Virus record (IMG/VR): IMGVR_UViG_3300041809_003422
Location: 1 to 54,061 of that record
Length of the DNA: 54,061 nucleotides
Strand: one strand, 5' to 3'
DNA from: a virus
Lineage: Duplodnaviria; Caudoviricetes
Shown: piece after piece, positions 1-54,061 of the stretch
How the letters are laid out: each line of letters begins with the position of its first letter
Position numbering within the stretch: position 1 is the first letter of the stretch
The notes under the pieces: model-generated
Databases searched by the model: none
Told to the model about the DNA's origin: nothing
What the model saw: the letters and a program-made list of their open reading frames with translations, nothing else
Program-made: the position numbers and the translations under genes

Positions 1-336
1 TCATACCGACCTGCGGCCGCCGATCGCGCCAGCCATCGCGCCGACCAAGAAGACACCGAGGCCCGCGATCGCCAGCCACCAGGTGTCGTAGTTGCCTTGT
101 TTGCGAGGCATATCGACCACCAGACCGTGCTTTGCATCGTATGCGAGGCACAGGGCAGGGCGGCCGGCGTCGGGCTCGACGGACTCGACCTGCAATTCGC
201 CGGCGCGGTTAAGGGCATCGATCTGGCGCACTTGGTCGCCGGCGTGAGACCAGGCGGCCCCGCCGTACCAGAGCGTCGCCGCGGCGATGGCCGCCGCCAG
301 GGCGATGACGACGACGGCGACGATCAACTGGAACAT
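1..336 (-). CDS. Small membrane protein with pilin-like N-terminal helix
   Basis: MFQLIVAVVVIALAAAIAAATLWYGG N-terminus and hydrophobic C-terminus; ATG at 336. Confidence 0.55.
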   Translation of the reverse strand: MFQLIVAVVVIALAAAIAAATLWYGGAAWSHAGDQVRQIDALNRAGELQVESVEPDAGRPALCLAYDAKHGLVVDMPRKQGNYDTWWLAIAGLGVFLVGAMAGAIGGRRSV

Positions 337-644
337 GAGTCGGTCACAGAGTCGCCTAGCCGCCAGACGCACTCGGCGCCGCGCAGCGCGATCTTGCCGA
401 ATGATCGGTCGCTGGCCGCTTCGAGCCGCGCTCGGCGACACACCATAAAGTGCACGCCGGCCGGCATCGTAGGGCTATCGATCAGCGCCTGGTTGTAGCC
501 ACGTCGCTCTGTGATGACGACGAAAAAGTGCGACGGCGGAGGATCGTCATCAATCAGACCAGGATCGCTGCGCCAGACTTCAATGGCGTCGTAGTCGGCG
601 ATCAGGCGACGGATCGCATATTCAAGCTCTGATCGTGTCGCCAT
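324..644 (-). CDS. Hypothetical protein
   Basis: GGAGAG RBS, overlaps the integrase stop. Confidence 0.6.
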   Translation of the reverse strand: MATRSELEYAIRRLIADYDAIEVWRSDPGLIDDDPPPSHFFVVITERRGYNQALIDSPTMPAGVHFMVCRRARLEAASDRSFGKIALRGAECVWRLGDSVTDSCSS

Positions 645-1671
645 TGGTCTCTCCGTACCGGCTCTCCAGCTTCAACGCCGCTTGTTCGGCCAGTTCGACC
701 CTCCCGCCGAGGTAATGGGCGTCCAGGATCGCCTCGACGTCCCGCAGGCTGTGGCCGGTGATCGAGGCGATCTGCGGCACCGAGCACTCCGAGAGCGCCA
801 GTCGCGTGACGGCGGTGCCGCGCAGGTCGTGGAAATGCCGGTCGTCGATCCCGGCGCGCTCGACCGCCCTGTAGAAGGACGACTTGAAGCCGTCCCGAGT
901 CCACGGATTGCCGGTGCTGCTGACGAGAATCGTATCGCCTACCCGCTCGACGCCGTCGAGGAAACGCTTGAGAGTAGCGCCGACCGGGATGCTGACTGCC
1001 TTGCCCGTCTTGCTTTGCACCAGGCGGATTGTCTTGCCGTCGTATGCGCTCCACGGCATCGCGAGGACGTCGCCCTGGCGCTGCCCGGTCCACAGGGCCA
1101 AGAGGACGACCGCCATGACCTCCAGCGACGCCGTCGACGCCAGGGAGCGCAGGTCGGGCTCCGTCCAAATGATGGCGGCGCGCCCGCCGCCTTTGTAGAG
1201 CCTACCGCCGCGCTCGCAGGGGTTCAGAGCAATGATCGAGCGATTCTTGGCCCACGACAGAACGCGCGCCAGGGTCGTCCACGCGTAGTCGGCGGCGCGC
1301 GGATGCGCAGACATGTCGTCGCGCCACTCCAAAAAATCTCCGCGGATCGCCGGGTCGGCCAGGGCGGCGATCGGAAGCGTGCCGAACTCGCTCTTGATGC
1401 GCTTCAAGTAGATTTCGTAGTTGGCGCGCGACGCCGCGCTCAGCCCGGTGAAGTCGGAAGAGGCCTTGTAGCGTTCCAGGATGCTCACCAGTTGGCCTTC
1501 CGGAGCCGTCTTGAGCTTTGAGACGGCGGCGTCGTAGGAGGCAGCGAATTCATGGCTGCCGGGATTCCCGACGAGCTTCGCCCCGCCCTCGCGGAGGTAG
1601 TGGTGGATCGTCACGCTGCCGTCGACGTGCCGCCGCTTGACGGTCTTAATGCCCTTGAGACGAACGCGCAC
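622..1671 (-). CDS. int: Tyrosine recombinase/integrase
   Basis: Catalytic motifs TGQRQGD, FHDLRGT, ITGHS, AHYL; probable GTG start at 1671. Confidence 0.96.
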   Translation of the reverse strand: MRVRLKGIKTVKRRHVDGSVTIHHYLREGGAKLVGNPGSHEFAASYDAAVSKLKTAPEGQLVSILERYKASSDFTGLSAASRANYEIYLKRIKSEFGTLPIAALADPAIRGDFLEWRDDMSAHPRAADYAWTTLARVLSWAKNRSIIALNPCERGGRLYKGGGRAAIIWTEPDLRSLASTASLEVMAVVLLALWTGQRQGDVLAMPWSAYDGKTIRLVQSKTGKAVSIPVGATLKRFLDGVERVGDTILVSSTGNPWTRDGFKSSFYRAVERAGIDDRHFHDLRGTAVTRLALSECSVPQIASITGHSLRDVEAILDAHYLGGRVELAEQAALKLESRYGETNGDTIRA

Positions 1672-1942
1672 GGCTGGATTTCCATTCTTCTCTCGCCGAC
1701 TGCGGCGTCGGAGTCGCCCCAATTCCGCTCAGGCGGTCAAGCTTGGCGTCAATTGCCGCCCGGTCCCACCGCCTGGTGCCAAGGATCGCTGGCGGCATCC
1801 TGCCAGATCTAACCCACTGATTCCAGCTCGGGATTCCCACGCCACAATAATAGGCGGCCTCGCGCGCCGAAAGGAGCCGCGGTGCGAACGGAGGCGGTTC
1901 CGGCGTCAGATCGATCTCGGCGACGACACACTCGAAGGTCAT
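1646..1942 (-). CDS. Excisionase-like HTH protein
   Basis: PRLLSAREAAYYCGV...RRWDRAAID winged-HTH pattern, overlaps the int start. Confidence 0.85.
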   Translation of the reverse strand: MTFECVVAEIDLTPEPPPFAPRLLSAREAAYYCGVGIPSWNQWVRSGRMPPAILGTRRWDRAAIDAKLDRLSGIGATPTPQSAREEWKSSRARSSQGH

Positions 1943-2094
1943 AGAATCACTCACGCGAACAACGCGAGAAACTGTCGAGCTGGCCCGTGAAAACGTCAAT
2001 CGACTATGCCGGGAAACGACGACCTGGCAGGGCGCGATGGACGCGCAGGCGCAGGCTGGATAATGTTGCGGAATCGTAGACGCAGGAGCGTCTC

Positions 2095-2469
2095 ATGACA
2101 GAGACAAAGCCCAAGCTTTCGGACACCTCGATGGACGACGTTTGGCATGCGCTATATTTCATTGCGTTTGCGTCCGTAGTTTTGGGCACCATCGGGTTCG
2201 TCAATTGGAGCCCCGACGAGCAGCAGAAGGCTGAATTCGCAAACACAAATCTGCTTTGCAAAATGGGGAAGGTCTGCTCAAGCTATCCGGACGTAAGGGA
2301 CATGTGCGCGACCGCCGGCAGCTTCGATAAGTGCATGGAGGTCAAGTACGGCAGCCGAGAAAAATACGACGCGACGAAGCTGGCCTGCACAAACGACGGC
2401 AAAATCCAGATTGACGAGTCCAAGATTCCCGGAACGGTTTCGTGCTGGGTCGCATGGATTAAGGGGTAG
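2095..2469 (+). CDS. Moron: single-TM protein with Cys-rich extracytoplasmic domain
   Basis: Opposite strand to neighbours, GGAG RBS, one TM, 6 Cys; possible TGGACG-17-TAATGT promoter at 2038-2066; paralog at 53716. Confidence 0.8.
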   Translation: MTETKPKLSDTSMDDVWHALYFIAFASVVLGTIGFVNWSPDEQQKAEFANTNLLCKMGKVCSSYPDVRDMCATAGSFDKCMEVKYGSREKYDATKLACTNDGKIQIDESKIPGTVSCWVAWIKG

Positions 2470-2472
2470 GCG

Positions 2473-2643
2473 ATGACTGAAGACGAGAAGCCGCCGGTCG
2501 ACATACCGCCTGAATCGGACGGGAAGCCACCTAAGGTCGCGAAACCAAATCCGAGTACTAGAGGCGAAGGAGATCGCAACAAACGCGTGGGGCGGAAGCC
2601 GCCACGGCCAACGCGCAAACCCAGACGCGAGGGGCGGAAGTGA
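2473..2643 (+). CDS. Small Pro/Lys/Arg-rich hypothetical protein (56 aa)
   Basis: ATG 3 nt after previous stop, fills the gap. Confidence 0.35.
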   Translation: MTEDEKPPVDIPPESDGKPPKVAKPNPSTRGEGDRNKRVGRKPPRPTRKPRREGRK

Positions 2644-2658
2644 GCCGCCAAGGTGAGT

Positions 2659-3375
2659 TCACCCGCCAAACGCGCTTTCGATCGCGAACAAGTCTACCTC
2701 GCCAAGATTTGATTCCGTTAGCAGCGCTTCCTCTGCCTCTTGCCTGGTCAACTCGTCGTGACGTAACTGAGCAATCCGAATGTCCCAGGCCTCGCGCTTG
2801 GACTCGACCTTCTTGGCCCTGATCCTGGCCTTCTTGAGCGTCTCGACGACATGATCGAGCACTCCGATTCCGCTAACGCTGACGTCAGGGCGCCCGACGA
2901 CGAAGCGATCAACGCGCACCATGTGCTGCCAGTTGTACTTACCAGACACCACACAGCGGAAAATCGGGATATCGCCGACGCGGTCCTGGGTCGAGATCGA
3001 ATGGAAGATGACCGGAATCCTTGTCAGCCCATGCTGCGCGGCGATCTCGTCCACCATCGGCGTGTCAGGCGCGGAATTCGTCGCCACGATGCGAGCGTTC
3101 GGACCGTCCAGGATGACGCTCAGGCCGGCCTTCTTGAGGCGGTCGACCAGGTGTTCGGTCCAATCGCGCCGGTTCTGGACATGCCACTCAATCGCGCAGT
3201 CGTATCGGCTAACGGTCTTTCCGGCGACGATCGCAGCCTTGATGAACGGGACGTCTTCAATCGTCGAGCCGTCCCATGCCTCCAGTCCGTCGACGAGCCG
3301 CTTCTGCCAGTCGCCGCGCGTCAAGGTGCGAGCGATCTCCTGATCCGACGGGCACGGGTAGGTGGTGTACGTCAC
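2659..3375 (-). CDS. Hypothetical early protein
   Basis: Long ORF coupled to upstream gene (GTGA overlap). Confidence 0.75.
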   Translation of the reverse strand: MTYTTYPCPSDQEIARTLTRGDWQKRLVDGLEAWDGSTIEDVPFIKAAIVAGKTVSRYDCAIEWHVQNRRDWTEHLVDRLKKAGLSVILDGPNARIVATNSAPDTPMVDEIAAQHGLTRIPVIFHSISTQDRVGDIPIFRCVVSGKYNWQHMVRVDRFVVGRPDVSVSGIGVLDHVVETLKKARIRAKKVESKREAWDIRIAQLRHDELTRQEAEEALLTESNLGEVDLFAIESAFGG

Positions 3376-3593
3376 GGCTCAACCGTCCTGCCGAATTCCC
3401 TCATCTTGGCGGCCAGTTCGTAGGTGCTGAGAACGACCCTAGAGCGGCCATCCTGATCGATCGTCACGACTTGCGCGAACCGCCGCCGATCCAGGCGATC
3501 CCAGTAGGCGCCTTCGACAGCGGCCTCCAGCGTGTCGAACTCGCGCTCCTCGATGCCGGAAGGGCCAAAGCCCTCGACGAAGAACTTGGCCAT
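3372..3593 (-). CDS. Hypothetical protein
   Basis: GGAGG RBS, operon packing. Confidence 0.7.
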   Translation of the reverse strand: MAKFFVEGFGPSGIEEREFDTLEAAVEGAYWDRLDRRRFAQVVTIDQDGRSRVVLSTYELAAKMREFGRTVEP

Positions 3594-3597
3594 GGCG

Positions 3598-3846
3598 TCA
3601 CGCCTCCTCGAACTTAAAGCTCCACTGGTCGACGTAGACCTTGCCTGACAGGTCGAGCGCGTCGGCGTCGGTGCGCCTAGACCACCCAGCCAGGCGCGCC
3701 GCCTCCCGCGCCATGATCCGATTCTGAATCGAATGGATGTCGCGGCAGTGCTCGGCCAGGTCGCAAGGATGCTCGACCGGCAGGGCGCTGAGAGCCGACC
3801 AGAGATCAGCCGTCAGCTTAAGAGCGGCGCGCTCGGCGGGGGTCAT
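3598..3846 (-). CDS. Hypothetical protein
   Basis: GGAGG RBS, operon packing. Confidence 0.7.
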   Translation of the reverse strand: MTPAERAALKLTADLWSALSALPVEHPCDLAEHCRDIHSIQNRIMAREAARLAGWSRRTDADALDLSGKVYVDQWSFKFEEA

Positions 3847-3850
3847 GGCG

Positions 3851-4141
3851 TCACACCTCCTGAAACTCGACGGACCAGAAGCCGTCTTTGACTTGGAAAG
3901 CTTTGAGCCTGAAAGAGCCGTGCACCTTGTCTATGCCGAGCCTCTTGGCGGCGGCATCCATGCGGCGCCACAAGATGGTGTGCTCAAGCTCTCCCCAGTC
4001 GGCATACTGGCAGCCCTCTCCATCCGGGCGCCGGCACGCGCAGGTCGGCCGCATCACGTCGGTGAGGTCGATCTGACCGCCATGCCGGCAGTCTTCGAAG
4101 GCCATCTGGCTGCCGCACAGCTTGCGATCTTCAGTGGTCAT
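3851..4141 (-). CDS. Hypothetical Cys-containing protein
   Basis: ATGA overlap, operon packing. Confidence 0.7.
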   Translation of the reverse strand: MTTEDRKLCGSQMAFEDCRHGGQIDLTDVMRPTCACRRPDGEGCQYADWGELEHTILWRRMDAAAKRLGIDKVHGSFRLKAFQVKDGFWSVEFQEV

Positions 4142-4350
4142 TGGCAGATCACTCGGTAGTGTTCGTGGATGTAAATGCGCGGCCGTCCGCCTTCCTCGCG
4201 CGGGTACTCGACGTGCATGTAGGCGGGCTCAGGCGCCGGCGGACGCTCGCCGTCTTGCTGGGCGTCGTTCTGGCCGCCCTTGCGAACATATCCCTCTGGC
4301 AGAGAGGGGATCATCGTACCGGCGACGAAAACCTTAGGAGCCTTGGTCAT
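4138..4350 (-). CDS. Hypothetical protein
   Basis: ATGA overlaps at both ends. Confidence 0.6.
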   Translation of the reverse strand: MTKAPKVFVAGTMIPSLPEGYVRKGGQNDAQQDGERPPAPEPAYMHVEYPREEGGRPRIYIHEHYRVICQ

Positions 4351-4637
4351 GCTGCTACGCCCTTTAACTGCGTCCGCACACGGACGGAGTGCTCTAGGGC
4401 GCCAACGGTTACCTCGACCAATGAGCCGCCGCACCAGACACAGAATTTCTCCCCTGGCTGGGCTTCCGGGATCATCAGGTTCTTCGCCAGGTCCTGCTGT
4501 GCGTGGCGCAAGGCATTCTGAGCGGACGTGCGCTCGCGCTCGGCGTCTCGCAGCCTCTGCTCGGCGTCCTGCCAGTCCTTGAACTTCTTGGCGGTGCCTG
4601 GCGGCCCGCCCGCTTCAAGTTGAAAGCCCATAGACAT
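4347..4637 (-). CDS. Hypothetical coiled-coil protein
   Basis: GGAG RBS, operon packing. Confidence 0.7.
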   Translation of the reverse strand: MSMGFQLEAGGPPGTAKKFKDWQDAEQRLRDAERERTSAQNALRHAQQDLAKNLMIPEAQPGEKFCVWCGGSLVEVTVGALEHSVRVRTQLKGVAA

Positions 4638-4651
4638 GCTCCATCACTCCC

Positions 4652-5428
4652 TCAGAACGGCGCCCTCAGGTACGCATCCTGCGTCTTCGTCCACGCGATC
4701 GTCGCCGGGTCGCCGCGCTTGACGTGATCGGCCGGCTGCTTGCCGTCGGGCGTGTCCCAAACGCAGACTGTCAGCCCGGCAACCCCGTCGCCGAAAACCC
4801 TGTAGGCGATCGTGTCGGCGAGCAGCCCTGCGCCCATGCGCTCGGCGCGGCACGTCGAGGCGTCGACGACCTGGCCGATCCTCGCGAGCGCCGTGACGGC
4901 CGCCTCGATCGCCCTCTGTCCGTACACGTCGACCTCCGCCGACATGACGGCCGGTGCCGGCGACGTCACCGACGTCTTGAACGCCAACGTCTTGCCGGTC
5001 GTCGGGTCGGCGTCGACGCCGGGGATCGCGTCGGCAGGGATGCGCTGCTCGCGCGTCAGCGCCGCCGGCCGGCGAATGGGGCGTGCAGTCATCGGCTTAC
5101 TCTCCTGGTGAACCTGGTCGCCGCGGCGCACCTCGACGGTTTCGCCGCGAAGCCATCGCAAAGCGCGCTGGCCGTCGTACTCAGACGCCGTCGACGACAC
5201 GGAGAGCGAGGTGACGCCGATCGCTTCGTAGAGGTCCTCTTTAGTGTGGCTGGTGTCGCGCAGCGTCGCGAAGATCGCCTTGCGCGTGTCTGGATCGAGT
5301 TCGATCTGCTGCTGGAGCGAGGCGATCGCATCCGATGCCTCGTCGAACGATCTCACATATGGCTCATCGCAACGCGCCTTGATCGCAAGACGCTTGATGT
5401 AGCCAAGCTGATTGAGCGTCGCCGACAT
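4652..5428 (-). CDS. Hypothetical protein
   Basis: ATG at 5428 just after upstream stop; long ORF. Confidence 0.7.
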   Translation of the reverse strand: MSATLNQLGYIKRLAIKARCDEPYVRSFDEASDAIASLQQQIELDPDTRKAIFATLRDTSHTKEDLYEAIGVTSLSVSSTASEYDGQRALRWLRGETVEVRRGDQVHQESKPMTARPIRRPAALTREQRIPADAIPGVDADPTTGKTLAFKTSVTSPAPAVMSAEVDVYGQRAIEAAVTALARIGQVVDASTCRAERMGAGLLADTIAYRVFGDGVAGLTVCVWDTPDGKQPADHVKRGDPATIAWTKTQDAYLRAPF

Positions 5429-5430
5429 GG

Positions 5431-5928
5431 TCAGCCCTTGAGTTCGTTCGAGAGCAACCCACCGGTGCCTGCCGATGGATCGACGACCAAGTCGCCATGT
5501 TCGAAGCGCCGAATCTGTTGCACTTGGACGTCGCTCAGATGCGTCTGATTGGCGATAAGCTGCTGAACCATGGCTCGGGCGACGTCGCGCTGCCTGGTCA
5601 TGTCTTCGAGCGCGGCGGCAGCGCTCGGATACTCGCATCGGAACTTGACGCCGACCAGTTCGAACGATGGCTCATCGCGCAGCGATCGCATGAACGACGG
5701 CACAGCGCTGAACGCGTCCGTATTGCGCTTCATCGCCCACTCGACCTCGTTAAAGAGGCGAGGACGCAGCGTAATCGCCACCGGCAGCCGGTCGCCGATG
5801 TCGGTCGTTAAGCGGCGCTCTTCCGCCGTGAACGATTGGAAATACATGAGGGCGACGACCATGCCATCAACGGTGCTCTGGAGCCTGCTGAAGGCCTCGT
5901 CTTCGATGGTTTTATGCTTGTCCATCAC
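5431..5928 (-). CDS. Hypothetical protein
   Basis: Operon packing. Confidence 0.7.
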   Translation of the reverse strand: MMDKHKTIEDEAFSRLQSTVDGMVVALMYFQSFTAEERRLTTDIGDRLPVAITLRPRLFNEVEWAMKRNTDAFSAVPSFMRSLRDEPSFELVGVKFRCEYPSAAAALEDMTRQRDVARAMVQQLIANQTHLSDVQVQQIRRFEHGDLVVDPSAGTGGLLSNELKG

Positions 5929-5933
5929 GCATG

Positions 5934-6167
5934 CTACTTGAGGTCCACAAACCCGACAGGGCGCCGCTCGGGCGTCCGGAAAATCTTAACGCCGTTTGCG
6001 TCGACCAGGCCGGTGTCGACGTTGCCCGCGGCCTCATCGATGGCGACGATCGTCGCGTGGCGGCTGGACGGCTGACCGCTCGTCCACGACCAGCCAAAGG
6101 CGCAATCGTCTGCGATGTAGGCCTTCGGCTGGCGGGTGACGTAGCGGTCAGTCATGCGACGAATCAC
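5934..6167 (-). CDS. Hypothetical protein (start may be ATG at 6155)
   Basis: DTGLVDANGVKIFR..PVGF phage-like motif; packing. Confidence 0.7.
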   Translation of the reverse strand: MIRRMTDRYVTRQPKAYIADDCAFGWSWTSGQPSSRHATIVAIDEAAGNVDTGLVDANGVKIFRTPERRPVGFVDLK

Positions 6168-6677
6168 TCACTTCTTGGCGGCGGCAGCGGCAACCTGGGC
6201 GGCGGCGAGCGCGCCGGCGGAACCCGGCTTCGGCGTCGGCTGGGTCGGCGTGGCTGCGGGCGCCGGCTTGGCGGCAGGGACGGTCTTGGCTGCCGCGATC
6301 TGCGCAGCGGTGGCCGCGATGACTTCCTTGGCGACGATCACGGCCTCCTGCGTCGCGTCGAGATTCGGAACGGCTAGCAAAGCAGCCGCAACGGCGTCGA
6401 CCGACAGCAGATCGCCTTCGGCGTCGGCGACCTTGACGCCGACTGTGGCGAAATAGGACGCCGGATGCGTGACGTCGACGGTCAACCCCAACCGCGCGTT
6501 GAAGACGTAGTTTTTCTTGTCGACGGCGGCGCGCATCAGCGCCTTGAATTTCTGCGCCGGCGTCAAGGCGATCGCCGGGTGCGGCGGCTGCGCCGACGGC
6601 GTCATGTGCGGGTTCGGCATCCCTGCCGGGTGAGCCGGCGTCTGCGACGGGGTAGATTTGACTGCTGTGGTGGCCAT
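6168..6677 (-). CDS. Ala/Pro-rich hypothetical protein
   Basis: GGAGAG RBS. Confidence 0.75.
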   Translation of the reverse strand: MATTAVKSTPSQTPAHPAGMPNPHMTPSAQPPHPAIALTPAQKFKALMRAAVDKKNYVFNARLGLTVDVTHPASYFATVGVKVADAEGDLLSVDAVAAALLAVPNLDATQEAVIVAKEVIAATAAQIAAAKTVPAAKPAPAATPTQPTPKPGSAGALAAAQVAAAAAKK

Positions 6678-6740
6678 CTGGTCTCTCCTAGACGGGTCGT
6701 GAATGCGTCCAAATCGGACTGAGTCGTTAGTGATTCGTCG

Positions 6741-6983
6741 TCAAGCGGCGATTGGCATCCGCTTGCGAAAAACGCCGTACGTGTTCCCCGGTTCGTAGCC
6801 GTAGATCGCGGCGATGGCGGCGAAGGTCGCGTCGTAGCCCTCGCGCAGCGTCAGCGCCCGCGTCACGTTCGTATTGCTGACGCCGATCAGCAGGGCGATC
6901 TTGGTCCGATCGCCAAGCTCAAGGCCGTTGGACAGCTTTGACGCCAGCCGGGCGCGCGTGATGATTTTGTCGTCGAGTCTCAT
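6741..6983 (-). CDS. Small putative HTH protein
   Basis: RTKIALLIGVSNTNVTRAL HTH-like; ATGA-coupled to gcrA-like gene. Confidence 0.65.
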   Translation of the reverse strand: MRLDDKIITRARLASKLSNGLELGDRTKIALLIGVSNTNVTRALTLREGYDATFAAIAAIYGYEPGNTYGVFRKRMPIAA

Positions 6984-7546
6984 GCCGCCCTCCGGACGTA
7001 GACGACGCCGTGGTGATATTGGCAGTAGCTGGAGCGGCCCATCGTCGGCGCGCCGCAGCACGATCCGCCGTCGTCGATCCAGCGGCACTCGGCCGTCCGC
7101 GTCGCCAGGAATTCCACCCGCTTACTAGGCGGCTCGCCGGTGTGGTCGACGACCGGCGTCGGGAACCAATCGAATAGCGGCAGTCCGGTAGCGCGCACCG
7201 GAAGCGTGAAGGACCGCCCGAAGGTTCGCCGGCCGCCGACGGCAGCCCTGCCGACCGGCTTGAACGGCGTCGTCTTGGAAGAGCCCGCCAGCGAGATCGT
7301 CTCCACATGGGCGACCTTCTGTCGACCAGGGCGACGACCGTGGCCGGCGCCGAAGCGTTCGTCGCGAATGCGGCAGGCCTCGATGACCTCGGCGTTCAAA
7401 CGGCGACGCTGGCGGAGGATCACAGACAGGACGGCCGAGCGGCTGACGCCGAGCGGAGCGGCGATTTGCGAGGCGCTGGCGCCCGTCTTGAGAGCGGCGA
7501 CGACGGCGTCGACACGACCGCCAACGAGCCATTTCATCCGCATCAC
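6980..7546 (-). CDS. gcrA: GcrA-family cell-cycle regulator homolog
   Basis: N-terminal GASASQIAAPLGVSRSAV HTH and C-terminal CRW...CG...SYCQYH...Y pattern typical of GcrA. Confidence 0.88.
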   Translation of the reverse strand: MMRMKWLVGGRVDAVVAALKTGASASQIAAPLGVSRSAVLSVILRQRRRLNAEVIEACRIRDERFGAGHGRRPGRQKVAHVETISLAGSSKTTPFKPVGRAAVGGRRTFGRSFTLPVRATGLPLFDWFPTPVVDHTGEPPSKRVEFLATRTAECRWIDDGGSCCGAPTMGRSSYCQYHHGVVYVRRAA

Positions 7547-7965
7547 GGCAATTCTCCATTGGCGATGTGTTCGGCGCGGCGATGGCTGGCCTCGACTGCC
7601 AATTCAGCGATCCAGCCGTCGACGGTGTTCTCATCGAGAGGACACCACTTGGCGTAATCGAGCGCTTCTTTGACGATGCAGAACGGTACAAAGGGAAATG
7701 GGCGATTTCCGCAATCAAGGAGCATCGTTGCGGCGGCGTCGACGATGCAGCGATCAATGATCTCGTTGACGGACTCGTCGCGAGAGCGAAGCATCGCGAC
7801 GCGGTCATCGAAGGTGAAGACACATCGCTCGATCTCGGTCAAGATCGGGCTGACGCCAGCGTCGGCGAGGCGCATCATGACGAGCTTGAGGGCGCGATTT
7901 TGAAACTCCATGCGCTCCGTAACGACATGCTCGACCCGGCGCATGATCTCTCCCATTTCCATCAT
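7543..7965 (-). CDS. Hypothetical protein
   Basis: Coupled overlaps at both ends. Confidence 0.7.
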   Translation of the reverse strand: MMEMGEIMRRVEHVVTERMEFQNRALKLVMMRLADAGVSPILTEIERCVFTFDDRVAMLRSRDESVNEIIDRCIVDAAATMLLDCGNRPFPFVPFCIVKEALDYAKWCPLDENTVDGWIAELAVEASHRRAEHIANGELP

Positions 7966-8330
7966 GTCGTAGCCCTCCGGCTGTTCACGGCGTCGCCGTG
8001 GGTGTCGAGCGCCGCGGCGGCGCGGGCGAGTTCGGGCTCGACGTCGACGAGCGGAAGGTCGTCGTTAAGCATCTGCCGGCCGGCGTCGATCCAGCGAAGC
8101 AGGATTCCCTTGGCGACGAGGTTAGGCGCCGTAGCGGCCATCTGAGCCATCCAGGATTGGCGATCGGCGGTGTGGCGATCTCGCACGACGACAATGCCGT
8201 CCTGGCCGTCAGGTTTGAAAGCCAGCATGGTCCCGTCATGGTCGACGCGGATCGATCCAGTCGGCCGGACGCCGAAATACAGCGCGTCGTCGCGGCTCAA
8301 AGCGAAGCGGAACTCGCTCATCGTCCTCAT
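7962..8330 (-). CDS. Hypothetical protein
   Basis: GGAGG RBS, ATGA overlap. Confidence 0.7.
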   Translation of the reverse strand: MRTMSEFRFALSRDDALYFGVRPTGSIRVDHDGTMLAFKPDGQDGIVVVRDRHTADRQSWMAQMAATAPNLVAKGILLRWIDAGRQMLNDDLPLVDVEPELARAAAALDTHGDAVNSRRATT

Positions 8331-9061
8331 GCCGCCCTCCGGTCGGGCAGCGACGCCCACATCTTCTGGGCGACCGCACGCACCTTGCGGACATCGTCGC
8401 GGCAGTAGTGTCGAACCTTGGCGATCTCACCCTTGGCCCACAGATCAGCGACCATGGAGCCGTCGATCTCGCCCTTACCGTCGAGGCCGAGAGCCATGCA
8501 CAGTTTGTCGAGGCTAACGTAATCGCGTACGCCAGCCCAGGCCGTCATCGTGTCGAAAACGCAGGCATCCCACGGCTTGGGATTGATCGGCCACCACCAC
8601 GGCATCTTGACGCCAAGAATGATGGCGCGCTGCGTGATGACGCGAATGTCGAAACTGACGACGTTATGGCCGACGATGCGGATCGGATCGCTGAACTTCT
8701 TGAGGTCGTGAAGCCGGTCGGCTTGCGGACTCAGTTCCACATCACGGAAGAAATCGGCGATCAGCGTCTTCTCGTCGAAATCGTTCGACAGTCCGTCCCC
8801 CTCATCGGAGTCGACGGCCGTATAGCCGACCGGGTCGAAATCATTGATCGCAAACCCAATGACGCCGATGCGGCCGTAGGCGCCGTCGAGGGAGGTTTTG
8901 GCGATCGCCTCAGCGAGAGCGGCATGGCGCTCGTTGGCTTCCCATGCCGCGATCGTCTCGGCTTTCTTCATCGAAGCCGGCGGCTTGATGCCGGCGGCGA
9001 TCTTGGCGATCACGCGTTCATCGGCGGTCGGCAGCGTCTCGGTGTCAAGGTAGAGGTCCAT
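8327..9061 (-). CDS. DEDD 3'-5' exonuclease (PolB-exonuclease-like, standalone)
   Basis: ExoI LDTET, ExoII GHNVVSFD, ExoIII HYCRDDV. Confidence 0.9.
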   Translation of the reverse strand: MDLYLDTETLPTADERVIAKIAAGIKPPASMKKAETIAAWEANERHAALAEAIAKTSLDGAYGRIGVIGFAINDFDPVGYTAVDSDEGDGLSNDFDEKTLIADFFRDVELSPQADRLHDLKKFSDPIRIVGHNVVSFDIRVITQRAIILGVKMPWWWPINPKPWDACVFDTMTAWAGVRDYVSLDKLCMALGLDGKGEIDGSMVADLWAKGEIAKVRHYCRDDVRKVRAVAQKMWASLPDRRAA

Positions 9062-9389
9062 CGTCCTTGTCTCTCTTAATGTTGTCGGGGCGGAATCCGC
9101 GCTCCGCCGTGTCGCGCCAGTACTTTTCCATCGTCTCGACGGACTCGCGGAGCGCGACCAGGCCATTGAGCCAACCGCTGCACAGCTCGGCCAACTTGAG
9201 CCGCTGTTCGACTGTCAATGCGCGCTGCGCCGCGGCGACTTGGCTGACGAGCTGCTGCGATTTCCCGAATTCCTTCGCAAGCGGCGTGATCCAGCGCTCT
9301 CCGTAAAGCAGGCGGCCTGTGTCAGCGAGAATCTCTTGATCCGTCTTTGTCACTTTGCGGCTCGGGAATCCGATGCGTCTGATGACCAT
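9045..9389 (-). CDS. Putative HTH regulator, first leftward gene
   Basis: GRLLYGERWITPLAKEFGKSQQLVSQV HTH-like; GGAGAG RBS. Confidence 0.7.
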   Translation of the reverse strand: MVIRRIGFPSRKVTKTDQEILADTGRLLYGERWITPLAKEFGKSQQLVSQVAAAQRALTVEQRLKLAELCSGWLNGLVALRESVETMEKYWRDTAERGFRPDNIKRDKDDGPLP

Positions 9390-9640
9390 GAGTCTCTCTC
9401 CAATCCTTGCGGTTGTCCACACACTGCCAAGCTAGCTCCGATTCGCAGCAAACGCAATAAACAAAGGCCTTACAGCCCAATGGTGTCCCCAAGTATGAAA
9501 AAAAACGTAAAAATGGCTTGACAGCTTCTGGCGGTGGTGACACAACCATATTGTCGACGCTCTGGAACACGTCGACCAACTCCCCGCGGTGAGCCTGACA
9601 ATGTGCTCCCGCGGGGCTCTCTCAAGCCCAGGAGCCCACC
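9390..9640. promoter_or_regulatory. Divergent early control region
   Basis: A-rich tract then TTGACA (9518-9523); hairpin CCCCGCGG...CCGCGGGG (9582-9616); divergent flanking genes. Confidence 0.65.
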
Positions 9641-10072
9641 ATGAAGATCAAGATCACCGAGAACAACTCGCAGGCCATCCAGGCCGCGCTCGACGCTGTG
9701 AACGGCAAGGCCACCGCCTTCACCGTCCACACGTTCAACACCGTCGACAGCGTTTCCCGCCTGATCAAGAAGCAGTTCTACCGCGTCGAGGTGCCGTTCG
9801 TCGACCGCGCCGGCGGCATGGCGACCTTCCAGCCGGCCCGGCCTCAGGCGCAGTCCTACAAGTATTCGATGTGGTCGACGGTCATCACCGTCCAGATCGG
9901 AGCCGACGGCAAGACCTGCTACCTGACCGACGTCGAGAGCGCCAAGGTTTACCCCGGCCAGGGCGAGCGCTTCGACCTCCGCATGACCTCCAAGGCGCAC
10001 GCCGCGTACGTCGCCCGCTGCGCCAAGCGCTTCGGCATCATCGAGCCCGAGAAGACCTTGATCGCCGCCTAA
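9641..10072 (+). CDS. Hypothetical early protein
   Basis: AGGAG RBS, strongly C-ending codons. Confidence 0.85.
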   Translation: MKIKITENNSQAIQAALDAVNGKATAFTVHTFNTVDSVSRLIKKQFYRVEVPFVDRAGGMATFQPARPQAQSYKYSMWSTVITVQIGADGKTCYLTDVESAKVYPGQGERFDLRMTSKAHAAYVARCAKRFGIIEPEKTLIAA

Positions 10073-10143
10073 GCAGACCGTTCACCCTTGCCGGCCAGTG
10101 CGAGGCCGGCTTTGGCGAGCGATCCCGCTCTCGGAGTCCCACC

Positions 10144-10344
10144 ATGAAGCGCATCACCGAGAATCCCCTCGCCGGCCGCGCGATCTGCGCGATCAGCAAT
10201 TGGGGAATCAACCACGGCCATTACCGTGTCTGCGCCGCGATGGCGTGGATCGTCAATCGCTTCGGCGAGCAGCCGCTCATCGGCGACGACTGGAACGACG
10301 AAGAGCGCGCCGAGGCCGATCTGCGCGCGATCCTGAGCCGCTAG
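10144..10344 (+). CDS. Hypothetical protein
   Basis: GGAG RBS, ATG at 10144. Confidence 0.7.
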   Translation: MKRITENPLAGRAICAISNWGINHGHYRVCAAMAWIVNRFGEQPLIGDDWNDEERAEADLRAILSR

Positions 10345-10414
10345 TAGACCGCTGCCTGCCGCCGACGAGTGCGACGCCGGTGACAGAGAGCGATCCCCGC
10401 TCAAGGAGACCACA

Positions 10415-10762
10415 ATGGAACGCTGCAAGGCCGAGAAGGCCGCCGACCACTTGCGAGAGGCGCAGGCGAGCATCGGCAAGACGATCGTCACGCTGACCAG
10501 CCGCGACGCCGAAATGACGACTGACGACAGCCTGCGTCACATGTTTCTCCAGGATCGCATGGCGCAGCTTCGCAATCGGGCGGACGACTTGCTGGCGATC
10601 GCGGGGGCGCAGTCACCCCCTGCGAGCAAGCGCCACATCCTGGAATCGCTTCTTGCCATCAGCGAGTGGCTGAGCGGATTCGAGGTCGGAGCCGGTTGCA
10701 ACCTCCGGATGACGGAGGCGCAAGAGGCGATCCGCGACGCAGTCCACGTCATCTGCGAGTGA
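10415..10762 (+). CDS. Hypothetical protein
   Basis: AAGGAG RBS. Confidence 0.7.
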   Translation: MERCKAEKAADHLREAQASIGKTIVTLTSRDAEMTTDDSLRHMFLQDRMAQLRNRADDLLAIAGAQSPPASKRHILESLLAISEWLSGFEVGAGCNLRMTEAQEAIRDAVHVICE

Positions 10763-10799
10763 CGCTGCCGGCTTTGCAGACCGATCAAGGAGACCTGTA

Positions 10800-11051
10800 A
10801 TGTATCTTATCACCCGAATGCACCACGAAGATCAGCATGGCCAGCCGATCCCGTGCCTTCGCACGCTGATCGAGGTCAGGGCCGCCGAAGGGCGCTCTCT
10901 TCTGGCGGATGACCCCAAGCAGACCGGCCACCACTACGAACGCGCCAGCGCCTCGACGGCTCACCAGTGGGTCAAGAAAGGCTGGCTGCATGAGACGGCG
11001 CTGTGGGTCGACGACTTCGGCCGCATCCGTCGTGCGGGAGGGAAACTGTAA
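10800..11051 (+). CDS. Hypothetical protein
   Basis: AAGGAG RBS. Confidence 0.75.
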   Translation: MYLITRMHHEDQHGQPIPCLRTLIEVRAAEGRSLLADDPKQTGHHYERASASTAHQWVKKGWLHETALWVDDFGRIRRAGGKL

Positions 11052-11488
11052 TGCATGACATCGTCAAATTCGGCTCGACCTTCTCTGTCTCCGGCAAGAC
11101 GTACTCGCTTGATGATGGCGAGGTTCGCGACGCCGGTTTCGGCTCCGACTGGAATGACTGCCGCGTCCGCAGCTTCGTGACTTCCGAGACCCACATCGAG
11201 GTTCGCGACGCCGGCCAATTGCTGCTGGCATGGCCGGTCGCCGAGATCATCTGGGCCGATCCCGATCCGCAGCGCCAGTGGCGCAAGGAGCGCCCGTTGG
11301 GCGTCACGCTGGACGCGTTCAAGCGCGCCTTGAAGGAAGCGATCGCCGACGAGCGTCAGCCGGTAGTCAAGAAATCCAGGACTGCCAATCCGGTTAAAGT
11401 GCCGAAGATCACCAAGAATAAGATGGCAAAGCCGCAGAAACGCAAGCTGATCCTGGCCGCCGGAGTGAAGTATCCCATCTACAATTAG
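11051..11488 (+). CDS. Hypothetical protein with basic C-terminus
   Basis: TAATG overlap, GGAGG RBS. Confidence 0.7.
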   Translation: MHDIVKFGSTFSVSGKTYSLDDGEVRDAGFGSDWNDCRVRSFVTSETHIEVRDAGQLLLAWPVAEIIWADPDPQRQWRKERPLGVTLDAFKRALKEAIADERQPVVKKSRTANPVKVPKITKNKMAKPQKRKLILAAGVKYPIYN

Positions 11489-11499
11489 GAGATCACACA

Positions 11500-11724
11500 G
11501 TGGAACACGCTCTCGAAGAAATCGCCCTCAGCCCCGACGAGATCGTCGCCGCGCTGCGCCGCGAATGCGACGACGCCGGAAGCGTCTCCGCATGGGCGCG
11601 CAGCCACGCCATGGCGCCCGCCAGCGTCCACGACGTCTTGAAGCGCCGCATCGGCGTCAGTGCGCCGCTGGCCCGCCGCCTGGGGTTCAAACGCGTCATC
11701 CGCTATGTGCCACTGGAGGGCTGA
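11500..11724 (+). CDS. Cro/XRE-like HTH protein
   Basis: SVSAWARSHAMAPASVHDVLKRR...LARRLGF; AGGAG RBS. Confidence 0.75.
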   Translation: MEHALEEIALSPDEIVAALRRECDDAGSVSAWARSHAMAPASVHDVLKRRIGVSAPLARRLGFKRVIRYVPLEG

Positions 11725-11726
11725 CG

Positions 11727-12053
11727 ATGCGTAAGAAGCTGCATTTCGCGGCGGACGGCCAACCGCTGTCTGACGCCAAATTCGTCGAGGTGTTGCGCGT
11801 CTACAAGCAGATGCAAGGGCGACCGGCGATCTACAAGCGCGCCAGTGATCGTGGGAGGATTTGGGCGCGCGCCATGGCTGGCGTCGACGCCATGGGTGAG
11901 CTGCGGTGGGTCGTCCGTATCGTCCAGGTCGACGACAAGGTGACCGAGCACGTCTGCGACGACCGGTGCCGCATGGCCCACAGCCGCATCTGCACGTGCT
12001 CCTGCGGCGGCGTCAATCACGGCGTTGGTCTGATCCAATGCCAAGCAGCGTGA
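11727..12053 (+). CDS. Cys/His-rich putative Zn-binding protein
   Basis: HVCDDRCRMAHSRICTCSCGGVNHG. Confidence 0.75.
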   Translation: MRKKLHFAADGQPLSDAKFVEVLRVYKQMQGRPAIYKRASDRGRIWARAMAGVDAMGELRWVVRIVQVDDKVTEHVCDDRCRMAHSRICTCSCGGVNHGVGLIQCQAA

Positions 12054-12409
12054 GGCAATCAATGCAGCGCACCTTCACCAGTCGCCAGCTTCGCCAGCAC
12101 GGCCAGGACCTCGCCGAGAAATTCGGCGGCATCGCAGCCCTGGCGCATACGCTCGGCTGCGACCAATCGCACCTGTCGAGATTCCTGCTTGGTCACGCCG
12201 CCACCAGCGGCGCGCTGCTCGCGGCGCTCGGTGTCCATTTCGACGTTCGGCAGGGACTATACGTCCAGGACGACGAAGCGGCAGGGCAGGGCGCGACGAA
12301 GATCAACGCGTCACTGGTCGACGAGAACCGCCGGCTGCGCGAGCAGATCAAGAGCCTGCACATCAAACTGAGCAAGGCCGAGGCCAAAATTGAATCCGAA
12401 GCCGCATAA
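12038..12409 (+). CDS. XRE-like HTH protein with coiled-coil tail
   Basis: GGIAALAHTLGCDQSHLSRFLLG. Confidence 0.75.
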   Translation: MPSSVRQSMQRTFTSRQLRQHGQDLAEKFGGIAALAHTLGCDQSHLSRFLLGHAATSGALLAALGVHFDVRQGLYVQDDEAAGQGATKINASLVDENRRLREQIKSLHIKLSKAEAKIESEAA

Positions 12410-12465
12410 TCCTTGTTCCTTGCAATCGGTGGTCGGAGAATAGCGAAAACCAAGGAGTTGCCGCC

Positions 12466-12972
12466 ATGCTTCGCAAGCTTTTCGCCCTTCTCGGACTGCC
12501 GTTCATCCTTATCGGCGCGCTGATCCAGTGGCTTCACGGCGTCCATACTCCGGCGCCGGTGCGTCAGGCTGCGGCCCGCAAGGCGTCAGCTCAGGCCGTC
12601 GCTGCGCTGCTCGACAAGGAAGAGGCCAAAGAGGTCGCCAAGCCGACGTTGCCGCGGCCGGCGCCGGTGATGCTGCCGCCCCAGGCCGCGATGGCCTGGT
12701 CGTGGTCGGTGATGACGGGCATAACCAAGCGTCCAGACCTGTCGTCTGTTCCGCCATCGGTCGCCGCGTGGATTAAGGCGATGACCTTCGACGAGGCTGT
12801 GGCGATGCGTAAACTGTCGCCAAAGGAGCTTGCCGATCACCTCTACTGCCGCCGTAGCGCGCCAGGGCTACGGCCGATGATCTACAGCCCGGTCGAGATC
12901 GCCGCAGCGGCGCGCCTCGACGACCTGAACAGCACGGACTACTTGGACGACCTGCTGTTCTCGATGCGCTGA
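12466..12972 (+). CDS. N-terminally anchored membrane protein
   Basis: AAGGAG RBS, hydrophobic residues 5-23. Confidence 0.7.
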   Translation: MLRKLFALLGLPFILIGALIQWLHGVHTPAPVRQAAARKASAQAVAALLDKEEAKEVAKPTLPRPAPVMLPPQAAMAWSWSVMTGITKRPDLSSVPPSVAAWIKAMTFDEAVAMRKLSPKELADHLYCRRSAPGLRPMIYSPVEIAAAARLDDLNSTDYLDDLLFSMR

Positions 12973-13145
12973 CGGCGCAGCCGGATCAGATTGGCGAGGC
13001 GCTCGGCGTTCTGCTGTTCGAGCGCCTCGGCTTCATCGGCGATCTCCCAGGCGCGCTCGATCGCCTCGTCCTGACGCAGACGGCCCAACGCCTGCGCAGT
13101 GACCATCAGACCAAACAAGCCCGAAAAGCTCGGCAACTCGTCCAT
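12939..13145 (-). CDS. Hypothetical protein
   Basis: AGGAGAG RBS. Confidence 0.55.
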   Translation of the reverse strand: MDELPSFSGLFGLMVTAQALGRLRQDEAIERAWEIADEAEALEQQNAERLANLIRLRRQRIENSRSSK

Positions 13146-13194
13146 GACGTCTCTCCTATGGACGTCACTCTAGCACGTGGGATCTAAAACACCG

Positions 13195-13536
13195 TTACAG
13201 TGTTGTGTTGATCTCGCTGCGATCGAGCAAGCGCAGACGATACCAAAGACGGTCGCGCGCGATCTTATTGTCGGTGTCAACATTGGCGCGCGCCAGCTCT
13301 TGCACAATGAGGCGCACCAAGGCGGCCGCGTGGACGTCGACGATTGCGTCAGGCCGCATGATATCGCTCGGCGCCTGAATGTCGCGATCACGCAGATAGC
13401 GCACGACGGCCGATGTGACGGCGCGATCAATGTCACGCGTCGCTGGCAGACGATGCATGCGATTGAGCCATCGATATTGGCGTTCGCGCGATCGGCCAGC
13501 AGCCAGGCGCTCGTTGATGCGTTGATCCCTATTCAT
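13195..13536 (-). CDS. Arg-rich hypothetical protein
   Basis: ORF downstream of AT-rich region. Confidence 0.55.
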   Translation of the reverse strand: MNRDQRINERLAAGRSRERQYRWLNRMHRLPATRDIDRAVTSAVVRYLRDRDIQAPSDIMRPDAIVDVHAAALVRLIVQELARANVDTDNKIARDRLWYRLRLLDRSEINTTL

Positions 13537-13539
13537 GTC

Positions 13540-13925
13540 GTTGAGGCTGAATCAAATCGTGGCAACGCACAACATGGCCTAACGCTCATGGCACGCTAAG
13601 CCACCCCATTACCTGCTCACATGGCGTAACGCAGGGAGCGTATTGAATCACGGATATCGCATTGGCCTTCCATGCGCCCATTCGCTATCACATCAATTGT
13701 CTGGAATACTACTAATAGATACCACATTAAAGAACAAGGAATATAAACTTATCAACGTTTGCTGTTAAGTTGACAAGATTGATAGACTGATACAAGAAGG
13801 CCAAGGACGCTGCGTGGAAAGCTGAAACGACAGGGGTATCAATGGTTTACGAATGACGGGGCCCCTGGGGTATTAAAAGCGTGCGGGGGATTTGCCGCCC
13901 CACAGCTACTCGCTACTTGCAAAAC
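13540..13925. other. AT-rich non-coding region with short direct repeats, candidate replication origin
   Basis: ACATGGC[C/G]TAACGC at 13572 and 13619; AT-rich core ~13680-13800; adjacent to Rep-like gene. Confidence 0.45.
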
Positions 13926-13928
13926 GTT

Positions 13929-14834
13929 TTAGGGCGACTCAACGCCACCAACCATCAGCGTTGGCACGTCATCCAGCAAATCACGGTACGGCGCTCCGGT
14001 TTCCATTGGCGGTAAGGCTTCCAGCCGGCCAACGTCCATCACCACTGCGTCGATCCTGCCGCGCGCAATGCGACTAGTCACCGGGCGGAAGGCGATCGAG
14101 AGTTCAGTCGACTGAAAGTCGCGTTCGATCGCCCGCAGAATCCGCATGACGTCACCGTTAGATTTCTTCGCCAGGTCAGGCGCGCCGAGCACATCGGGCA
14201 GCTTGCACATCGGGATGCGGACGCGCCGGCCGGCGCCGTGATGGGTCGGCAGCATGTCGCAGCCGTGCAGCCCATCGCGCACGCGGGTGTCGACCCACGC
14301 ACGGCACCGCAGATAGACGGGCGGCGAGAACCGGCATTTCATGTCGGCGATGACGCGCGGGTCAATGCGCGGCTCAGGCTCGTCCTCATCGGTGCACCAG
14401 TAGGCGCCGTACGCGCTGCGGCGCAGGTAAGGGCCGACCATCCAGAACACCAGATTTCCGTCGTCATAGTCGCTCAGATCGGCGATCGCATCGTTGCCCT
14501 GGATCCCGAGGTCATGAGACTGGACTCGCTCATATGCCGACATGACGTGACGCATCTGCCGGACGCGCAGGTGCCGCATCAGGTCGTACTTCGAGATCGG
14601 CACCTTGAGCCGATAGTCCTCATCCTCAGCGTCGACCCATTGATCGAGAATCGCCGGGTAGGAGACAGCGCGGTAAAAATACTCATTCGTCGTTCCGAGG
14701 ATGGTAATTAACAGGGCGACGTCGGTCGGCGTCTCCAGCTTGCCGCGAGTGTTTTTCAGGACGAAAGTCGCCATCCAGATCGGCGAAAAAATGAACCGGT
14801 CGGAGACCGTCCGAACGACCTTCCTGCCACGCAT
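13929..14834 (-). CDS. Divergent Rep_3/RepB-like replication initiator
   Basis: IDPRVIADMKCRFSPPVY, IPMCKLPDVLG, RILRAIERDF, GRIDAVVMDV follow the Rep_3 winged-helix pattern; GGAGAG RBS. Confidence 0.6.
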   Translation of the reverse strand: MRGRKVVRTVSDRFIFSPIWMATFVLKNTRGKLETPTDVALLITILGTTNEYFYRAVSYPAILDQWVDAEDEDYRLKVPISKYDLMRHLRVRQMRHVMSAYERVQSHDLGIQGNDAIADLSDYDDGNLVFWMVGPYLRRSAYGAYWCTDEDEPEPRIDPRVIADMKCRFSPPVYLRCRAWVDTRVRDGLHGCDMLPTHHGAGRRVRIPMCKLPDVLGAPDLAKKSNGDVMRILRAIERDFQSTELSIAFRPVTSRIARGRIDAVVMDVGRLEALPPMETGAPYRDLLDDVPTLMVGGVESP

Positions 14835-15154
14835 CGTGTCTCTCCAATTATGAAGAAAGTTAACATGGTTCGTGGATAGCCACAATGGGTCATACAGCAT
14901 TGAAACTAAACAATATTCCTAAAACACCGATGTAGGTTTGATCCGCTTAGTAGATCTTATGCCCTTCAAGATGCCTTGAACGCTGTCTAGGATTCCCTCG
15001 CTCCGCACGTCGAGATTCCTCACCCGCGCCTTTGTCTCGCCGCAAGGGCTCGACCGGGCGCGGGCAGCGCTCAAGGATGCCGCAATAAGATCATGGATTG
15101 AACGTGAAACAGATGCGGCTCAATCGCCGTTGGGCCGGGTCCGCGCCGAGCGGG

Positions 15155-15180
15155 TTGACATTTGCGTCGCGGCGATTCAG
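15155..15180 (+). promoter_or_regulatory. Putative late promoter TTGACA-TTTGCG-N6-CGATTCAG
   Basis: Aligns with copies at 36963 and 41267. Confidence 0.65.
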
Positions 15181-15231
15181 TCGCTGGTTTGCCGAGAGTC
15201 CATCCGACGCTCTGCGCTGCAACTCCCACCT

Positions 15232-15261
15232 GGCCGGGCGCTCATCCCGCCCGGCCTTTTT
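15232..15261 (+). terminator. Rho-independent terminator upstream of late operon
   Basis: GGCCGGGCG/CGCCCGGCC 9-bp stem followed by TTTTT. Confidence 0.75.
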
Positions 15262-15271
15262 CTGGTCGCCA

Positions 15272-16432
15272 ATGGCCGGGCTGAGACTGGACCTCAAGAT
15301 CGACTGGAAGGACGCCAAGGCGCGCTTCGACGCGATCGGCTCGAACGAGTTCCCGCGCGCCATCGCCTACGTCGTTCACAGCACGGCGAAATGGGCGGCA
15401 GAGAATTTCCGTAATGACGTGATGCCGCGCGTGCTCGGCCACAACATCGGCCGGTCCGGCCTGGTGCAGAGCCTGTCGTCCTACACCCGCAGCGCGATCC
15501 GCTACGATCGCGACAGCGGCACGCGCTATGACGACGTCAAGTCGGTCAGGGACATTCACGCCTCGATCTACGTGGCGGCGACGCAGGGCAAGCGCGGCTC
15601 CGATCAGAGCGCCTTCCTGAAGTACCTGTTTGGCTCCGGTCCTCAGACGCGCGAGCCGGGCGACGTCGGCCTCGACCAGCGGAAGATTCTTATCCCGAAC
15701 GCGTTGGCCTTGGCGCTGACGCAGCACGTCAATATCGATCCGTCATGGGCCGGTGGGCGCCTGCCGAAGGGCATGATGGCGACGGTTATGTCGCATCGCG
15801 CCAGCGACAACGGCTCGATCCCGGACAATGTCCTCGCCGGCGAATCATCCAACGCCGCGGCGATGCGAGCGATGGCGCGGGCGAGGGGCGGCCGCCGGCC
15901 GGCAGCCAGGCAGTCGGGTCGCTGGTCTAGCATAGGGATGCGGACGTTAGGATCGAGACTAGCCATTGATCTGATCCATCAGAACCAGCGCGCAGGCGAA
16001 TACGACCAGGCGCGCATGACGGCGAATCGCCTGACCCACAAGACGACCAAAGAGGGTAAGTGGTCGAAGCGATCGTGGGTCGGAACGCCGTGGCGGGTCT
16101 TCATGCGGCCGGACGATAGCGGCATCAACACGCCCTATGCGGCGCCGTTCCGTATTCGCGATCCCGCCGGCGGCTTCCATCCTATCCGCCGCAGCGACGG
16201 CTCGATCGGCAAGATGCCGAATATGCTCAATGTACAACCAGAGTTCGGTAAATCAGGACCACGGGTCGGCCCCAAGAAGCTGTTCACCGCGCTTCACTCG
16301 GCTAATTACGCGCCAAAGCTCCAGGCGCCATGGGACGCCAACATCAAGCTGGCGACGGAATACCTGGCGCGCCAGATCGACGCCGAAATGGCGCATCGCA
16401 TGGAGCGCAAGGCGCAGGGGAGAAAGTATTGA
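15272..16432 (+). CDS. Phage protein upstream of terminase (possible neck/minor tail completion-like)
   Basis: Long basic ORF with TTGA overlap to the small terminase. Confidence 0.7.
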   Translation: MAGLRLDLKIDWKDAKARFDAIGSNEFPRAIAYVVHSTAKWAAENFRNDVMPRVLGHNIGRSGLVQSLSSYTRSAIRYDRDSGTRYDDVKSVRDIHASIYVAATQGKRGSDQSAFLKYLFGSGPQTREPGDVGLDQRKILIPNALALALTQHVNIDPSWAGGRLPKGMMATVMSHRASDNGSIPDNVLAGESSNAAAMRAMARARGGRRPAARQSGRWSSIGMRTLGSRLAIDLIHQNQRAGEYDQARMTANRLTHKTTKEGKWSKRSWVGTPWRVFMRPDDSGINTPYAAPFRIRDPAGGFHPIRRSDGSIGKMPNMLNVQPEFGKSGPRVGPKKLFTALHSANYAPKLQAPWDANIKLATEYLARQIDAEMAHRMERKAQGRKY

Positions 16433-17028
16433 CCAGGAAGCCCGCCAGTAAGCGAAAGGCGACCCGGACGACCAAACAGCCGCCGAGCGCGACAATCGTC
16501 ACGGAGAGCCGCTTATTTTCAATCCTCGGCCTCTCGCGGCTGCTCGACGTCGATCGGTCGGTGATCGAGCGATGGGTTAAGCAGCACGGCTGCCCGGTCG
16601 CCCGCACCGGCGGCAAGGGCGCCGGCAATGAGTGGAAGCTCGACGTGTCGGCCGTCTTCAAGTGGCGCGAAAAATACTTGGCCGAAAAGGCAATTGAAGA
16701 ATCCGGCAAAGCGGACGATGTCGACGAGATCGACCGCAAAACGAAGCTGCTGAAATTCGCCGCGGCGGCCGGCCTGGTCGCGCCGGTCGATATGATCGAG
16801 CAGGCGCTTGAGCGGGTGATGGCCGAGCTGCGGCAGTCGCAAATGTCGATCTCGGCGCGCGTGTCGCGCTCAATGGCCGGATTTCCGAAGGACCGCGTCG
16901 ACGCCTGGTGCGCGCTCGTCGACACGATCGTCCGTGAGTCGCTGCAAGCAGCCGAGGAATCGATCGCCAAGATCGTGATCGAGCCGCCGGCGTTCGTCAG
17001 GCTTCCCGATGCAGATCACCAGGACTGA
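16429..17028 (+). CDS. Terminase small subunit (Nu1-like)
   Basis: LSRLLDVDRSVIERWVKQHGCP...GGKG...VFKWR winged HTH before gpA. Confidence 0.88.
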   Translation: MTRKPASKRKATRTTKQPPSATIVTESRLFSILGLSRLLDVDRSVIERWVKQHGCPVARTGGKGAGNEWKLDVSAVFKWREKYLAEKAIEESGKADDVDEIDRKTKLLKFAAAAGLVAPVDMIEQALERVMAELRQSQMSISARVSRSMAGFPKDRVDAWCALVDTIVRESLQAAEESIAKIVIEPPAFVRLPDADHQD

Positions 17029-19186
17029 CCTTGCGGCCGTCCGGGAGATTACCGGGCCGGGGATCGAATCACTCTTTGGCGCGATCAAGCGCGCGGCCAA
17101 GACGTCGCTGATCTCGGCGCCGCCGGAGCCGATCGTCGACTGGATGGAGAGTCACGTCTATTTGCCGCCGGAAATGACCGACCGGCCTGGCAAGTTGCGG
17201 CTCAACAAGCTGCAAAAAGGCGTGTTCGCCGCGCTCCAGGAGCCGGGCGCGCGCTGGGTGTCGTTCCAGAAGCCGCCGCGATTCGGCGCCACGCTGGGGA
17301 CGGCGGCTGCGCTGCTCTATTTCGCGGCGCATGAGGGGCAGGACGTCTTCTATTCGGAGCGGTCCGAGGACTACGCCCAGGTCTTCTACAAGAAATACGT
17401 CTACCCAATGGTGACCGAGTCGAAGGACCTGGCGCCTTTGAAGCGTCCGGACACCCGCAGCGGCCGCCAGGACACCTGGCAGAACACGATCTTGACGACC
17501 GGCGCCGCGATCCAGCTTCGGTCGGCGGCGACCGACGGCGCCTTTCGACAGATCAAGGCCTATTTTTTGGTCATGGACGAATGCTCGGCCGCTGCCTACC
17601 AGGCCGGCAAGGCCGACAGCGAGGGCGACAAGACGAGCCTGGCGTGGAAGCGGGCGCAGCAGTTCAGAAATCCAGTCATGTTCCTTCCGTCGACGCCGAC
17701 CGAGGACGGCGTCTGCATCGTCTCGCGCGAGTACCGGCGCTCCGATCAGCGCGTGTTTGAGGTGCCGTGTCCGCATTGCGGCGTCATCCAGCCGCTGCAA
17801 CCCAACGTCGGACCCGACAAGGCGGGGCCAGGTCTCAAATACCGCGTCGATCCGGTCAGCGGAGAGATCGAGACTCGCAAGGACGAGCGCGGTGATGTGG
17901 TTCCGGATATCTGGTACCAGTGCCTGGATTGTGACAAGCCGATCCGTGAAGAATCCAAGGACTGGATGATTGAGCACGGCGACTGGCGCGCCACGGCGAC
18001 GCCGGCGGAGCCTGGCCTGATCGGATTTTACTGCTGGGGTATCTACTCAACCGATCCGCAGTCGACGTGGGTCGACATTGCCCGCCAGCATCGAGCGTCG
18101 CTCGCCGACCCGGCGATGCGCCAGCCGTTCAAAAATCTGGTGCTCGCGTTGCCGTGGGAGCGCCAGGAGCGGCGCGTCGTCCCGATCAACGAGTTGCAAG
18201 CTCGGGCCAAGCCGTGGCCGACGACCTGTCCGGAGTGGGTGCAATTCATCACCGCCGGCGTCGATAACCAGCAGGGCCGCGACGACGGCTCTCAGGTCGC
18301 ACGATCTGAGATAACTGTCGTCGGCTGGGGATTTGGCGAGGAATGCGCCGTCCTGGCTCACTATGTCGTCGAGGCGCGCCCGTTTACCGATCGATCAGCG
18401 CAGTTGGTCTATGAGGCGCTTGATCGTGTCTATTACACGCCCTCCGGACGCGCGCTCAAGGTCTACGCTACCGGCGTCGATATCGGCTACGATTTCGATC
18501 ATGGACTCGAATTTTGCTACAAACAGGCGAGCCGACAGCGCCGCATAATGGCGGTCCGTGGTCAGCCGACGATTGAGAACAAGCCGGCGTTCGCCTCGAC
18601 GCTGGGTCACTCGAAGAAAGACCCGAAACTGAAATTCCTGCGCATCTGGAAGCAGCAGCCAACCGGTCTGCTGATGGAGCGCTTGCAGCAGACGGTCGCC
18701 GGGCCGGGCGCGATCCATTTCCCGTCGTCGCTGTCGGTCGAGTATTACGAATCACTCGTCGCGGTGCATCGCGTCAACGACAAGGCCAAGAATCGCTCCT
18801 ACTGGGTCGACGATCCAGACAATGAGGCGATGGACTGCTGGGTCTACGCCTATGCCCGCATGCGGCACCTGATCGCCCTGCGGCCCGACATGCGCAAGCT
18901 GCTGATGGACCGTGGCATGTCCGGTCGGGATGAGGCTGCTAGCGAGTATGAAGGGCCGGACCGCTCAGCGCAGTCCGACCTCGCCAAGTCTGAGGCGCCG
19001 CCGAGCGAGTCTGTGGCTCCAAGCGCGGTGCCGACGAGGGCCGCGCAGGTCGCCGAGCCGGACTTTCCGCGCGTGTCGCAGCCGGCGTGGCGTCGAGAGG
19101 GTGTCAATGGCAACGGCCAAGCGCCTCGCGTTCCGTCGCCGCACCGGCGGTTTGGGTCGAACCAGGCGGGGCGCTCGCCCCTTTGA
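17009..19186 (+). CDS. Terminase large subunit, gpA family
   Basis: KPPRFGAT, LVMDE, STPT, SDQR..EVPCPHCG, ITAGVDNQ, NEAMDCWVYA. Confidence 0.96.
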   Translation: MQITRTDLAAVREITGPGIESLFGAIKRAAKTSLISAPPEPIVDWMESHVYLPPEMTDRPGKLRLNKLQKGVFAALQEPGARWVSFQKPPRFGATLGTAAALLYFAAHEGQDVFYSERSEDYAQVFYKKYVYPMVTESKDLAPLKRPDTRSGRQDTWQNTILTTGAAIQLRSAATDGAFRQIKAYFLVMDECSAAAYQAGKADSEGDKTSLAWKRAQQFRNPVMFLPSTPTEDGVCIVSREYRRSDQRVFEVPCPHCGVIQPLQPNVGPDKAGPGLKYRVDPVSGEIETRKDERGDVVPDIWYQCLDCDKPIREESKDWMIEHGDWRATATPAEPGLIGFYCWGIYSTDPQSTWVDIARQHRASLADPAMRQPFKNLVLALPWERQERRVVPINELQARAKPWPTTCPEWVQFITAGVDNQQGRDDGSQVARSEITVVGWGFGEECAVLAHYVVEARPFTDRSAQLVYEALDRVYYTPSGRALKVYATGVDIGYDFDHGLEFCYKQASRQRRIMAVRGQPTIENKPAFASTLGHSKKDPKLKFLRIWKQQPTGLLMERLQQTVAGPGAIHFPSSLSVEYYESLVAVHRVNDKAKNRSYWVDDPDNEAMDCWVYAYARMRHLIALRPDMRKLLMDRGMSGRDEAASEYEGPDRSAQSDLAKSEAPPSESVAPSAVPTRAAQVAEPDFPRVSQPAWRREGVNGNGQAPRVPSPHRRFGSNQAGRSPL

Positions 19187-19198
19187 GGGACGCGCCGC

Positions 19199-19492
19199 GT
19201 GAAGAATTTTCTGTTCTTTTCTCGCGAAGAGTTGGTCGAAGCTCTCAAGGCGCTCGAACGTGCCGAGCTGACTGGCGCGACGTCGTTTTCGTATCAGGGC
19301 GGCATGGCCGTTGCGATGAATTCGCCGTCGCAGATCGCAAACCTCAAGCGCAAGATTCTCAAGCGACTCGAAGAAATCGACGGCAAGAGCTACGGCTCCG
19401 GCCAGAGCATCCGCACCGTCGACCCCATCATCGATAGCGGCTACGGCGTGCAATACAGCCGTCGCGTGCCGCTCGGATTCAGGTTCCGCTGA
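19199..19492 (+). CDS. Head-tail joining protein (gpW-like)
   Basis: Position between terminase and portal; ALERAELTGATSFSY. Confidence 0.75.
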   Translation: MKNFLFFSREELVEALKALERAELTGATSFSYQGGMAVAMNSPSQIANLKRKILKRLEEIDGKSYGSGQSIRTVDPIIDSGYGVQYSRRVPLGFRFR

Positions 19493-21243
19493 TGAGCCGT
19501 CGTCAAAGCCGCGCCGCCCGCCGGATTCGCGCCATCGCCGAGAAGACCGGGATCGCCGAATCGACGCTGGTCGCCAACAACGTCGTAGCCAAGAAATCGC
19601 CGTCTAATCGGACGGTGTCGAGCGACGCCGTGCGCTCGCAGCTTTTCGGATTCGGCATTTCGACGCAGTTCAAGGCGGCGAGCGGAAATCCGCATATCCC
19701 GATCGTGCCGCAGGCGACGCCGACCGGCCTGGTCTACGCCAATCCGAAGCTGCGCTCTCTGTCGCGCTACCTGGTCGACAACAACACTTGGACGTCGGCG
19801 CTGGTCGACCGGCTCGGCGAGCGCGTCGTCGGCACGGGCCCGGTGCCGAAACATGAGGACCGGCGCCTCAACGATCTGTGGAACAAGTTCTGCGACCGCT
19901 TCGACGACCGCGAGATTTATCCGTTCGGCGATTGGCTGCGGAACGATATCTACCGCACCTACAACGTCGACGGGGAGTCGTTTGCCCGCGCCAAGTTCCT
20001 GTCGGTGATCGGCTTCGACCCGGTGCGGTCGGCGCCGGTGTTCCAGGACGGCGAGGAGTTCCCTTTGAAATTCCAGTCCATGACGGCGGAATTCGTGCCG
20101 GAATGGTATGCGCTGATCGGCCTCGACTACAACGGCCAGCCGGCGCGCAGCGTCACTGGCATCATTTACAGCAACGTGCGGCCAGGCAAGCGCCTGGCTT
20201 ACTGGTGCTATGACCAATTTCCGTACGACGAGCACTCGATCATCCCGCAGAATTTCATGGCGGAACAGGTCGACGCGTCGCTCATCACTCACTATTTCGA
20301 CCCGCCGATGGTCGGCTCGCCGCGCGGTCGCATCAAGCTCGGCACGATCCTGATCCGGGCGCTGAATCTTGACGACTACGAAGACGCCGAGCAGAAGCGC
20401 AAGAAGCTGAATCTCGCGCTGTCGGCCTTCATTAAGGAGACCACGGACACCAGCGGAGAAGGTCGTCTGCCTGGCGAAGAGGACTACGACGTCAACGAGC
20501 TGATTTCGCAGGTTAGCCTGGCGCCGTGCGGCGTCACCAAGCTGCCGGCCGGCATGGATATAGAAATCCACGATCCCAAGCCGACGCCGTCGACCGACGA
20601 TTGGTACACCAAATTCCAGATCATGGCCTTCGCGGCGTGCTTTGGGATCCCGGTCTATGAGGTGACCCAGGACTACACCTCCGTCCAGTCGGACCGCACC
20701 GCCAAGTTCGCCACGGTCAATTTCAAAGCCAAAATTGATATGGAGCGCAACTCGCTTGAGAGGCGCGTTCTCGACTTCCTGTGGAAGCACTTCGTCACCA
20801 CCGTCTACATGCTTGGCCTGTGGCGGCCGGCGGACGGTCGCGAGGTCAGCGACTATTTCCGCTCGTCATGGACCTGGCCGCAGATTCAGACGGCGACGCT
20901 CAAGTCGGACGTCGACGCCTATGTCGACATGATCAACAACAACATCGTCGACCGCGACACGGCGTCTCGCGCCCTGGTGTCCATGGAAGGCGAGGATGTG
21001 TCGCGCCGCGTCGCCCGCGTCGAGGCGCGCGACCGCGTGCTCGGCCTAAAGACCGATCCGGTCAAGCCGGTGCCGAACGGCGACGGCACGCCAGGCACGC
21101 CCGATCCGCTTCCGGACTGGAACGCGGAGTCCTCCGATGTCACGCGCGGCATCATGGCCGACGCGGAGGCCCGCGAGGCGGCCGCTTATGCCGCAGATTC
21201 CGAGGGCTCAGCCGAGCCAAAGGAAGCCATCGTCGAAGCTTGA
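19492..21243 (+). CDS. Portal protein, lambda family
   Basis: LRSLSRYLVDNN, VVGTG, VDGESF, FGIPVYEVTQDY. Confidence 0.92.
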   Translation: MSRRQSRAARRIRAIAEKTGIAESTLVANNVVAKKSPSNRTVSSDAVRSQLFGFGISTQFKAASGNPHIPIVPQATPTGLVYANPKLRSLSRYLVDNNTWTSALVDRLGERVVGTGPVPKHEDRRLNDLWNKFCDRFDDREIYPFGDWLRNDIYRTYNVDGESFARAKFLSVIGFDPVRSAPVFQDGEEFPLKFQSMTAEFVPEWYALIGLDYNGQPARSVTGIIYSNVRPGKRLAYWCYDQFPYDEHSIIPQNFMAEQVDASLITHYFDPPMVGSPRGRIKLGTILIRALNLDDYEDAEQKRKKLNLALSAFIKETTDTSGEGRLPGEEDYDVNELISQVSLAPCGVTKLPAGMDIEIHDPKPTPSTDDWYTKFQIMAFAACFGIPVYEVTQDYTSVQSDRTAKFATVNFKAKIDMERNSLERRVLDFLWKHFVTTVYMLGLWRPADGREVSDYFRSSWTWPQIQTATLKSDVDAYVDMINNNIVDRDTASRALVSMEGEDVSRRVARVEARDRVLGLKTDPVKPVPNGDGTPGTPDPLPDWNAESSDVTRGIMADAEAREAAAYAADSEGSAEPKEAIVEA

Positions 21244-21247
21244 GCAT

Positions 21248-21281
21248 GCGTGGCATGCTCTGTCGGGTCTCCTGAGCTAGC
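21248..21281 (+). repeat. Intergenic late-region repeat, copy 1
   Basis: GCGTGGCATGCTCTGTCGGG-N4-CTG[A/C]GCTAGC, also at 27717. Confidence 0.9.
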
Positions 21282-21312
21282 CCTACGGCTGTAAAGTCAA
21301 AGGGCTGTCTCT

Positions 21313-22425
21313 GTGGCTCAATCGAGCGACGGCAAATTTGTCAAAGAGTTTCGCCAGGGCGTGATCCCGGCGGGCTCCTATGATCCGTCGACCCGGCGAT
21401 TTTCGTTCGTCGGCGCGACGGAGCGTCCGTGCCCGGCGGAGCGCAAAGACAAGGACGGCAACAAGTTCCTTGTTCGCGAGATTCTCTCGTCGACCGGCTG
21501 CGTCAATCTGGCCGACGTCGGGAAGATCAAGATTCTCAACGCCCATCGTCGCGACGACATTCACTCAGTTCTAGGGTCGACGATCAAGCTGGAATCGCAG
21601 GACGGCCAGATCGTCGGCGCCGCGGAGTTCTCCGAGCGCTCCGATGTGCTGGAGATCGCCAAGGACGTCGGCGCCGGACACATCTCGTCGCTGAGCGTTG
21701 GCTACACGCCGAAACGCGAGATTCTGATTGATGCGGTCGACGGCGGACTTCCGATTTCGTTCGTGACGGAATGGGAAGCCAACGAGTTTTCCTTCGTCCC
21801 GGTGCCCGCCGACATATCCGCCCAGGTCAGGGCAATCAAGGAGTCCGACGACATGAATCCCGAAGCTCTCTCCAAGCTGATCGCCGACGCCGTCGCCAAG
21901 AGCGTCGCCGCTGCGATTCCGAGCATTGTCGACGGTCTGCGCGGCAAGCGCGACGACGATCCGACTCCCGCCGCCAAGAAAGACGACGACGCTGACGACA
22001 AGAAATACGTCAACGCCGACGGTTCGCGCGGCAAGCGCGCCGGCAAGCGCTACAAGAAGCGCTCCGACGATTCCGACGAATACGTCGAGGACACCGATTC
22101 CGCCGCTCCGGCGGCAGACGACGAGCGCTCGATCAAGGATGCGATCGCGACGCGCAGCGCCGCCGAACAGACCGAGATCACCGAACTCGCCAAGGTCGTC
22201 GACCTCAAGCGCGTGCCGAACTTCTCGATCCTGGTTCGCCAGGGCGCGCCGCTCTCCGCGATCCGCAACGCCGCATGGGCGGCCTGGGCTGCTCCGACTG
22301 CGGTGCGCCAGGAGCTTCGGCCGCCGGCCGAGGTCACCAACAAGCCGTCGCAGAAGCAGGACGAGGACCGCGTGGTCCCGTTCGCCGAGCGCGGCAAGCC
22401 GATCACTTCGACGCGGTCGGCCTAA
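21313..22425 (+). CDS. Prohead protease (HK97/S78-like) with scaffold-like C-terminus
   Basis: LNAH, SLSVGY, WEANEFSFVPVPAD; internal GGAG-ATG at 21853. Confidence 0.88.
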   Translation: MAQSSDGKFVKEFRQGVIPAGSYDPSTRRFSFVGATERPCPAERKDKDGNKFLVREILSSTGCVNLADVGKIKILNAHRRDDIHSVLGSTIKLESQDGQIVGAAEFSERSDVLEIAKDVGAGHISSLSVGYTPKREILIDAVDGGLPISFVTEWEANEFSFVPVPADISAQVRAIKESDDMNPEALSKLIADAVAKSVAAAIPSIVDGLRGKRDDDPTPAAKKDDDADDKKYVNADGSRGKRAGKRYKKRSDDSDEYVEDTDSAAPAADDERSIKDAIATRSAAEQTEITELAKVVDLKRVPNFSILVRQGAPLSAIRNAAWAAWAAPTAVRQELRPPAEVTNKPSQKQDEDRVVPFAERGKPITSTRSA

Positions 22426-22461
22426 CGGCCGGCCCGATCGCTCTCAAGCTGGAGTGTCCCG

Positions 22462-22869
22462 ATGACTTCCGTTCTCCATGAAGGTCGCCGCAACGTCGAG
22501 TGGATTCTGTCGGCGTACGACCTCGTCTATTCTACCGACGAAATGCAGGTCGACGCAGTCGCCACGCATCAGTCTGGCACGCTGCTCGGCGTCACCACCG
22601 CGACCGGCGTCGCCGTGCCGTGGAATCCGGCGCTTGCCGGCGATGCGCAGGACGGCTCGCAGGTCCTCGCCGGCATCCTCTATCGCCAGATCGACGGCGA
22701 TTCGACGCTGGCGGCCGGCTCTTCGGTCAAGGCCGCCGTCGTGACGCGCGGCCCGGTCGAGGCCTCGTCTTCGAACGGCCGGATTCCTTATCCCGCCGGC
22801 TACACCTTCGCGCAGGTCAAGGCGGCGCTCGCCGCGTTGGGCGGCGGGGGCATCGTTCTGCGCGACTGA
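22462..22869 (+). CDS. Head decoration protein (gpD-like)
   Basis: SGTLLG...DGSQVLAGILY...ALAALG.IVLR. Confidence 0.85.
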   Translation: MTSVLHEGRRNVEWILSAYDLVYSTDEMQVDAVATHQSGTLLGVTTATGVAVPWNPALAGDAQDGSQVLAGILYRQIDGDSTLAAGSSVKAAVVTRGPVEASSSNGRIPYPAGYTFAQVKAALAALGGGGIVLRD

Positions 22870-22913
22870 TCGCGCAAGGCACAACACGGACGCGCCGAAC
22901 TGAGGAAAGCACC

Positions 22914-24002
22914 ATGAATCTCGTCCTTGACGTCTTCAACAGCAAGCCGTTCGGCGCTGTCTCCCTGACCAACGCCATCATCAAGATGCCGTTCGTCAGC
23001 ACGCAGTTCGGCAACAAGGGTTACGTCGGGCTGCAATGGTCCGAAGACACCTCGCTGACGACCAGCGTCGCCGTCGATATCGAGTCGCATCAGGTCTACC
23101 TGCTCGACTCGGTGGAGCGCGGATCGCCGCTGCCGAACGCCGCGCCGATCGACCGCAGCATGATCTCGGTCGGCATCCCTCGCTTCGGCGAGCGCTTCAA
23201 CGTGCGGCTCGACGAGTTGCTCGGCGTGCGCGACACCGGCGGCGTCAATTTGATGGCGATCGAAACCCTGCGCGATAAGAAGGCGCAGGCGGTCAAGAAT
23301 CGCCTGGTCCACACCGACAACTACCAGAAGGTGAGGGCGTTGGACGGTCTCGTCGTGTCGCCCGTGTCCGGCACGGTGCTGACCAACTTCCACACGCTGT
23401 TCGCCACTGGCGGCCAGACGGTCATTCAGGTCGACATGACCTCCAATCCGAACTTCAATGCGCTGCTTGGCGTGTGGAAGCGCAAGATTGAGGACAAGTT
23501 CGGCGCCTACCAGACCACGATCACTGGCTACATTCTCGCCTGCGGTCGCTGGTTCTATCGCTGCCTGATGCAGCAAGCGCAGGTGATCGCGGCCTGGACC
23601 GACTACAGCGCCAAGACCGCGCAGCTTCGCTTCTTGCAAGCCGACCGTGACATTCCTGGCGGCTTCACGCTGGCGGACAACGTGCGCGTGGTCGACGCCG
23701 GCCAGTCGCGGCTGCCCGACGGCTCGAACGGCTTCATCGATGACTGGACGGCCTACCTGCTGCTCGACGCGCCGGGCTTCCTGCGCACCGTGTACGGCCC
23801 GTCGTCCTGGCTGCGGTTCCTCGGCCAGCCCGGCTCGGTCTACGCGCTTCCGTCGGTCCTGCCGGACGAGAGCGGCATCGCCCTCGACGTCGAGAGCTTC
23901 CCGATCAACTTCGCCGAGCGGCCCGACCTGATCCTCAAGATTCAGATGATCAAGGCGCAGGCCTACGGCCAGGCGGCGGGATACTTCGGCGCCGGCACCT
24001 GA
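22914..24002 (+). CDS. Major capsid protein, gpE family
   Basis: DVFNSKPFGAVSLTNAI, ERGSP, ESFPINFAERPDLI; GAGG RBS. Confidence 0.92.
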   Translation: MNLVLDVFNSKPFGAVSLTNAIIKMPFVSTQFGNKGYVGLQWSEDTSLTTSVAVDIESHQVYLLDSVERGSPLPNAAPIDRSMISVGIPRFGERFNVRLDELLGVRDTGGVNLMAIETLRDKKAQAVKNRLVHTDNYQKVRALDGLVVSPVSGTVLTNFHTLFATGGQTVIQVDMTSNPNFNALLGVWKRKIEDKFGAYQTTITGYILACGRWFYRCLMQQAQVIAAWTDYSAKTAQLRFLQADRDIPGGFTLADNVRVVDAGQSRLPDGSNGFIDDWTAYLLLDAPGFLRTVYGPSSWLRFLGQPGSVYALPSVLPDESGIALDVESFPINFAERPDLILKIQMIKAQAYGQAAGYFGAGT

Positions 24003-24030
24003 TCGACGCCAGAAGCGTGATTGAGATAAC

Positions 24031-24074
24031 GCCGGGGGCGCGGGGCTTTGGCCTCCTGCCTCCGGCTTTTCTTT
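24031..24074 (+). terminator. Terminator after major capsid gene
   Basis: GCCGGGGGC...GCCTCCGGC stem plus TTTTCTTT. Confidence 0.7.
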
Positions 24075-24085
24075 GAGGGACGGTC

Positions 24086-24436
24086 ATGGCGCGCAAGGGA
24101 CGTCTCACCAAGGGCGAGAGCCCGACCTGGTCGGCGATCGTCACGCTGCCGACGGCGCCCTATGCGGTGAGCGTCAAGCTGATCGATCTGCGGAGCGGCG
24201 TCGCGATCTCGTCGGGCGGCGTCGCGATCTCGATCGTCGCCAACAACGTCAACGCCACAGACGCCACCAAGACCGACTACGGACTGTTTCTCGCCATGAC
24301 GGCGGCGGCGACAGCCGCGCTGCCGACGCGCGGCCAGACCGACGTCCTGTCGCTCGAAGGAACGATCTTTCTTTCCTATGGCGCGCCGGCGCAGGTCGTC
24401 GCCACGCGGCGTTTTCAAATCGAGGTGGTCGAGTGA
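24086..24436 (+). CDS. Small beta-rich structural protein (fibre adaptor?)
   Basis: GAGG RBS; GTGA overlap with the fibre gene. Confidence 0.7.
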   Translation: MARKGRLTKGESPTWSAIVTLPTAPYAVSVKLIDLRSGVAISSGGVAISIVANNVNATDATKTDYGLFLAMTAAATAALPTRGQTDVLSLEGTIFLSYGAPAQVVATRRFQIEVVE

Positions 24437-25932
24437 TCGAGATCGCCTTCACGCGCGTCGCGCCGCAGCCGGAGATCGTGTTTGGCGACGTCGCCGCCGA
24501 GCAGATCACGCTGACGCGCGTCGACGCCCAGCCAGGCATCGAGTTCGCGGATGGGAGTGATTCGTTCGTCGTCGAGTTGGCTGAGTATCTGGTCGGGCCT
24601 CCTGGCCGTGACGGCAATCCCGGCGCGCCCGGTACGACGACTTGGGAAGGCATCACCGACAAGCCAGCGATCCCCAGCAAGGTCTCGGAACTCGAAAACG
24701 ATTCAGGATTCCTGACGCCGGCGTCGATTCCTCCCGATATAGCTACGACCGACGACGTCGCCGCCGAGGCGGCCGCGCGCGCCGCCGCCGACGCAGACAC
24801 TTTCGCCAGCGCCAAGACTTACGCCGACGGCAAAGTCTCCGGGCTGGGAACGGCGTCGACCCATGCGGCAGAAGATTTCGATCCTGCCGGCGCCGCCGCG
24901 GCGGCTCGGGCGGCCGCCGAGGTCTACGCCGATGGCAAGGCTGCTGCGATCACGCCAGACAGCCTGTCCGTCTACACGCGCGACGAGGTCGACACCAAGG
25001 ATGGCGTGATCGCCGCCGCGGCGTCGGCGGCGGCCGCGGCCGCCCAGTCCGCCGCCGAGACCTACGCCGACGGCAAGGACGCGACGAATCTCGCGGCGGC
25101 CAAGGCCTATACGGACGCCGCGGCGGGCGCGATCCCGAAGAATGTGACCGACGGCGGCGGCTACACGCGGGCGCTGGTCGACTCCAAGGATGCTGACACG
25201 CTCGGCTATGCCGAGGCCTACACCGACACCAAGATCGCCGCGCTGATCGGCTCCGCGCCGGGGACGCTCGACACGCTGGGCGAGATCGCCGCGGCGATCG
25301 CCGCTGACGAAACCGGCGCGTCGGCCATGGCGGCGCAAATCGCGCTCAAGGCCTCTGAGGCCGATTTGCTGACGCATGAGGCCGATCACAGCAATCCGCA
25401 CGCGGTGACGGCCGACCAGGTCGGGGCTTACACCGAGGCGCAGACCGACGCCAAAGACGCGGCGACGCTCGCGGCGGCCAACGCCCATGCCGACGCCGAG
25501 GTCGGCGCGCTGGTCATCCCGCACGTCGCGGGCGACGTCGGCGCCTACACGCAGGCGCAGACCGACGCCAAAGACGCTGCGGCTCTGGCCTCCGCTGAGG
25601 CCTATGCGGCCGCCCAGGACGCCATCGAGCTTGCCGCCGCCAAGGCCTATGCGGCCGCCCAGGACGCGATCCAGCTTGCCGCTGCGAAGGCCTACGCCGA
25701 TGCCCAGGACGTCATCCAGCTTGCCGCCGCCAAGGCTTTCGCCACGGCCGCTGACGCCGCCGTGCTGACGTCCGCCGAGGCCTACACGTATTCGCAGATT
25801 CAGATCGACGACAAGGTCACCGGCGTTCTGCCGCCGGCGGCGCCGGACGGCGCTGCGCTGACGGCGCACGGCGGCGCGTGGATCGCCAATGCTTTTTTTG
25901 GCCCGATTCAATCGTGGCCGGCGCTGGTTTGA
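24433..25932 (+). CDS. Fibre protein with Ala-rich AKAYAD repeats
   Basis: GPPGRDG, TTTWEGITDKP, SKVSELEND, LIGSAPGTLDTLGEIAAA, HSNPHAVT fibre motifs. Confidence 0.82.
   Translation: MIEIAFTRVAPQPEIVFGDVAAEQITLTRVDAQPGIEFADGSDSFVVELAEYLVGPPGRDGNPGAPGTTTWEGITDKPAIPSKVSELENDSGFLTPASIPPDIATTDDVAAEAAARAAADADTFASAKTYADGKVSGLGTASTHAAEDFDPAGAAAAARAAAEVYADGKAAAITPDSLSVYTRDEVDTKDGVIAAAASAAAAAAQSAAETYADGKDATNLAAAKAYTDAAAGAIPKNVTDGGGYTRALVDSKDADTLGYAEAYTDTKIAALIGSAPGTLDTLGEIAAAIAADETGASAMAAQIALKASEADLLTHEADHSNPHAVTADQVGAYTEAQTDAKDAATLAAANAHADAEVGALVIPHVAGDVGAYTQAQTDAKDAAALASAEAYAAAQDAIELAAAKAYAAAQDAIQLAAAKAYADAQDVIQLAAAKAFATAADAAVLTSAEAYTYSQIQIDDKVTGVLPPAAPDGAALTAHGGAWIANAFFGPIQSWPALV
25597..25740 (+). 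repeat. Approximately three 45-bp tandem repeats (AAAKAYAAAQDAIQL)
   Basis: Visible in DNA and protein; ends approximate. Confidence 0.8.
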
Positions 25933-25944
25933 TGGAGTGATTCG

Positions 25945-27387
25945 ATGGGCAATCCTTTGATCGCCGGCGATCTTGGAGCCGACTGGTTCAGAAAGTTTAA
26001 CCTCAACGACGCGGCGCTGACGGCGGAGATCGCGCGCGCTGAGGCCGAGGAAAACTCGCTGCAAACGCAAATCGCCAATCTGCTGTCGGCCGTCTATCAG
26101 CCGCCGGTCGGCGCCTATTCTGCTCCGACCTCGAACACCCAGTTCACCTACAGCGCCAAGGCGAATCCGTGGACGACGGCGACGTTGCAGGGAAGGGCGC
26201 AGACGGCCAATCTTGCGAACGCCAATCTTGTCAACGGCTGCGCTGGGGCGTGGGGCGCTGGCGCAGCGTTTTCTGCGGTCGCCACTATCAGTGCTGGTAA
26301 CAGCGGAGCGATTCAGTTTTCTCGCTGGACATTCGACGGATCAAACAATCCTTCGCTGGTCTCAACGATCTCTATTGTTTCCGGCCTGTCTTCGTACGCT
26401 GCTTACGCGATGATCTCTGGTATTACGTCAGCAGTAGTTGTTTCAGCGACGCAGGTGAGACTCGTATATAACAGCCCTACTGCATTTGCTGCCGTAATTG
26501 GAACCGTTACGTGGGACCCGATCGGTCTGACTCTGACCTGGACGGCAGCAGGCGCAATGGCAGAGCTTTACGTTGACACCAATGGCGGCGGCGGGTGGAC
26601 GTACAGTGGGGGAAACATCGTCGGACAATTGGTCGGCACTGTCTCGACACTTGCGCTACTCGCGTGTATCGACAACGGAAGCGTAGCCAAGTTTTATCGG
26701 ATGGCGGGACTTGCTGTTTTCGACCGAAATAATACGCTTCTGCGTAACACCGGCGGGATGGTGCAGGTCGGATCAACGCTATTCGCTGGAGACTTCCTCG
26801 GCGGCGGTTATGCGGTCACGGCGGAGGTAGACACTTGTCCGGCTGACACCACCGCTCGCATCACCGTCAGCCTGAATTTCGCCGACGACTACGGTTTCAA
26901 AACGCTGACTTATCTCCGCATCAACGCGAAGACCGTGGCGTCGAATCTGGCGTGCTGGGCGTTCTCGAACACACTGGCGTTTGTCACTTGGACCGATGCG
27001 TCCTCGCAGCGCTGGGCGGCGGCGATCACGATCAACACGGCAGCCGGAACGCTCGGTCTGGTCAACACCTACGACGTCGGCAATTTCAACAATCACGCGT
27101 TCACGCTTTCGCCAGTCCTCTACAACGCGCTCAACGCCTACGTTCCGCGGCGCGACACCGGCAATCAGGCGTCGAAATTCATGCGGGTCAACTACAATCC
27201 CGACGCCGCCGCGGGCTCGGAATTGACTAGCGTGACCGGCAACGACATCGCCTTCAACACGGGACCTGGCAGCACGACGGCGAACACGATTCTGTCGTGC
27301 TGGCAGCAGTCGCCGGACGTCGTTTGCGTGTTCGGATTCTACGCGACTGGCCCAGTTGCCTACCTCGAAACGTGGAACATGGCGTGA
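25945..27387 (+). CDS. Putative receptor-binding/fibre tip protein
   Basis: Coiled-coil N-terminus, Ser/Thr/Gly/Asn-rich beta domain. Confidence 0.7.
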   Translation: MGNPLIAGDLGADWFRKFNLNDAALTAEIARAEAEENSLQTQIANLLSAVYQPPVGAYSAPTSNTQFTYSAKANPWTTATLQGRAQTANLANANLVNGCAGAWGAGAAFSAVATISAGNSGAIQFSRWTFDGSNNPSLVSTISIVSGLSSYAAYAMISGITSAVVVSATQVRLVYNSPTAFAAVIGTVTWDPIGLTLTWTAAGAMAELYVDTNGGGGWTYSGGNIVGQLVGTVSTLALLACIDNGSVAKFYRMAGLAVFDRNNTLLRNTGGMVQVGSTLFAGDFLGGGYAVTAEVDTCPADTTARITVSLNFADDYGFKTLTYLRINAKTVASNLACWAFSNTLAFVTWTDASSQRWAAAITINTAAGTLGLVNTYDVGNFNNHAFTLSPVLYNALNAYVPRRDTGNQASKFMRVNYNPDAAAGSELTSVTGNDIAFNTGPGSTTANTILSCWQQSPDVVCVFGFYATGPVAYLETWNMA

Positions 27388-27397
27388 GGATTGATCA

Positions 27398-27712
27398 ATG
27401 ACCGCCCCCATTGCTCACGCCTTCGCCGCGCTGCTCGCCAATGCGCCGTCCTCGGAAGAGGTCACGATTCAGTATGGCGACGAGGACTCACGCAAGATTC
27501 GCATCAACGATTTTCGTCGCGAGAAGATCGTCGACGACGTTGGCCCGAATGCCTATGCGACAGACCACTTTATGGTCGTGTCGTCAGAGGTGTGGCAGAC
27601 GATCAACCCAAAGTCGATTCTGACCAGCGGCGATGGGGCTCGTTGGGAGATGTACAACGCATGCGACGACGGCGGCGGAAATGTCAGAGTTCTCCTTCGC
27701 AAGGCCCCGTAA
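27398..27712 (+). CDS. Putative head-tail connector/closure protein
   Basis: Size, position, DDGGGNVRVLL C-terminus. Confidence 0.6.
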   Translation: MTAPIAHAFAALLANAPSSEEVTIQYGDEDSRKIRINDFRREKIVDDVGPNAYATDHFMVVSSEVWQTINPKSILTSGDGARWEMYNACDDGGGNVRVLLRKAP

Positions 27713-27716
27713 CGAC

Positions 27717-27750
27717 GCGTGGCATGCTCTGTCGGGGCAACTGCGCTAGC
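27717..27750 (+). repeat. Intergenic late-region repeat, copy 2
   Basis: 20-bp identity with 21248-21267. Confidence 0.9.
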
Positions 27751-27752
27751 GC

Positions 27753-28271
27753 TTGAGCCTCAAGATTGAGGACGTGCGCGCTTTGTCGACTCCGACGTTT
27801 CACGATCGGTTGAACTTGGCCTTGAAAGCCGAGATCGAGCCTGTCGTGCCGCAGGCCAAGACGGTCGCCTACATCCTCGATCACGGCTTGAGGATTGAGG
27901 ACTGTCCAGCCGTCATCATTTCGGTCGGCAATTTCACGCAGGCCGTCGCCGGCGGCGGGAATGTGCCGGGTCAGCGCGTGTTCCTTCGCACCTACGATCT
28001 CTCGATCGCGTGCGTCGACAACACCAAGACCGCGGGGTTCATCGCATCGGTCAATGCGCTTGCCGACGCCATCACGACGGCGCTGGCGAATTTCACCGCC
28101 ATGACCGATCCCGACGTCGAGGACCTGCAACTGTATGGCGGACAATACGAAGACATTCCCTCCGAGGAGGGCGTCCTCGGTTCTTTGATCCTCGATTTCT
28201 CGGTGTCGATCCTCGTCTATGAGCAGGCGCCCAACGTCGAAATCCAGCCGCCGGAAGGCGGGCTTTTCTAG
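27753..28271 (+). CDS. Putative tail terminator (start uncertain)
   Basis: Acidic, immediately before tail tube, DCPAVII. Confidence 0.6.
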   Translation: MSLKIEDVRALSTPTFHDRLNLALKAEIEPVVPQAKTVAYILDHGLRIEDCPAVIISVGNFTQAVAGGGNVPGQRVFLRTYDLSIACVDNTKTAGFIASVNALADAITTALANFTAMTDPDVEDLQLYGGQYEDIPSEEGVLGSLILDFSVSILVYEQAPNVEIQPPEGGLF

Positions 28272-28280
28272 GAGCATCCG

Positions 28281-29114
28281 ATGAGCACGATCTTCCAGGG
28301 CGTCAACCCCAGCAATTTTCGCCTGACTCGCGGCAGCGTCTTCGTTATGCCGCTCGATCCGGTGACGCTGGAGCCGGTCGCCAACTTTTCGTCCCTCGGC
28401 TCGGTGACCTGCGAGTTGGATCAAAAGGTCGAATACGTCGAGCTTCGCGACAACCAGGACGATCGTCGTCCGGTGGTCGACAAGCCCGCCGTCCAGGTCG
28501 ATCTAAGCCTCAAGATCGGCGCCGGCCAGTTCACCCCGGCCCTGATTTCGCTCGCCCACATGTCGACGCCGAATGTCTTCCAGACGCAAACGGCGCAGGC
28601 CGCCGAGACGACGACTTTCAACGGCGTGACGGCCGGCGACGTGGTCTGCCTCAAGACTTCGGACACCAACGATTTCGCCTATGACGTCGTGATCACCGGC
28701 ATCGTCGACAACGCTGTGGCGCCGAATACGTTGGTCAACGGAACGCACTACCGATACGACTCGCTGAGCGGCGTAATCCAGTTTCTCGGCCTGGTCGACC
28801 CGACCAAGAACAACCTCACCGTTTCTTGGAACGCCCCGGTGCTGGCGGCGGCCGACGGCAAGCAGAGCTTCGGCCTGTTCCAGAATTTGGAGCAGAAGGC
28901 GGCGATTCTGATTCGTCAGAACAACCGCATCGGCGCCAACCTCTTCTACACCTTCCCCAAGTGCCAGCTTCTCGCGCCGCCGAGCATGAAGCTGATCGAC
29001 GATTCGAACAACGTCTCGATTGCCGAGATCGAGGCGACAGTGATGTGCGATTCGCGCCAGGCGCCGGGGATGGAATACGGCTGGGGCAACATCCTGCTGC
29101 CCAAGCACGTCTGA
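28281..29114 (+). CDS. Major tail tube protein
   Basis: NFRLTRGSVF, GTHYRYDSLSGVI, position. Confidence 0.8.
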   Translation: MSTIFQGVNPSNFRLTRGSVFVMPLDPVTLEPVANFSSLGSVTCELDQKVEYVELRDNQDDRRPVVDKPAVQVDLSLKIGAGQFTPALISLAHMSTPNVFQTQTAQAAETTTFNGVTAGDVVCLKTSDTNDFAYDVVITGIVDNAVAPNTLVNGTHYRYDSLSGVIQFLGLVDPTKNNLTVSWNAPVLAAADGKQSFGLFQNLEQKAAILIRQNNRIGANLFYTFPKCQLLAPPSMKLIDDSNNVSIAEIEATVMCDSRQAPGMEYGWGNILLPKHV

Positions 29115-29170
29115 AAGGGCGGGGCCTAGCGCCCCGCTGTCACCATCTGCCACAAGCATAGGACGCAACC

Positions 29171-29671
29171 ATGCTTTCGCTACAGGAGCTTACCGCTCTC
29201 ACCACGTCTGCATTCAACGAGACCGTCGATACGCCAATCGGCGTCGACAAGGACGGCGCCCCAGTCACGGTGCCTCAGCGCGGCGTCACGGTGCGCGAAT
29301 ACGTCCGCTACATCGTCCAGCCCTTCAAGTCGGTTCGGTCGACGCTCGTCGAACCGTTCCGTGCGGTGTCGAAGGGCGGCGCCGACATGTCGGAAGCGGC
29401 GATCATGCAGTCGCTCGACATGGCCGGCCAGATCGATCTGACGATCGATGAGGGCGAGGCGGTCAACGTCCGTCTGATTGCGCTGTCGACGATGGAGCCC
29501 GGCAAATACCAGGACCTCAAGGCGCGCGAGATTTGGGCGGCTAGTCAGGGCGACGAGGCGTACAACGCGCTGCTCTCCGCCGCGTCAAAGCTGACGATGG
29601 GAGCCGATCCCTCGGTTTTTTTCGACGCCATCCTGAAATCGATTCTGCCGCAGACGGCAGTCGCGACGTAA
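29171..29671 (+). CDS. Tail assembly chaperone (gpG-like)
   Basis: Between tube and tape measure; slippery T TTT TTC at 29617-29623. Confidence 0.82.
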   Translation: MLSLQELTALTTSAFNETVDTPIGVDKDGAPVTVPQRGVTVREYVRYIVQPFKSVRSTLVEPFRAVSKGGADMSEAAIMQSLDMAGQIDLTIDEGEAVNVRLIALSTMEPGKYQDLKAREIWAASQGDEAYNALLSAASKLTMGADPSVFFDAILKSILPQTAVAT

Positions 29672-29928
29672 GCGACGATCCTCTCTCGGAGTTCGTCGAG
29701 GACGAGGAATTGATCGGTCGGGACGCGCTGGTTGTGATGGTCAAACAGATAGCGCGACTGTCGGCGAAATACCCACAGGCCTACGACTGGACGATCGGCC
29801 AGGTGCGCTTCTACTCGCTGCTCGAAGATGAAAACGGCCGCATGGAGAAGCTGACGCAAGCGGAGGCAGTTCGGGCGGGCGGCGCCACGGTCGAGGACTG
29901 GAAGCGCTGGGTTAAGCAGACGGTGTGA
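29617..29928 (+). CDS. -1 frameshift extension of chaperone (gpT-like)
   Basis: -1 frame is open from the slippery site to TGA at 29928. Confidence 0.8.
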   Translation, partial: FFRRHPEIDSAADGSRDVSDDPLSEFVEDEELIGRDALVVMVKQIARLSAKYPQAYDWTIGQVRFYSLLEDENGRMEKLTQAEAVRAGGATVEDWKRWVKQTV

Positions 29929-29932
29929 GGCA

Positions 29933-32900
29933 ATGGCGAATCGGCGCGAGGTCAGCGAGCAGCGCACGATCTGGACCGCCGAGGGCGTCGACACTGTCGT
30001 TGCCGGGGCCCAGCGAATCTCTGCGGCCTCAGCGGTGGCGTTCCAAAAGACGACCGAGGCGGCCGGCAAACAATCGGCGCTTCTCGCGGCGTCTCTAGCG
30101 AAATCCAACAAAGCAGCGTTCGAAGCGGCGTCCTCAGCGTCCAAGGCCGCCGTGTCGGGCAGCGGCGACCGTCTGTCTGCGGTGGCGGCTCAACGCCGCG
30201 CCGCGGCCATGGCGGTCGCCGCGCGCGCCGCATCCAAGGCTGTCGCCGATGCCGCCAATCGCACGATCGAGGCCTCGACCTCGGCGTCCCTGGCGCGCCA
30301 GAAGGTCAAGATCGAGGCCTTTAAGGCTTCCCTACGCAAGGAACTCGCTGACAAGACGACGACTCCCGAGGGCGCCGCACAGCGGCTGCGCTATGGCATC
30401 ATTCAAGCGCGCGCCGAGGCCGCGGCCGAGATCGAGGCGGCGAAGAAAACTGTCGCTGGAAAGCTCGCCGCCGGCGCGCAGCATGACGCCTCGACGGTCG
30501 CCGCCGTCCGCAACGCCGCGGCGCAGAACGCCGCCGCCAAGGCCGCCGAAGCGGCGGCGAAGCGCCAGGCAGAGGTCCACAAGCAGGTCGCGCAATCCGC
30601 CGCCGCGATGTGGCAGGCGATGGAGAAATTTGAGCAGATCGCGGTCAAGGCCTTCAAGGCCGCTTATCGCGCGACGCGCACCTTCATTCGCGCCTTGTCG
30701 AGCATCGCGCGCGCCATCATTTCGCTGATCAAGCACCTCGACCGCATGGCGAAGGCGGCGCTGCACGCCGGCGAGAAGATGGCGTCAGCGATGCTTGGGC
30801 CGCCGTTGCACGCCGTGCATGCGCTCGATCACGCCCTTCTCGGAGTGATTCGTCGTCTGTCGCGTCTGGCGACGCATGAGGCGTGGCGCATCGCAAAATA
30901 CGGCGTCGGCGCTTACGTCGCCGGCAGCAGCGCGCTGGCCTATGCGGCCAAGGACGCCGTGACGACGACGCAGCAGCGGGCGATCGACGTGCGCGATCAG
31001 GCATGGGACGCCCGTATGTCGCCGCAGGAATTGCAGGCGATCACCGGCGCCGCCAAGGCGTATGGCGCGCCGGTCGACGAGATTCTCAAGGCCTATAACG
31101 CCTTCCGCCAGTCCGTCTTCACGGCGCAGAGCGATCCGGAATCGCCTCAGGCGCAGATGCTGGCCCAGCTTGGGATCCAGACGACCTATAACGCCGGCAT
31201 GTACAAGGTCGCCCGCAATCCGAGCGATCTGTTTACTCAGTTCGCCGGCCGCGAAAACAGCATGGGCTACTACGCCGCCATGCAGGCGAGCAACACGTTG
31301 CTTGGCGGCCCGGACGCCATGAAGAACCAGGGGTTCTTTGACTGGGTCGGCCAGCGCGGCCCGCTCGCCTATCGCGAGGGGTTGCAGCGCGAGCAGATGA
31401 TGGGGACCTATCTGTCGCCGGCCGATATTGCGCGCGCGCGTGAGTGGCGGGCGACGATCGTCGACGTCAAGGATGCCTTCCTCGGCGTCAAAGAGGCGAT
31501 TTCCAAGCAGGTCTACCCCACTTTCAAAGCGCTCGCCGACGTCGCCGTGTCGTTCCTGACGACCTATCGGACGCAGATCGCCGATTTTGTCGGCAACCGC
31601 GTCAAGGCTTTGGCCTACAATATCGCCCAGCTCGTCTGGATAATCCACAAGGAAGCTGAAGCCTATTCGAAGGTGACGGACAAGGTCGCCTCGAAGATGG
31701 GCGTCAACCTGCGGCCTGGCGCCGGCGGGACCGACGACACCGGCGCGCCACTGTCTGGCGACCAGTCGATTGAGACGTCGCAGCCGGTCATCTTGCGCGC
31801 CTACAATTGGTTCAACGCCAACATCCGCGGCAAGATGATGGCGACGCTGCATTCGATCGCGGCGGCGGCCAAGACGGCCTACGCGGCCGCCGCGCGCTTC
31901 CTGGCGGCGTTCGGCATCAATTCTCTCCAGACGGCGGTCGACAAGCTGGTCGCCGCCGGCCACGCGATGCATGTTTTCGGTCATGAGGCGATGCTGGCGC
32001 TAAAGGGCGACTACATGACGCTCGCCGCTGAGAACGCGCCGGTGTTCCAGCGCCTGGCGTCCTGGCGCAACGCGACGGTCGCCTATGTCAAACAGGCGAT
32101 TATCGACGTCCGCAAGGTGCTGTCAGGCGACGCTCTGACCGACGACTCGACCTTCGTCGGCCGCATGGCGCAGCGCATCAAGGATTTCGTCCAGGCGCTG
32201 CCTGGCTGGATCGAGAAGATTAAAGCGACGCTCAAGGGCGCATGGGATTACGTCTCGAACCTTTGGCACAATTTCGAGGACGTGCTGCACGGCAAGAAAT
32301 CGACAGACTTTCCTTGGATGAACAAGATCAAGGACTGGTTCGACCTGATCGCGAAGCGCGTCGAAACGGCCATGGGTTGGTTCGAGAAGCTGTTCGGCGC
32401 GATGGAGAAGCTGACGCAGTTCCTCGGCTTCGATCTTGGCAGCGCGCTGATGTTCATCGGCCTCTTGAATCTGACGAAGGTGTTGCAAGGCGTCGCATTG
32501 GTCGCCGGAACGGTGAAGACCACTTTGCAGGGCATTGCTGCGCTTGGCGGCGTCGGCGCGGTGTCAGGTGCTGCCGGCGCTGGTGCGGAGGCTGGGGCAG
32601 CGGGGATTGGGGCTGCTGGCGCCGCAGCCGGAGGAGCCGCCTTGTTGGGCCTCGGTGTGGCTGCGGCCGTTGGGGGAACGGCTGCCTATGTCGTCCATGC
32701 GGCTAAGCAAGACTATCAGGGTCGTGTCGACGCAGAGACCGAACGTGAGCAAGCAGCGGCCGGGAGGTCGCGTGCGTCGCAGACAGGATGGTTCGTCCAC
32801 GATGTCATGGAAGCCGTCCAGCAAGCCAAGGCGGTCGCCAACGCATCGGGCGCGCGCACCCACGACGAGTATCTGCAAAACGTCGTTTCAGCGTTCTCTC

Positions 32901-33043
32901 AAACCAAAGGCGGTCAAGAGGCGATGAAGCTCCACATCTTCCTCAACGGCTATCAGATCGAGCAACTGACGGCCGGGCAGGCCAAGGATTTGTATCTGAA
33001 TCCTGGCGGCCGGATCGTCCAGGACACCGGTTTCAGCTTCTGA
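29933..33043 (+). CDS. Tape measure protein
   Basis: 1036 aa, Ala-rich helical, periodic W/F. Confidence 0.9.
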   Translation: MANRREVSEQRTIWTAEGVDTVVAGAQRISAASAVAFQKTTEAAGKQSALLAASLAKSNKAAFEAASSASKAAVSGSGDRLSAVAAQRRAAAMAVAARAASKAVADAANRTIEASTSASLARQKVKIEAFKASLRKELADKTTTPEGAAQRLRYGIIQARAEAAAEIEAAKKTVAGKLAAGAQHDASTVAAVRNAAAQNAAAKAAEAAAKRQAEVHKQVAQSAAAMWQAMEKFEQIAVKAFKAAYRATRTFIRALSSIARAIISLIKHLDRMAKAALHAGEKMASAMLGPPLHAVHALDHALLGVIRRLSRLATHEAWRIAKYGVGAYVAGSSALAYAAKDAVTTTQQRAIDVRDQAWDARMSPQELQAITGAAKAYGAPVDEILKAYNAFRQSVFTAQSDPESPQAQMLAQLGIQTTYNAGMYKVARNPSDLFTQFAGRENSMGYYAAMQASNTLLGGPDAMKNQGFFDWVGQRGPLAYREGLQREQMMGTYLSPADIARAREWRATIVDVKDAFLGVKEAISKQVYPTFKALADVAVSFLTTYRTQIADFVGNRVKALAYNIAQLVWIIHKEAEAYSKVTDKVASKMGVNLRPGAGGTDDTGAPLSGDQSIETSQPVILRAYNWFNANIRGKMMATLHSIAAAAKTAYAAAARFLAAFGINSLQTAVDKLVAAGHAMHVFGHEAMLALKGDYMTLAAENAPVFQRLASWRNATVAYVKQAIIDVRKVLSGDALTDDSTFVGRMAQRIKDFVQALPGWIEKIKATLKGAWDYVSNLWHNFEDVLHGKKSTDFPWMNKIKDWFDLIAKRVETAMGWFEKLFGAMEKLTQFLGFDLGSALMFIGLLNLTKVLQGVALVAGTVKTTLQGIAALGGVGAVSGAAGAGAEAGAAGIGAAGAAAGGAALLGLGVAAAVGGTAAYVVHAAKQDYQGRVDAETEREQAAAGRSRASQTGWFVHDVMEAVQQAKAVANASGARTHDEYLQNVVSAFSQTKGGQEAMKLHIFLNGYQIEQLTAGQAKDLYLNPGGRIVQDTGFSF

Positions 33044-33053
33044 GTGATTCGTA

Positions 33054-33599
33054 ATGGCGAACCCCAACGACACCGGACTTGCTATGCTGACGATCCCCCT
33101 GGCGATGGGCGCTAGGCTTGGGATTCGTGAGTCGCGTTCGAACGTCAACGAGTGCGAGATTCTTCGCGATTGGAACGGCGGCCCGTTGGTCGTCGCCTCG
33201 CCATTTCCCAAGAAGGCGAAGATCAGCTTGGCGGCGTCCGGCCACGGCGTGCGGATCGAGCCGGCGTTCGATGGCGTCCAGATCGGCGACACGGTGACGC
33301 TCTACAGCCGCAAGACGAGCGTTGCCTTCATTGGCTCCGGTGGGAACACGGCAGTCTTGCACTGGCCGGTCGTACCAGGATCAAAGGTGGTGGCTACGAC
33401 CGTCGCAGGCAACAAGCCGGTGTCGATCAACGTATTTGTCTCAAACGGCCAGACCATCGCGTATCTGAATCCCAATGCGACAGAGGACGTAGTCGTCTCC
33501 TACTTCCCGGTGATCGATTGCATCATCAAGTCATGGGGCGGCTCCGCCGCGACGTCAGACGGAAATGAAGACTGGTCAGCCGAGCTTGAGGAGGTCTGA
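33054..33599 (+). CDS. Distal tail protein-like
   Basis: Follows tape measure; C-terminal DWSAELEEV. Confidence 0.7.
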   Translation: MANPNDTGLAMLTIPLAMGARLGIRESRSNVNECEILRDWNGGPLVVASPFPKKAKISLAASGHGVRIEPAFDGVQIGDTVTLYSRKTSVAFIGSGGNTAVLHWPVVPGSKVVATTVAGNKPVSINVFVSNGQTIAYLNPNATEDVVVSYFPVIDCIIKSWGGSAATSDGNEDWSAELEEV

Positions 33600-33601
33600 T
33601 C

Positions 33602-35839
33602 GTGACGACTCATGTCTATGGGATAGGAGGGGGCCGAACGTTCACGCGTATTGACGTGTGGACGCACTATTTCTCCTACCTGGAGACACTCGACGAGGTC
33701 TTGACCGACGCCCACCTTCGCAACGACGAGCAGGTCGTGTCCTGCACGATGCGCGCCGAGCGCGGCGGCGTGTGGACGGCGTCGCTGCGGATCAAGAATC
33801 CCGGACTGACGCTGTTCGCGCCTGGTCGGCAGATTTATTGCGCCATCATCGAGTCGCCCGATGGCACGATCGCCAACAGCCGAATTCTTGGCAAAGGACG
33901 AATCACTCCCGCCGTCAACGACATGACGGGGATGACGATCGATATCGAGGTCGTCTTCGCGCCGGCGAATCTGCGCGATCTGATCTGGCAGTTCTTGCTG
34001 TCGAGCAATCTGACGACCCTTCCGTGGTTCAATCCGGCCTACGACGATATCAGCTTCGACAAGCCCGAAGACGTCCTCAAGGCCTCTGGTCTGCTGCTGC
34101 ACGTCGACCCGGTGACGCACGTCATCTCGACCACCGATTCCCTGATCGGAGACGAGACCAACCTCGACAACAAATACGATTGGAAGAGCCTCAAGATCGA
34201 GACGAGCGGCGTCCCGCCAGTCCACCGTGTCAAGCTGCGTCTGGCGGTCGAGTGGACGCAGCACGCCCAGGGCGCGATCAACATCGCCCAGGCGCTGACC
34301 GATCCGACGACTGGCTGCATGGTGACGACGCTGTCGGGCGCCGTGTCGGATTTCATGCCGAATTCTATGCCGGGTCAGTATGTGACCTTCGCAAACGGCA
34401 CCGGGTGGACGCCAGACTATTCGCAGATCAGCGTTGATTACACTAAGTTTGGACCTTTCTATACGGGGAGAACTCGCCTCGTTCAGCAAACCCATTTCTA
34501 CTGGGCTTCCGACGCCAGCCATCAGGTCGTCGGCGGCGTCGACATGCCGGTGCCCGGTTATAAATCCGAACTGGTCGAGCAAGAGATCGACGAGTGCTGC
34601 TCGCTTTGGGGCTACAGCTACAAGTGCACGTTCGCCTGGTTCCGCTACGAATACACGCAGCAGCGTCGCGAGTTCGTGACGATCCTTTACGAATATCCTC
34701 TTCAGCCGGTCATCGGCACGCTCACTGAGCTTGATCTCGGCACGGTCAGTGTCACCGATCTGCTGACCAACTACCAGCCTAACCCTGCGCCTCCGCCGGC
34801 GTCGGACGCCTTCGGGAATTACGTCGCGCCGTGGGATCCCTTCATCGCGGTCCAGCCGTTCGACCCGTCGGCGATCTACATGACGGGCAATTTGGTGACG
34901 TTCGGCGACAACCTCTACCGCTGCACCGCCGACAACGTGCAGGGCAACTTCTATCAGCCGATCGGCGAGGGTCTGGCGGCCTACACCGGCCATCCGAATT
35001 GGATTCTGGTCGACCGGATTTCCGCGCTGTCGTCGCCGATCGCGCCGGCGTTTGTCGGCTCGTCTGCCGGCGGCATGTGCATAGAGCACGGCATCCTGCG
35101 GTGCCGCAACGCCGCGCGCGCCCGCTCGGAATATTTCACCGTCGCATTCGAGACGGATTGGGATCACGGCGTCCCTATCACTCTGCTCAATTCGGTGCGC
35201 ATCACGGCGCTGATCCGCACGACGGGCGTTGTCCAGCCGCTGCTCGGCAAGGTGCGCAAGATCGAGCGCGTGATCGATCCGATCAAGGGCAAACGCGTCA
35301 AGATCGAGATCGGCGTCTGTGTCGGCACCGGCTTCATGGGCTATCCGACGCCGGCGTTGATGGGCGATGCGTCGCCTGATTTTGCTGCATGGTTCAACGG
35401 CCAGACGACCGAGCTTTACGGAACCTTCAACTACTTCAACGGAGGTTGGCAGGGCTTGTTCCCAGGCCTGGCGGGCTTCACCGGCTACTATCCAGACTCG
35501 TCGATTCTTGGGTCGTTCGCGAACAATGACTACCTATGGACGGCCGCCAGCGACCCGGTGATCATTCCGGTTGACGCCTCTCAGCTTTCGAATCCAGGCT
35601 ACGCAGTGTGGAAGGTCGACCGCTACGGCACGGCGGCCGAGCAGTGCGCCGCGGCCACGTCTTACGCCATGTCCGGCATCGATCCGCGCGACGCGATCCG
35701 AGATAACCCGACGCATCTGGAGGTTTACATGCGCCCGCTGGTGAGCGAGGGCGTCATCCAGCGCAACGTCGACGTCGCCGCCGCCGCGACGGCGTCGGTG
35801 CGCGGCATTGATCTCTCGACGCCCGGAGGCGAGCCATGA
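33602..35839 (+). CDS. Tail tip/hub protein
   Basis: 745 aa, position after distal tail gene. Confidence 0.75.
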   Translation: MTTHVYGIGGGRTFTRIDVWTHYFSYLETLDEVLTDAHLRNDEQVVSCTMRAERGGVWTASLRIKNPGLTLFAPGRQIYCAIIESPDGTIANSRILGKGRITPAVNDMTGMTIDIEVVFAPANLRDLIWQFLLSSNLTTLPWFNPAYDDISFDKPEDVLKASGLLLHVDPVTHVISTTDSLIGDETNLDNKYDWKSLKIETSGVPPVHRVKLRLAVEWTQHAQGAINIAQALTDPTTGCMVTTLSGAVSDFMPNSMPGQYVTFANGTGWTPDYSQISVDYTKFGPFYTGRTRLVQQTHFYWASDASHQVVGGVDMPVPGYKSELVEQEIDECCSLWGYSYKCTFAWFRYEYTQQRREFVTILYEYPLQPVIGTLTELDLGTVSVTDLLTNYQPNPAPPPASDAFGNYVAPWDPFIAVQPFDPSAIYMTGNLVTFGDNLYRCTADNVQGNFYQPIGEGLAAYTGHPNWILVDRISALSSPIAPAFVGSSAGGMCIEHGILRCRNAARARSEYFTVAFETDWDHGVPITLLNSVRITALIRTTGVVQPLLGKVRKIERVIDPIKGKRVKIEIGVCVGTGFMGYPTPALMGDASPDFAAWFNGQTTELYGTFNYFNGGWQGLFPGLAGFTGYYPDSSILGSFANNDYLWTAASDPVIIPVDASQLSNPGYAVWKVDRYGTAAEQCAAATSYAMSGIDPRDAIRDNPTHLEVYMRPLVSEGVIQRNVDVAAAATASVRGIDLSTPGGEP

Positions 35840-36294
35840 GCAACCAACGCGCGCTGCTCAACACGATCATTGATGAGCGTCGGCGCGATCTGCGTCTGAC
35901 CGGTCGGCGCCCTGTGACGGCTCCGCCGCAGCAACTGATCCCCTATCAGCGCCCGCCGTTCGCGCCGGGTCCCCGCGTCGATTTCGCTGAGGTGTTTTTG
36001 GCCTATCCGGCGTGGTTTCAGCAGCCGAGGTTGTCGAATGAAGAATACTACGTCCAGGCCGACAGCAACCCTAAGGTCGGCCGCGATTGGGCCTATTCCG
36101 AGCAAGCCCATGGCAATAATTACGCCCCGTTCCTCACCGGCATCGGCGACCCGGCGCCGGAGCCGATCAGCACCGAGGCATCCCAGCCGCAGATGAATTA
36201 CGTGGCGACTGCCAACTCTGCGTTGACGATGGACCCTGCTTCCTACGGCGGCTTGAGTGACCCGACGCTCTACGCCCAGCCGACTTTGCCTTGA
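35836..36294 (+). CDS. Tail-region hypothetical protein
   Basis: ATGA overlap, GGAGG RBS. Confidence 0.7.
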   Translation: MSNQRALLNTIIDERRRDLRLTGRRPVTAPPQQLIPYQRPPFAPGPRVDFAEVFLAYPAWFQQPRLSNEEYYVQADSNPKVGRDWAYSEQAHGNNYAPFLTGIGDPAPEPISTEASQPQMNYVATANSALTMDPASYGGLSDPTLYAQPTLP

Positions 36295-36303
36295 GGTGAC
36301 CCC

Positions 36304-36957
36304 ATGACCGCTGATCAAGTCATTGCCCAACTGACGACCCTCCAGGCGACTGTGGAGGCGCTGCAAGCTGGCGCGGCGTCGCCGGCGCTCGGCTTCGCCA
36401 AATCGACCGACGGAAAGAGCCTGCTGGTGCAGCAGGGCGGCGTGACGGTGCAGACCATCACGCTGCCGACGTGGTTCAATTGGCGCAACACGTGGATCAC
36501 CGCGACGGCCTTCGCGCCTGGCGATGCATTCTATTCGAATGGGTCATCCTATTACACGCTGCTCCAGCACAACTCGACGACGATCGCCGCCGACCTGGCC
36601 GCCGGCAAGATCACGCCGATCGCACTCAAGGGCGCGCCGGGATTCAATTTCACCGGCACCTTCAACGTCACACGGCAATATTATATCGGCGATGCCGTGC
36701 AGTTGCTCGACGGCACGCTGAACGTCTACGTCGCCGTCTACCCGCCGCCGGTCGGCACGGCGCCGGCCGCTGGATCGGCATATTGGGGCCTCGCGATTGC
36801 CGCGCTGCCGCTGTCGTCGCACTGGATCAAGGACACCGGGCGCAACGATTATCTCGACTCGATCATCGCCGATATCTACGCGCAGCTTGCGTCAATGAAC
36901 GGCATCATCAACTCGATCAACAACAAATTGCATACGGCCGGAATCACCGGATTCTGA
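36304..36957 (+). CDS. Tail protein with carbohydrate-binding-like repeats
   Basis: NWRNTW...GDAFYSNGSSY and NFTGTF...YYIGDAV...AYW repeats. Confidence 0.75.
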   Translation: MTADQVIAQLTTLQATVEALQAGAASPALGFAKSTDGKSLLVQQGGVTVQTITLPTWFNWRNTWITATAFAPGDAFYSNGSSYYTLLQHNSTTIAADLAAGKITPIALKGAPGFNFTGTFNVTRQYYIGDAVQLLDGTLNVYVAVYPPPVGTAPAAGSAYWGLAIAALPLSSHWIKDTGRNDYLDSIIADIYAQLASMNGIINSINNKLHTAGITGF

Positions 36958-36962
36958 TGGCC

Positions 36963-36998
36963 TTGACGTTTGCGCGACGCCGACCGAGCCCCTTTGAC
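36963..36998 (+). promoter_or_regulatory. Putative promoter TTGACG-TTTGCG, leaderless transcript
   Basis: ATG exactly 36 nt from the start of TTGACG, no SD. Confidence 0.6.
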
Positions 36999-37325
36999 AT
37001 GACGTCGAAGGGGACCAACACACACAACTATTTCCAGCCTCGCTCGCTGGCCGGCGCCAGGCCGGAGTTGGTGCGTCTGATCCTCAAGGCGATCGGCGAC
37101 CTGCCCGCATGGCAGATCGAGAAGCGCATGCGCGTGCGCTTTACGCGGCGTGACCTTTACGAACTGCGCGAAGGCGCCGAAGACGGCCGATTCTCTTTTT
37201 CCAGGCTGGTCGTCATGGCGGAGAAGCTTGGCGTCAAGATCGATATCACCGCTTCTTTAGGACCCACGCCGGTCGAGAATCGTCCGCACGTCGACCGGCA
37301 CGAACTCGGTCGCAAGGTCGCCTGA
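36999..37325 (+). CDS. XRE-like HTH protein
   Basis: DLYELREG...RFSFSRLVVMAEKLGVKIDI. Confidence 0.65.
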   Translation: MTSKGTNTHNYFQPRSLAGARPELVRLILKAIGDLPAWQIEKRMRVRFTRRDLYELREGAEDGRFSFSRLVVMAEKLGVKIDITASLGPTPVENRPHVDRHELGRKVA

Positions 37326-40300
37326 CGACGCCGCCTGGATGAGCCGCGACCCCTTCTTGATCTCGCCGCGCGCCACTGCGCCGACCATCGTCGTCTCGCG
37401 GGCCGCGCATTCGCGGCTGCGGCGCTGCTCCAGCGTGCCGACGACCGCCTCGAATTTCACGTCTTGCGGGAACGGCTTCGCGGCTGTTCTGGAGCCGCAG
37501 ACCTCGATAACCTTGACGCCGGCGTCTAGGTCGACGCGGCGCTTGTAGCCGTGATTGGCGTTGATGATCCATGCCGCCGGGTCGTCGACGAAGGCTGGCA
37601 CATACGATTCTTTGTGGACCGTGACGCCGAGTGATTCGTCGATCAATTCGTAGACGTATTTGGCGAATCCCTTGCCGACGCGCGACTTGAGGCCGTCCTT
37701 GGTCATCGGTGTCAGCACCCGGTCGACGATTTCGAGCGAGCCAGCGCCGAGGTCTGGCGCGACGGCGGCGGTGGTGCGCGGGTCGGCGATGCGGGCTCTC
37801 CGGATCGCTTCGAAGGCCTCGGAATCCTTGGCGATATCGTCAATGTGGACGAGGTCGTCGACGATGCAATCCTCGGGGATCGAGGTGCCGAGCATGACAG
37901 CCAGCGGCGCTTCGCCTTCGCGGAAGACGGTGCGTAGGCGGCCGAAGAACTGGTCGATCTCTTCTTCGCGGTATTGCCGCTGGACAATGCTCGCCCAATG
38001 CCCCTGGTGTTTGGGGACAAGAATCACCTCGTCGACGCCGTCGCGCTTCTTGACGACGAGCGGCGCCATCAGCGGCCGAAGTTCCTTGCCGTCGTCGTCG
38101 AGCCCGTTGCCGTTGCGATCAATAGGTTCTTCGGGCTCCAGGTCGTCGTAAGTCAGCGCGCCGACGATGCCGTCGATAAACTGGATCGGCATGTCCATGC
38201 GGCCGACGCAGAGCGCGTAGGAGTGCAGCTTGGCGTCGTCGCGGCCGCGCAGGTCGCCGAAATGCATGTCGTCGACGTTATCAGTGTGGGCGTAGATCGA
38301 GTTCATTTCCGCCCGGATCGGCTTGGCGAACGCCTCGATGCCGCGACCGAAACCGAACATCAGACCCATCTTCGACCGCACCTGATTGACCTTGTTTTGC
38401 CGTATCGCGGCATAGAGGCCGCCGCGCGAGCCTCCTTTGTGCGCCGCCGGCGACAGCGACTGATTCGAGTAGGTGGAATCGATGACGGCAATCGTCCGCT
38501 GGTGCATCGCGCCTTTGACGCGGACGGTCTCGACCTTGCGGCCTTCCCACAGCTTGGCGATGATTTCTTCATGTCCGGAGGCGTCGAGCATCAGCGTCGG
38601 CAGCTTGCCGAAATTGTTCTCTTGGCGCCACGACAGACGCAGCGACGGATCGCCGCCGGGCCCGTTGACCCATTGTAGCCGCTTGTCGCTTTTGCCCCTG
38701 GCGCGTGGCGTGTAGCTGCCAAGAAGACCGGTTTCCTCGGCCAGGCGCAGGTGCGGCCGGTCGAACTCGACGGCCAGCATGCGCTCTTGCAGGATTTTCC
38801 ATGCCCGCCACTCTGCGGCGATCTTTGATCCCTGCGGCTGTTCGACGAGCTTTTTCGCGCCCATCAGCGTCATCCCAGGCGTCACCTTGCGATGGGCGTC
38901 CATGGCGTTCGAGCAGACCTGGATCGCGTCGGCGACAAGTTGCTTGCCGGTGATCGTCTCCTTGCCGCTGCCGAGAACGGTGTCGAGCAGCGCGACGGCG
39001 GGGTCGCCTTTGACGGCGGCGGCGCGCAGGACGACTTTGCATGCGTCGTCGTGGCCTCGCAGGATGTGCTCAGGCTGGATGCCGACCGCCTTCTGATGCT
39101 TCAAAGTGCGCGGTAGCGGGCGTGGAAGCTTGAATGTGTCGATCGGAATCGTCGTCGAGGCGACGAGTCCGGTCCATGCGCGCTCGTCGATCACGACGGC
39201 CGCGACCTCTTTAAGCTGCGCCGGGATTTTGGTGTCGAGGAACGCCGTCGGGCACAGCACCAGGTCGACATGTTCGATCTGCCGCTTCTGCATCTGATAG
39301 GGGCAGGTCTCATAGTGCGAGCAGTAGGTCGTCTCGCCGTCCTGGCCCTCGGATTCGCAGAGAGTCGACGTGCTGTAGCCGGCGCCTTGGAGGGTCGTGA
39401 TGATCTCCTGGCCGAGGGCGCATTTCCGCGCCTTGCCTTCCATGGTCATCACCCGCAGACCGGCTTGGCGAATTTGAACCGCCTCGCCCTCAAGGTCGTC
39501 GTCGCCGACGCCGGCGTAGCCCTTGACGGTGGTGATGTTCTTATAGGACGGCATCATCATCAGGATTGGCTTGCCGAGCCGGCCCTTTTCGGCGATCTGG
39601 TCGCGCAGCATCCTGACGAAAGCCGAGGTCTTTCCGGCGCCGGCCGGCGCGATCATCAGGCGCACCGTGTCTAGCGCCGCCTTGGCTTCGTCGTCCTCGT
39701 CGCGCACCGCCTTCCAGAGAAGATCGAGCCACGTCTGAATGCCGTCGACGACCTCGTCGCGAACGCGCGACGTCTCCGGGGCGCGGTCCTTCAATAGGGC
39801 GCGCTCGGCGCGCTTCTGCTCCGCCCCCTCAGTGATTCGTTCGACGACTTTGATCGGCGTCCGCTGGGCGACCGGGACCAGCAGCGCGGCGATATCCTCG
39901 TCGTCCGACGCCGTCGACACGGCGCTGACCGGCGTCGAGATCGTGCCGTCGTCGCCGCGATAGACGATGCGGGTCTTGAACTCGCCGCTGGCGACGCGGG
40001 CCATGGTGCGGCGCAGCTTCTCGGCGATCTGTCCGCGCAGCCGGTTATCCCAGCCGTCGAGCGATAGGTGCTCGATCGCCTCGGCCTCAATGGCTGCGGC
40101 GAGTGATTCGTATGACGCGTTCGGGTTGAACGCCGCCCAGTCTCCTACGCGGCGATTGATCCAGCCCTCACGGCCGTCGACCACCTTGCCTCCGACGATG
40201 CGGACGCCGCTGACAGCGTTGACGCCGGCCGGCTTGATCAGGTCGCCGACGACAATTGCGCGGTCGAGCGGCTGACCGGGTCCCGACGATGCCCGTGGCG

Positions 40301-41030
40301 GGGTCGCAATGCGATAGCGGGCGTCTTCATTCAGCGCGACGACGAAGGCGTCCAGCTTCGCATCGTCGACGATCTGGGCGTCGGTGATCGGATGCGTCGC
40401 CGGCTCATGCCTCCGCAGCCATGTGAACGTGCCGCCGGTGCGGTGGTGATAGCCGTAGGCGGTAAATGACGATCCTTCACCGAGGATTTCGATGCCGCCG
40501 AGCCGCGCGTCGGCGAATTTCATCGGGCGCTTGGGCGTTGCACCGTCGAAGCGATAGAGCAACAACACTTTCGGCGCCTGGCCGACGCGGACAAATGGCG
40601 TGTCGCCAAGGACGCGGCGGGCGATCTGCTCGATATCCCAGGACGCCCGCGCGTCGACGACGTCGATATCGAGGGCGACGAAGCCGCGGCAGATGATGGC
40701 GACGTTGTGGGTCGGGCACTCGGCGCGCCAGGAGTCGACCTCGGCCTTTGTCGGCTGGCGGCGCTTGAGGTCGGACCACTTCAACATCGCCCGGTCGACG
40801 ACGCCCGGCTGGCGCGCCGAGGTCATCTGCTGCGGGTAAAAGCTCCAGCCCTGGCGCAACAGCATCGGCGCCATTTGGGAGAAATAGGGTAGGGCGGCGT
40901 CTTTGCGCGAGTCTTTCTCGGACGCGCCATGCATCAATGTAGCGGCAGCGAACGCAGCGCGCAGTGCAGCGTCGATATCCTTGGGAGGATCGACACGCGA
41001 CTCAGCGCGAAATGGCTCCGCAAGATTCAC
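37257..41030 (-). CDS. Bifunctional primase-polymerase fused to P-loop helicase
   Basis: N-terminal HNVAII..FVALDID and AYGYHHRTGGTFTW; Walker A APAGAGKT; Walker B VVIDE; QFFGRLR. Confidence 0.88.
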   Translation of the reverse strand: MNLAEPFRAESRVDPPKDIDAALRAAFAAATLMHGASEKDSRKDAALPYFSQMAPMLLRQGWSFYPQQMTSARQPGVVDRAMLKWSDLKRRQPTKAEVDSWRAECPTHNVAIICRGFVALDIDVVDARASWDIEQIARRVLGDTPFVRVGQAPKVLLLYRFDGATPKRPMKFADARLGGIEILGEGSSFTAYGYHHRTGGTFTWLRRHEPATHPITDAQIVDDAKLDAFVVALNEDARYRIATPPRASSGPGQPLDRAIVVGDLIKPAGVNAVSGVRIVGGKVVDGREGWINRRVGDWAAFNPNASYESLAAAIEAEAIEHLSLDGWDNRLRGQIAEKLRRTMARVASGEFKTRIVYRGDDGTISTPVSAVSTASDDEDIAALLVPVAQRTPIKVVERITEGAEQKRAERALLKDRAPETSRVRDEVVDGIQTWLDLLWKAVRDEDDEAKAALDTVRLMIAPAGAGKTSAFVRMLRDQIAEKGRLGKPILMMMPSYKNITTVKGYAGVGDDDLEGEAVQIRQAGLRVMTMEGKARKCALGQEIITTLQGAGYSTSTLCESEGQDGETTYCSHYETCPYQMQKRQIEHVDLVLCPTAFLDTKIPAQLKEVAAVVIDERAWTGLVASTTIPIDTFKLPRPLPRTLKHQKAVGIQPEHILRGHDDACKVVLRAAAVKGDPAVALLDTVLGSGKETITGKQLVADAIQVCSNAMDAHRKVTPGMTLMGAKKLVEQPQGSKIAAEWRAWKILQERMLAVEFDRPHLRLAEETGLLGSYTPRARGKSDKRLQWVNGPGGDPSLRLSWRQENNFGKLPTLMLDASGHEEIIAKLWEGRKVETVRVKGAMHQRTIAVIDSTYSNQSLSPAAHKGGSRGGLYAAIRQNKVNQVRSKMGLMFGFGRGIEAFAKPIRAEMNSIYAHTDNVDDMHFGDLRGRDDAKLHSYALCVGRMDMPIQFIDGIVGALTYDDLEPEEPIDRNGNGLDDDGKELRPLMAPLVVKKRDGVDEVILVPKHQGHWASIVQRQYREEEIDQFFGRLRTVFREGEAPLAVMLGTSIPEDCIVDDLVHIDDIAKDSEAFEAIRRARIADPRTTAAVAPDLGAGSLEIVDRVLTPMTKDGLKSRVGKGFAKYVYELIDESLGVTVHKESYVPAFVDDPAAWIINANHGYKRRVDLDAGVKVIEVCGSRTAAKPFPQDVKFEAVVGTLEQRRSRECAARETTMVGAVARGEIKKGSRLIQAASSGDLATEFVPVDVRTILDRRGS

Positions 41031-41053
41031 GGTATGCTATCCGAGTGCCATGG

Positions 41054-41266
41054 TTACGACTGCGTAGATTGCGCTGCGAGCAAGATATCGTCTGCCGTTT
41101 CTTCAAGCATGATGGCATCCGATCTGGCGGTTTCCGCCTTGTGACAAGGATGGCGCCGACAATGGCACAGCGCAACGGCGCGCTGCATGCCACGCCGCAA
41201 ATACAAAAAATCGGCAACGCGCTCGTCAACGATTTTTGCATTTGTCGATTTTGACGCTCTCGCCAA
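41054..41266 (-). CDS. Hypothetical protein
   Basis: Fills the gap upstream of the primase-helicase. Confidence 0.4.
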   Translation of the reverse strand: MARASKSTNAKIVDERVADFLYLRRGMQRAVALCHCRRHPCHKAETARSDAIMLEETADDILLAAQSTQS

Positions 41267-41302
41267 TTGACGTTTGCGCGAAATCGACTCAGCCCCGAAA
41301 CC
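41267..41302 (+). promoter_or_regulatory. Putative promoter TTGACG-TTTGCG-N6-CGACTCAG, leaderless transcript
   Basis: ATG exactly 36 nt from the start of TTGACG, no SD. Confidence 0.65.
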
Positions 41303-41800
41303 ATGACGAATTTAGCGCTCGATCTGGCGCGCGTCAGCGGGGCCGCCTGGGAAGTCGACGGCGTCTACGTGACGATGTGCTTCACGCTCGGCAAGAGAGG
41401 CGATGTCGACGGTCACGTCGTCTGCCTTTACGGGATTCTGCGCTCTTTGGTTGCCTCGGTTCGGCCGGAGAAGATCGTCTGCGAAAACGACATTGGTCGC
41501 GGCTCCGGCTCAAGGACCTTGCAGGCTTATCATACGGTCGCTCGACTGGTCGCGGCGGAGTTCGGGATTCCATTCGAGTACGGCCTAAACTCGTCAAGCG
41601 CGCGGCGTCACGCGTTCGGTACGTCCATAGCTGACAAGGAACTGGCAGCACGTCACGCGCGCTTGATCTTTCCGATTCCTCGGTCGGCTACGGCTGACGA
41701 GATCGACGCCATCATCCTTCTTGAAGCGGTCAAGGCGCTCGACAAAGAGCGAGCCTTCGCCGCCATGACCAAGAAACAACGCAAACGGAGGGCAGCGTGA
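41303..41800 (+). CDS. RuvC-like Holliday junction resolvase
   Basis: LALDLA..SGAA, IVCE, ADKE, DEIDAI acidic catalytic pattern. Confidence 0.82.
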   Translation: MTNLALDLARVSGAAWEVDGVYVTMCFTLGKRGDVDGHVVCLYGILRSLVASVRPEKIVCENDIGRGSGSRTLQAYHTVARLVAAEFGIPFEYGLNSSSARRHAFGTSIADKELAARHARLIFPIPRSATADEIDAIILLEAVKALDKERAFAAMTKKQRKRRAA

Positions 41801-42990
41801 CCTACGCTATCGCCCCATCGATCATCGATTCCGCCAAGAAAATCGCCGTCCGCGAGGGTATGGAGACGGCTGCCATCCTCGCCGTCATCAGCACGGAGAC
41901 GGGCGGTCAGCCGTTCGAAGCCGACGGACGCACGCCGATCGTGCTGTGCGAGCCCGCCGTCTTCTACCACCAGCTTCCTGCCGCTTCGCGCGCCGAGGCG
42001 GTCAAAGAAGGTTTGGCCTATCCGACGTGGGATCCACACGGCTACCGCGACCAGGGCACCAGCGCCGGCCGCGAGGCGCGGTTCGCGCGGATGAAGGCTT
42101 TCGACGAGGCTGCCGCCTACCGCAGCGTCAGCATGGGACTCATGCAAATCATGGGTTTCAACGCAGACGAAGCCGACTGCGGCGACGCCAAATCGATGTA
42201 CGAAGCGATGGTCGGCAGCGTCGACGTGATGATCGACTGCGGCGTCCGCTTCCTCAAGCACACCGGAATCTCGAATGCGCTGGCCGCCCAGGATTGGGCT
42301 GACGCCGCGCGCCTCTACAACGGCGCCGGCTACAAGCGCAACGCCTACGACGTCAAGTTGGCCGAGGCCTACGCGCACTGGCACACCGCGCTCAATTCCG
42401 GCCAGATCGTGCCGTCGACCAATCCCAAGGTGCTGTCGCTCGGCAACCAGGGTCCGGCGGTCGCCGATCTGCAAAAGAGCCTGTCCGACAAGGGCTACGC
42501 AATCCACCAGGACGCCTATTACGGCCCGGAGACGCAGGGCGTCGTTGCCGCATTTCAAGTTCACCACGGAATCCCGGCCGACGGCATCGCCGGCGAGAAC
42601 ACGGTGGCCGCCATCGCCGCCGCGGCTCCGCAGCCGGCCGGCGCGCCCGATCCCGAGGTCGTCCAGGCTGCCGTCAAGTCGACGGCCGTCGTTCAGCACG
42701 GCTGGTACGCCAAGCGCGCCCTTGAGGCGTCCGGCGTCGGCCTCCTGTCGGGCAACGTCGACCTCAGCGGCGTCAACTCGGCGCTCGACAAGTTCGACCA
42801 GGCCAAGTCGACCTGGGAGCGCGTCAGCGACGTGTTCGGCGACGTGTCCACGGCGGCTGCCAATTGGCTGCCCCACGCGCTGTCGACGCCGCATGTCGCT
42901 ATGGGCGTCGTCGCGATCGCGGCCGGCTGGTTCTTCGTCCATTCGATGCAGGCGGCTCACAAGGCCTCCGAAGAGGGAGCAGTCGCATGA
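41797..42990 (+). CDS. Endolysin: N-acetylmuramidase (DUF3380-like) plus peptidoglycan-binding domain and C-terminal hydrophobic segment
   Basis: ETGG, SMGLMQIMGFN, ARLYNGAGY..YDVKL; DAYYGPET..FQ..HGIPADGIAG. Confidence 0.93.
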   Translation: MTYAIAPSIIDSAKKIAVREGMETAAILAVISTETGGQPFEADGRTPIVLCEPAVFYHQLPAASRAEAVKEGLAYPTWDPHGYRDQGTSAGREARFARMKAFDEAAAYRSVSMGLMQIMGFNADEADCGDAKSMYEAMVGSVDVMIDCGVRFLKHTGISNALAAQDWADAARLYNGAGYKRNAYDVKLAEAYAHWHTALNSGQIVPSTNPKVLSLGNQGPAVADLQKSLSDKGYAIHQDAYYGPETQGVVAAFQVHHGIPADGIAGENTVAAIAAAAPQPAGAPDPEVVQAAVKSTAVVQHGWYAKRALEASGVGLLSGNVDLSGVNSALDKFDQAKSTWERVSDVFGDVSTAAANWLPHALSTPHVAMGVVAIAAGWFFVHSMQAAHKASEEGAVA

Positions 42991-43595
42991 GCGCGTTCGA
43001 CGAGATCGTTGCAGGTTCCACGAATATGTCCGCGAAGGCTGACCATGTGGTCTCGGCCGCCGCAGCCAAAGTCGAGACGGCTGCGGCGGCGGAAGCGCCC
43101 AAGGCGGCCGGCTGGCTCAAGCGCATCGCCGGCGGAATCTGGAAGGTCGTTAAGGCGATCTTCAAGCGCTTGCCTGGCGCCGCCAAGGTCGCGTCGGTCG
43201 CCGGACTGACGCTCAACTTCATTCCCGGCGTCGGCTGGATCAAGATGGCCTGGGACTTCGTCAAGTCGCCGGCGTTCAAGCTGCTGCTCGCCGTAGGGCT
43301 CGCCATCGGCTGCGCTGGATGGGCGTCCGTCAAGACGCACCAATACGACACGGCGACCGAGCAACTGGCGATCGAGAAGGCCAACGCAAAAGCCGCCGAG
43401 GACAACCGTCTTGCCGCCGAGGCCATCGCCCAGAAGGACGAGAAAGCCCTGGCCGACTTCAAGGCTCAATCCGCTGCTGATGCGGCGAAGGCAAAGGATA
43501 TCAGCCATGCTGCTGCGAAGCTTCCTCACGCTGCCGACCATGTGTTTCCTGACGCTCTCGCTAGTCAGTTGCAGCGGTACATCAATGCTCACTGA
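42987..43595 (+). CDS. Inner-membrane spanin-like protein
   Basis: TM segment plus coiled coil after endolysin. Confidence 0.65.
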   Translation: MSAFDEIVAGSTNMSAKADHVVSAAAAKVETAAAAEAPKAAGWLKRIAGGIWKVVKAIFKRLPGAAKVASVAGLTLNFIPGVGWIKMAWDFVKSPAFKLLLAVGLAIGCAGWASVKTHQYDTATEQLAIEKANAKAAEDNRLAAEAIAQKDEKALADFKAQSAADAAKAKDISHAAAKLPHAADHVFPDALASQLQRYINAH

Positions 43596-43806
43596 CCTTA
43601 AGCCGGCGATGGGCGTCACTGAGCAGCATGCGTTTGCCCAGCAGACGCGTGACTGTGCGGCGGAACGCCCGGCGGACTGGGAGAACAACGCTGGGTCGAC
43701 GGCGACTCGCCTTGCCGACGACAAGCACGTGATCAACGACATCAGCGACTGCGCTGACAAGGCCGCCGACCACATCGATGAAACCGTGGACGGATTCTCG
43801 AAATGA
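43507..43806 (+). CDS. Outer-membrane spanin-like lipoprotein
   Basis: Lipobox LVSC; overlaps the 3' end of the i-spanin gene. Confidence 0.65.
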   Translation: MLLRSFLTLPTMCFLTLSLVSCSGTSMLTDLKPAMGVTEQHAFAQQTRDCAAERPADWENNAGSTATRLADDKHVINDISDCADKAADHIDETVDGFSK

Positions 43807-44231
43807 CCGACCCCGCCACTGCCTTCGACAACGCCGAGCACCTGGTCACGATCGGACTCTCCGTCGGCGGCATGGTTGTGTCTACGTTCGCGATCATCGC
43901 TGGATGGATGATCTGGCGGTCGCTGGTCGACGAGCATATCGGCGCGCTCAAAAAGAAGAACAAGGAACAGGACGAGCGGATTGAGGCGGTCGCCGCCGCC
44001 GGCGCTGAGGCCGTCAAAGAGGTCAAGGTCGACGTCAAGGCGATCTCCACGGCGCAGATTGAGTTCGAGAAGACCGTCGTCAGTGAATACGTCCGGTCGT
44101 CCGTGATCGACGACTTGCGCGCGGCGATGGAGCGTGGGTTCTCGCAGATCACCGAGCAGCTCAACAACAACGCCCGCGACGTCAACGGACGCCTCGATCG
44201 TTTCATCCAGAGCAAGGTGCGCTCCACATGA
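43803..44231 (+). CDS. Single-TM coiled-coil protein (holin candidate)
   Basis: One TM, lysis cassette position. Confidence 0.6.
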   Translation: MTDPATAFDNAEHLVTIGLSVGGMVVSTFAIIAGWMIWRSLVDEHIGALKKKNKEQDERIEAVAAAGAEAVKEVKVDVKAISTAQIEFEKTVVSEYVRSSVIDDLRAAMERGFSQITEQLNNNARDVNGRLDRFIQSKVRST

Positions 44232-44617
44232 CGGACCAAGAGACGCCGCGCAAACACGCCGACGACGGCCGCGACTTCGTGCAGATCATCGCTCAACTGG
44301 TGCTGGCGCTCGACGACCTCCGCAAGACTGGCGTCGTCAAGGACTTCGGCGTCCGACGGCTGATCCACGACAACAAAGACTGGGCGACGGCGTTCATGGG
44401 CGTCGACCTCGACAAGATGGCGTTCGAGCGCGGGAACCCGCCGCAGTTTGGCGTCCCGTTCAAGCACGAAACGCTTGGCATGATGGCGATTGTCCGGTCG
44501 GGCCCGGAGCAGATGGACGCCTACCGCATCTGCCGCGCCGCGTGGCGCTTCAACGACCAGATGCCCGAGCACCTTCGCCAGTCGGCCGAGCCGCCGAAGC
44601 GGAAGAAAGCAGCGTGA
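44228..44617 (+). CDS. Hypothetical protein
   Basis: ATGA overlap. Confidence 0.7.
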   Translation: MTDQETPRKHADDGRDFVQIIAQLVLALDDLRKTGVVKDFGVRRLIHDNKDWATAFMGVDLDKMAFERGNPPQFGVPFKHETLGMMAIVRSGPEQMDAYRICRAAWRFNDQMPEHLRQSAEPPKRKKAA

Positions 44618-44644
44618 AAATCTCCGTCACCTAGCGAGGACAGC

Positions 44645-45055
44645 ATGCGCAAGGCCTCTATCTGTGTCCTGATTCTGATCGCCGCGCTGCTGGCCGTCCT
44701 CATCGCCGGCGCAGCCATGGCCGCCGATCAGCCGCCGGCTCCGGTCGCGACGCCGGCATGCACGGCGCTTAAGCAATTCCGCTCTGAGGCGGCCATCGTG
44801 GGCACCAAGACGATGGTCCTCGGCGGCGACCAGTCAAACCTCGCCGCCGTCATCACCGACACGCTGAGCAACGTCGGCGCGCCGGCCGTGATGATCGCGA
44901 AGGACTACCTGATCGTCGCGCATGGCGACGGGCTATTGATCTATCCGATCATCGCCGGAGCGATCTGCTCACGCCCACACGCCGAACTCGACTCGGTGGC
45001 GGCGCACGCTCTGATGGATAAGCTTCTCGCCGCCCTCCTGAGATCGCAGGCGTGA
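44645..45055 (+). CDS. Exported protein with signal peptide
   Basis: MRKAS...AAMA signal, two Cys in mature part, GAGGA RBS. Confidence 0.75.
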   Translation: MRKASICVLILIAALLAVLIAGAAMAADQPPAPVATPACTALKQFRSEAAIVGTKTMVLGGDQSNLAAVITDTLSNVGAPAVMIAKDYLIVAHGDGLLIYPIIAGAICSRPHAELDSVAAHALMDKLLAALLRSQA

Positions 45056-47040
45056 AGGCGGCGATCGACTACCGAGACCCGGCGGCCATCGTCAGGGCAT
45101 ATCGAGAGCACGGTCGATCCATTAGCGCAGTCTGCAAGGCGCTCGGCCTCAGCTATCCCTATTTCGGCGAGCGGCTGCGCTGGGCTCGCTGCCGGCTCGG
45201 CTTGTCGATCGCCGATATCAAAGGCGACACGCCGCTGCCGGCGCCAAAGGTTGTGATTGAGGAATCTTCGATCCGCGAGGCGTCTCCGCCGCGGGCCGCC
45301 GGCGCGCCCAAGGCGGCCAGCGACGACGCCAAGACGACGCCGAAGCAGCATGCCTGCAAGCGTGCTGATTGGCTGCAAGAGTCGCTCTACGCGATGATCA
45401 CCCGCTCGCGCTGGCCGGTGATCAACCCCGAATGCGTCGTCATCGAGAGCCGCGTCACCGAGAAATACAACAAGCGGACGGAAACCTACGAAGAACACGA
45501 ACTCGCCCTGCGCACCTACGTCTCCGACGACATGCGCGCCGCGCCGATCCTCGACTGCAAGGGGCGGCGGTTCTTCTTCGGGCGGGCGCAGAACCAAACG
45601 CCAGTCGACCAAGGCCTGTGGACGAACCTCTTGGCCTACGCCGAATGGATGGGCGCCGACGTCGTGATCGGCCCCGACACCTATGAGACGGCCTGGTGGC
45701 ACGAAGCCAACGAGTTTTCGCGCCGCTACGCGCCGGAGGTCGAGGACTATCTGTGCTTCGGCCGGCTGGAGATCGGCGACGACTTCATTTTCCTGGGCGA
45801 CATGAACGTCATGACGACGGCCGCCCGCCCGGTGACCGATCTGACGGCGCAATCCAAGGGCAAGTGGTGCGTCGTCCCGCACTCGAAGATGCAGCTTGAA
45901 TCGGTGCCTTCGCTCGACCCCGACAAGCCGGCGCGCCAGATCATGACGACGGGCAGTGTCACGACGCCAAAGGTCATCCCGCGCAAGGCGGGCGTGAAGA
46001 GCATCTTCGACCACATCATGGGCTTCCTGGTGGTCGAAATCGACGACGAAGGCGTCGTTCACTGCCGCCAGGTCAACGCCGAGGACGACGGCTCGTTCTT
46101 CGACCTCGACCACCGGGTCGAGAACGGCGTCGTCACCACCACCAGCGACAGCGTGCGCGGAATCGTCTTCGGCGACGTCCACCGCGCCAAGCTCGACCGG
46201 TCGAACGAAGAGGACGTCATCGCGTCGTTCGGATTCGACCCCAAGAGCAACATGTGGGGCGACGAATCACTCGTCACGCACCTGCACCCCAAGGACGTCT
46301 ATTTCCACGACCTGCACGACGCCGGTCCCGACAATCACCACAACTGGGATGATATCGGCATGGCCGTCGAGCTGGCGGCGCGCCGGATGCACACGGTAGA
46401 GGACGAGATACGCGCCGACGGCGAGTTCCTGCGGACGTTCCGCGAGTTCCACCCCGAGCCGGCGATCAAGGTCGTCGAGTCGAACCACGACATAATGTTG
46501 GACAGGTGGATCAAGGAGGCCCGGTACCGCGACGGCTTCAATGTGCTGTTCGGCCTGCACCTGGAGAAAGCGCAGTTGACCTGGCGGACACAGGTCGCCA
46601 AGGCGCTCGACGCCCGCGAGACGCCGCCCAAGTTCTCGCTGCTCGAATACGCGATCCGCGAATTCCAGCCCGATCTTGCCGACATCGAGTGGCTCTACGA
46701 CGGCGACTCGCATGTCGTCCTGGACGTCGAACTCGGCCACCACGGCTTCCGCGGCGCAAACGGCGCCCGATCGTCGACCGTCGGCTATTCACGCATGGGT
46801 CGCAAGATCATGACCGGAGACCCGCATTCGCCGGCGATTCTCGGGGGCACCTATCGCGTCGGCTGTATGGGCCGCAAGCACGGCTACAATAAGGGCCCGT
46901 CCGGATGGTCGGTAACCCACGGCATCCTCTACGAAAACGGCAAGCGGGCGCTGGTGACGATCCAGCACGGCCGCTATTGCCTGAAAGGCTACGGCCGACC
47001 GATCTACGGCGTCGGCGAACGGCTCAAGGAAGCCGCTTGA
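45052..47040 (+). CDS. HTH plus metallophosphoesterase protein, T5 A1-like
   Basis: AQNQTPV, GDVH, HDLHD, SNHD, HHGFRGANGARS, HSPAI, YNKGPSGW. Confidence 0.8.
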   Translation: MKAAIDYRDPAAIVRAYREHGRSISAVCKALGLSYPYFGERLRWARCRLGLSIADIKGDTPLPAPKVVIEESSIREASPPRAAGAPKAASDDAKTTPKQHACKRADWLQESLYAMITRSRWPVINPECVVIESRVTEKYNKRTETYEEHELALRTYVSDDMRAAPILDCKGRRFFFGRAQNQTPVDQGLWTNLLAYAEWMGADVVIGPDTYETAWWHEANEFSRRYAPEVEDYLCFGRLEIGDDFIFLGDMNVMTTAARPVTDLTAQSKGKWCVVPHSKMQLESVPSLDPDKPARQIMTTGSVTTPKVIPRKAGVKSIFDHIMGFLVVEIDDEGVVHCRQVNAEDDGSFFDLDHRVENGVVTTTSDSVRGIVFGDVHRAKLDRSNEEDVIASFGFDPKSNMWGDESLVTHLHPKDVYFHDLHDAGPDNHHNWDDIGMAVELAARRMHTVEDEIRADGEFLRTFREFHPEPAIKVVESNHDIMLDRWIKEARYRDGFNVLFGLHLEKAQLTWRTQVAKALDARETPPKFSLLEYAIREFQPDLADIEWLYDGDSHVVLDVELGHHGFRGANGARSSTVGYSRMGRKIMTGDPHSPAILGGTYRVGCMGRKHGYNKGPSGWSVTHGILYENGKRALVTIQHGRYCLKGYGRPIYGVGERLKEAA

Positions 47041-47074
47041 CAAGAATCACTGATTTGATTCAGCGCTCGATTCG
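47037..47074 (+). promoter_or_regulatory. Putative promoter TTGACA with three GANTC sites
   Basis: TTGACAAGAATCACTGATTTGATTCAGCGCTCGATTCG-ATG. Confidence 0.6.
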
Positions 47075-47182
47075 ATGGTCGCAGAACTCGCCCTCGACGC
47101 CTATTGGCTGCTGCTCTCCGCGTTGCTGGTGTGCACGCTGGTCAGCATGGGGCGTCGCGGCGGCGGCAAGAAGATGCGCTGA
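47075..47182 (+). CDS. 35-aa single-TM peptide
   Basis: MVAELALDAYWLLLSALLVCTLVSMGRRGGGKKMR, fills the gap. Confidence 0.5.
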   Translation: MVAELALDAYWLLLSALLVCTLVSMGRRGGGKKMR

Positions 47183-47185
47183 TTC

Positions 47186-47983
47186 ATGGCCGGCAAAGAG
47201 TTCTTTTTCCCCTTCAAGTGGAACGGTCAGCCCGTCAGGGCTGAACTCGATCGCGATTGGACCGACGAGGAACTCGCCGTCATCAACGATCCTCGCTGGT
47301 TCTCGTCTCTCATCCACTACCTGACACTGGGCGGCAACCAAGAGGCGTTCGCTGAGCGCATCCAGGAGATCATCCAATTCTCCAAGCTCAAGCGTGAAGA
47401 GGAAGATCGTCGCCGACGGCGGGCGATCGAAGACGAAGCCAATCGCCAGAATCTGTCGCATGAGCGCATGGTCGAGAACCAGCGGCGTCAAAAGGCTGCG
47501 CGCAACGCCAAGTGGGCGGAGAAGCTCGGCATTCCCGACGTCGATCAGGCCACGATCAGGTCCTTCTACGGCAAGACCATTCGCGGCGTGACGCTGGGGC
47601 ACATCCGGGAGATCGGACACACCGCTGGCAGCTACATGCTGATCAGGTTCGACGACTGTCCGTCGCTCAAGCTGATGGACCACAACCAGTGCTGCGAAAG
47701 CCGGCACATCACCACCGACGACGACCTGCGCGACCTGGTCGGCTGCAAGCTGCTCAAAATCTCCTTCCGTTCCGGTCGTGGCAGTTCGGAGAACAGTGAC
47801 GGAGACCCCACCGAGTCGAACGAGACCATGTTCATTGAGATCGCCACGGACAAAGGCTTCGTCACGCTGTGCGCCCATAACGACCACAACGGCTACTACA
47901 CGGGGTTCGATTTCGAGGCCCATTTCTGCGGAATGACCCGCAGTGATGGATCGTTCTTCGATGACACGGAGGACGAGGACTGA
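47186..47983 (+). CDS. Hypothetical phage protein
   Basis: C-terminal QCCE...DLVG...TDKG...HNGYY phage motif. Confidence 0.8.
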   Translation: MAGKEFFFPFKWNGQPVRAELDRDWTDEELAVINDPRWFSSLIHYLTLGGNQEAFAERIQEIIQFSKLKREEEDRRRRRAIEDEANRQNLSHERMVENQRRQKAARNAKWAEKLGIPDVDQATIRSFYGKTIRGVTLGHIREIGHTAGSYMLIRFDDCPSLKLMDHNQCCESRHITTDDDLRDLVGCKLLKISFRSGRGSSENSDGDPTESNETMFIEIATDKGFVTLCAHNDHNGYYTGFDFEAHFCGMTRSDGSFFDDTEDED

Positions 47984-48483
47984 TGTTCACCCTTCTCTTC
48001 ATCGCCCTGGTCATCATCGGGCTGTTCGTCCTGTCCGGCTGCGCAGTCGTCGAGCCGACGCCGGCGGCGACGCCTCAGCCGTCGATCCTGCGTGACGGAG
48101 CCGGCGGCGATTCGATCGCTTGGGGGACCGGCCAGGCGCTGCACGTCGCGACGTTCGCCCGCGTCGGTGAGCCGTCCTGCCCGAATCGCAAGCGGCCGGG
48201 CATCCTCAGTCTGCTGCCGGCTGAGCATTTCAACCGCTTCGTCATGTCCGCCGGCGTCAACGATGCGCCGGGTCTCTGCGTCCCGAAGATCGCCGCATGG
48301 ATGAGCGGCCACACCGCGCGCGGCTACTGGCTCGTCGGCTATGGCGCGCCGGAGTCGGCGATGGTCGTCAACAGCGCAGCCGCCTACGGCCAGCGCGTCC
48401 TATTTTTCACGCCTGGCCCCGATCGAGTGCACCCGCGATCGTATCCCGAGGTCGCCGGCGCGGTGCGGAGGGCGTGGCAGTGA
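47983..48483 (+). CDS. SGNH/GDSL hydrolase-like lipoprotein
   Basis: Lipobox LSGC; GDSIA, SAGVND, DRVHP. Confidence 0.75.
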   Translation: MFTLLFIALVIIGLFVLSGCAVVEPTPAATPQPSILRDGAGGDSIAWGTGQALHVATFARVGEPSCPNRKRPGILSLLPAEHFNRFVMSAGVNDAPGLCVPKIAAWMSGHTARGYWLVGYGAPESAMVVNSAAAYGQRVLFFTPGPDRVHPRSYPEVAGAVRRAWQ

Positions 48484-48998
48484 TGCAGCGATTCGAGACC
48501 GGCAGCCGACAATACGTCGCGACGCCATACACCGACTATCCCGATCACGACTGGGCGTGGCGCGACGCATGCCGAGCCTGCGCGGCGCTCCGTCGCCAAT
48601 TCCCCGGCGTAACCTTCTATAGCCCCATCGCCGAGACGCACGGCATCATCGCCATCGGCGCTCTCAACCTCAAGCACGCCGAGTGGCTGGCGGCCGACAA
48701 GGCGCACGCCGACGTCTCGGACGGCCTGGTCGTCGTCAAGCTGCCGGGCTGGCACAAGAGCAATGGTGTCGACCAGGAGATCACGTGGTTCTTGGAGACC
48801 GGGAAGCCGGTCGTCTACGCGGTGCCGGTGATCTCTGACGATCAGGCGGCGGCCGACGACCACACCGACCCGACGCATTTCGCGCTCAAGCACGCCGGAT
48901 TCGTCGAAGAACTCCTCTACCACCGCCCGTCGTTCTGCCTGGACGCGATGACGGAGGCGGTGTGTGCGCCGCCGCGCACGGCGCAGGAGGCCGCATGA
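48483..48998 (+). CDS. DUF1937 / nucleoside deoxyribosyltransferase-like protein
   Basis: YVATPYT, YSPIAETH, LPGWHKSNGVDQEI. Confidence 0.8.
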   Translation: MQRFETGSRQYVATPYTDYPDHDWAWRDACRACAALRRQFPGVTFYSPIAETHGIIAIGALNLKHAEWLAADKAHADVSDGLVVVKLPGWHKSNGVDQEITWFLETGKPVVYAVPVISDDQAAADDHTDPTHFALKHAGFVEELLYHRPSFCLDAMTEAVCAPPRTAQEAA

Positions 48999-49312
48999 GC
49001 GGAATCCGCCCCTTCACCGTCGACGACTGCCTGAGGGCTGTCGACGCCGTCGCATCGTGGTCGCCGAACCCATCGAGGAAGACCGGCTGCGTCGTCATGC
49101 TCAAAGACGGCATCAGCCTGTGGGGTTCCGTCTGGGTGATGCGCTGGTTTCCTTGCGTCGAGTGCGCTCGGGCGATCGCCGGCGTCCACGCCCTCAGTCT
49201 CATCTGCTCGGAGCCTGATTGGAGTGAGGCGCGCTACCACTTCCGCGAGGCGCGCACGATCCTCGAAGAGGCGGGCGTCAAGATCAAGTTCCTGGAGAAG
49301 CAAGCGTCATAG
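48995..49312 (+). pseudogene. dCMP deaminase remnant with internal in-frame deletion
   Basis: SPNPSRKTGCV and FPCVECARAI present, GxNG/HAE segment absent. Confidence 0.65.
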
Positions 49313-49323
49313 GAGGGCGTGTC

Positions 49324-49491
49324 ATGCATTGGTTCATCGCTGCATTGCTACTGATCGCCGCCATTCTGGCGTTCGGATTCGCCGCTTTGGCTGGGGCCGA
49401 TCCGGAAGGGCGCGGCGGCATGTACATGCTCTGCGGGTTCGGAGGAATGGTCGTGTTCTTCATCGGCGCCATCGTGGCCGCATGCTGGTGA
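49324..49491 (+). CDS. 55-aa two-TM protein
   Basis: AGGAGG RBS, two hydrophobic segments, TGATG overlap. Confidence 0.65.
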   Translation: MHWFIAALLLIAAILAFGFAALAGADPEGRGGMYMLCGFGGMVVFFIGAIVAACW

Positions 49492-50111
49492 TGGCCATGA
49501 GCAAGTTCAATCCGAACGACTCGATCGGCGCGAAATCGAACGCCGAAATCGCCGCATATCTGCGAGAGATCGGTGATCCGGACGCGACTGATTTCGAGCC
49601 TACTGACCTCGCCCGCTACGGATTCGCGCCCGGCATGTACATCCACACGCACTGCCGGGACTGCGGTGACGAGTTTTGGGCCGACAAGCGCGCATGGCGC
49701 TGCCAGCGCTGCGCCCAATCAATCTCCGATAAGCTCGCGCGACTCCCACACTACATCGCGATCTGCGGCCATCCCGGCTCCGGCAAGAGCACCGTGCAGG
49801 CGATGCTGGCGTCGCACTGGCACATCCAGGCCGTCGACGACGGCGCTGCCTGCCGGGCGATCGGCAGGGCGCACTTCGGCCTCACCATGCACCAGGTCGA
49901 GACGCAGGACGGCAAGGCCGAGGTCGTCGAGGTCAACGGGGATTCCCTGATCGTGCGCGACGTCCTTGGGCGGATCGCGCGCGGCCTGGAGAGCGAGTTC
50001 GGACCCTGGACGATGCCCTGGCTGGCGACGCGCGGGCTCGACCCGCAAGGGCACTATTCGTTCGCCAGCGTCCGCCGCGACCAGGGCGAATTCTACCACG
50101 GGATCGCATGA
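49491..50111 (+). CDS. Zn-ribbon plus dNMP kinase-like P-loop protein, possibly truncated
   Basis: CRDC...CQRC; IAICGHPGSGKST; ends soon after SVRRDQ. Confidence 0.7.
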   Translation: MAMSKFNPNDSIGAKSNAEIAAYLREIGDPDATDFEPTDLARYGFAPGMYIHTHCRDCGDEFWADKRAWRCQRCAQSISDKLARLPHYIAICGHPGSGKSTVQAMLASHWHIQAVDDGAACRAIGRAHFGLTMHQVETQDGKAEVVEVNGDSLIVRDVLGRIARGLESEFGPWTMPWLATRGLDPQGHYSFASVRRDQGEFYHGIA

Positions 50112-50305
50112 AGCACCAGCGCTCCTCTTCCCCCAAGCCCCCTCCGAACACGCCGTCGGTCAACGATCGCGTGCGCCTGCGGGGGCGCGGCGGTAGGGGA
50201 ACGCTGACGTACGTGAGCAATCGGCTGTGGGCGTTCGTTGACTGGGACGCCGCGACGCCAGGCCCGAATATCGTGCACCTGTTCGAACTGGAGGCGGAAC
50301 GATGA
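50108..50305 (+). CDS. Small SH3-like hypothetical protein
   Basis: ATGA overlaps at both ends. Confidence 0.6.
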   Translation: MKHQRSSSPKPPPNTPSVNDRVRLRGRGGRGTLTYVSNRLWAFVDWDAATPGPNIVHLFELEAER

Positions 50306-50670
50306 CCAACGAAGTCTTAAAGACAGGGCGCGTGTGGCACTACACGGATGAGAAGACTGGAGACGTGAAGGAGATGAAGGAGACCTGCACGCTTCTGCTC
50401 AGCCAGGCGATGCACGACGTTATCGAGGCGCGCATCAACCAGATATTCAAGCACGGCTACACGCCTCAGCACGACGCCAAACTCAAAGACGGCGAACTGG
50501 CGCGCGCCGGCGCCTGCTATGCGCTCAAGGGCGCCGACGCCGAAATCCAGTTCGGACAATGGCCGTGGGCTGACGACGTGTGGGAGCCGAAGGACCGCCG
50601 CACCAACTTGGTCAATGCGGCGGCGCTGATCGTTGCCGAGATCGAGAAGATGGACCACAAGGCGGCCTGA
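50302..50670 (+). CDS. Conserved phage protein
   Basis: GYTPQHD, GELARAGACYA, WPW, LVNAAALIVAEIE motifs common in phage proteins. Confidence 0.8.
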   Translation: MTNEVLKTGRVWHYTDEKTGDVKEMKETCTLLLSQAMHDVIEARINQIFKHGYTPQHDAKLKDGELARAGACYALKGADAEIQFGQWPWADDVWEPKDRRTNLVNAAALIVAEIEKMDHKAA

Positions 50671-52647
50671 TCACGACACCCGCCGCATCTCTGACTGATA
50701 CGGGCTATCGTAGTCTTCCTCGTCGTCGTATTCCGTCGTCGGGAACGGCGGTCGCGCCGGCCGATTGATCAGCGCGTCGACCTCGCCGCCGTCCAGGTAT
50801 CGCTGCTCGATCAGCGCCTCAGCGACGCGCTCGATCTCGTCGCGATGGCGCTTGACCAGGCGCGCCGCCCGCTCGGCACACGCGTCCAACATCGCCTCGA
50901 CCTCAGCCACGACCGTCGGCGTCCGGATTGCGATCTCCGGCGACAGATGGACGAGGCTGGCGCCGACGCCGCCGCGTGAGATCGCCGCCACGGCCATCGT
51001 CGTCGCAGTCTCCAGGTCGCCATGTGCGCCGACCGACGGCTCGCCCCTAAACTCGATCTCCGCCGCACGGCCGGCCAGCAGCCCGACGATGCGCGTCTCG
51101 ACGTCGGCGCGCGTCGCGATCAGCGATCCAACGTCGATACATGCGTGCAGCCGGTCTAGGTCAACGTAATCCAGCTTGATCCGCAGCCGACGCGCGATGA
51201 CGGCGTGAGCCGCCTCATGGAGCGATATCCACTGCTCGTCGCCAGCCGGCTGTCGCTGGACCGCCGCGCGCGCCACGGCGGCGACATCGCCAGGCGTGAC
51301 AGGTCGACCGGCCCGGCGCGCCGCCCGGCGGGCGTCCCTGGCCGCCTGAGCGATCTCCGCCGGAGACTTGCCACGGCAGGCGCGCGCCGCCGCAACTAGG
51401 TCGTCGTTGGCCGCCGGCGCGCCCAGGTGGTGGCGGATCACGCCAGCCAGATCGGGGATCGTCGGCGTCGGGATGACGATATGGCGGTCGAGGCGGCCGG
51501 GGCGCAGCAGCGCAGGGTCGACGTGCTCGGGGCGGTTAGTCGCCGCGACTACGACGACGCCCTGGCGCGGCTCCGCGCCGTCGAGGAAGGCGAGCCACGC
51601 ATTTATGATCGCGCCGAACCATGAATCGTTGTGCGCGTTGGCTCCGCGCGCGCCGATGCTGTCGATCTCATCAACGAAGACGATGAGCGGGCCGTGCGTC
51701 GCCTGCTGACGCCAGGTCGCGAAATGATTCCGCAGTCCGCGCATCATCGCGTCCCCGTTGCTGCCGCCGTCTTGCCAATCGGTGTAGGTCGTGACGACGA
51801 TCGGCACGCGGCACTCGGCGGCCAACGCGCGAGCAAAGAACGTCTTGCCGCAGCCCGGCGGGCCGCTCAGCAGCACGCCACAGTCGACGTCGGCCCATGC
51901 GATCTCGCCCTGTCGATATGCGTGAAGGTCCTCGGCCAGGCGCAAGCCCCAGTCCCTTGCGGCGCCGTAGCCCGACAGATCGCGCAGGCGGGGGTGAAGC
52001 AGCTTAGGCTTGCCGTCCTTCTGGTCGACTGGCTCGGCAGCCGGCGGCGGCGCGGCCGCCTTGTCGCGATCGGCGACCCGCTGGTCGGCCAGGCGGCGAA
52101 GCTTCGCCAGCGTGTCGCCGATCGGCGCCCGCACGTTGACGAGGTTGATGACGTCGCGCACGACCAGGACGTCGCCGTAGCTGCCGGCGGCGTCTGCATC
52201 GTAGGTCAGTCGCATCAGGTCGGCGATCTGCGCGTCGGTGAGGACCTCCGGCAGGACGATCAGGGACACCGCCGAGCGCGGATAGGACTTGGGGATGCCC
52301 TGGTCGGGGTCGCCGACGTGCACGACGGCAGCGCCGGCGCCCATGGCCTGGACGATCGCCTTCTCGACTTCGGCAGGTTTGGCCCAGTCGTCGACGAAGA
52401 CGATCTCGTCCTCGCCGGCCGGCGCGCCGACGCCGCGCGTCTCCAGCGGCTCGATCGTCTCGGCCACCAGGTCCTTGACGTCCTCATTGATATGAATCGA
52501 CGGCGTGATCAGGTCGAAAACGCTATGCTTGAACGTCGTCTCGGTCACGCCGGCGGCGTCGAGCAGAACGGCGGCGACGGCGCGCGTCGTCGGGCACCAG
52601 CCGCGCTGCGCTGTCGTGCGCGCGGCGAAATCGAAGAATTGGGGCAA
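50671..52647 (-). CDS. Soluble FtsH-like AAA+ ATPase / M41 metalloprotease
   Basis: GPPGCGKT, VFVDEID, ATNRPEHVDPALLRPGRLD, HEAAH, LLAGRAAE, GAHGDL; no TM. Confidence 0.92.
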   Translation of the reverse strand: MPQFFDFAARTTAQRGWCPTTRAVAAVLLDAAGVTETTFKHSVFDLITPSIHINEDVKDLVAETIEPLETRGVGAPAGEDEIVFVDDWAKPAEVEKAIVQAMGAGAAVVHVGDPDQGIPKSYPRSAVSLIVLPEVLTDAQIADLMRLTYDADAAGSYGDVLVVRDVINLVNVRAPIGDTLAKLRRLADQRVADRDKAAAPPPAAEPVDQKDGKPKLLHPRLRDLSGYGAARDWGLRLAEDLHAYRQGEIAWADVDCGVLLSGPPGCGKTFFARALAAECRVPIVVTTYTDWQDGGSNGDAMMRGLRNHFATWRQQATHGPLIVFVDEIDSIGARGANAHNDSWFGAIINAWLAFLDGAEPRQGVVVVAATNRPEHVDPALLRPGRLDRHIVIPTPTIPDLAGVIRHHLGAPAANDDLVAAARACRGKSPAEIAQAARDARRAARRAGRPVTPGDVAAVARAAVQRQPAGDEQWISLHEAAHAVIARRLRIKLDYVDLDRLHACIDVGSLIATRADVETRIVGLLAGRAAEIEFRGEPSVGAHGDLETATTMAVAAISRGGVGASLVHLSPEIAIRTPTVVAEVEAMLDACAERAARLVKRHRDEIERVAEALIEQRYLDGGEVDALINRPARPPFPTTEYDDEEDYDSPYQSEMRRVS

Positions 52648-52774
52648 GGGAGCCTCCTCGGGCTGGAGGCGTTGATAGCAGGCGCGAGTTGCTCGGGATC
52701 TAATTTGAACGAAGAAATCAGGGGTATTGCAAGGATTCTCTGATAGACGCAGCGTCCCAAACCAGGAGAAGCCT

Positions 52775-53086
52775 GTGTCTGCTGCCTGCTATTCCGTCCG
52801 CATCCCCGCCGGCTATGTCGACGACGTCTGCCTCGGCGACGATGCGCCGTCGCTCGCGGTGATCAAGCGCCGCCCCGAGAAGAGTCACGCCAGATGGACG
52901 CGCGACGAGGCCGAGGCGATGCGCGACTTGCTGTGCGGCCTGCGGCTCGGAGACGCCGAGATCGTGATCCGCGTCAGGCCGGAGTCCAGCTACGCCGACG
53001 AGGGCGACGAGCCGCCGTTCAGCGTCAGCAGCGGCCACCGTCCGAAGAATTGTCGATTTTTCGGACAACCCGTTCATGCAATGTAA
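52775..53086 (+). CDS. Hypothetical protein
   Basis: AGGAG RBS before GTG at 52775. Confidence 0.45.
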   Translation: MSAACYSVRIPAGYVDDVCLGDDAPSLAVIKRRPEKSHARWTRDEAEAMRDLLCGLRLGDAEIVIRVRPESSYADEGDEPPFSVSSGHRPKNCRFFGQPVHAM

Positions 53087-53452
53087 ATGTGGACGAATCG
53101 GTCATCTTCTGACCGATTCGCGAATAATTTACAGCCGGTAAGAATTTGGGACATGGTGCTTCGGCTCTCTGAAATCCAAGCGATCGGCGTCATCGCTTGG
53201 ATTGAACGCCAAAAGCGACGCCGAAATTTCAGGTTCTTTGCCGCCGGCGTCTCAGCTCCAAATTTTGCACGACAGCTCCAAAATCTTCACAGATCGGCTC
53301 TTCGGTGCCAAAATCTCCTCGGACGTATCACAATTGGTAGCGCATTTTGTGAAACGGTTTCCCGTTGTCATTCCGCCTTTAACGTATTGATAACCAATCC
53401 TCCTGAATCGTCGCGGTTGTCACCCAAGGTCTTGACGGTATTAGCAGCCAAT

Positions 53453-53501
53453 CTGACTTTTAATCAGGGGGTCGTGGGTTCGAGTCCCACCGCGCTCACC
53501 A
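53453..53501 (+). other. 3' half of tRNA-Lys(TTT), probable att core
   Basis: CTGACTTTTAATCAG anticodon arm, GTGGGTTCGAGTCCCAC T-arm, CGCGCTCACCA; no 5' acceptor/D-arm. Confidence 0.88.
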
Positions 53502-53715
53502 AAGACAATAGAAATTTCAATAAGTTGCGTTAATTACGCTTGCAATGTGTTTGAAATTTCCTTGCGATTTTCGAAATGGTTGTCAAAATTGACTATTTGG
53601 AGCCGGTTTCGCTCCATCCCGCGCGTTTGAATTGACCTCCAGCCAGGTCGTCGCATGGTTGCGCCGCGGGTGCAGGCTAGCTAGTGCGGGGTGAATGAGG
53701 GCGCGGGGGCGTCTG

Positions 53716-54061
53716 ATGACCAATTCAGAAGGACTCGCGGCGAGTTCGAAGGTTATGTACGCGCTTACAATGCTGGTGGCTCTCGCGTTCATCGGTTGGC
53801 GCCCCGACGAGCAGCAGAAGGCTGAATTCGAAAAACACTAATCTGCTTTGCAAAATGGAGAAGGTCTGCTCAAGCTATCCGGACGTAAGGGACGTGTGCG
53901 CGACTGCCGGCAGCTTCGATAAGTGCATGGAGGTCAAATACGGAACGCGGGAAAAATACGACGCGACGAAGCTGGCCTGCACAAACGACGGCAAAATCCA
54001 GATCGACGAGTCAAAGATTCCCGGCACGTTTTCGTGTTGGGTCGCATGGATCAAGGGGTAG
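53716..54061 (+). pseudogene. Frameshifted paralog of the 2095-2469 gene, outside the att
   Basis: Near-identical 3' ~260 bp; one extra base in the A-run near 53831-53835 gives a premature TAA. Confidence 0.8.

Follow-up and report, generated by a model that had tools for sequence, protein, structure and literature searches.

A dispersed, phage-private DNA word with a GcrA-type core in a prophage encoding a divergent GcrA-family protein

The prophage in the window analysed here (the whole stretch of DNA, 54,061 nt) carries a phage-private short word under selection at the DNA level; the core of this word is TGATTCG, the best form of the site bound by Caulobacter GcrA. The first-pass annotation had proposed that a phage or host GcrA reads an extended site throughout the phage genome, which would tie phage expression to methylation or replication state, and this proposal is partly supported. 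We tentatively favour the reading that the word is a GcrA-type protein-binding site with promoter and docking roles; its reader, its methylation dependence and the role of the copies inside genes are what we infer.

Results

An 11-position word selected at the DNA level

We recovered each of the 11 exact GAGTGATTCG copies reported at first inspection, with the same coordinates and strands. The expectation from 100 dinucleotide-preserving shuffles of the window was 0.27 copies, in keeping with the earlier estimate of less than one; the shuffle maximum was 2 and none of the 100 reached 11. Three of the near copies described previously, 1943(-) GAGTGATTCT, 6728(+) TAGTGATTCG and 39830(+) CAGTGATTCG, indeed have one mismatch each, and the fourth, 47043-47052(-), keeps the 8-nt core AGTGATTC but differs at both end positions. 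An extra one-mismatch match at 38458(+), GACTGATTCG, was absent from the initial list; its core is broken and it is probably due to chance. Sub-word counts gave 15 copies of the core AGTGATTC (1.28 expected), 13 of AGTGATTCG (0.56 expected) and 9 of GAGTGATTCGT (0.04 expected), which shows that the conserved unit is gAGTGATTCGt, 11 positions long; no conservation beyond these was found in the flanks of the copies. The 15 copies are the following:

1943..1952, minus strand: variant GAGTGATTCT, abutting the ATG of an xis-like HTH gene
6160..6169, minus strand: exact copy where ORFs 6168-6677(-) and 5934-6167(-) meet, ATG 4 nt on
6728..6737, plus strand: variant TAGTGATTCG, inside the 63-nt gap 6678-6740
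17065..17074, minus strand: exact copy in the large terminase gene, antisense, codons 19-22 (I-E-S-L)
18748..18757, minus strand: exact copy in the large terminase gene, antisense, aa 580-583 (Y-E-S-L)
24555..24564, plus strand: exact copy in the tail-fibre-like gene 24073-25932, sense (G-S-D-S)
25935..25944, plus strand: exact copy between genes 24073-25932 and 25945-27387, abutting the ATG
30843..30852, plus strand: exact copy in the 1036-aa gene 29933-33043, whose position suggests a tape measure, sense (G-V-I-R)
33042..33051, plus strand: exact copy overlapping the stop of 29933-33043, with the ATG of 33054-33599 2 nt on
33899..33908, minus strand: exact copy in gene 33602-35839, antisense (R-I-T)
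37629..37638, plus strand: exact copy in the prim-pol gene 37257-41030(-), antisense (D-E-S-L)
39830..39839, plus strand: variant CAGTGATTCG in the same prim-pol gene, antisense (R-I-T)
40101..40110, plus strand: exact copy in the same prim-pol gene, antisense (Y-E-S-L)
46263..46272, minus strand: exact copy in gene 45052-47040 (PHROG 1745, 'DNA transfer protein'), antisense (D-E-S-L)
47043..47052, minus strand: core-only copy cAGTGATTCt, inside the 145-nt gap 47041-47185

Over 300 synonymous-codon shuffles the 10-mer averaged 2.4 copies, with a maximum of 4, against 11 observed, and this residue comes mostly from the junction and intergenic copies, which the shuffling barely disturbs. In an all-word scan against 100 codon-preserving shuffles, the word and its sub-words ranked first at k = 9, 10 and 11 (z = 15-27), the next unrelated words reaching z of about 7-8, and the word is the sole strong outlier. 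The in-gene copies fall into four coding contexts (ESL five times, RIT twice, SDS and GVIR once each). Those encoding ESL use the rare codons GAA-TCA-CTC in a genome with a GC3 of about 80%, and in the terminase the residues at these positions are invariant among relatives (E581 and L583 for the 18748..18757 copy). The word, which stands in both orientations relative to transcription, is selected at the DNA level.

The word is also private to the phage and not host-wide. A Chi-, uptake-sequence- or KOPS-like word of the host that the prophage merely shares might be envisaged for a phage found solely in wetland metagenomes. Such an origin is extremely unlikely given the counts elsewhere: the three genomes (3-6 Mb) in which the nearest prophages reside have 0-2 copies of the 10-mer each, none of 401 genomes of the order (3-9 Mb) exceeds 9 copies, and among 201 genomes of the class the 11-mer is absent from 172 and never present more than twice. 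The host-type genomes sampled, which stand in for the actual host, therefore do not match the density seen in the phage; nor does the word show any strand polarity along the map of the window. In the loci of 83 distant relatives, AGTGATTCG was found 0-1 times per locus.

Placement of the copies

Two copies follow a -35-like CTTGAC in intergenic gaps, four precede start codons and nine lie within genes. Gene boundaries are favoured, with 5 of the 15 sites within 25 nt of one (1.39 expected, P = 0.01). The four copies that had been placed on junctions or ribosome-binding sites do lie there, at word-to-ATG distances of 0, 4, 0 and 2 nt (1944, xis-like; 6161; 25936; 33043). All four are in sense and put GAG or GGAG 7-11 nt upstream of the ATG, in the Shine-Dalgarno position; in the 25935..25944 copy it is GGAG. 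The word might then be read in RNA, as an extended ribosome-binding or translational-operator sequence before selected genes. Relative to local transcription, however, 6 copies are in sense and 9 antisense, and two more of the sense copies are deep in genes with no start following; an RNA signal cannot cover these copies, and we consider this explanation very improbable. Cluster K mycobacteriophages carry start-associated sequences, which are short conserved words immediately before start codons, and the C1 operators of phage P1 are asymmetric and scattered over the genome. In contrast to these two systems, just 4 of the word's 15 copies are associated with starts and just 2 with promoter-like DNA.

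The two promoter-like copies, at 6.7 kb and 47.0 kb, share the composite GCCGCTTGAC-N2-3-GAATCACT. The 6728..6737 copy reads GCCGCTTGAC-GAC-GAATCACT on the minus strand, lying in the spacer after the -35-like CTTGAC, and a second GcrA-type heptamer, TGAGTCG, stands 11 nt away; the 47043..47052 copy reads GCCGCTTGAC-AA-GAATCACT on the plus strand, directly past its CTTGAC. Both gaps are rich in GANTC (2 per 63 nt in 6678-6740 and 4 per 145 nt in 47041-47185, against 1 per 236 nt overall). No convincing -10 element was seen even at these two copies, and no -35-like element at the other 13. An unrelated viral contig has four copies of the word, two of which show this arrangement of CTTGAC and word as well. 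The CTTGAC-N2-3-GAATCACT composite is also present in five viral records, none of which encodes a GcrA-family protein.

Copies on both strands and inside genes are not needed by a purely transcriptional signal, and could instead mark the target of another DNA transaction, in which an uncharacterised phage enzyme might modify bases, nick one strand or recognise the sites during packaging. The right arm does contain nucleotide-metabolism-like genes (DUF1937, PHROG 355, named nucleoside 2-deoxyribosyltransferase; a P-loop kinase-like ORF; DUF7448). Scans of the window found no methyltransferase, nickase or modification enzyme with a known long site, and such a role, which we regard as improbable, would account for neither the exact GcrA heptamer nor the promoter-like setting of two copies. 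To our knowledge, phage nicking or modification motifs are strand-biased or shorter.

A GcrA-type core

The proposed fit to GcrA is exact: TGATTCG, the top form of the MEME consensus reported for Caulobacter GcrA, is contained in the word together with one CcrM-type GANTC (PMC4647560). In the crystal structure, the DNA-binding domain of GcrA is described as contacting all seven of these bases (PMC5887438). For a random 11-mer of the same composition, the probability of including TGATTCG is 0.0011, and that of including any form of YGAKTCK is 0.010. As a generic heptamer, TGATTCG shows no enrichment in the window (16 observed, 12.5 expected); 13 of the 16 are within the word, and the 3 elsewhere represent a depletion relative to the 12.5 expected for all copies. 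Since GcrA contacts 7 bp, positions G1-A2-G3 and T11 of the word are not explained by GcrA alone.

The phage gene named gcrA at first inspection encodes a real but orphan member of the family. It and its neighbour are:

6980..7537 (ORF 6983-7537 plus stop), minus strand: divergent GcrA-family gene, 185 aa from an MKW start
6741..6983, minus strand: small XRE-like HTH gene (P0065, 80 aa), its ATG overlapping the gcrA-like stop (ATGA)

The GcrA-like protein combines a three-helix DNA-binding domain at its N-terminus with a CCCH zinc-finger domain of the sigma-binding type at its C-terminus. It scores 27.9-28.3 bits on the Pfam GcrA model, only 1-1.4 bits above the cut-off of 26.9, and hhalign supports membership at 96.9% (E = 2e-10) over both domains, while phmmer matched no solved GcrA chain even at E <= 10. 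Its N-terminal domain superposes on 5yiu_A with Z 6.0 and an rmsd of 1.9 A over 45 of 49 residues. Such genes are rare: by tblastn, the protein of the window found 4, and a host GcrA 5, of 50,697 cultured-phage records.

An alignment of 11 family members shows no variation at the four zinc ligands or at R33 and R42, the residues that form hydrogen bonds with the two guanines. The phage protein carries the changes N34S, I37L, G38S, K39V and H41L; unlike in Caulobacter GcrA, its methyl pocket and base contacts are thus altered, with 4 of the 6 base- or methyl-contacting residues changed (N34S, I37L, G38S, H41L), whereas three host-type GcrAs keep all 6. G38 is kept in 10 of the 11 members and is serine in the phage protein alone. 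The specificity and methyl reading of the phage protein may therefore differ from those of canonical GcrA, and host GcrA may suit the core no less well than the phage protein does.

In a relative, P0086, GcrA and XRE parts are fused, and the XRE-like P0065 is homologous to the C-terminal extension of that protein. It aligns to residues 223-288 with a Smith-Waterman score of 66, where shuffles gave 26.8 +/- 4.2 (maximum 54 in 2,000). P0086 itself reaches 52 bits against the Pfam GcrA model, and HTH_3 matches it below threshold at 239-282. This fusion links the adjacent gcrA-like and XRE-like genes.

A set of stoperator-like operators?

The 15 dispersed asymmetric sites might belong to a different regulator, either P0065 alone or an unrecognised ORFan, TGATTCG being coincidental; a repressor on such sites would silence or punctuate transcription. 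Dispersed asymmetric sites are the hallmark of Cluster A mycobacteriophage repressors, for which 20-30 sites of 13 bp are described, some in promoters and most not (PMC6550527, PMC9283540). The word resembles the stoperators of L5, Bxb1 and TipsytheTRex in being short, asymmetric and phage-private, in its genome-wide spread with few copies in promoters (2 promoter-like, 13 not), in a similar size and number, and possibly in a reader with two DNA-binding modules per asymmetric site (PMC9283540; compare the GcrA-XRE fusion). The five copies at gene boundaries, the end of the XRE-like gene only 4 nt from one copy, the lack of such a word in other gcrA phages and the early genes, mostly ORFans that could conceal a repressor, are all consistent with it. 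In contrast, a TGATTCG in an arbitrary 11-mer, at the chance level given above, would have to coincide with a rare GcrA-family gene in the same phage; stoperators are described as mostly facing one way (PMC6550527) and the word is split 6:9; and no CI-like repressor domain was detected in the ORFs of the window. The system further differs from stoperators in that the core of the word is a site of methylation, the candidate reader comes from an unrelated family and the host phylum is another one. We consider an operator set of this kind rather unlikely.

Discussion

Taken together, these observations favour, tentatively, gAGTGATTCGt as a phage-private protein-binding site. Its core is the optimal GcrA-family heptamer, and the one GANTC within it would be available to the CcrM methyltransferase of the host. 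As the most likely reader we propose a GcrA-type DNA-binding domain. It could be the divergent phage protein, perhaps with the XRE-like HTH protein encoded just downstream, or else host GcrA. In the gaps at 6.7 kb and 47.0 kb the word probably belongs to sigma-70 promoters of the GcrA/CcrM type, which would serve the leftward operon from 6677 and the rightward genes from about 47066. The other 13 copies (4 at start codons, 9 in genes) may be extra docking sites for the same reader, and docking might either block read-through like stoperators or concentrate GcrA-loaded RNA polymerase on phage DNA. Against this reading stand the 6:9 orientation of the copies relative to transcription, the 13 copies with no -35-like element, the CTTGAC composite in viral records that encode no GcrA-family protein, the altered contact residues of the phage protein and its narrow pass on the Pfam model, and the word positions beyond the 7 bp that GcrA contacts.

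The likeness to the GcrA/CcrM sites of Caulobacter (YGAKTCK) lies in the exact heptamer with its single GANTC (PMC4647560), in the two copies in promoter-like, GANTC-rich gaps and in a phage-encoded family protein with both domains. Unlike those 7-bp sites, the phage unit is 11 bp, and 13 of its 15 copies, nine of them in genes, are outside promoter-like DNA. There is a precedent for GcrA acting on prophage genes, since a 26-gene prophage structural operon in Brevundimonas subvibrioides is reported to be GcrA-dependent (PMC7987155). Its genes for a gpA-type terminase, a portal and a prohead protease have counterparts of the same kinds here; that operon depends on host GcrA, and the study found no extended motif in the species and reports no dispersed word.

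Phage-borne GcrA-family genes are known from phiCbK-like and other alphaproteobacterial phages, and the role suggested for their proteins so far is an action on host genes, the available text of that study naming no phage DNA target (PMC3556154). With its word and its own unusual GcrA-like protein, the prophage described here may be the first to supply DNA targets on which a phage GcrA can be tested. A general co-occurrence of motif and gcrA was not borne out: in 17 other viral loci that encode gcrA, no TGATTCG-type word is enriched, so that gcrA carriage is not generally paired with such sites. Several of these loci are near-duplicates, and they thus amount to about 10 independent lineages. 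They hold 0-1 TGATTCG each, and their GANTC counts are far below expectation (5-34 observed, 43-122 expected); in other words, they purge GANTC whereas this phage carries a dedicated word.

The absence of a methyltransferase gene noted at first inspection agrees with our scans, within a provirus fragment that CheckV estimates at 68% and whose left end is missing. Six-frame scans of the window with PF01555 and PF02086 gave no match at E <= 1, and no ORF scanned against Pfam, PHROGs and NCBIfam matched a methyltransferase family. Two features lie near the ends of the window:

622..1722, minus strand: tyrosine integrase
53428..53498, plus strand: borderline tRNA (Rfam, 29.2 bits), spanning the right phage-host junction

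Contigs of other samples diverge at 53451 and 53501 at this junction, and the DNA past about 53501 lies outside the element.

A phage-private word under selection at the DNA level

The word gAGTGATTCGt occurs in the window far more often than expected. The first-pass annotation had reported 11 exact copies of the 10-mer GAGTGATTCG, and all of them are present (24555, 25935, 30843, 33042, 37629 and 40101 on the plus strand; 6160, 17065, 18748, 33899 and 46263 on the minus strand), against an expectation of 0.27 and a shuffle maximum of 2. Related forms of the word behave in the same way, with 15 copies of AGTGATTC (1.28 expected), 13 of AGTGATTCG (0.56 expected) and 9 of the 11-mer (0.04 expected). 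When all words with at least 6 copies were scanned, this word and its sub-words were the top outliers at k = 9, 10 and 11 (z = 15-27), the next unrelated words reaching a z of about 7-8. The conserved unit is gAGTGATTCGt itself; flanks beyond it are not conserved, which rules out a MITE or another mobile-element remnant. A peptide repeat is likewise ruled out by the presence of copies on both strands and in four coding contexts.

The codon-preserving comparison that had been proposed as a check gave a clear result: in 300 synonymous shuffles the 10-mer averaged 2.4 copies and never exceeded 4, compared with 11 observed, and this residue came mainly from gene-junction and intergenic copies, which such shuffling barely disturbs. 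The nine in-gene copies encode ESL (five), RIT (two), SDS (one) and GVIR (one), the ESL copies being spelled GAA-TCA-CTC in a genome whose third-position G+C is about 80%. The terminase residues lying under two copies (L22, E581 and L583) are invariant among relatives, and the word therefore looks as if it had been written into pre-existing peptides via codon choice.

The word is also sparse in every genome sampled. AGTGATTCG is absent from 80 of 83 distant-relative loci and never exceeds one copy in the other three. The 10-mer has 0, 2 and 2 copies in the three genomes of 3-6 Mb that hold the nearest prophages, and no more than 9 in any of 401 genomes from the same order, 302 of which have at least one; by rough arithmetic, its density there is about 400-fold below that of the phage. 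For the 11-mer, none of 201 genomes from the class has more than 2 copies, and 172 lack it. A word used host-wide, such as Chi, an uptake sequence or KOPS, would call for a comparable density in the chromosome, and none was seen in the order and class genomes sampled, a sample to which the true host does not belong; this explanation is therefore hardly credible. The enrichment of the word, its selection at the DNA level and its privacy to the phage are established, and it is most naturally read as a protein-binding site.

The 15 copies are spread over 45 kb (1.9-47 kb) with spacings of 271 to 10,337 nt, and are absent from 6.7-17.1 kb and past 47.1 kb of the window. None are clustered, which rules out integrase arm sites or cos-binding sites, and no tight direct-repeat cluster within a few hundred bases, as for replication-origin iterons, is found. 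A role in some non-transcriptional DNA transaction is distinctly improbable. Five of the copies lie within 25 nt of a gene boundary (1.39 expected, P = 0.01). The placement of four copies on gene junctions or ribosome-binding sites noticed at first pass was confirmed, since four sense copies are followed, after 0-4 nt, by an ATG and have their GAG at Shine-Dalgarno distance. With respect to local genes, six of the copies are sense and nine antisense, and a signal acting in RNA or in translation is highly improbable.

This orientation also bears on the possibility that the word forms a stoperator-like set for a phage regulator other than GcrA. As in such sets, 15 short, asymmetric and phage-private sites are distributed over the genome, two of them promoter-like. 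Stoperators, however, have one predominant orientation relative to transcription, according to the accessible text of one report (PMC6550527), in contrast to the mixture seen here, and no phage immunity repressor was identified in the record. In Cluster A phages, stoperator motifs vary together with their repressors. We regard a stoperator-like set of this kind as possible but doubtful.

Correspondence with the GcrA site

GcrA is a cell-cycle regulator that reads methylated GANTC, the CcrM site of Alphaproteobacteria, and binds sigma-70. TGATTCG is the MEME consensus of GcrA-bound sites, with YGAKTCK as its broader form, in the portion of Haakonsen et al. (PMC4647560) available to us. The text accessible from Wu et al. 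(PMC5887438) describes a DNA-binding domain that contacts all seven bases, in which R33 and R42 hydrogen-bond two guanines and two pockets, I37/N34/R33 and G38/N34, accommodate the methyl groups. The word is laid out as GAG-TGATTCG-T, and the fit to this site held on counting: 13 copies hold TGATTCG and two TGATTCT, so that all 15 fit YGAKTCK. A random 11-mer of the same composition would contain TGATTCG with P = 0.0011 and any YGAKTCK with P = 0.010. The heptamer alone is not enriched (16 copies vs 12.5 expected, with 13 inside the word and three elsewhere), and GANTC is mildly depleted over the window (229 vs 312 expected). As had been stated at first pass, no methyltransferase was found in the record, which is a provirus fragment with its left end missing.

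Two promoter-like copies

Two intergenic antisense copies have GCCGCTTGAC-N2-3-GAATCACT in common, which places the word 2-3 nt after a -35-like CTTGAC, i.e. in the spacer; the other 13 copies have no such element. Both promoter-like copies face downstream genes, leftward at 6677 and rightward at about 47066. The 63-nt gap holds TGAGTCG and TGATTCG 11 nt apart and the 145-nt gap holds four GANTC sites, compared with one per 236 nt overall, and GANTC-type sites are absent from most other gaps. No convincing -10 element was seen at either copy.

The 15-base composite GCTTGAC-N2-3-GAATCACT has 107 matches in viral contigs, which is about chance by a rough estimate. A repeated composite architecture was found only in a pair of related viral contigs, G408 (L275) and G409 (L229), in which two CTTGACAC-GAATCACTTG copies lie 489 nt apart and no GcrA-family gene was found. 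In one contig with this 489-nt spacing, unrelated to the phage, it is two of the four word copies that have the same -35-plus-GANTC-word architecture as the window. Five selected records have 3-4 word copies each, a number within reach of selection bias. It has been described, in the accessible part of one report, that the structural operon of a Brevundimonas prophage depends on GcrA (PMC7987155).

A divergent GcrA-family protein

The first-pass annotation had assigned a GcrA to the phage. Membership of the family stood up, by a marginal Pfam pass, and several of the residues expected to contact DNA turned out to be altered. The ORF at 6983-7537 on the minus strand, for which the MKW start was used, matches PF07750 with 27.9 bits in its 188-aa form and 28.3 bits in its 185-aa form (cut-off 26.9), over profile positions 7-148 of 155. 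Alignment with three host GcrAs by hhalign covers both domains of the family layout, in which a long linker joins an N-terminal HTH to a C-terminal sigma-interacting domain (residues 7-181; 96.9% probability, E = 1.9e-10). These host proteins served as the bridge for comparing the phage protein with the solved Caulobacter chains 7ye1_G and 5yiu_A; phmmer against PDB sequences returned no GcrA chain. An AlphaFold model has three confident helices in residues 1-60 and is of low confidence and unreliable elsewhere. Its superposition on 5yiu_A (Z 6.0, rmsd 1.9 A, 45 of 49 residues) is equalled or surpassed by generic HTH domains, and the fold search did not separate GcrA from other three-helix HTH domains.

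At the C-terminus, C151, C161, C172 and H175 align with the CCCH zinc ligands of Caulobacter GcrA (C118, C133, C143 and H146) and are invariant in 11 sequences. The spacing is C-X9-C-X10-C-X2-H, compared with C-X14-C-X9-C-X2-H in Caulobacter, so that the first loop is five residues shorter. This domain appears to be a zinc finger of the sigma-interacting type and is a candidate sigma-70 binder.

In the DNA-binding domain, R33 and R42 are retained, with no exception among 11 aligned family members, while an ungapped alignment reveals the changes N34S, I37L, G38S, K39V and H41L. N34S together with I37L is a recurrent subtype among viral homologues. G38 forms the floor of the second methyl pocket; ten of the 11 aligned members have Gly at this position, and Ser is found only in the phage protein. 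Since none of R33, N34, I37, G38, H41 and R42 is changed in the three host GcrAs or in the solved Caulobacter chain, the core of the word would be expected to fit a host GcrA no less well than it fits the phage protein. Only 69 matches at E <= 1e-3 came out of an exhaustive HMMER search of 1.84 billion representatives, and the nearest full-length relatives are about 29-36% identical; the phage protein therefore represents an orphan branch.

Comparison with other phages

The co-occurrence of word and gcrA that was suggested as a check did not hold in other phages. Among 17 GcrA-family-encoding viral loci (L280-L296, about 10 lineages once near-duplicates are grouped, close kin of the phage lying outside the set), none had an enriched TGATTCG-type word and TGATTCG itself occurred 0-1 times in each. 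Two cultured phages with GcrA-like matches had no such word either. Thus, gcrA is not generally paired with a dedicated site, and the present phage is an exception. GANTC was strongly depleted in all 17 loci (5-34 observed vs 43-122 expected), for example in L287 (5 vs 93), and in 50 high-GC control loci selected by terminase the YGAKTCK count was 0.39 times that expected. Avoidance of GANTC in viral loci may serve to evade CcrM methylation, GcrA binding or GANTC-cutting restriction enzymes. The contrast between the present phage and the gcrA phages that purge GANTC offers a starting point for asking how phages deal with methylation by host CcrM.

We dropped the idea that private words are a general phenomenon, as most cases in the survey of viral loci were clustered origin-type iterons or a CRISPR-like array. 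Iteron-looking sets of 6-12 direct or inverted 9-mers within 100-300 nt were seen in L044, L053, L054, L056, L001 and L162, and L070 contains a CRISPR-like array of 17 repeats with a period of 61 nt. In the first 50 kb of Caulobacter phage RW (L279, MK929790.1), the 10-mer CCGCTGAGGT occurs 34 times (0.18 expected) as part of a longer repeated word. Truly dispersed, strand-biased words were seen in other phages, namely L082, L093 with related loci, and L136: a 19-nt element, TGACCTTGCACGGGCCACG, in 6 copies in L082; TGATGCGGT in 9 copies, 8 of them on one strand, in L093; and CTGGGCGGT with 7 of 7 copies on one strand in L136.

A possible second module and the candidate readers of the word

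The gene adjoining the gcrA-like gene, at 6741-6983, encodes an 80-aa HTH-looking protein (P0065) and its start overlaps the gcrA-like stop codon (ATGA). The closest full-length relative of the phage GcrA-like protein, P0086 (302 aa; GcrA family, 52 bits), is extended at its C-terminus, where HTH_3 matches 239-282 below threshold. Homology between P0065 and this extension would rest on that match and on a Smith-Waterman score of 66 against P0086 residues 223-288, compared with 26.8 +/- 4.2 (maximum 54) in 2,000 shuffles; six relatives that have no extension scored 21-41. BLASTP of P0065 against P0086 gave no alignment, no Pfam family matched P0065 even at E <= 1, and no relative longer than P0065 was found. 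If the homology is real, two adjacent genes of this phage would correspond to one fused protein elsewhere, and the pair would suit a reader with two modules and an asymmetric site extending beyond the 7 bp of GcrA. Stoperators are read by a monomeric repressor with two domains (PMC9283540, in its accessible text), to which such a reader, if real, would be similar.

Among candidate readers, a GcrA-type domain is strongly favoured on present sequence comparisons because of the heptamer match (P about 0.001), the rarity of the gcrA-like gene and the two promoter-like copies. The altered contacts, the mixed orientation, the 13 copies with no promoter element and the negative co-occurrence count against it. 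On balance, it is a serious proposal, to which we give slightly less than an even chance, that the word is bound by a GcrA-family protein of either phage or host and couples transcription of the phage to GANTC methylation. Compared with GcrA/CcrM sites and with dispersed phage-private operator sets, the word is a variant of both and does not define a new category.

A more specific version, which we consider rather unlikely, is an epigenetic stoperator-like circuit based on a private 11-bp extension of m6A-GANTC and on a split GcrA/XRE two-module reader. The word would have been written into promoters, gene starts and coding sequence through codon choice, and its reader would consist of an XRE-type HTH and a GcrA-type domain whose methyl pocket is altered (G38S), two modules that are fused in the relative P0086. 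As host CcrM methylates GANTC only at a set point of the cell cycle, such a reader could distinguish unmethylated, hemimethylated and fully methylated phage DNA, and transcription across the phage genome, or its silencing in the lysogen, might thereby be tied to the replication state of phage and cell.

Annotations of GcrA homologues in phages go back to the phiCbK genomes of 2012, and the accessible portions of the literature searched offer only guesses at what they do, namely that they act on host genes; those same portions neither name nor characterise a phage-genome DNA target for any phage GcrA. The prophage provides a testable candidate target set: 15 copies whose core is the GcrA site defined by crystallography, two candidate promoters of the GcrA/CcrM type, and a divergent candidate reader with non-canonical methyl-pocket residues. 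If binding is confirmed, it would show that a phage can turn the m6A reader-writer system of Alphaproteobacteria into a regulatory code of its own that spans the genome, and it would provide a natural specificity variant in which to study the reading of sequence and methylation by GcrA-type domains.

The prophage record

The window (54,061 bp) is a whole virus record and is classed as a provirus fragment, with a CheckV estimate of 68%. The gene map derives from an ORF list and our own GC3 filter rather than from a gene caller, and comprises:

622-1722, minus strand, tyrosine integrase
xis-like HTH gene
leftward block of small genes, mainly ORFan
16.3-37 kb, small and large terminase (lambda gpA type), then portal, protease, capsid and tail genes
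minus strand, prim-pol gene (1257 aa); a muramidase is also encoded
right arm, AAA+/M41 protease and nucleotide-metabolism-like genes
53428-53498, borderline tRNA (29.2 bits), spanning the right phage-host junction

Contigs from other samples diverge from the record at 53451 and 53501. The tRNA core has no second copy in the window, and the left prophage end is therefore missing. The phage was detected in wetland metagenome runs only, and in contigs from these runs, RNA included, neither transcript starts nor variants at the word copies were seen. A 10-kb stretch had no megablast match among cultured phages. No terminase relative was found by single-protein scans of genome and viral contigs or by an alignment-based scan of metagenome contigs, and alignment-based scans of genome and viral contigs returned relatives of at most 37% identity. 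The nearest cellular prophages, with terminases 35-37% identical, are in one Methylobacterium and one lichen Rhizobiales genome, and the closer terminase relatives (P0002-P0005) are 44-54% identical. The prophage is also carried, with host flanks, by a contig of 111 kb.

Beyond the borderline tRNA, 53783-54061 repeats 2192-2469 at 88-93% identity and 53502-53783 is skipped by one contig from another sample, which suggests the remnant of a related element next door. The right arm (47186-52647) has a puzzling role for a temperate phage; it encodes DUF7448, DUF1937 (named nucleoside 2-deoxyribosyltransferase in PHROG), a P-loop kinase-like ORF and, on the minus strand, a 658-aa AAA+/peptidase M41 (FtsH-like) protein. 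The 662-aa protein at 45052-47040 belongs to no family in Pfam or NCBIfam and matches PHROG 1745 ('DNA transfer protein') with E = 3e-137. Finally, Ala-rich tandem repeats with a 45-nt period occupy 24750-25810 within the tail-fibre-like gene at 24073-25932.
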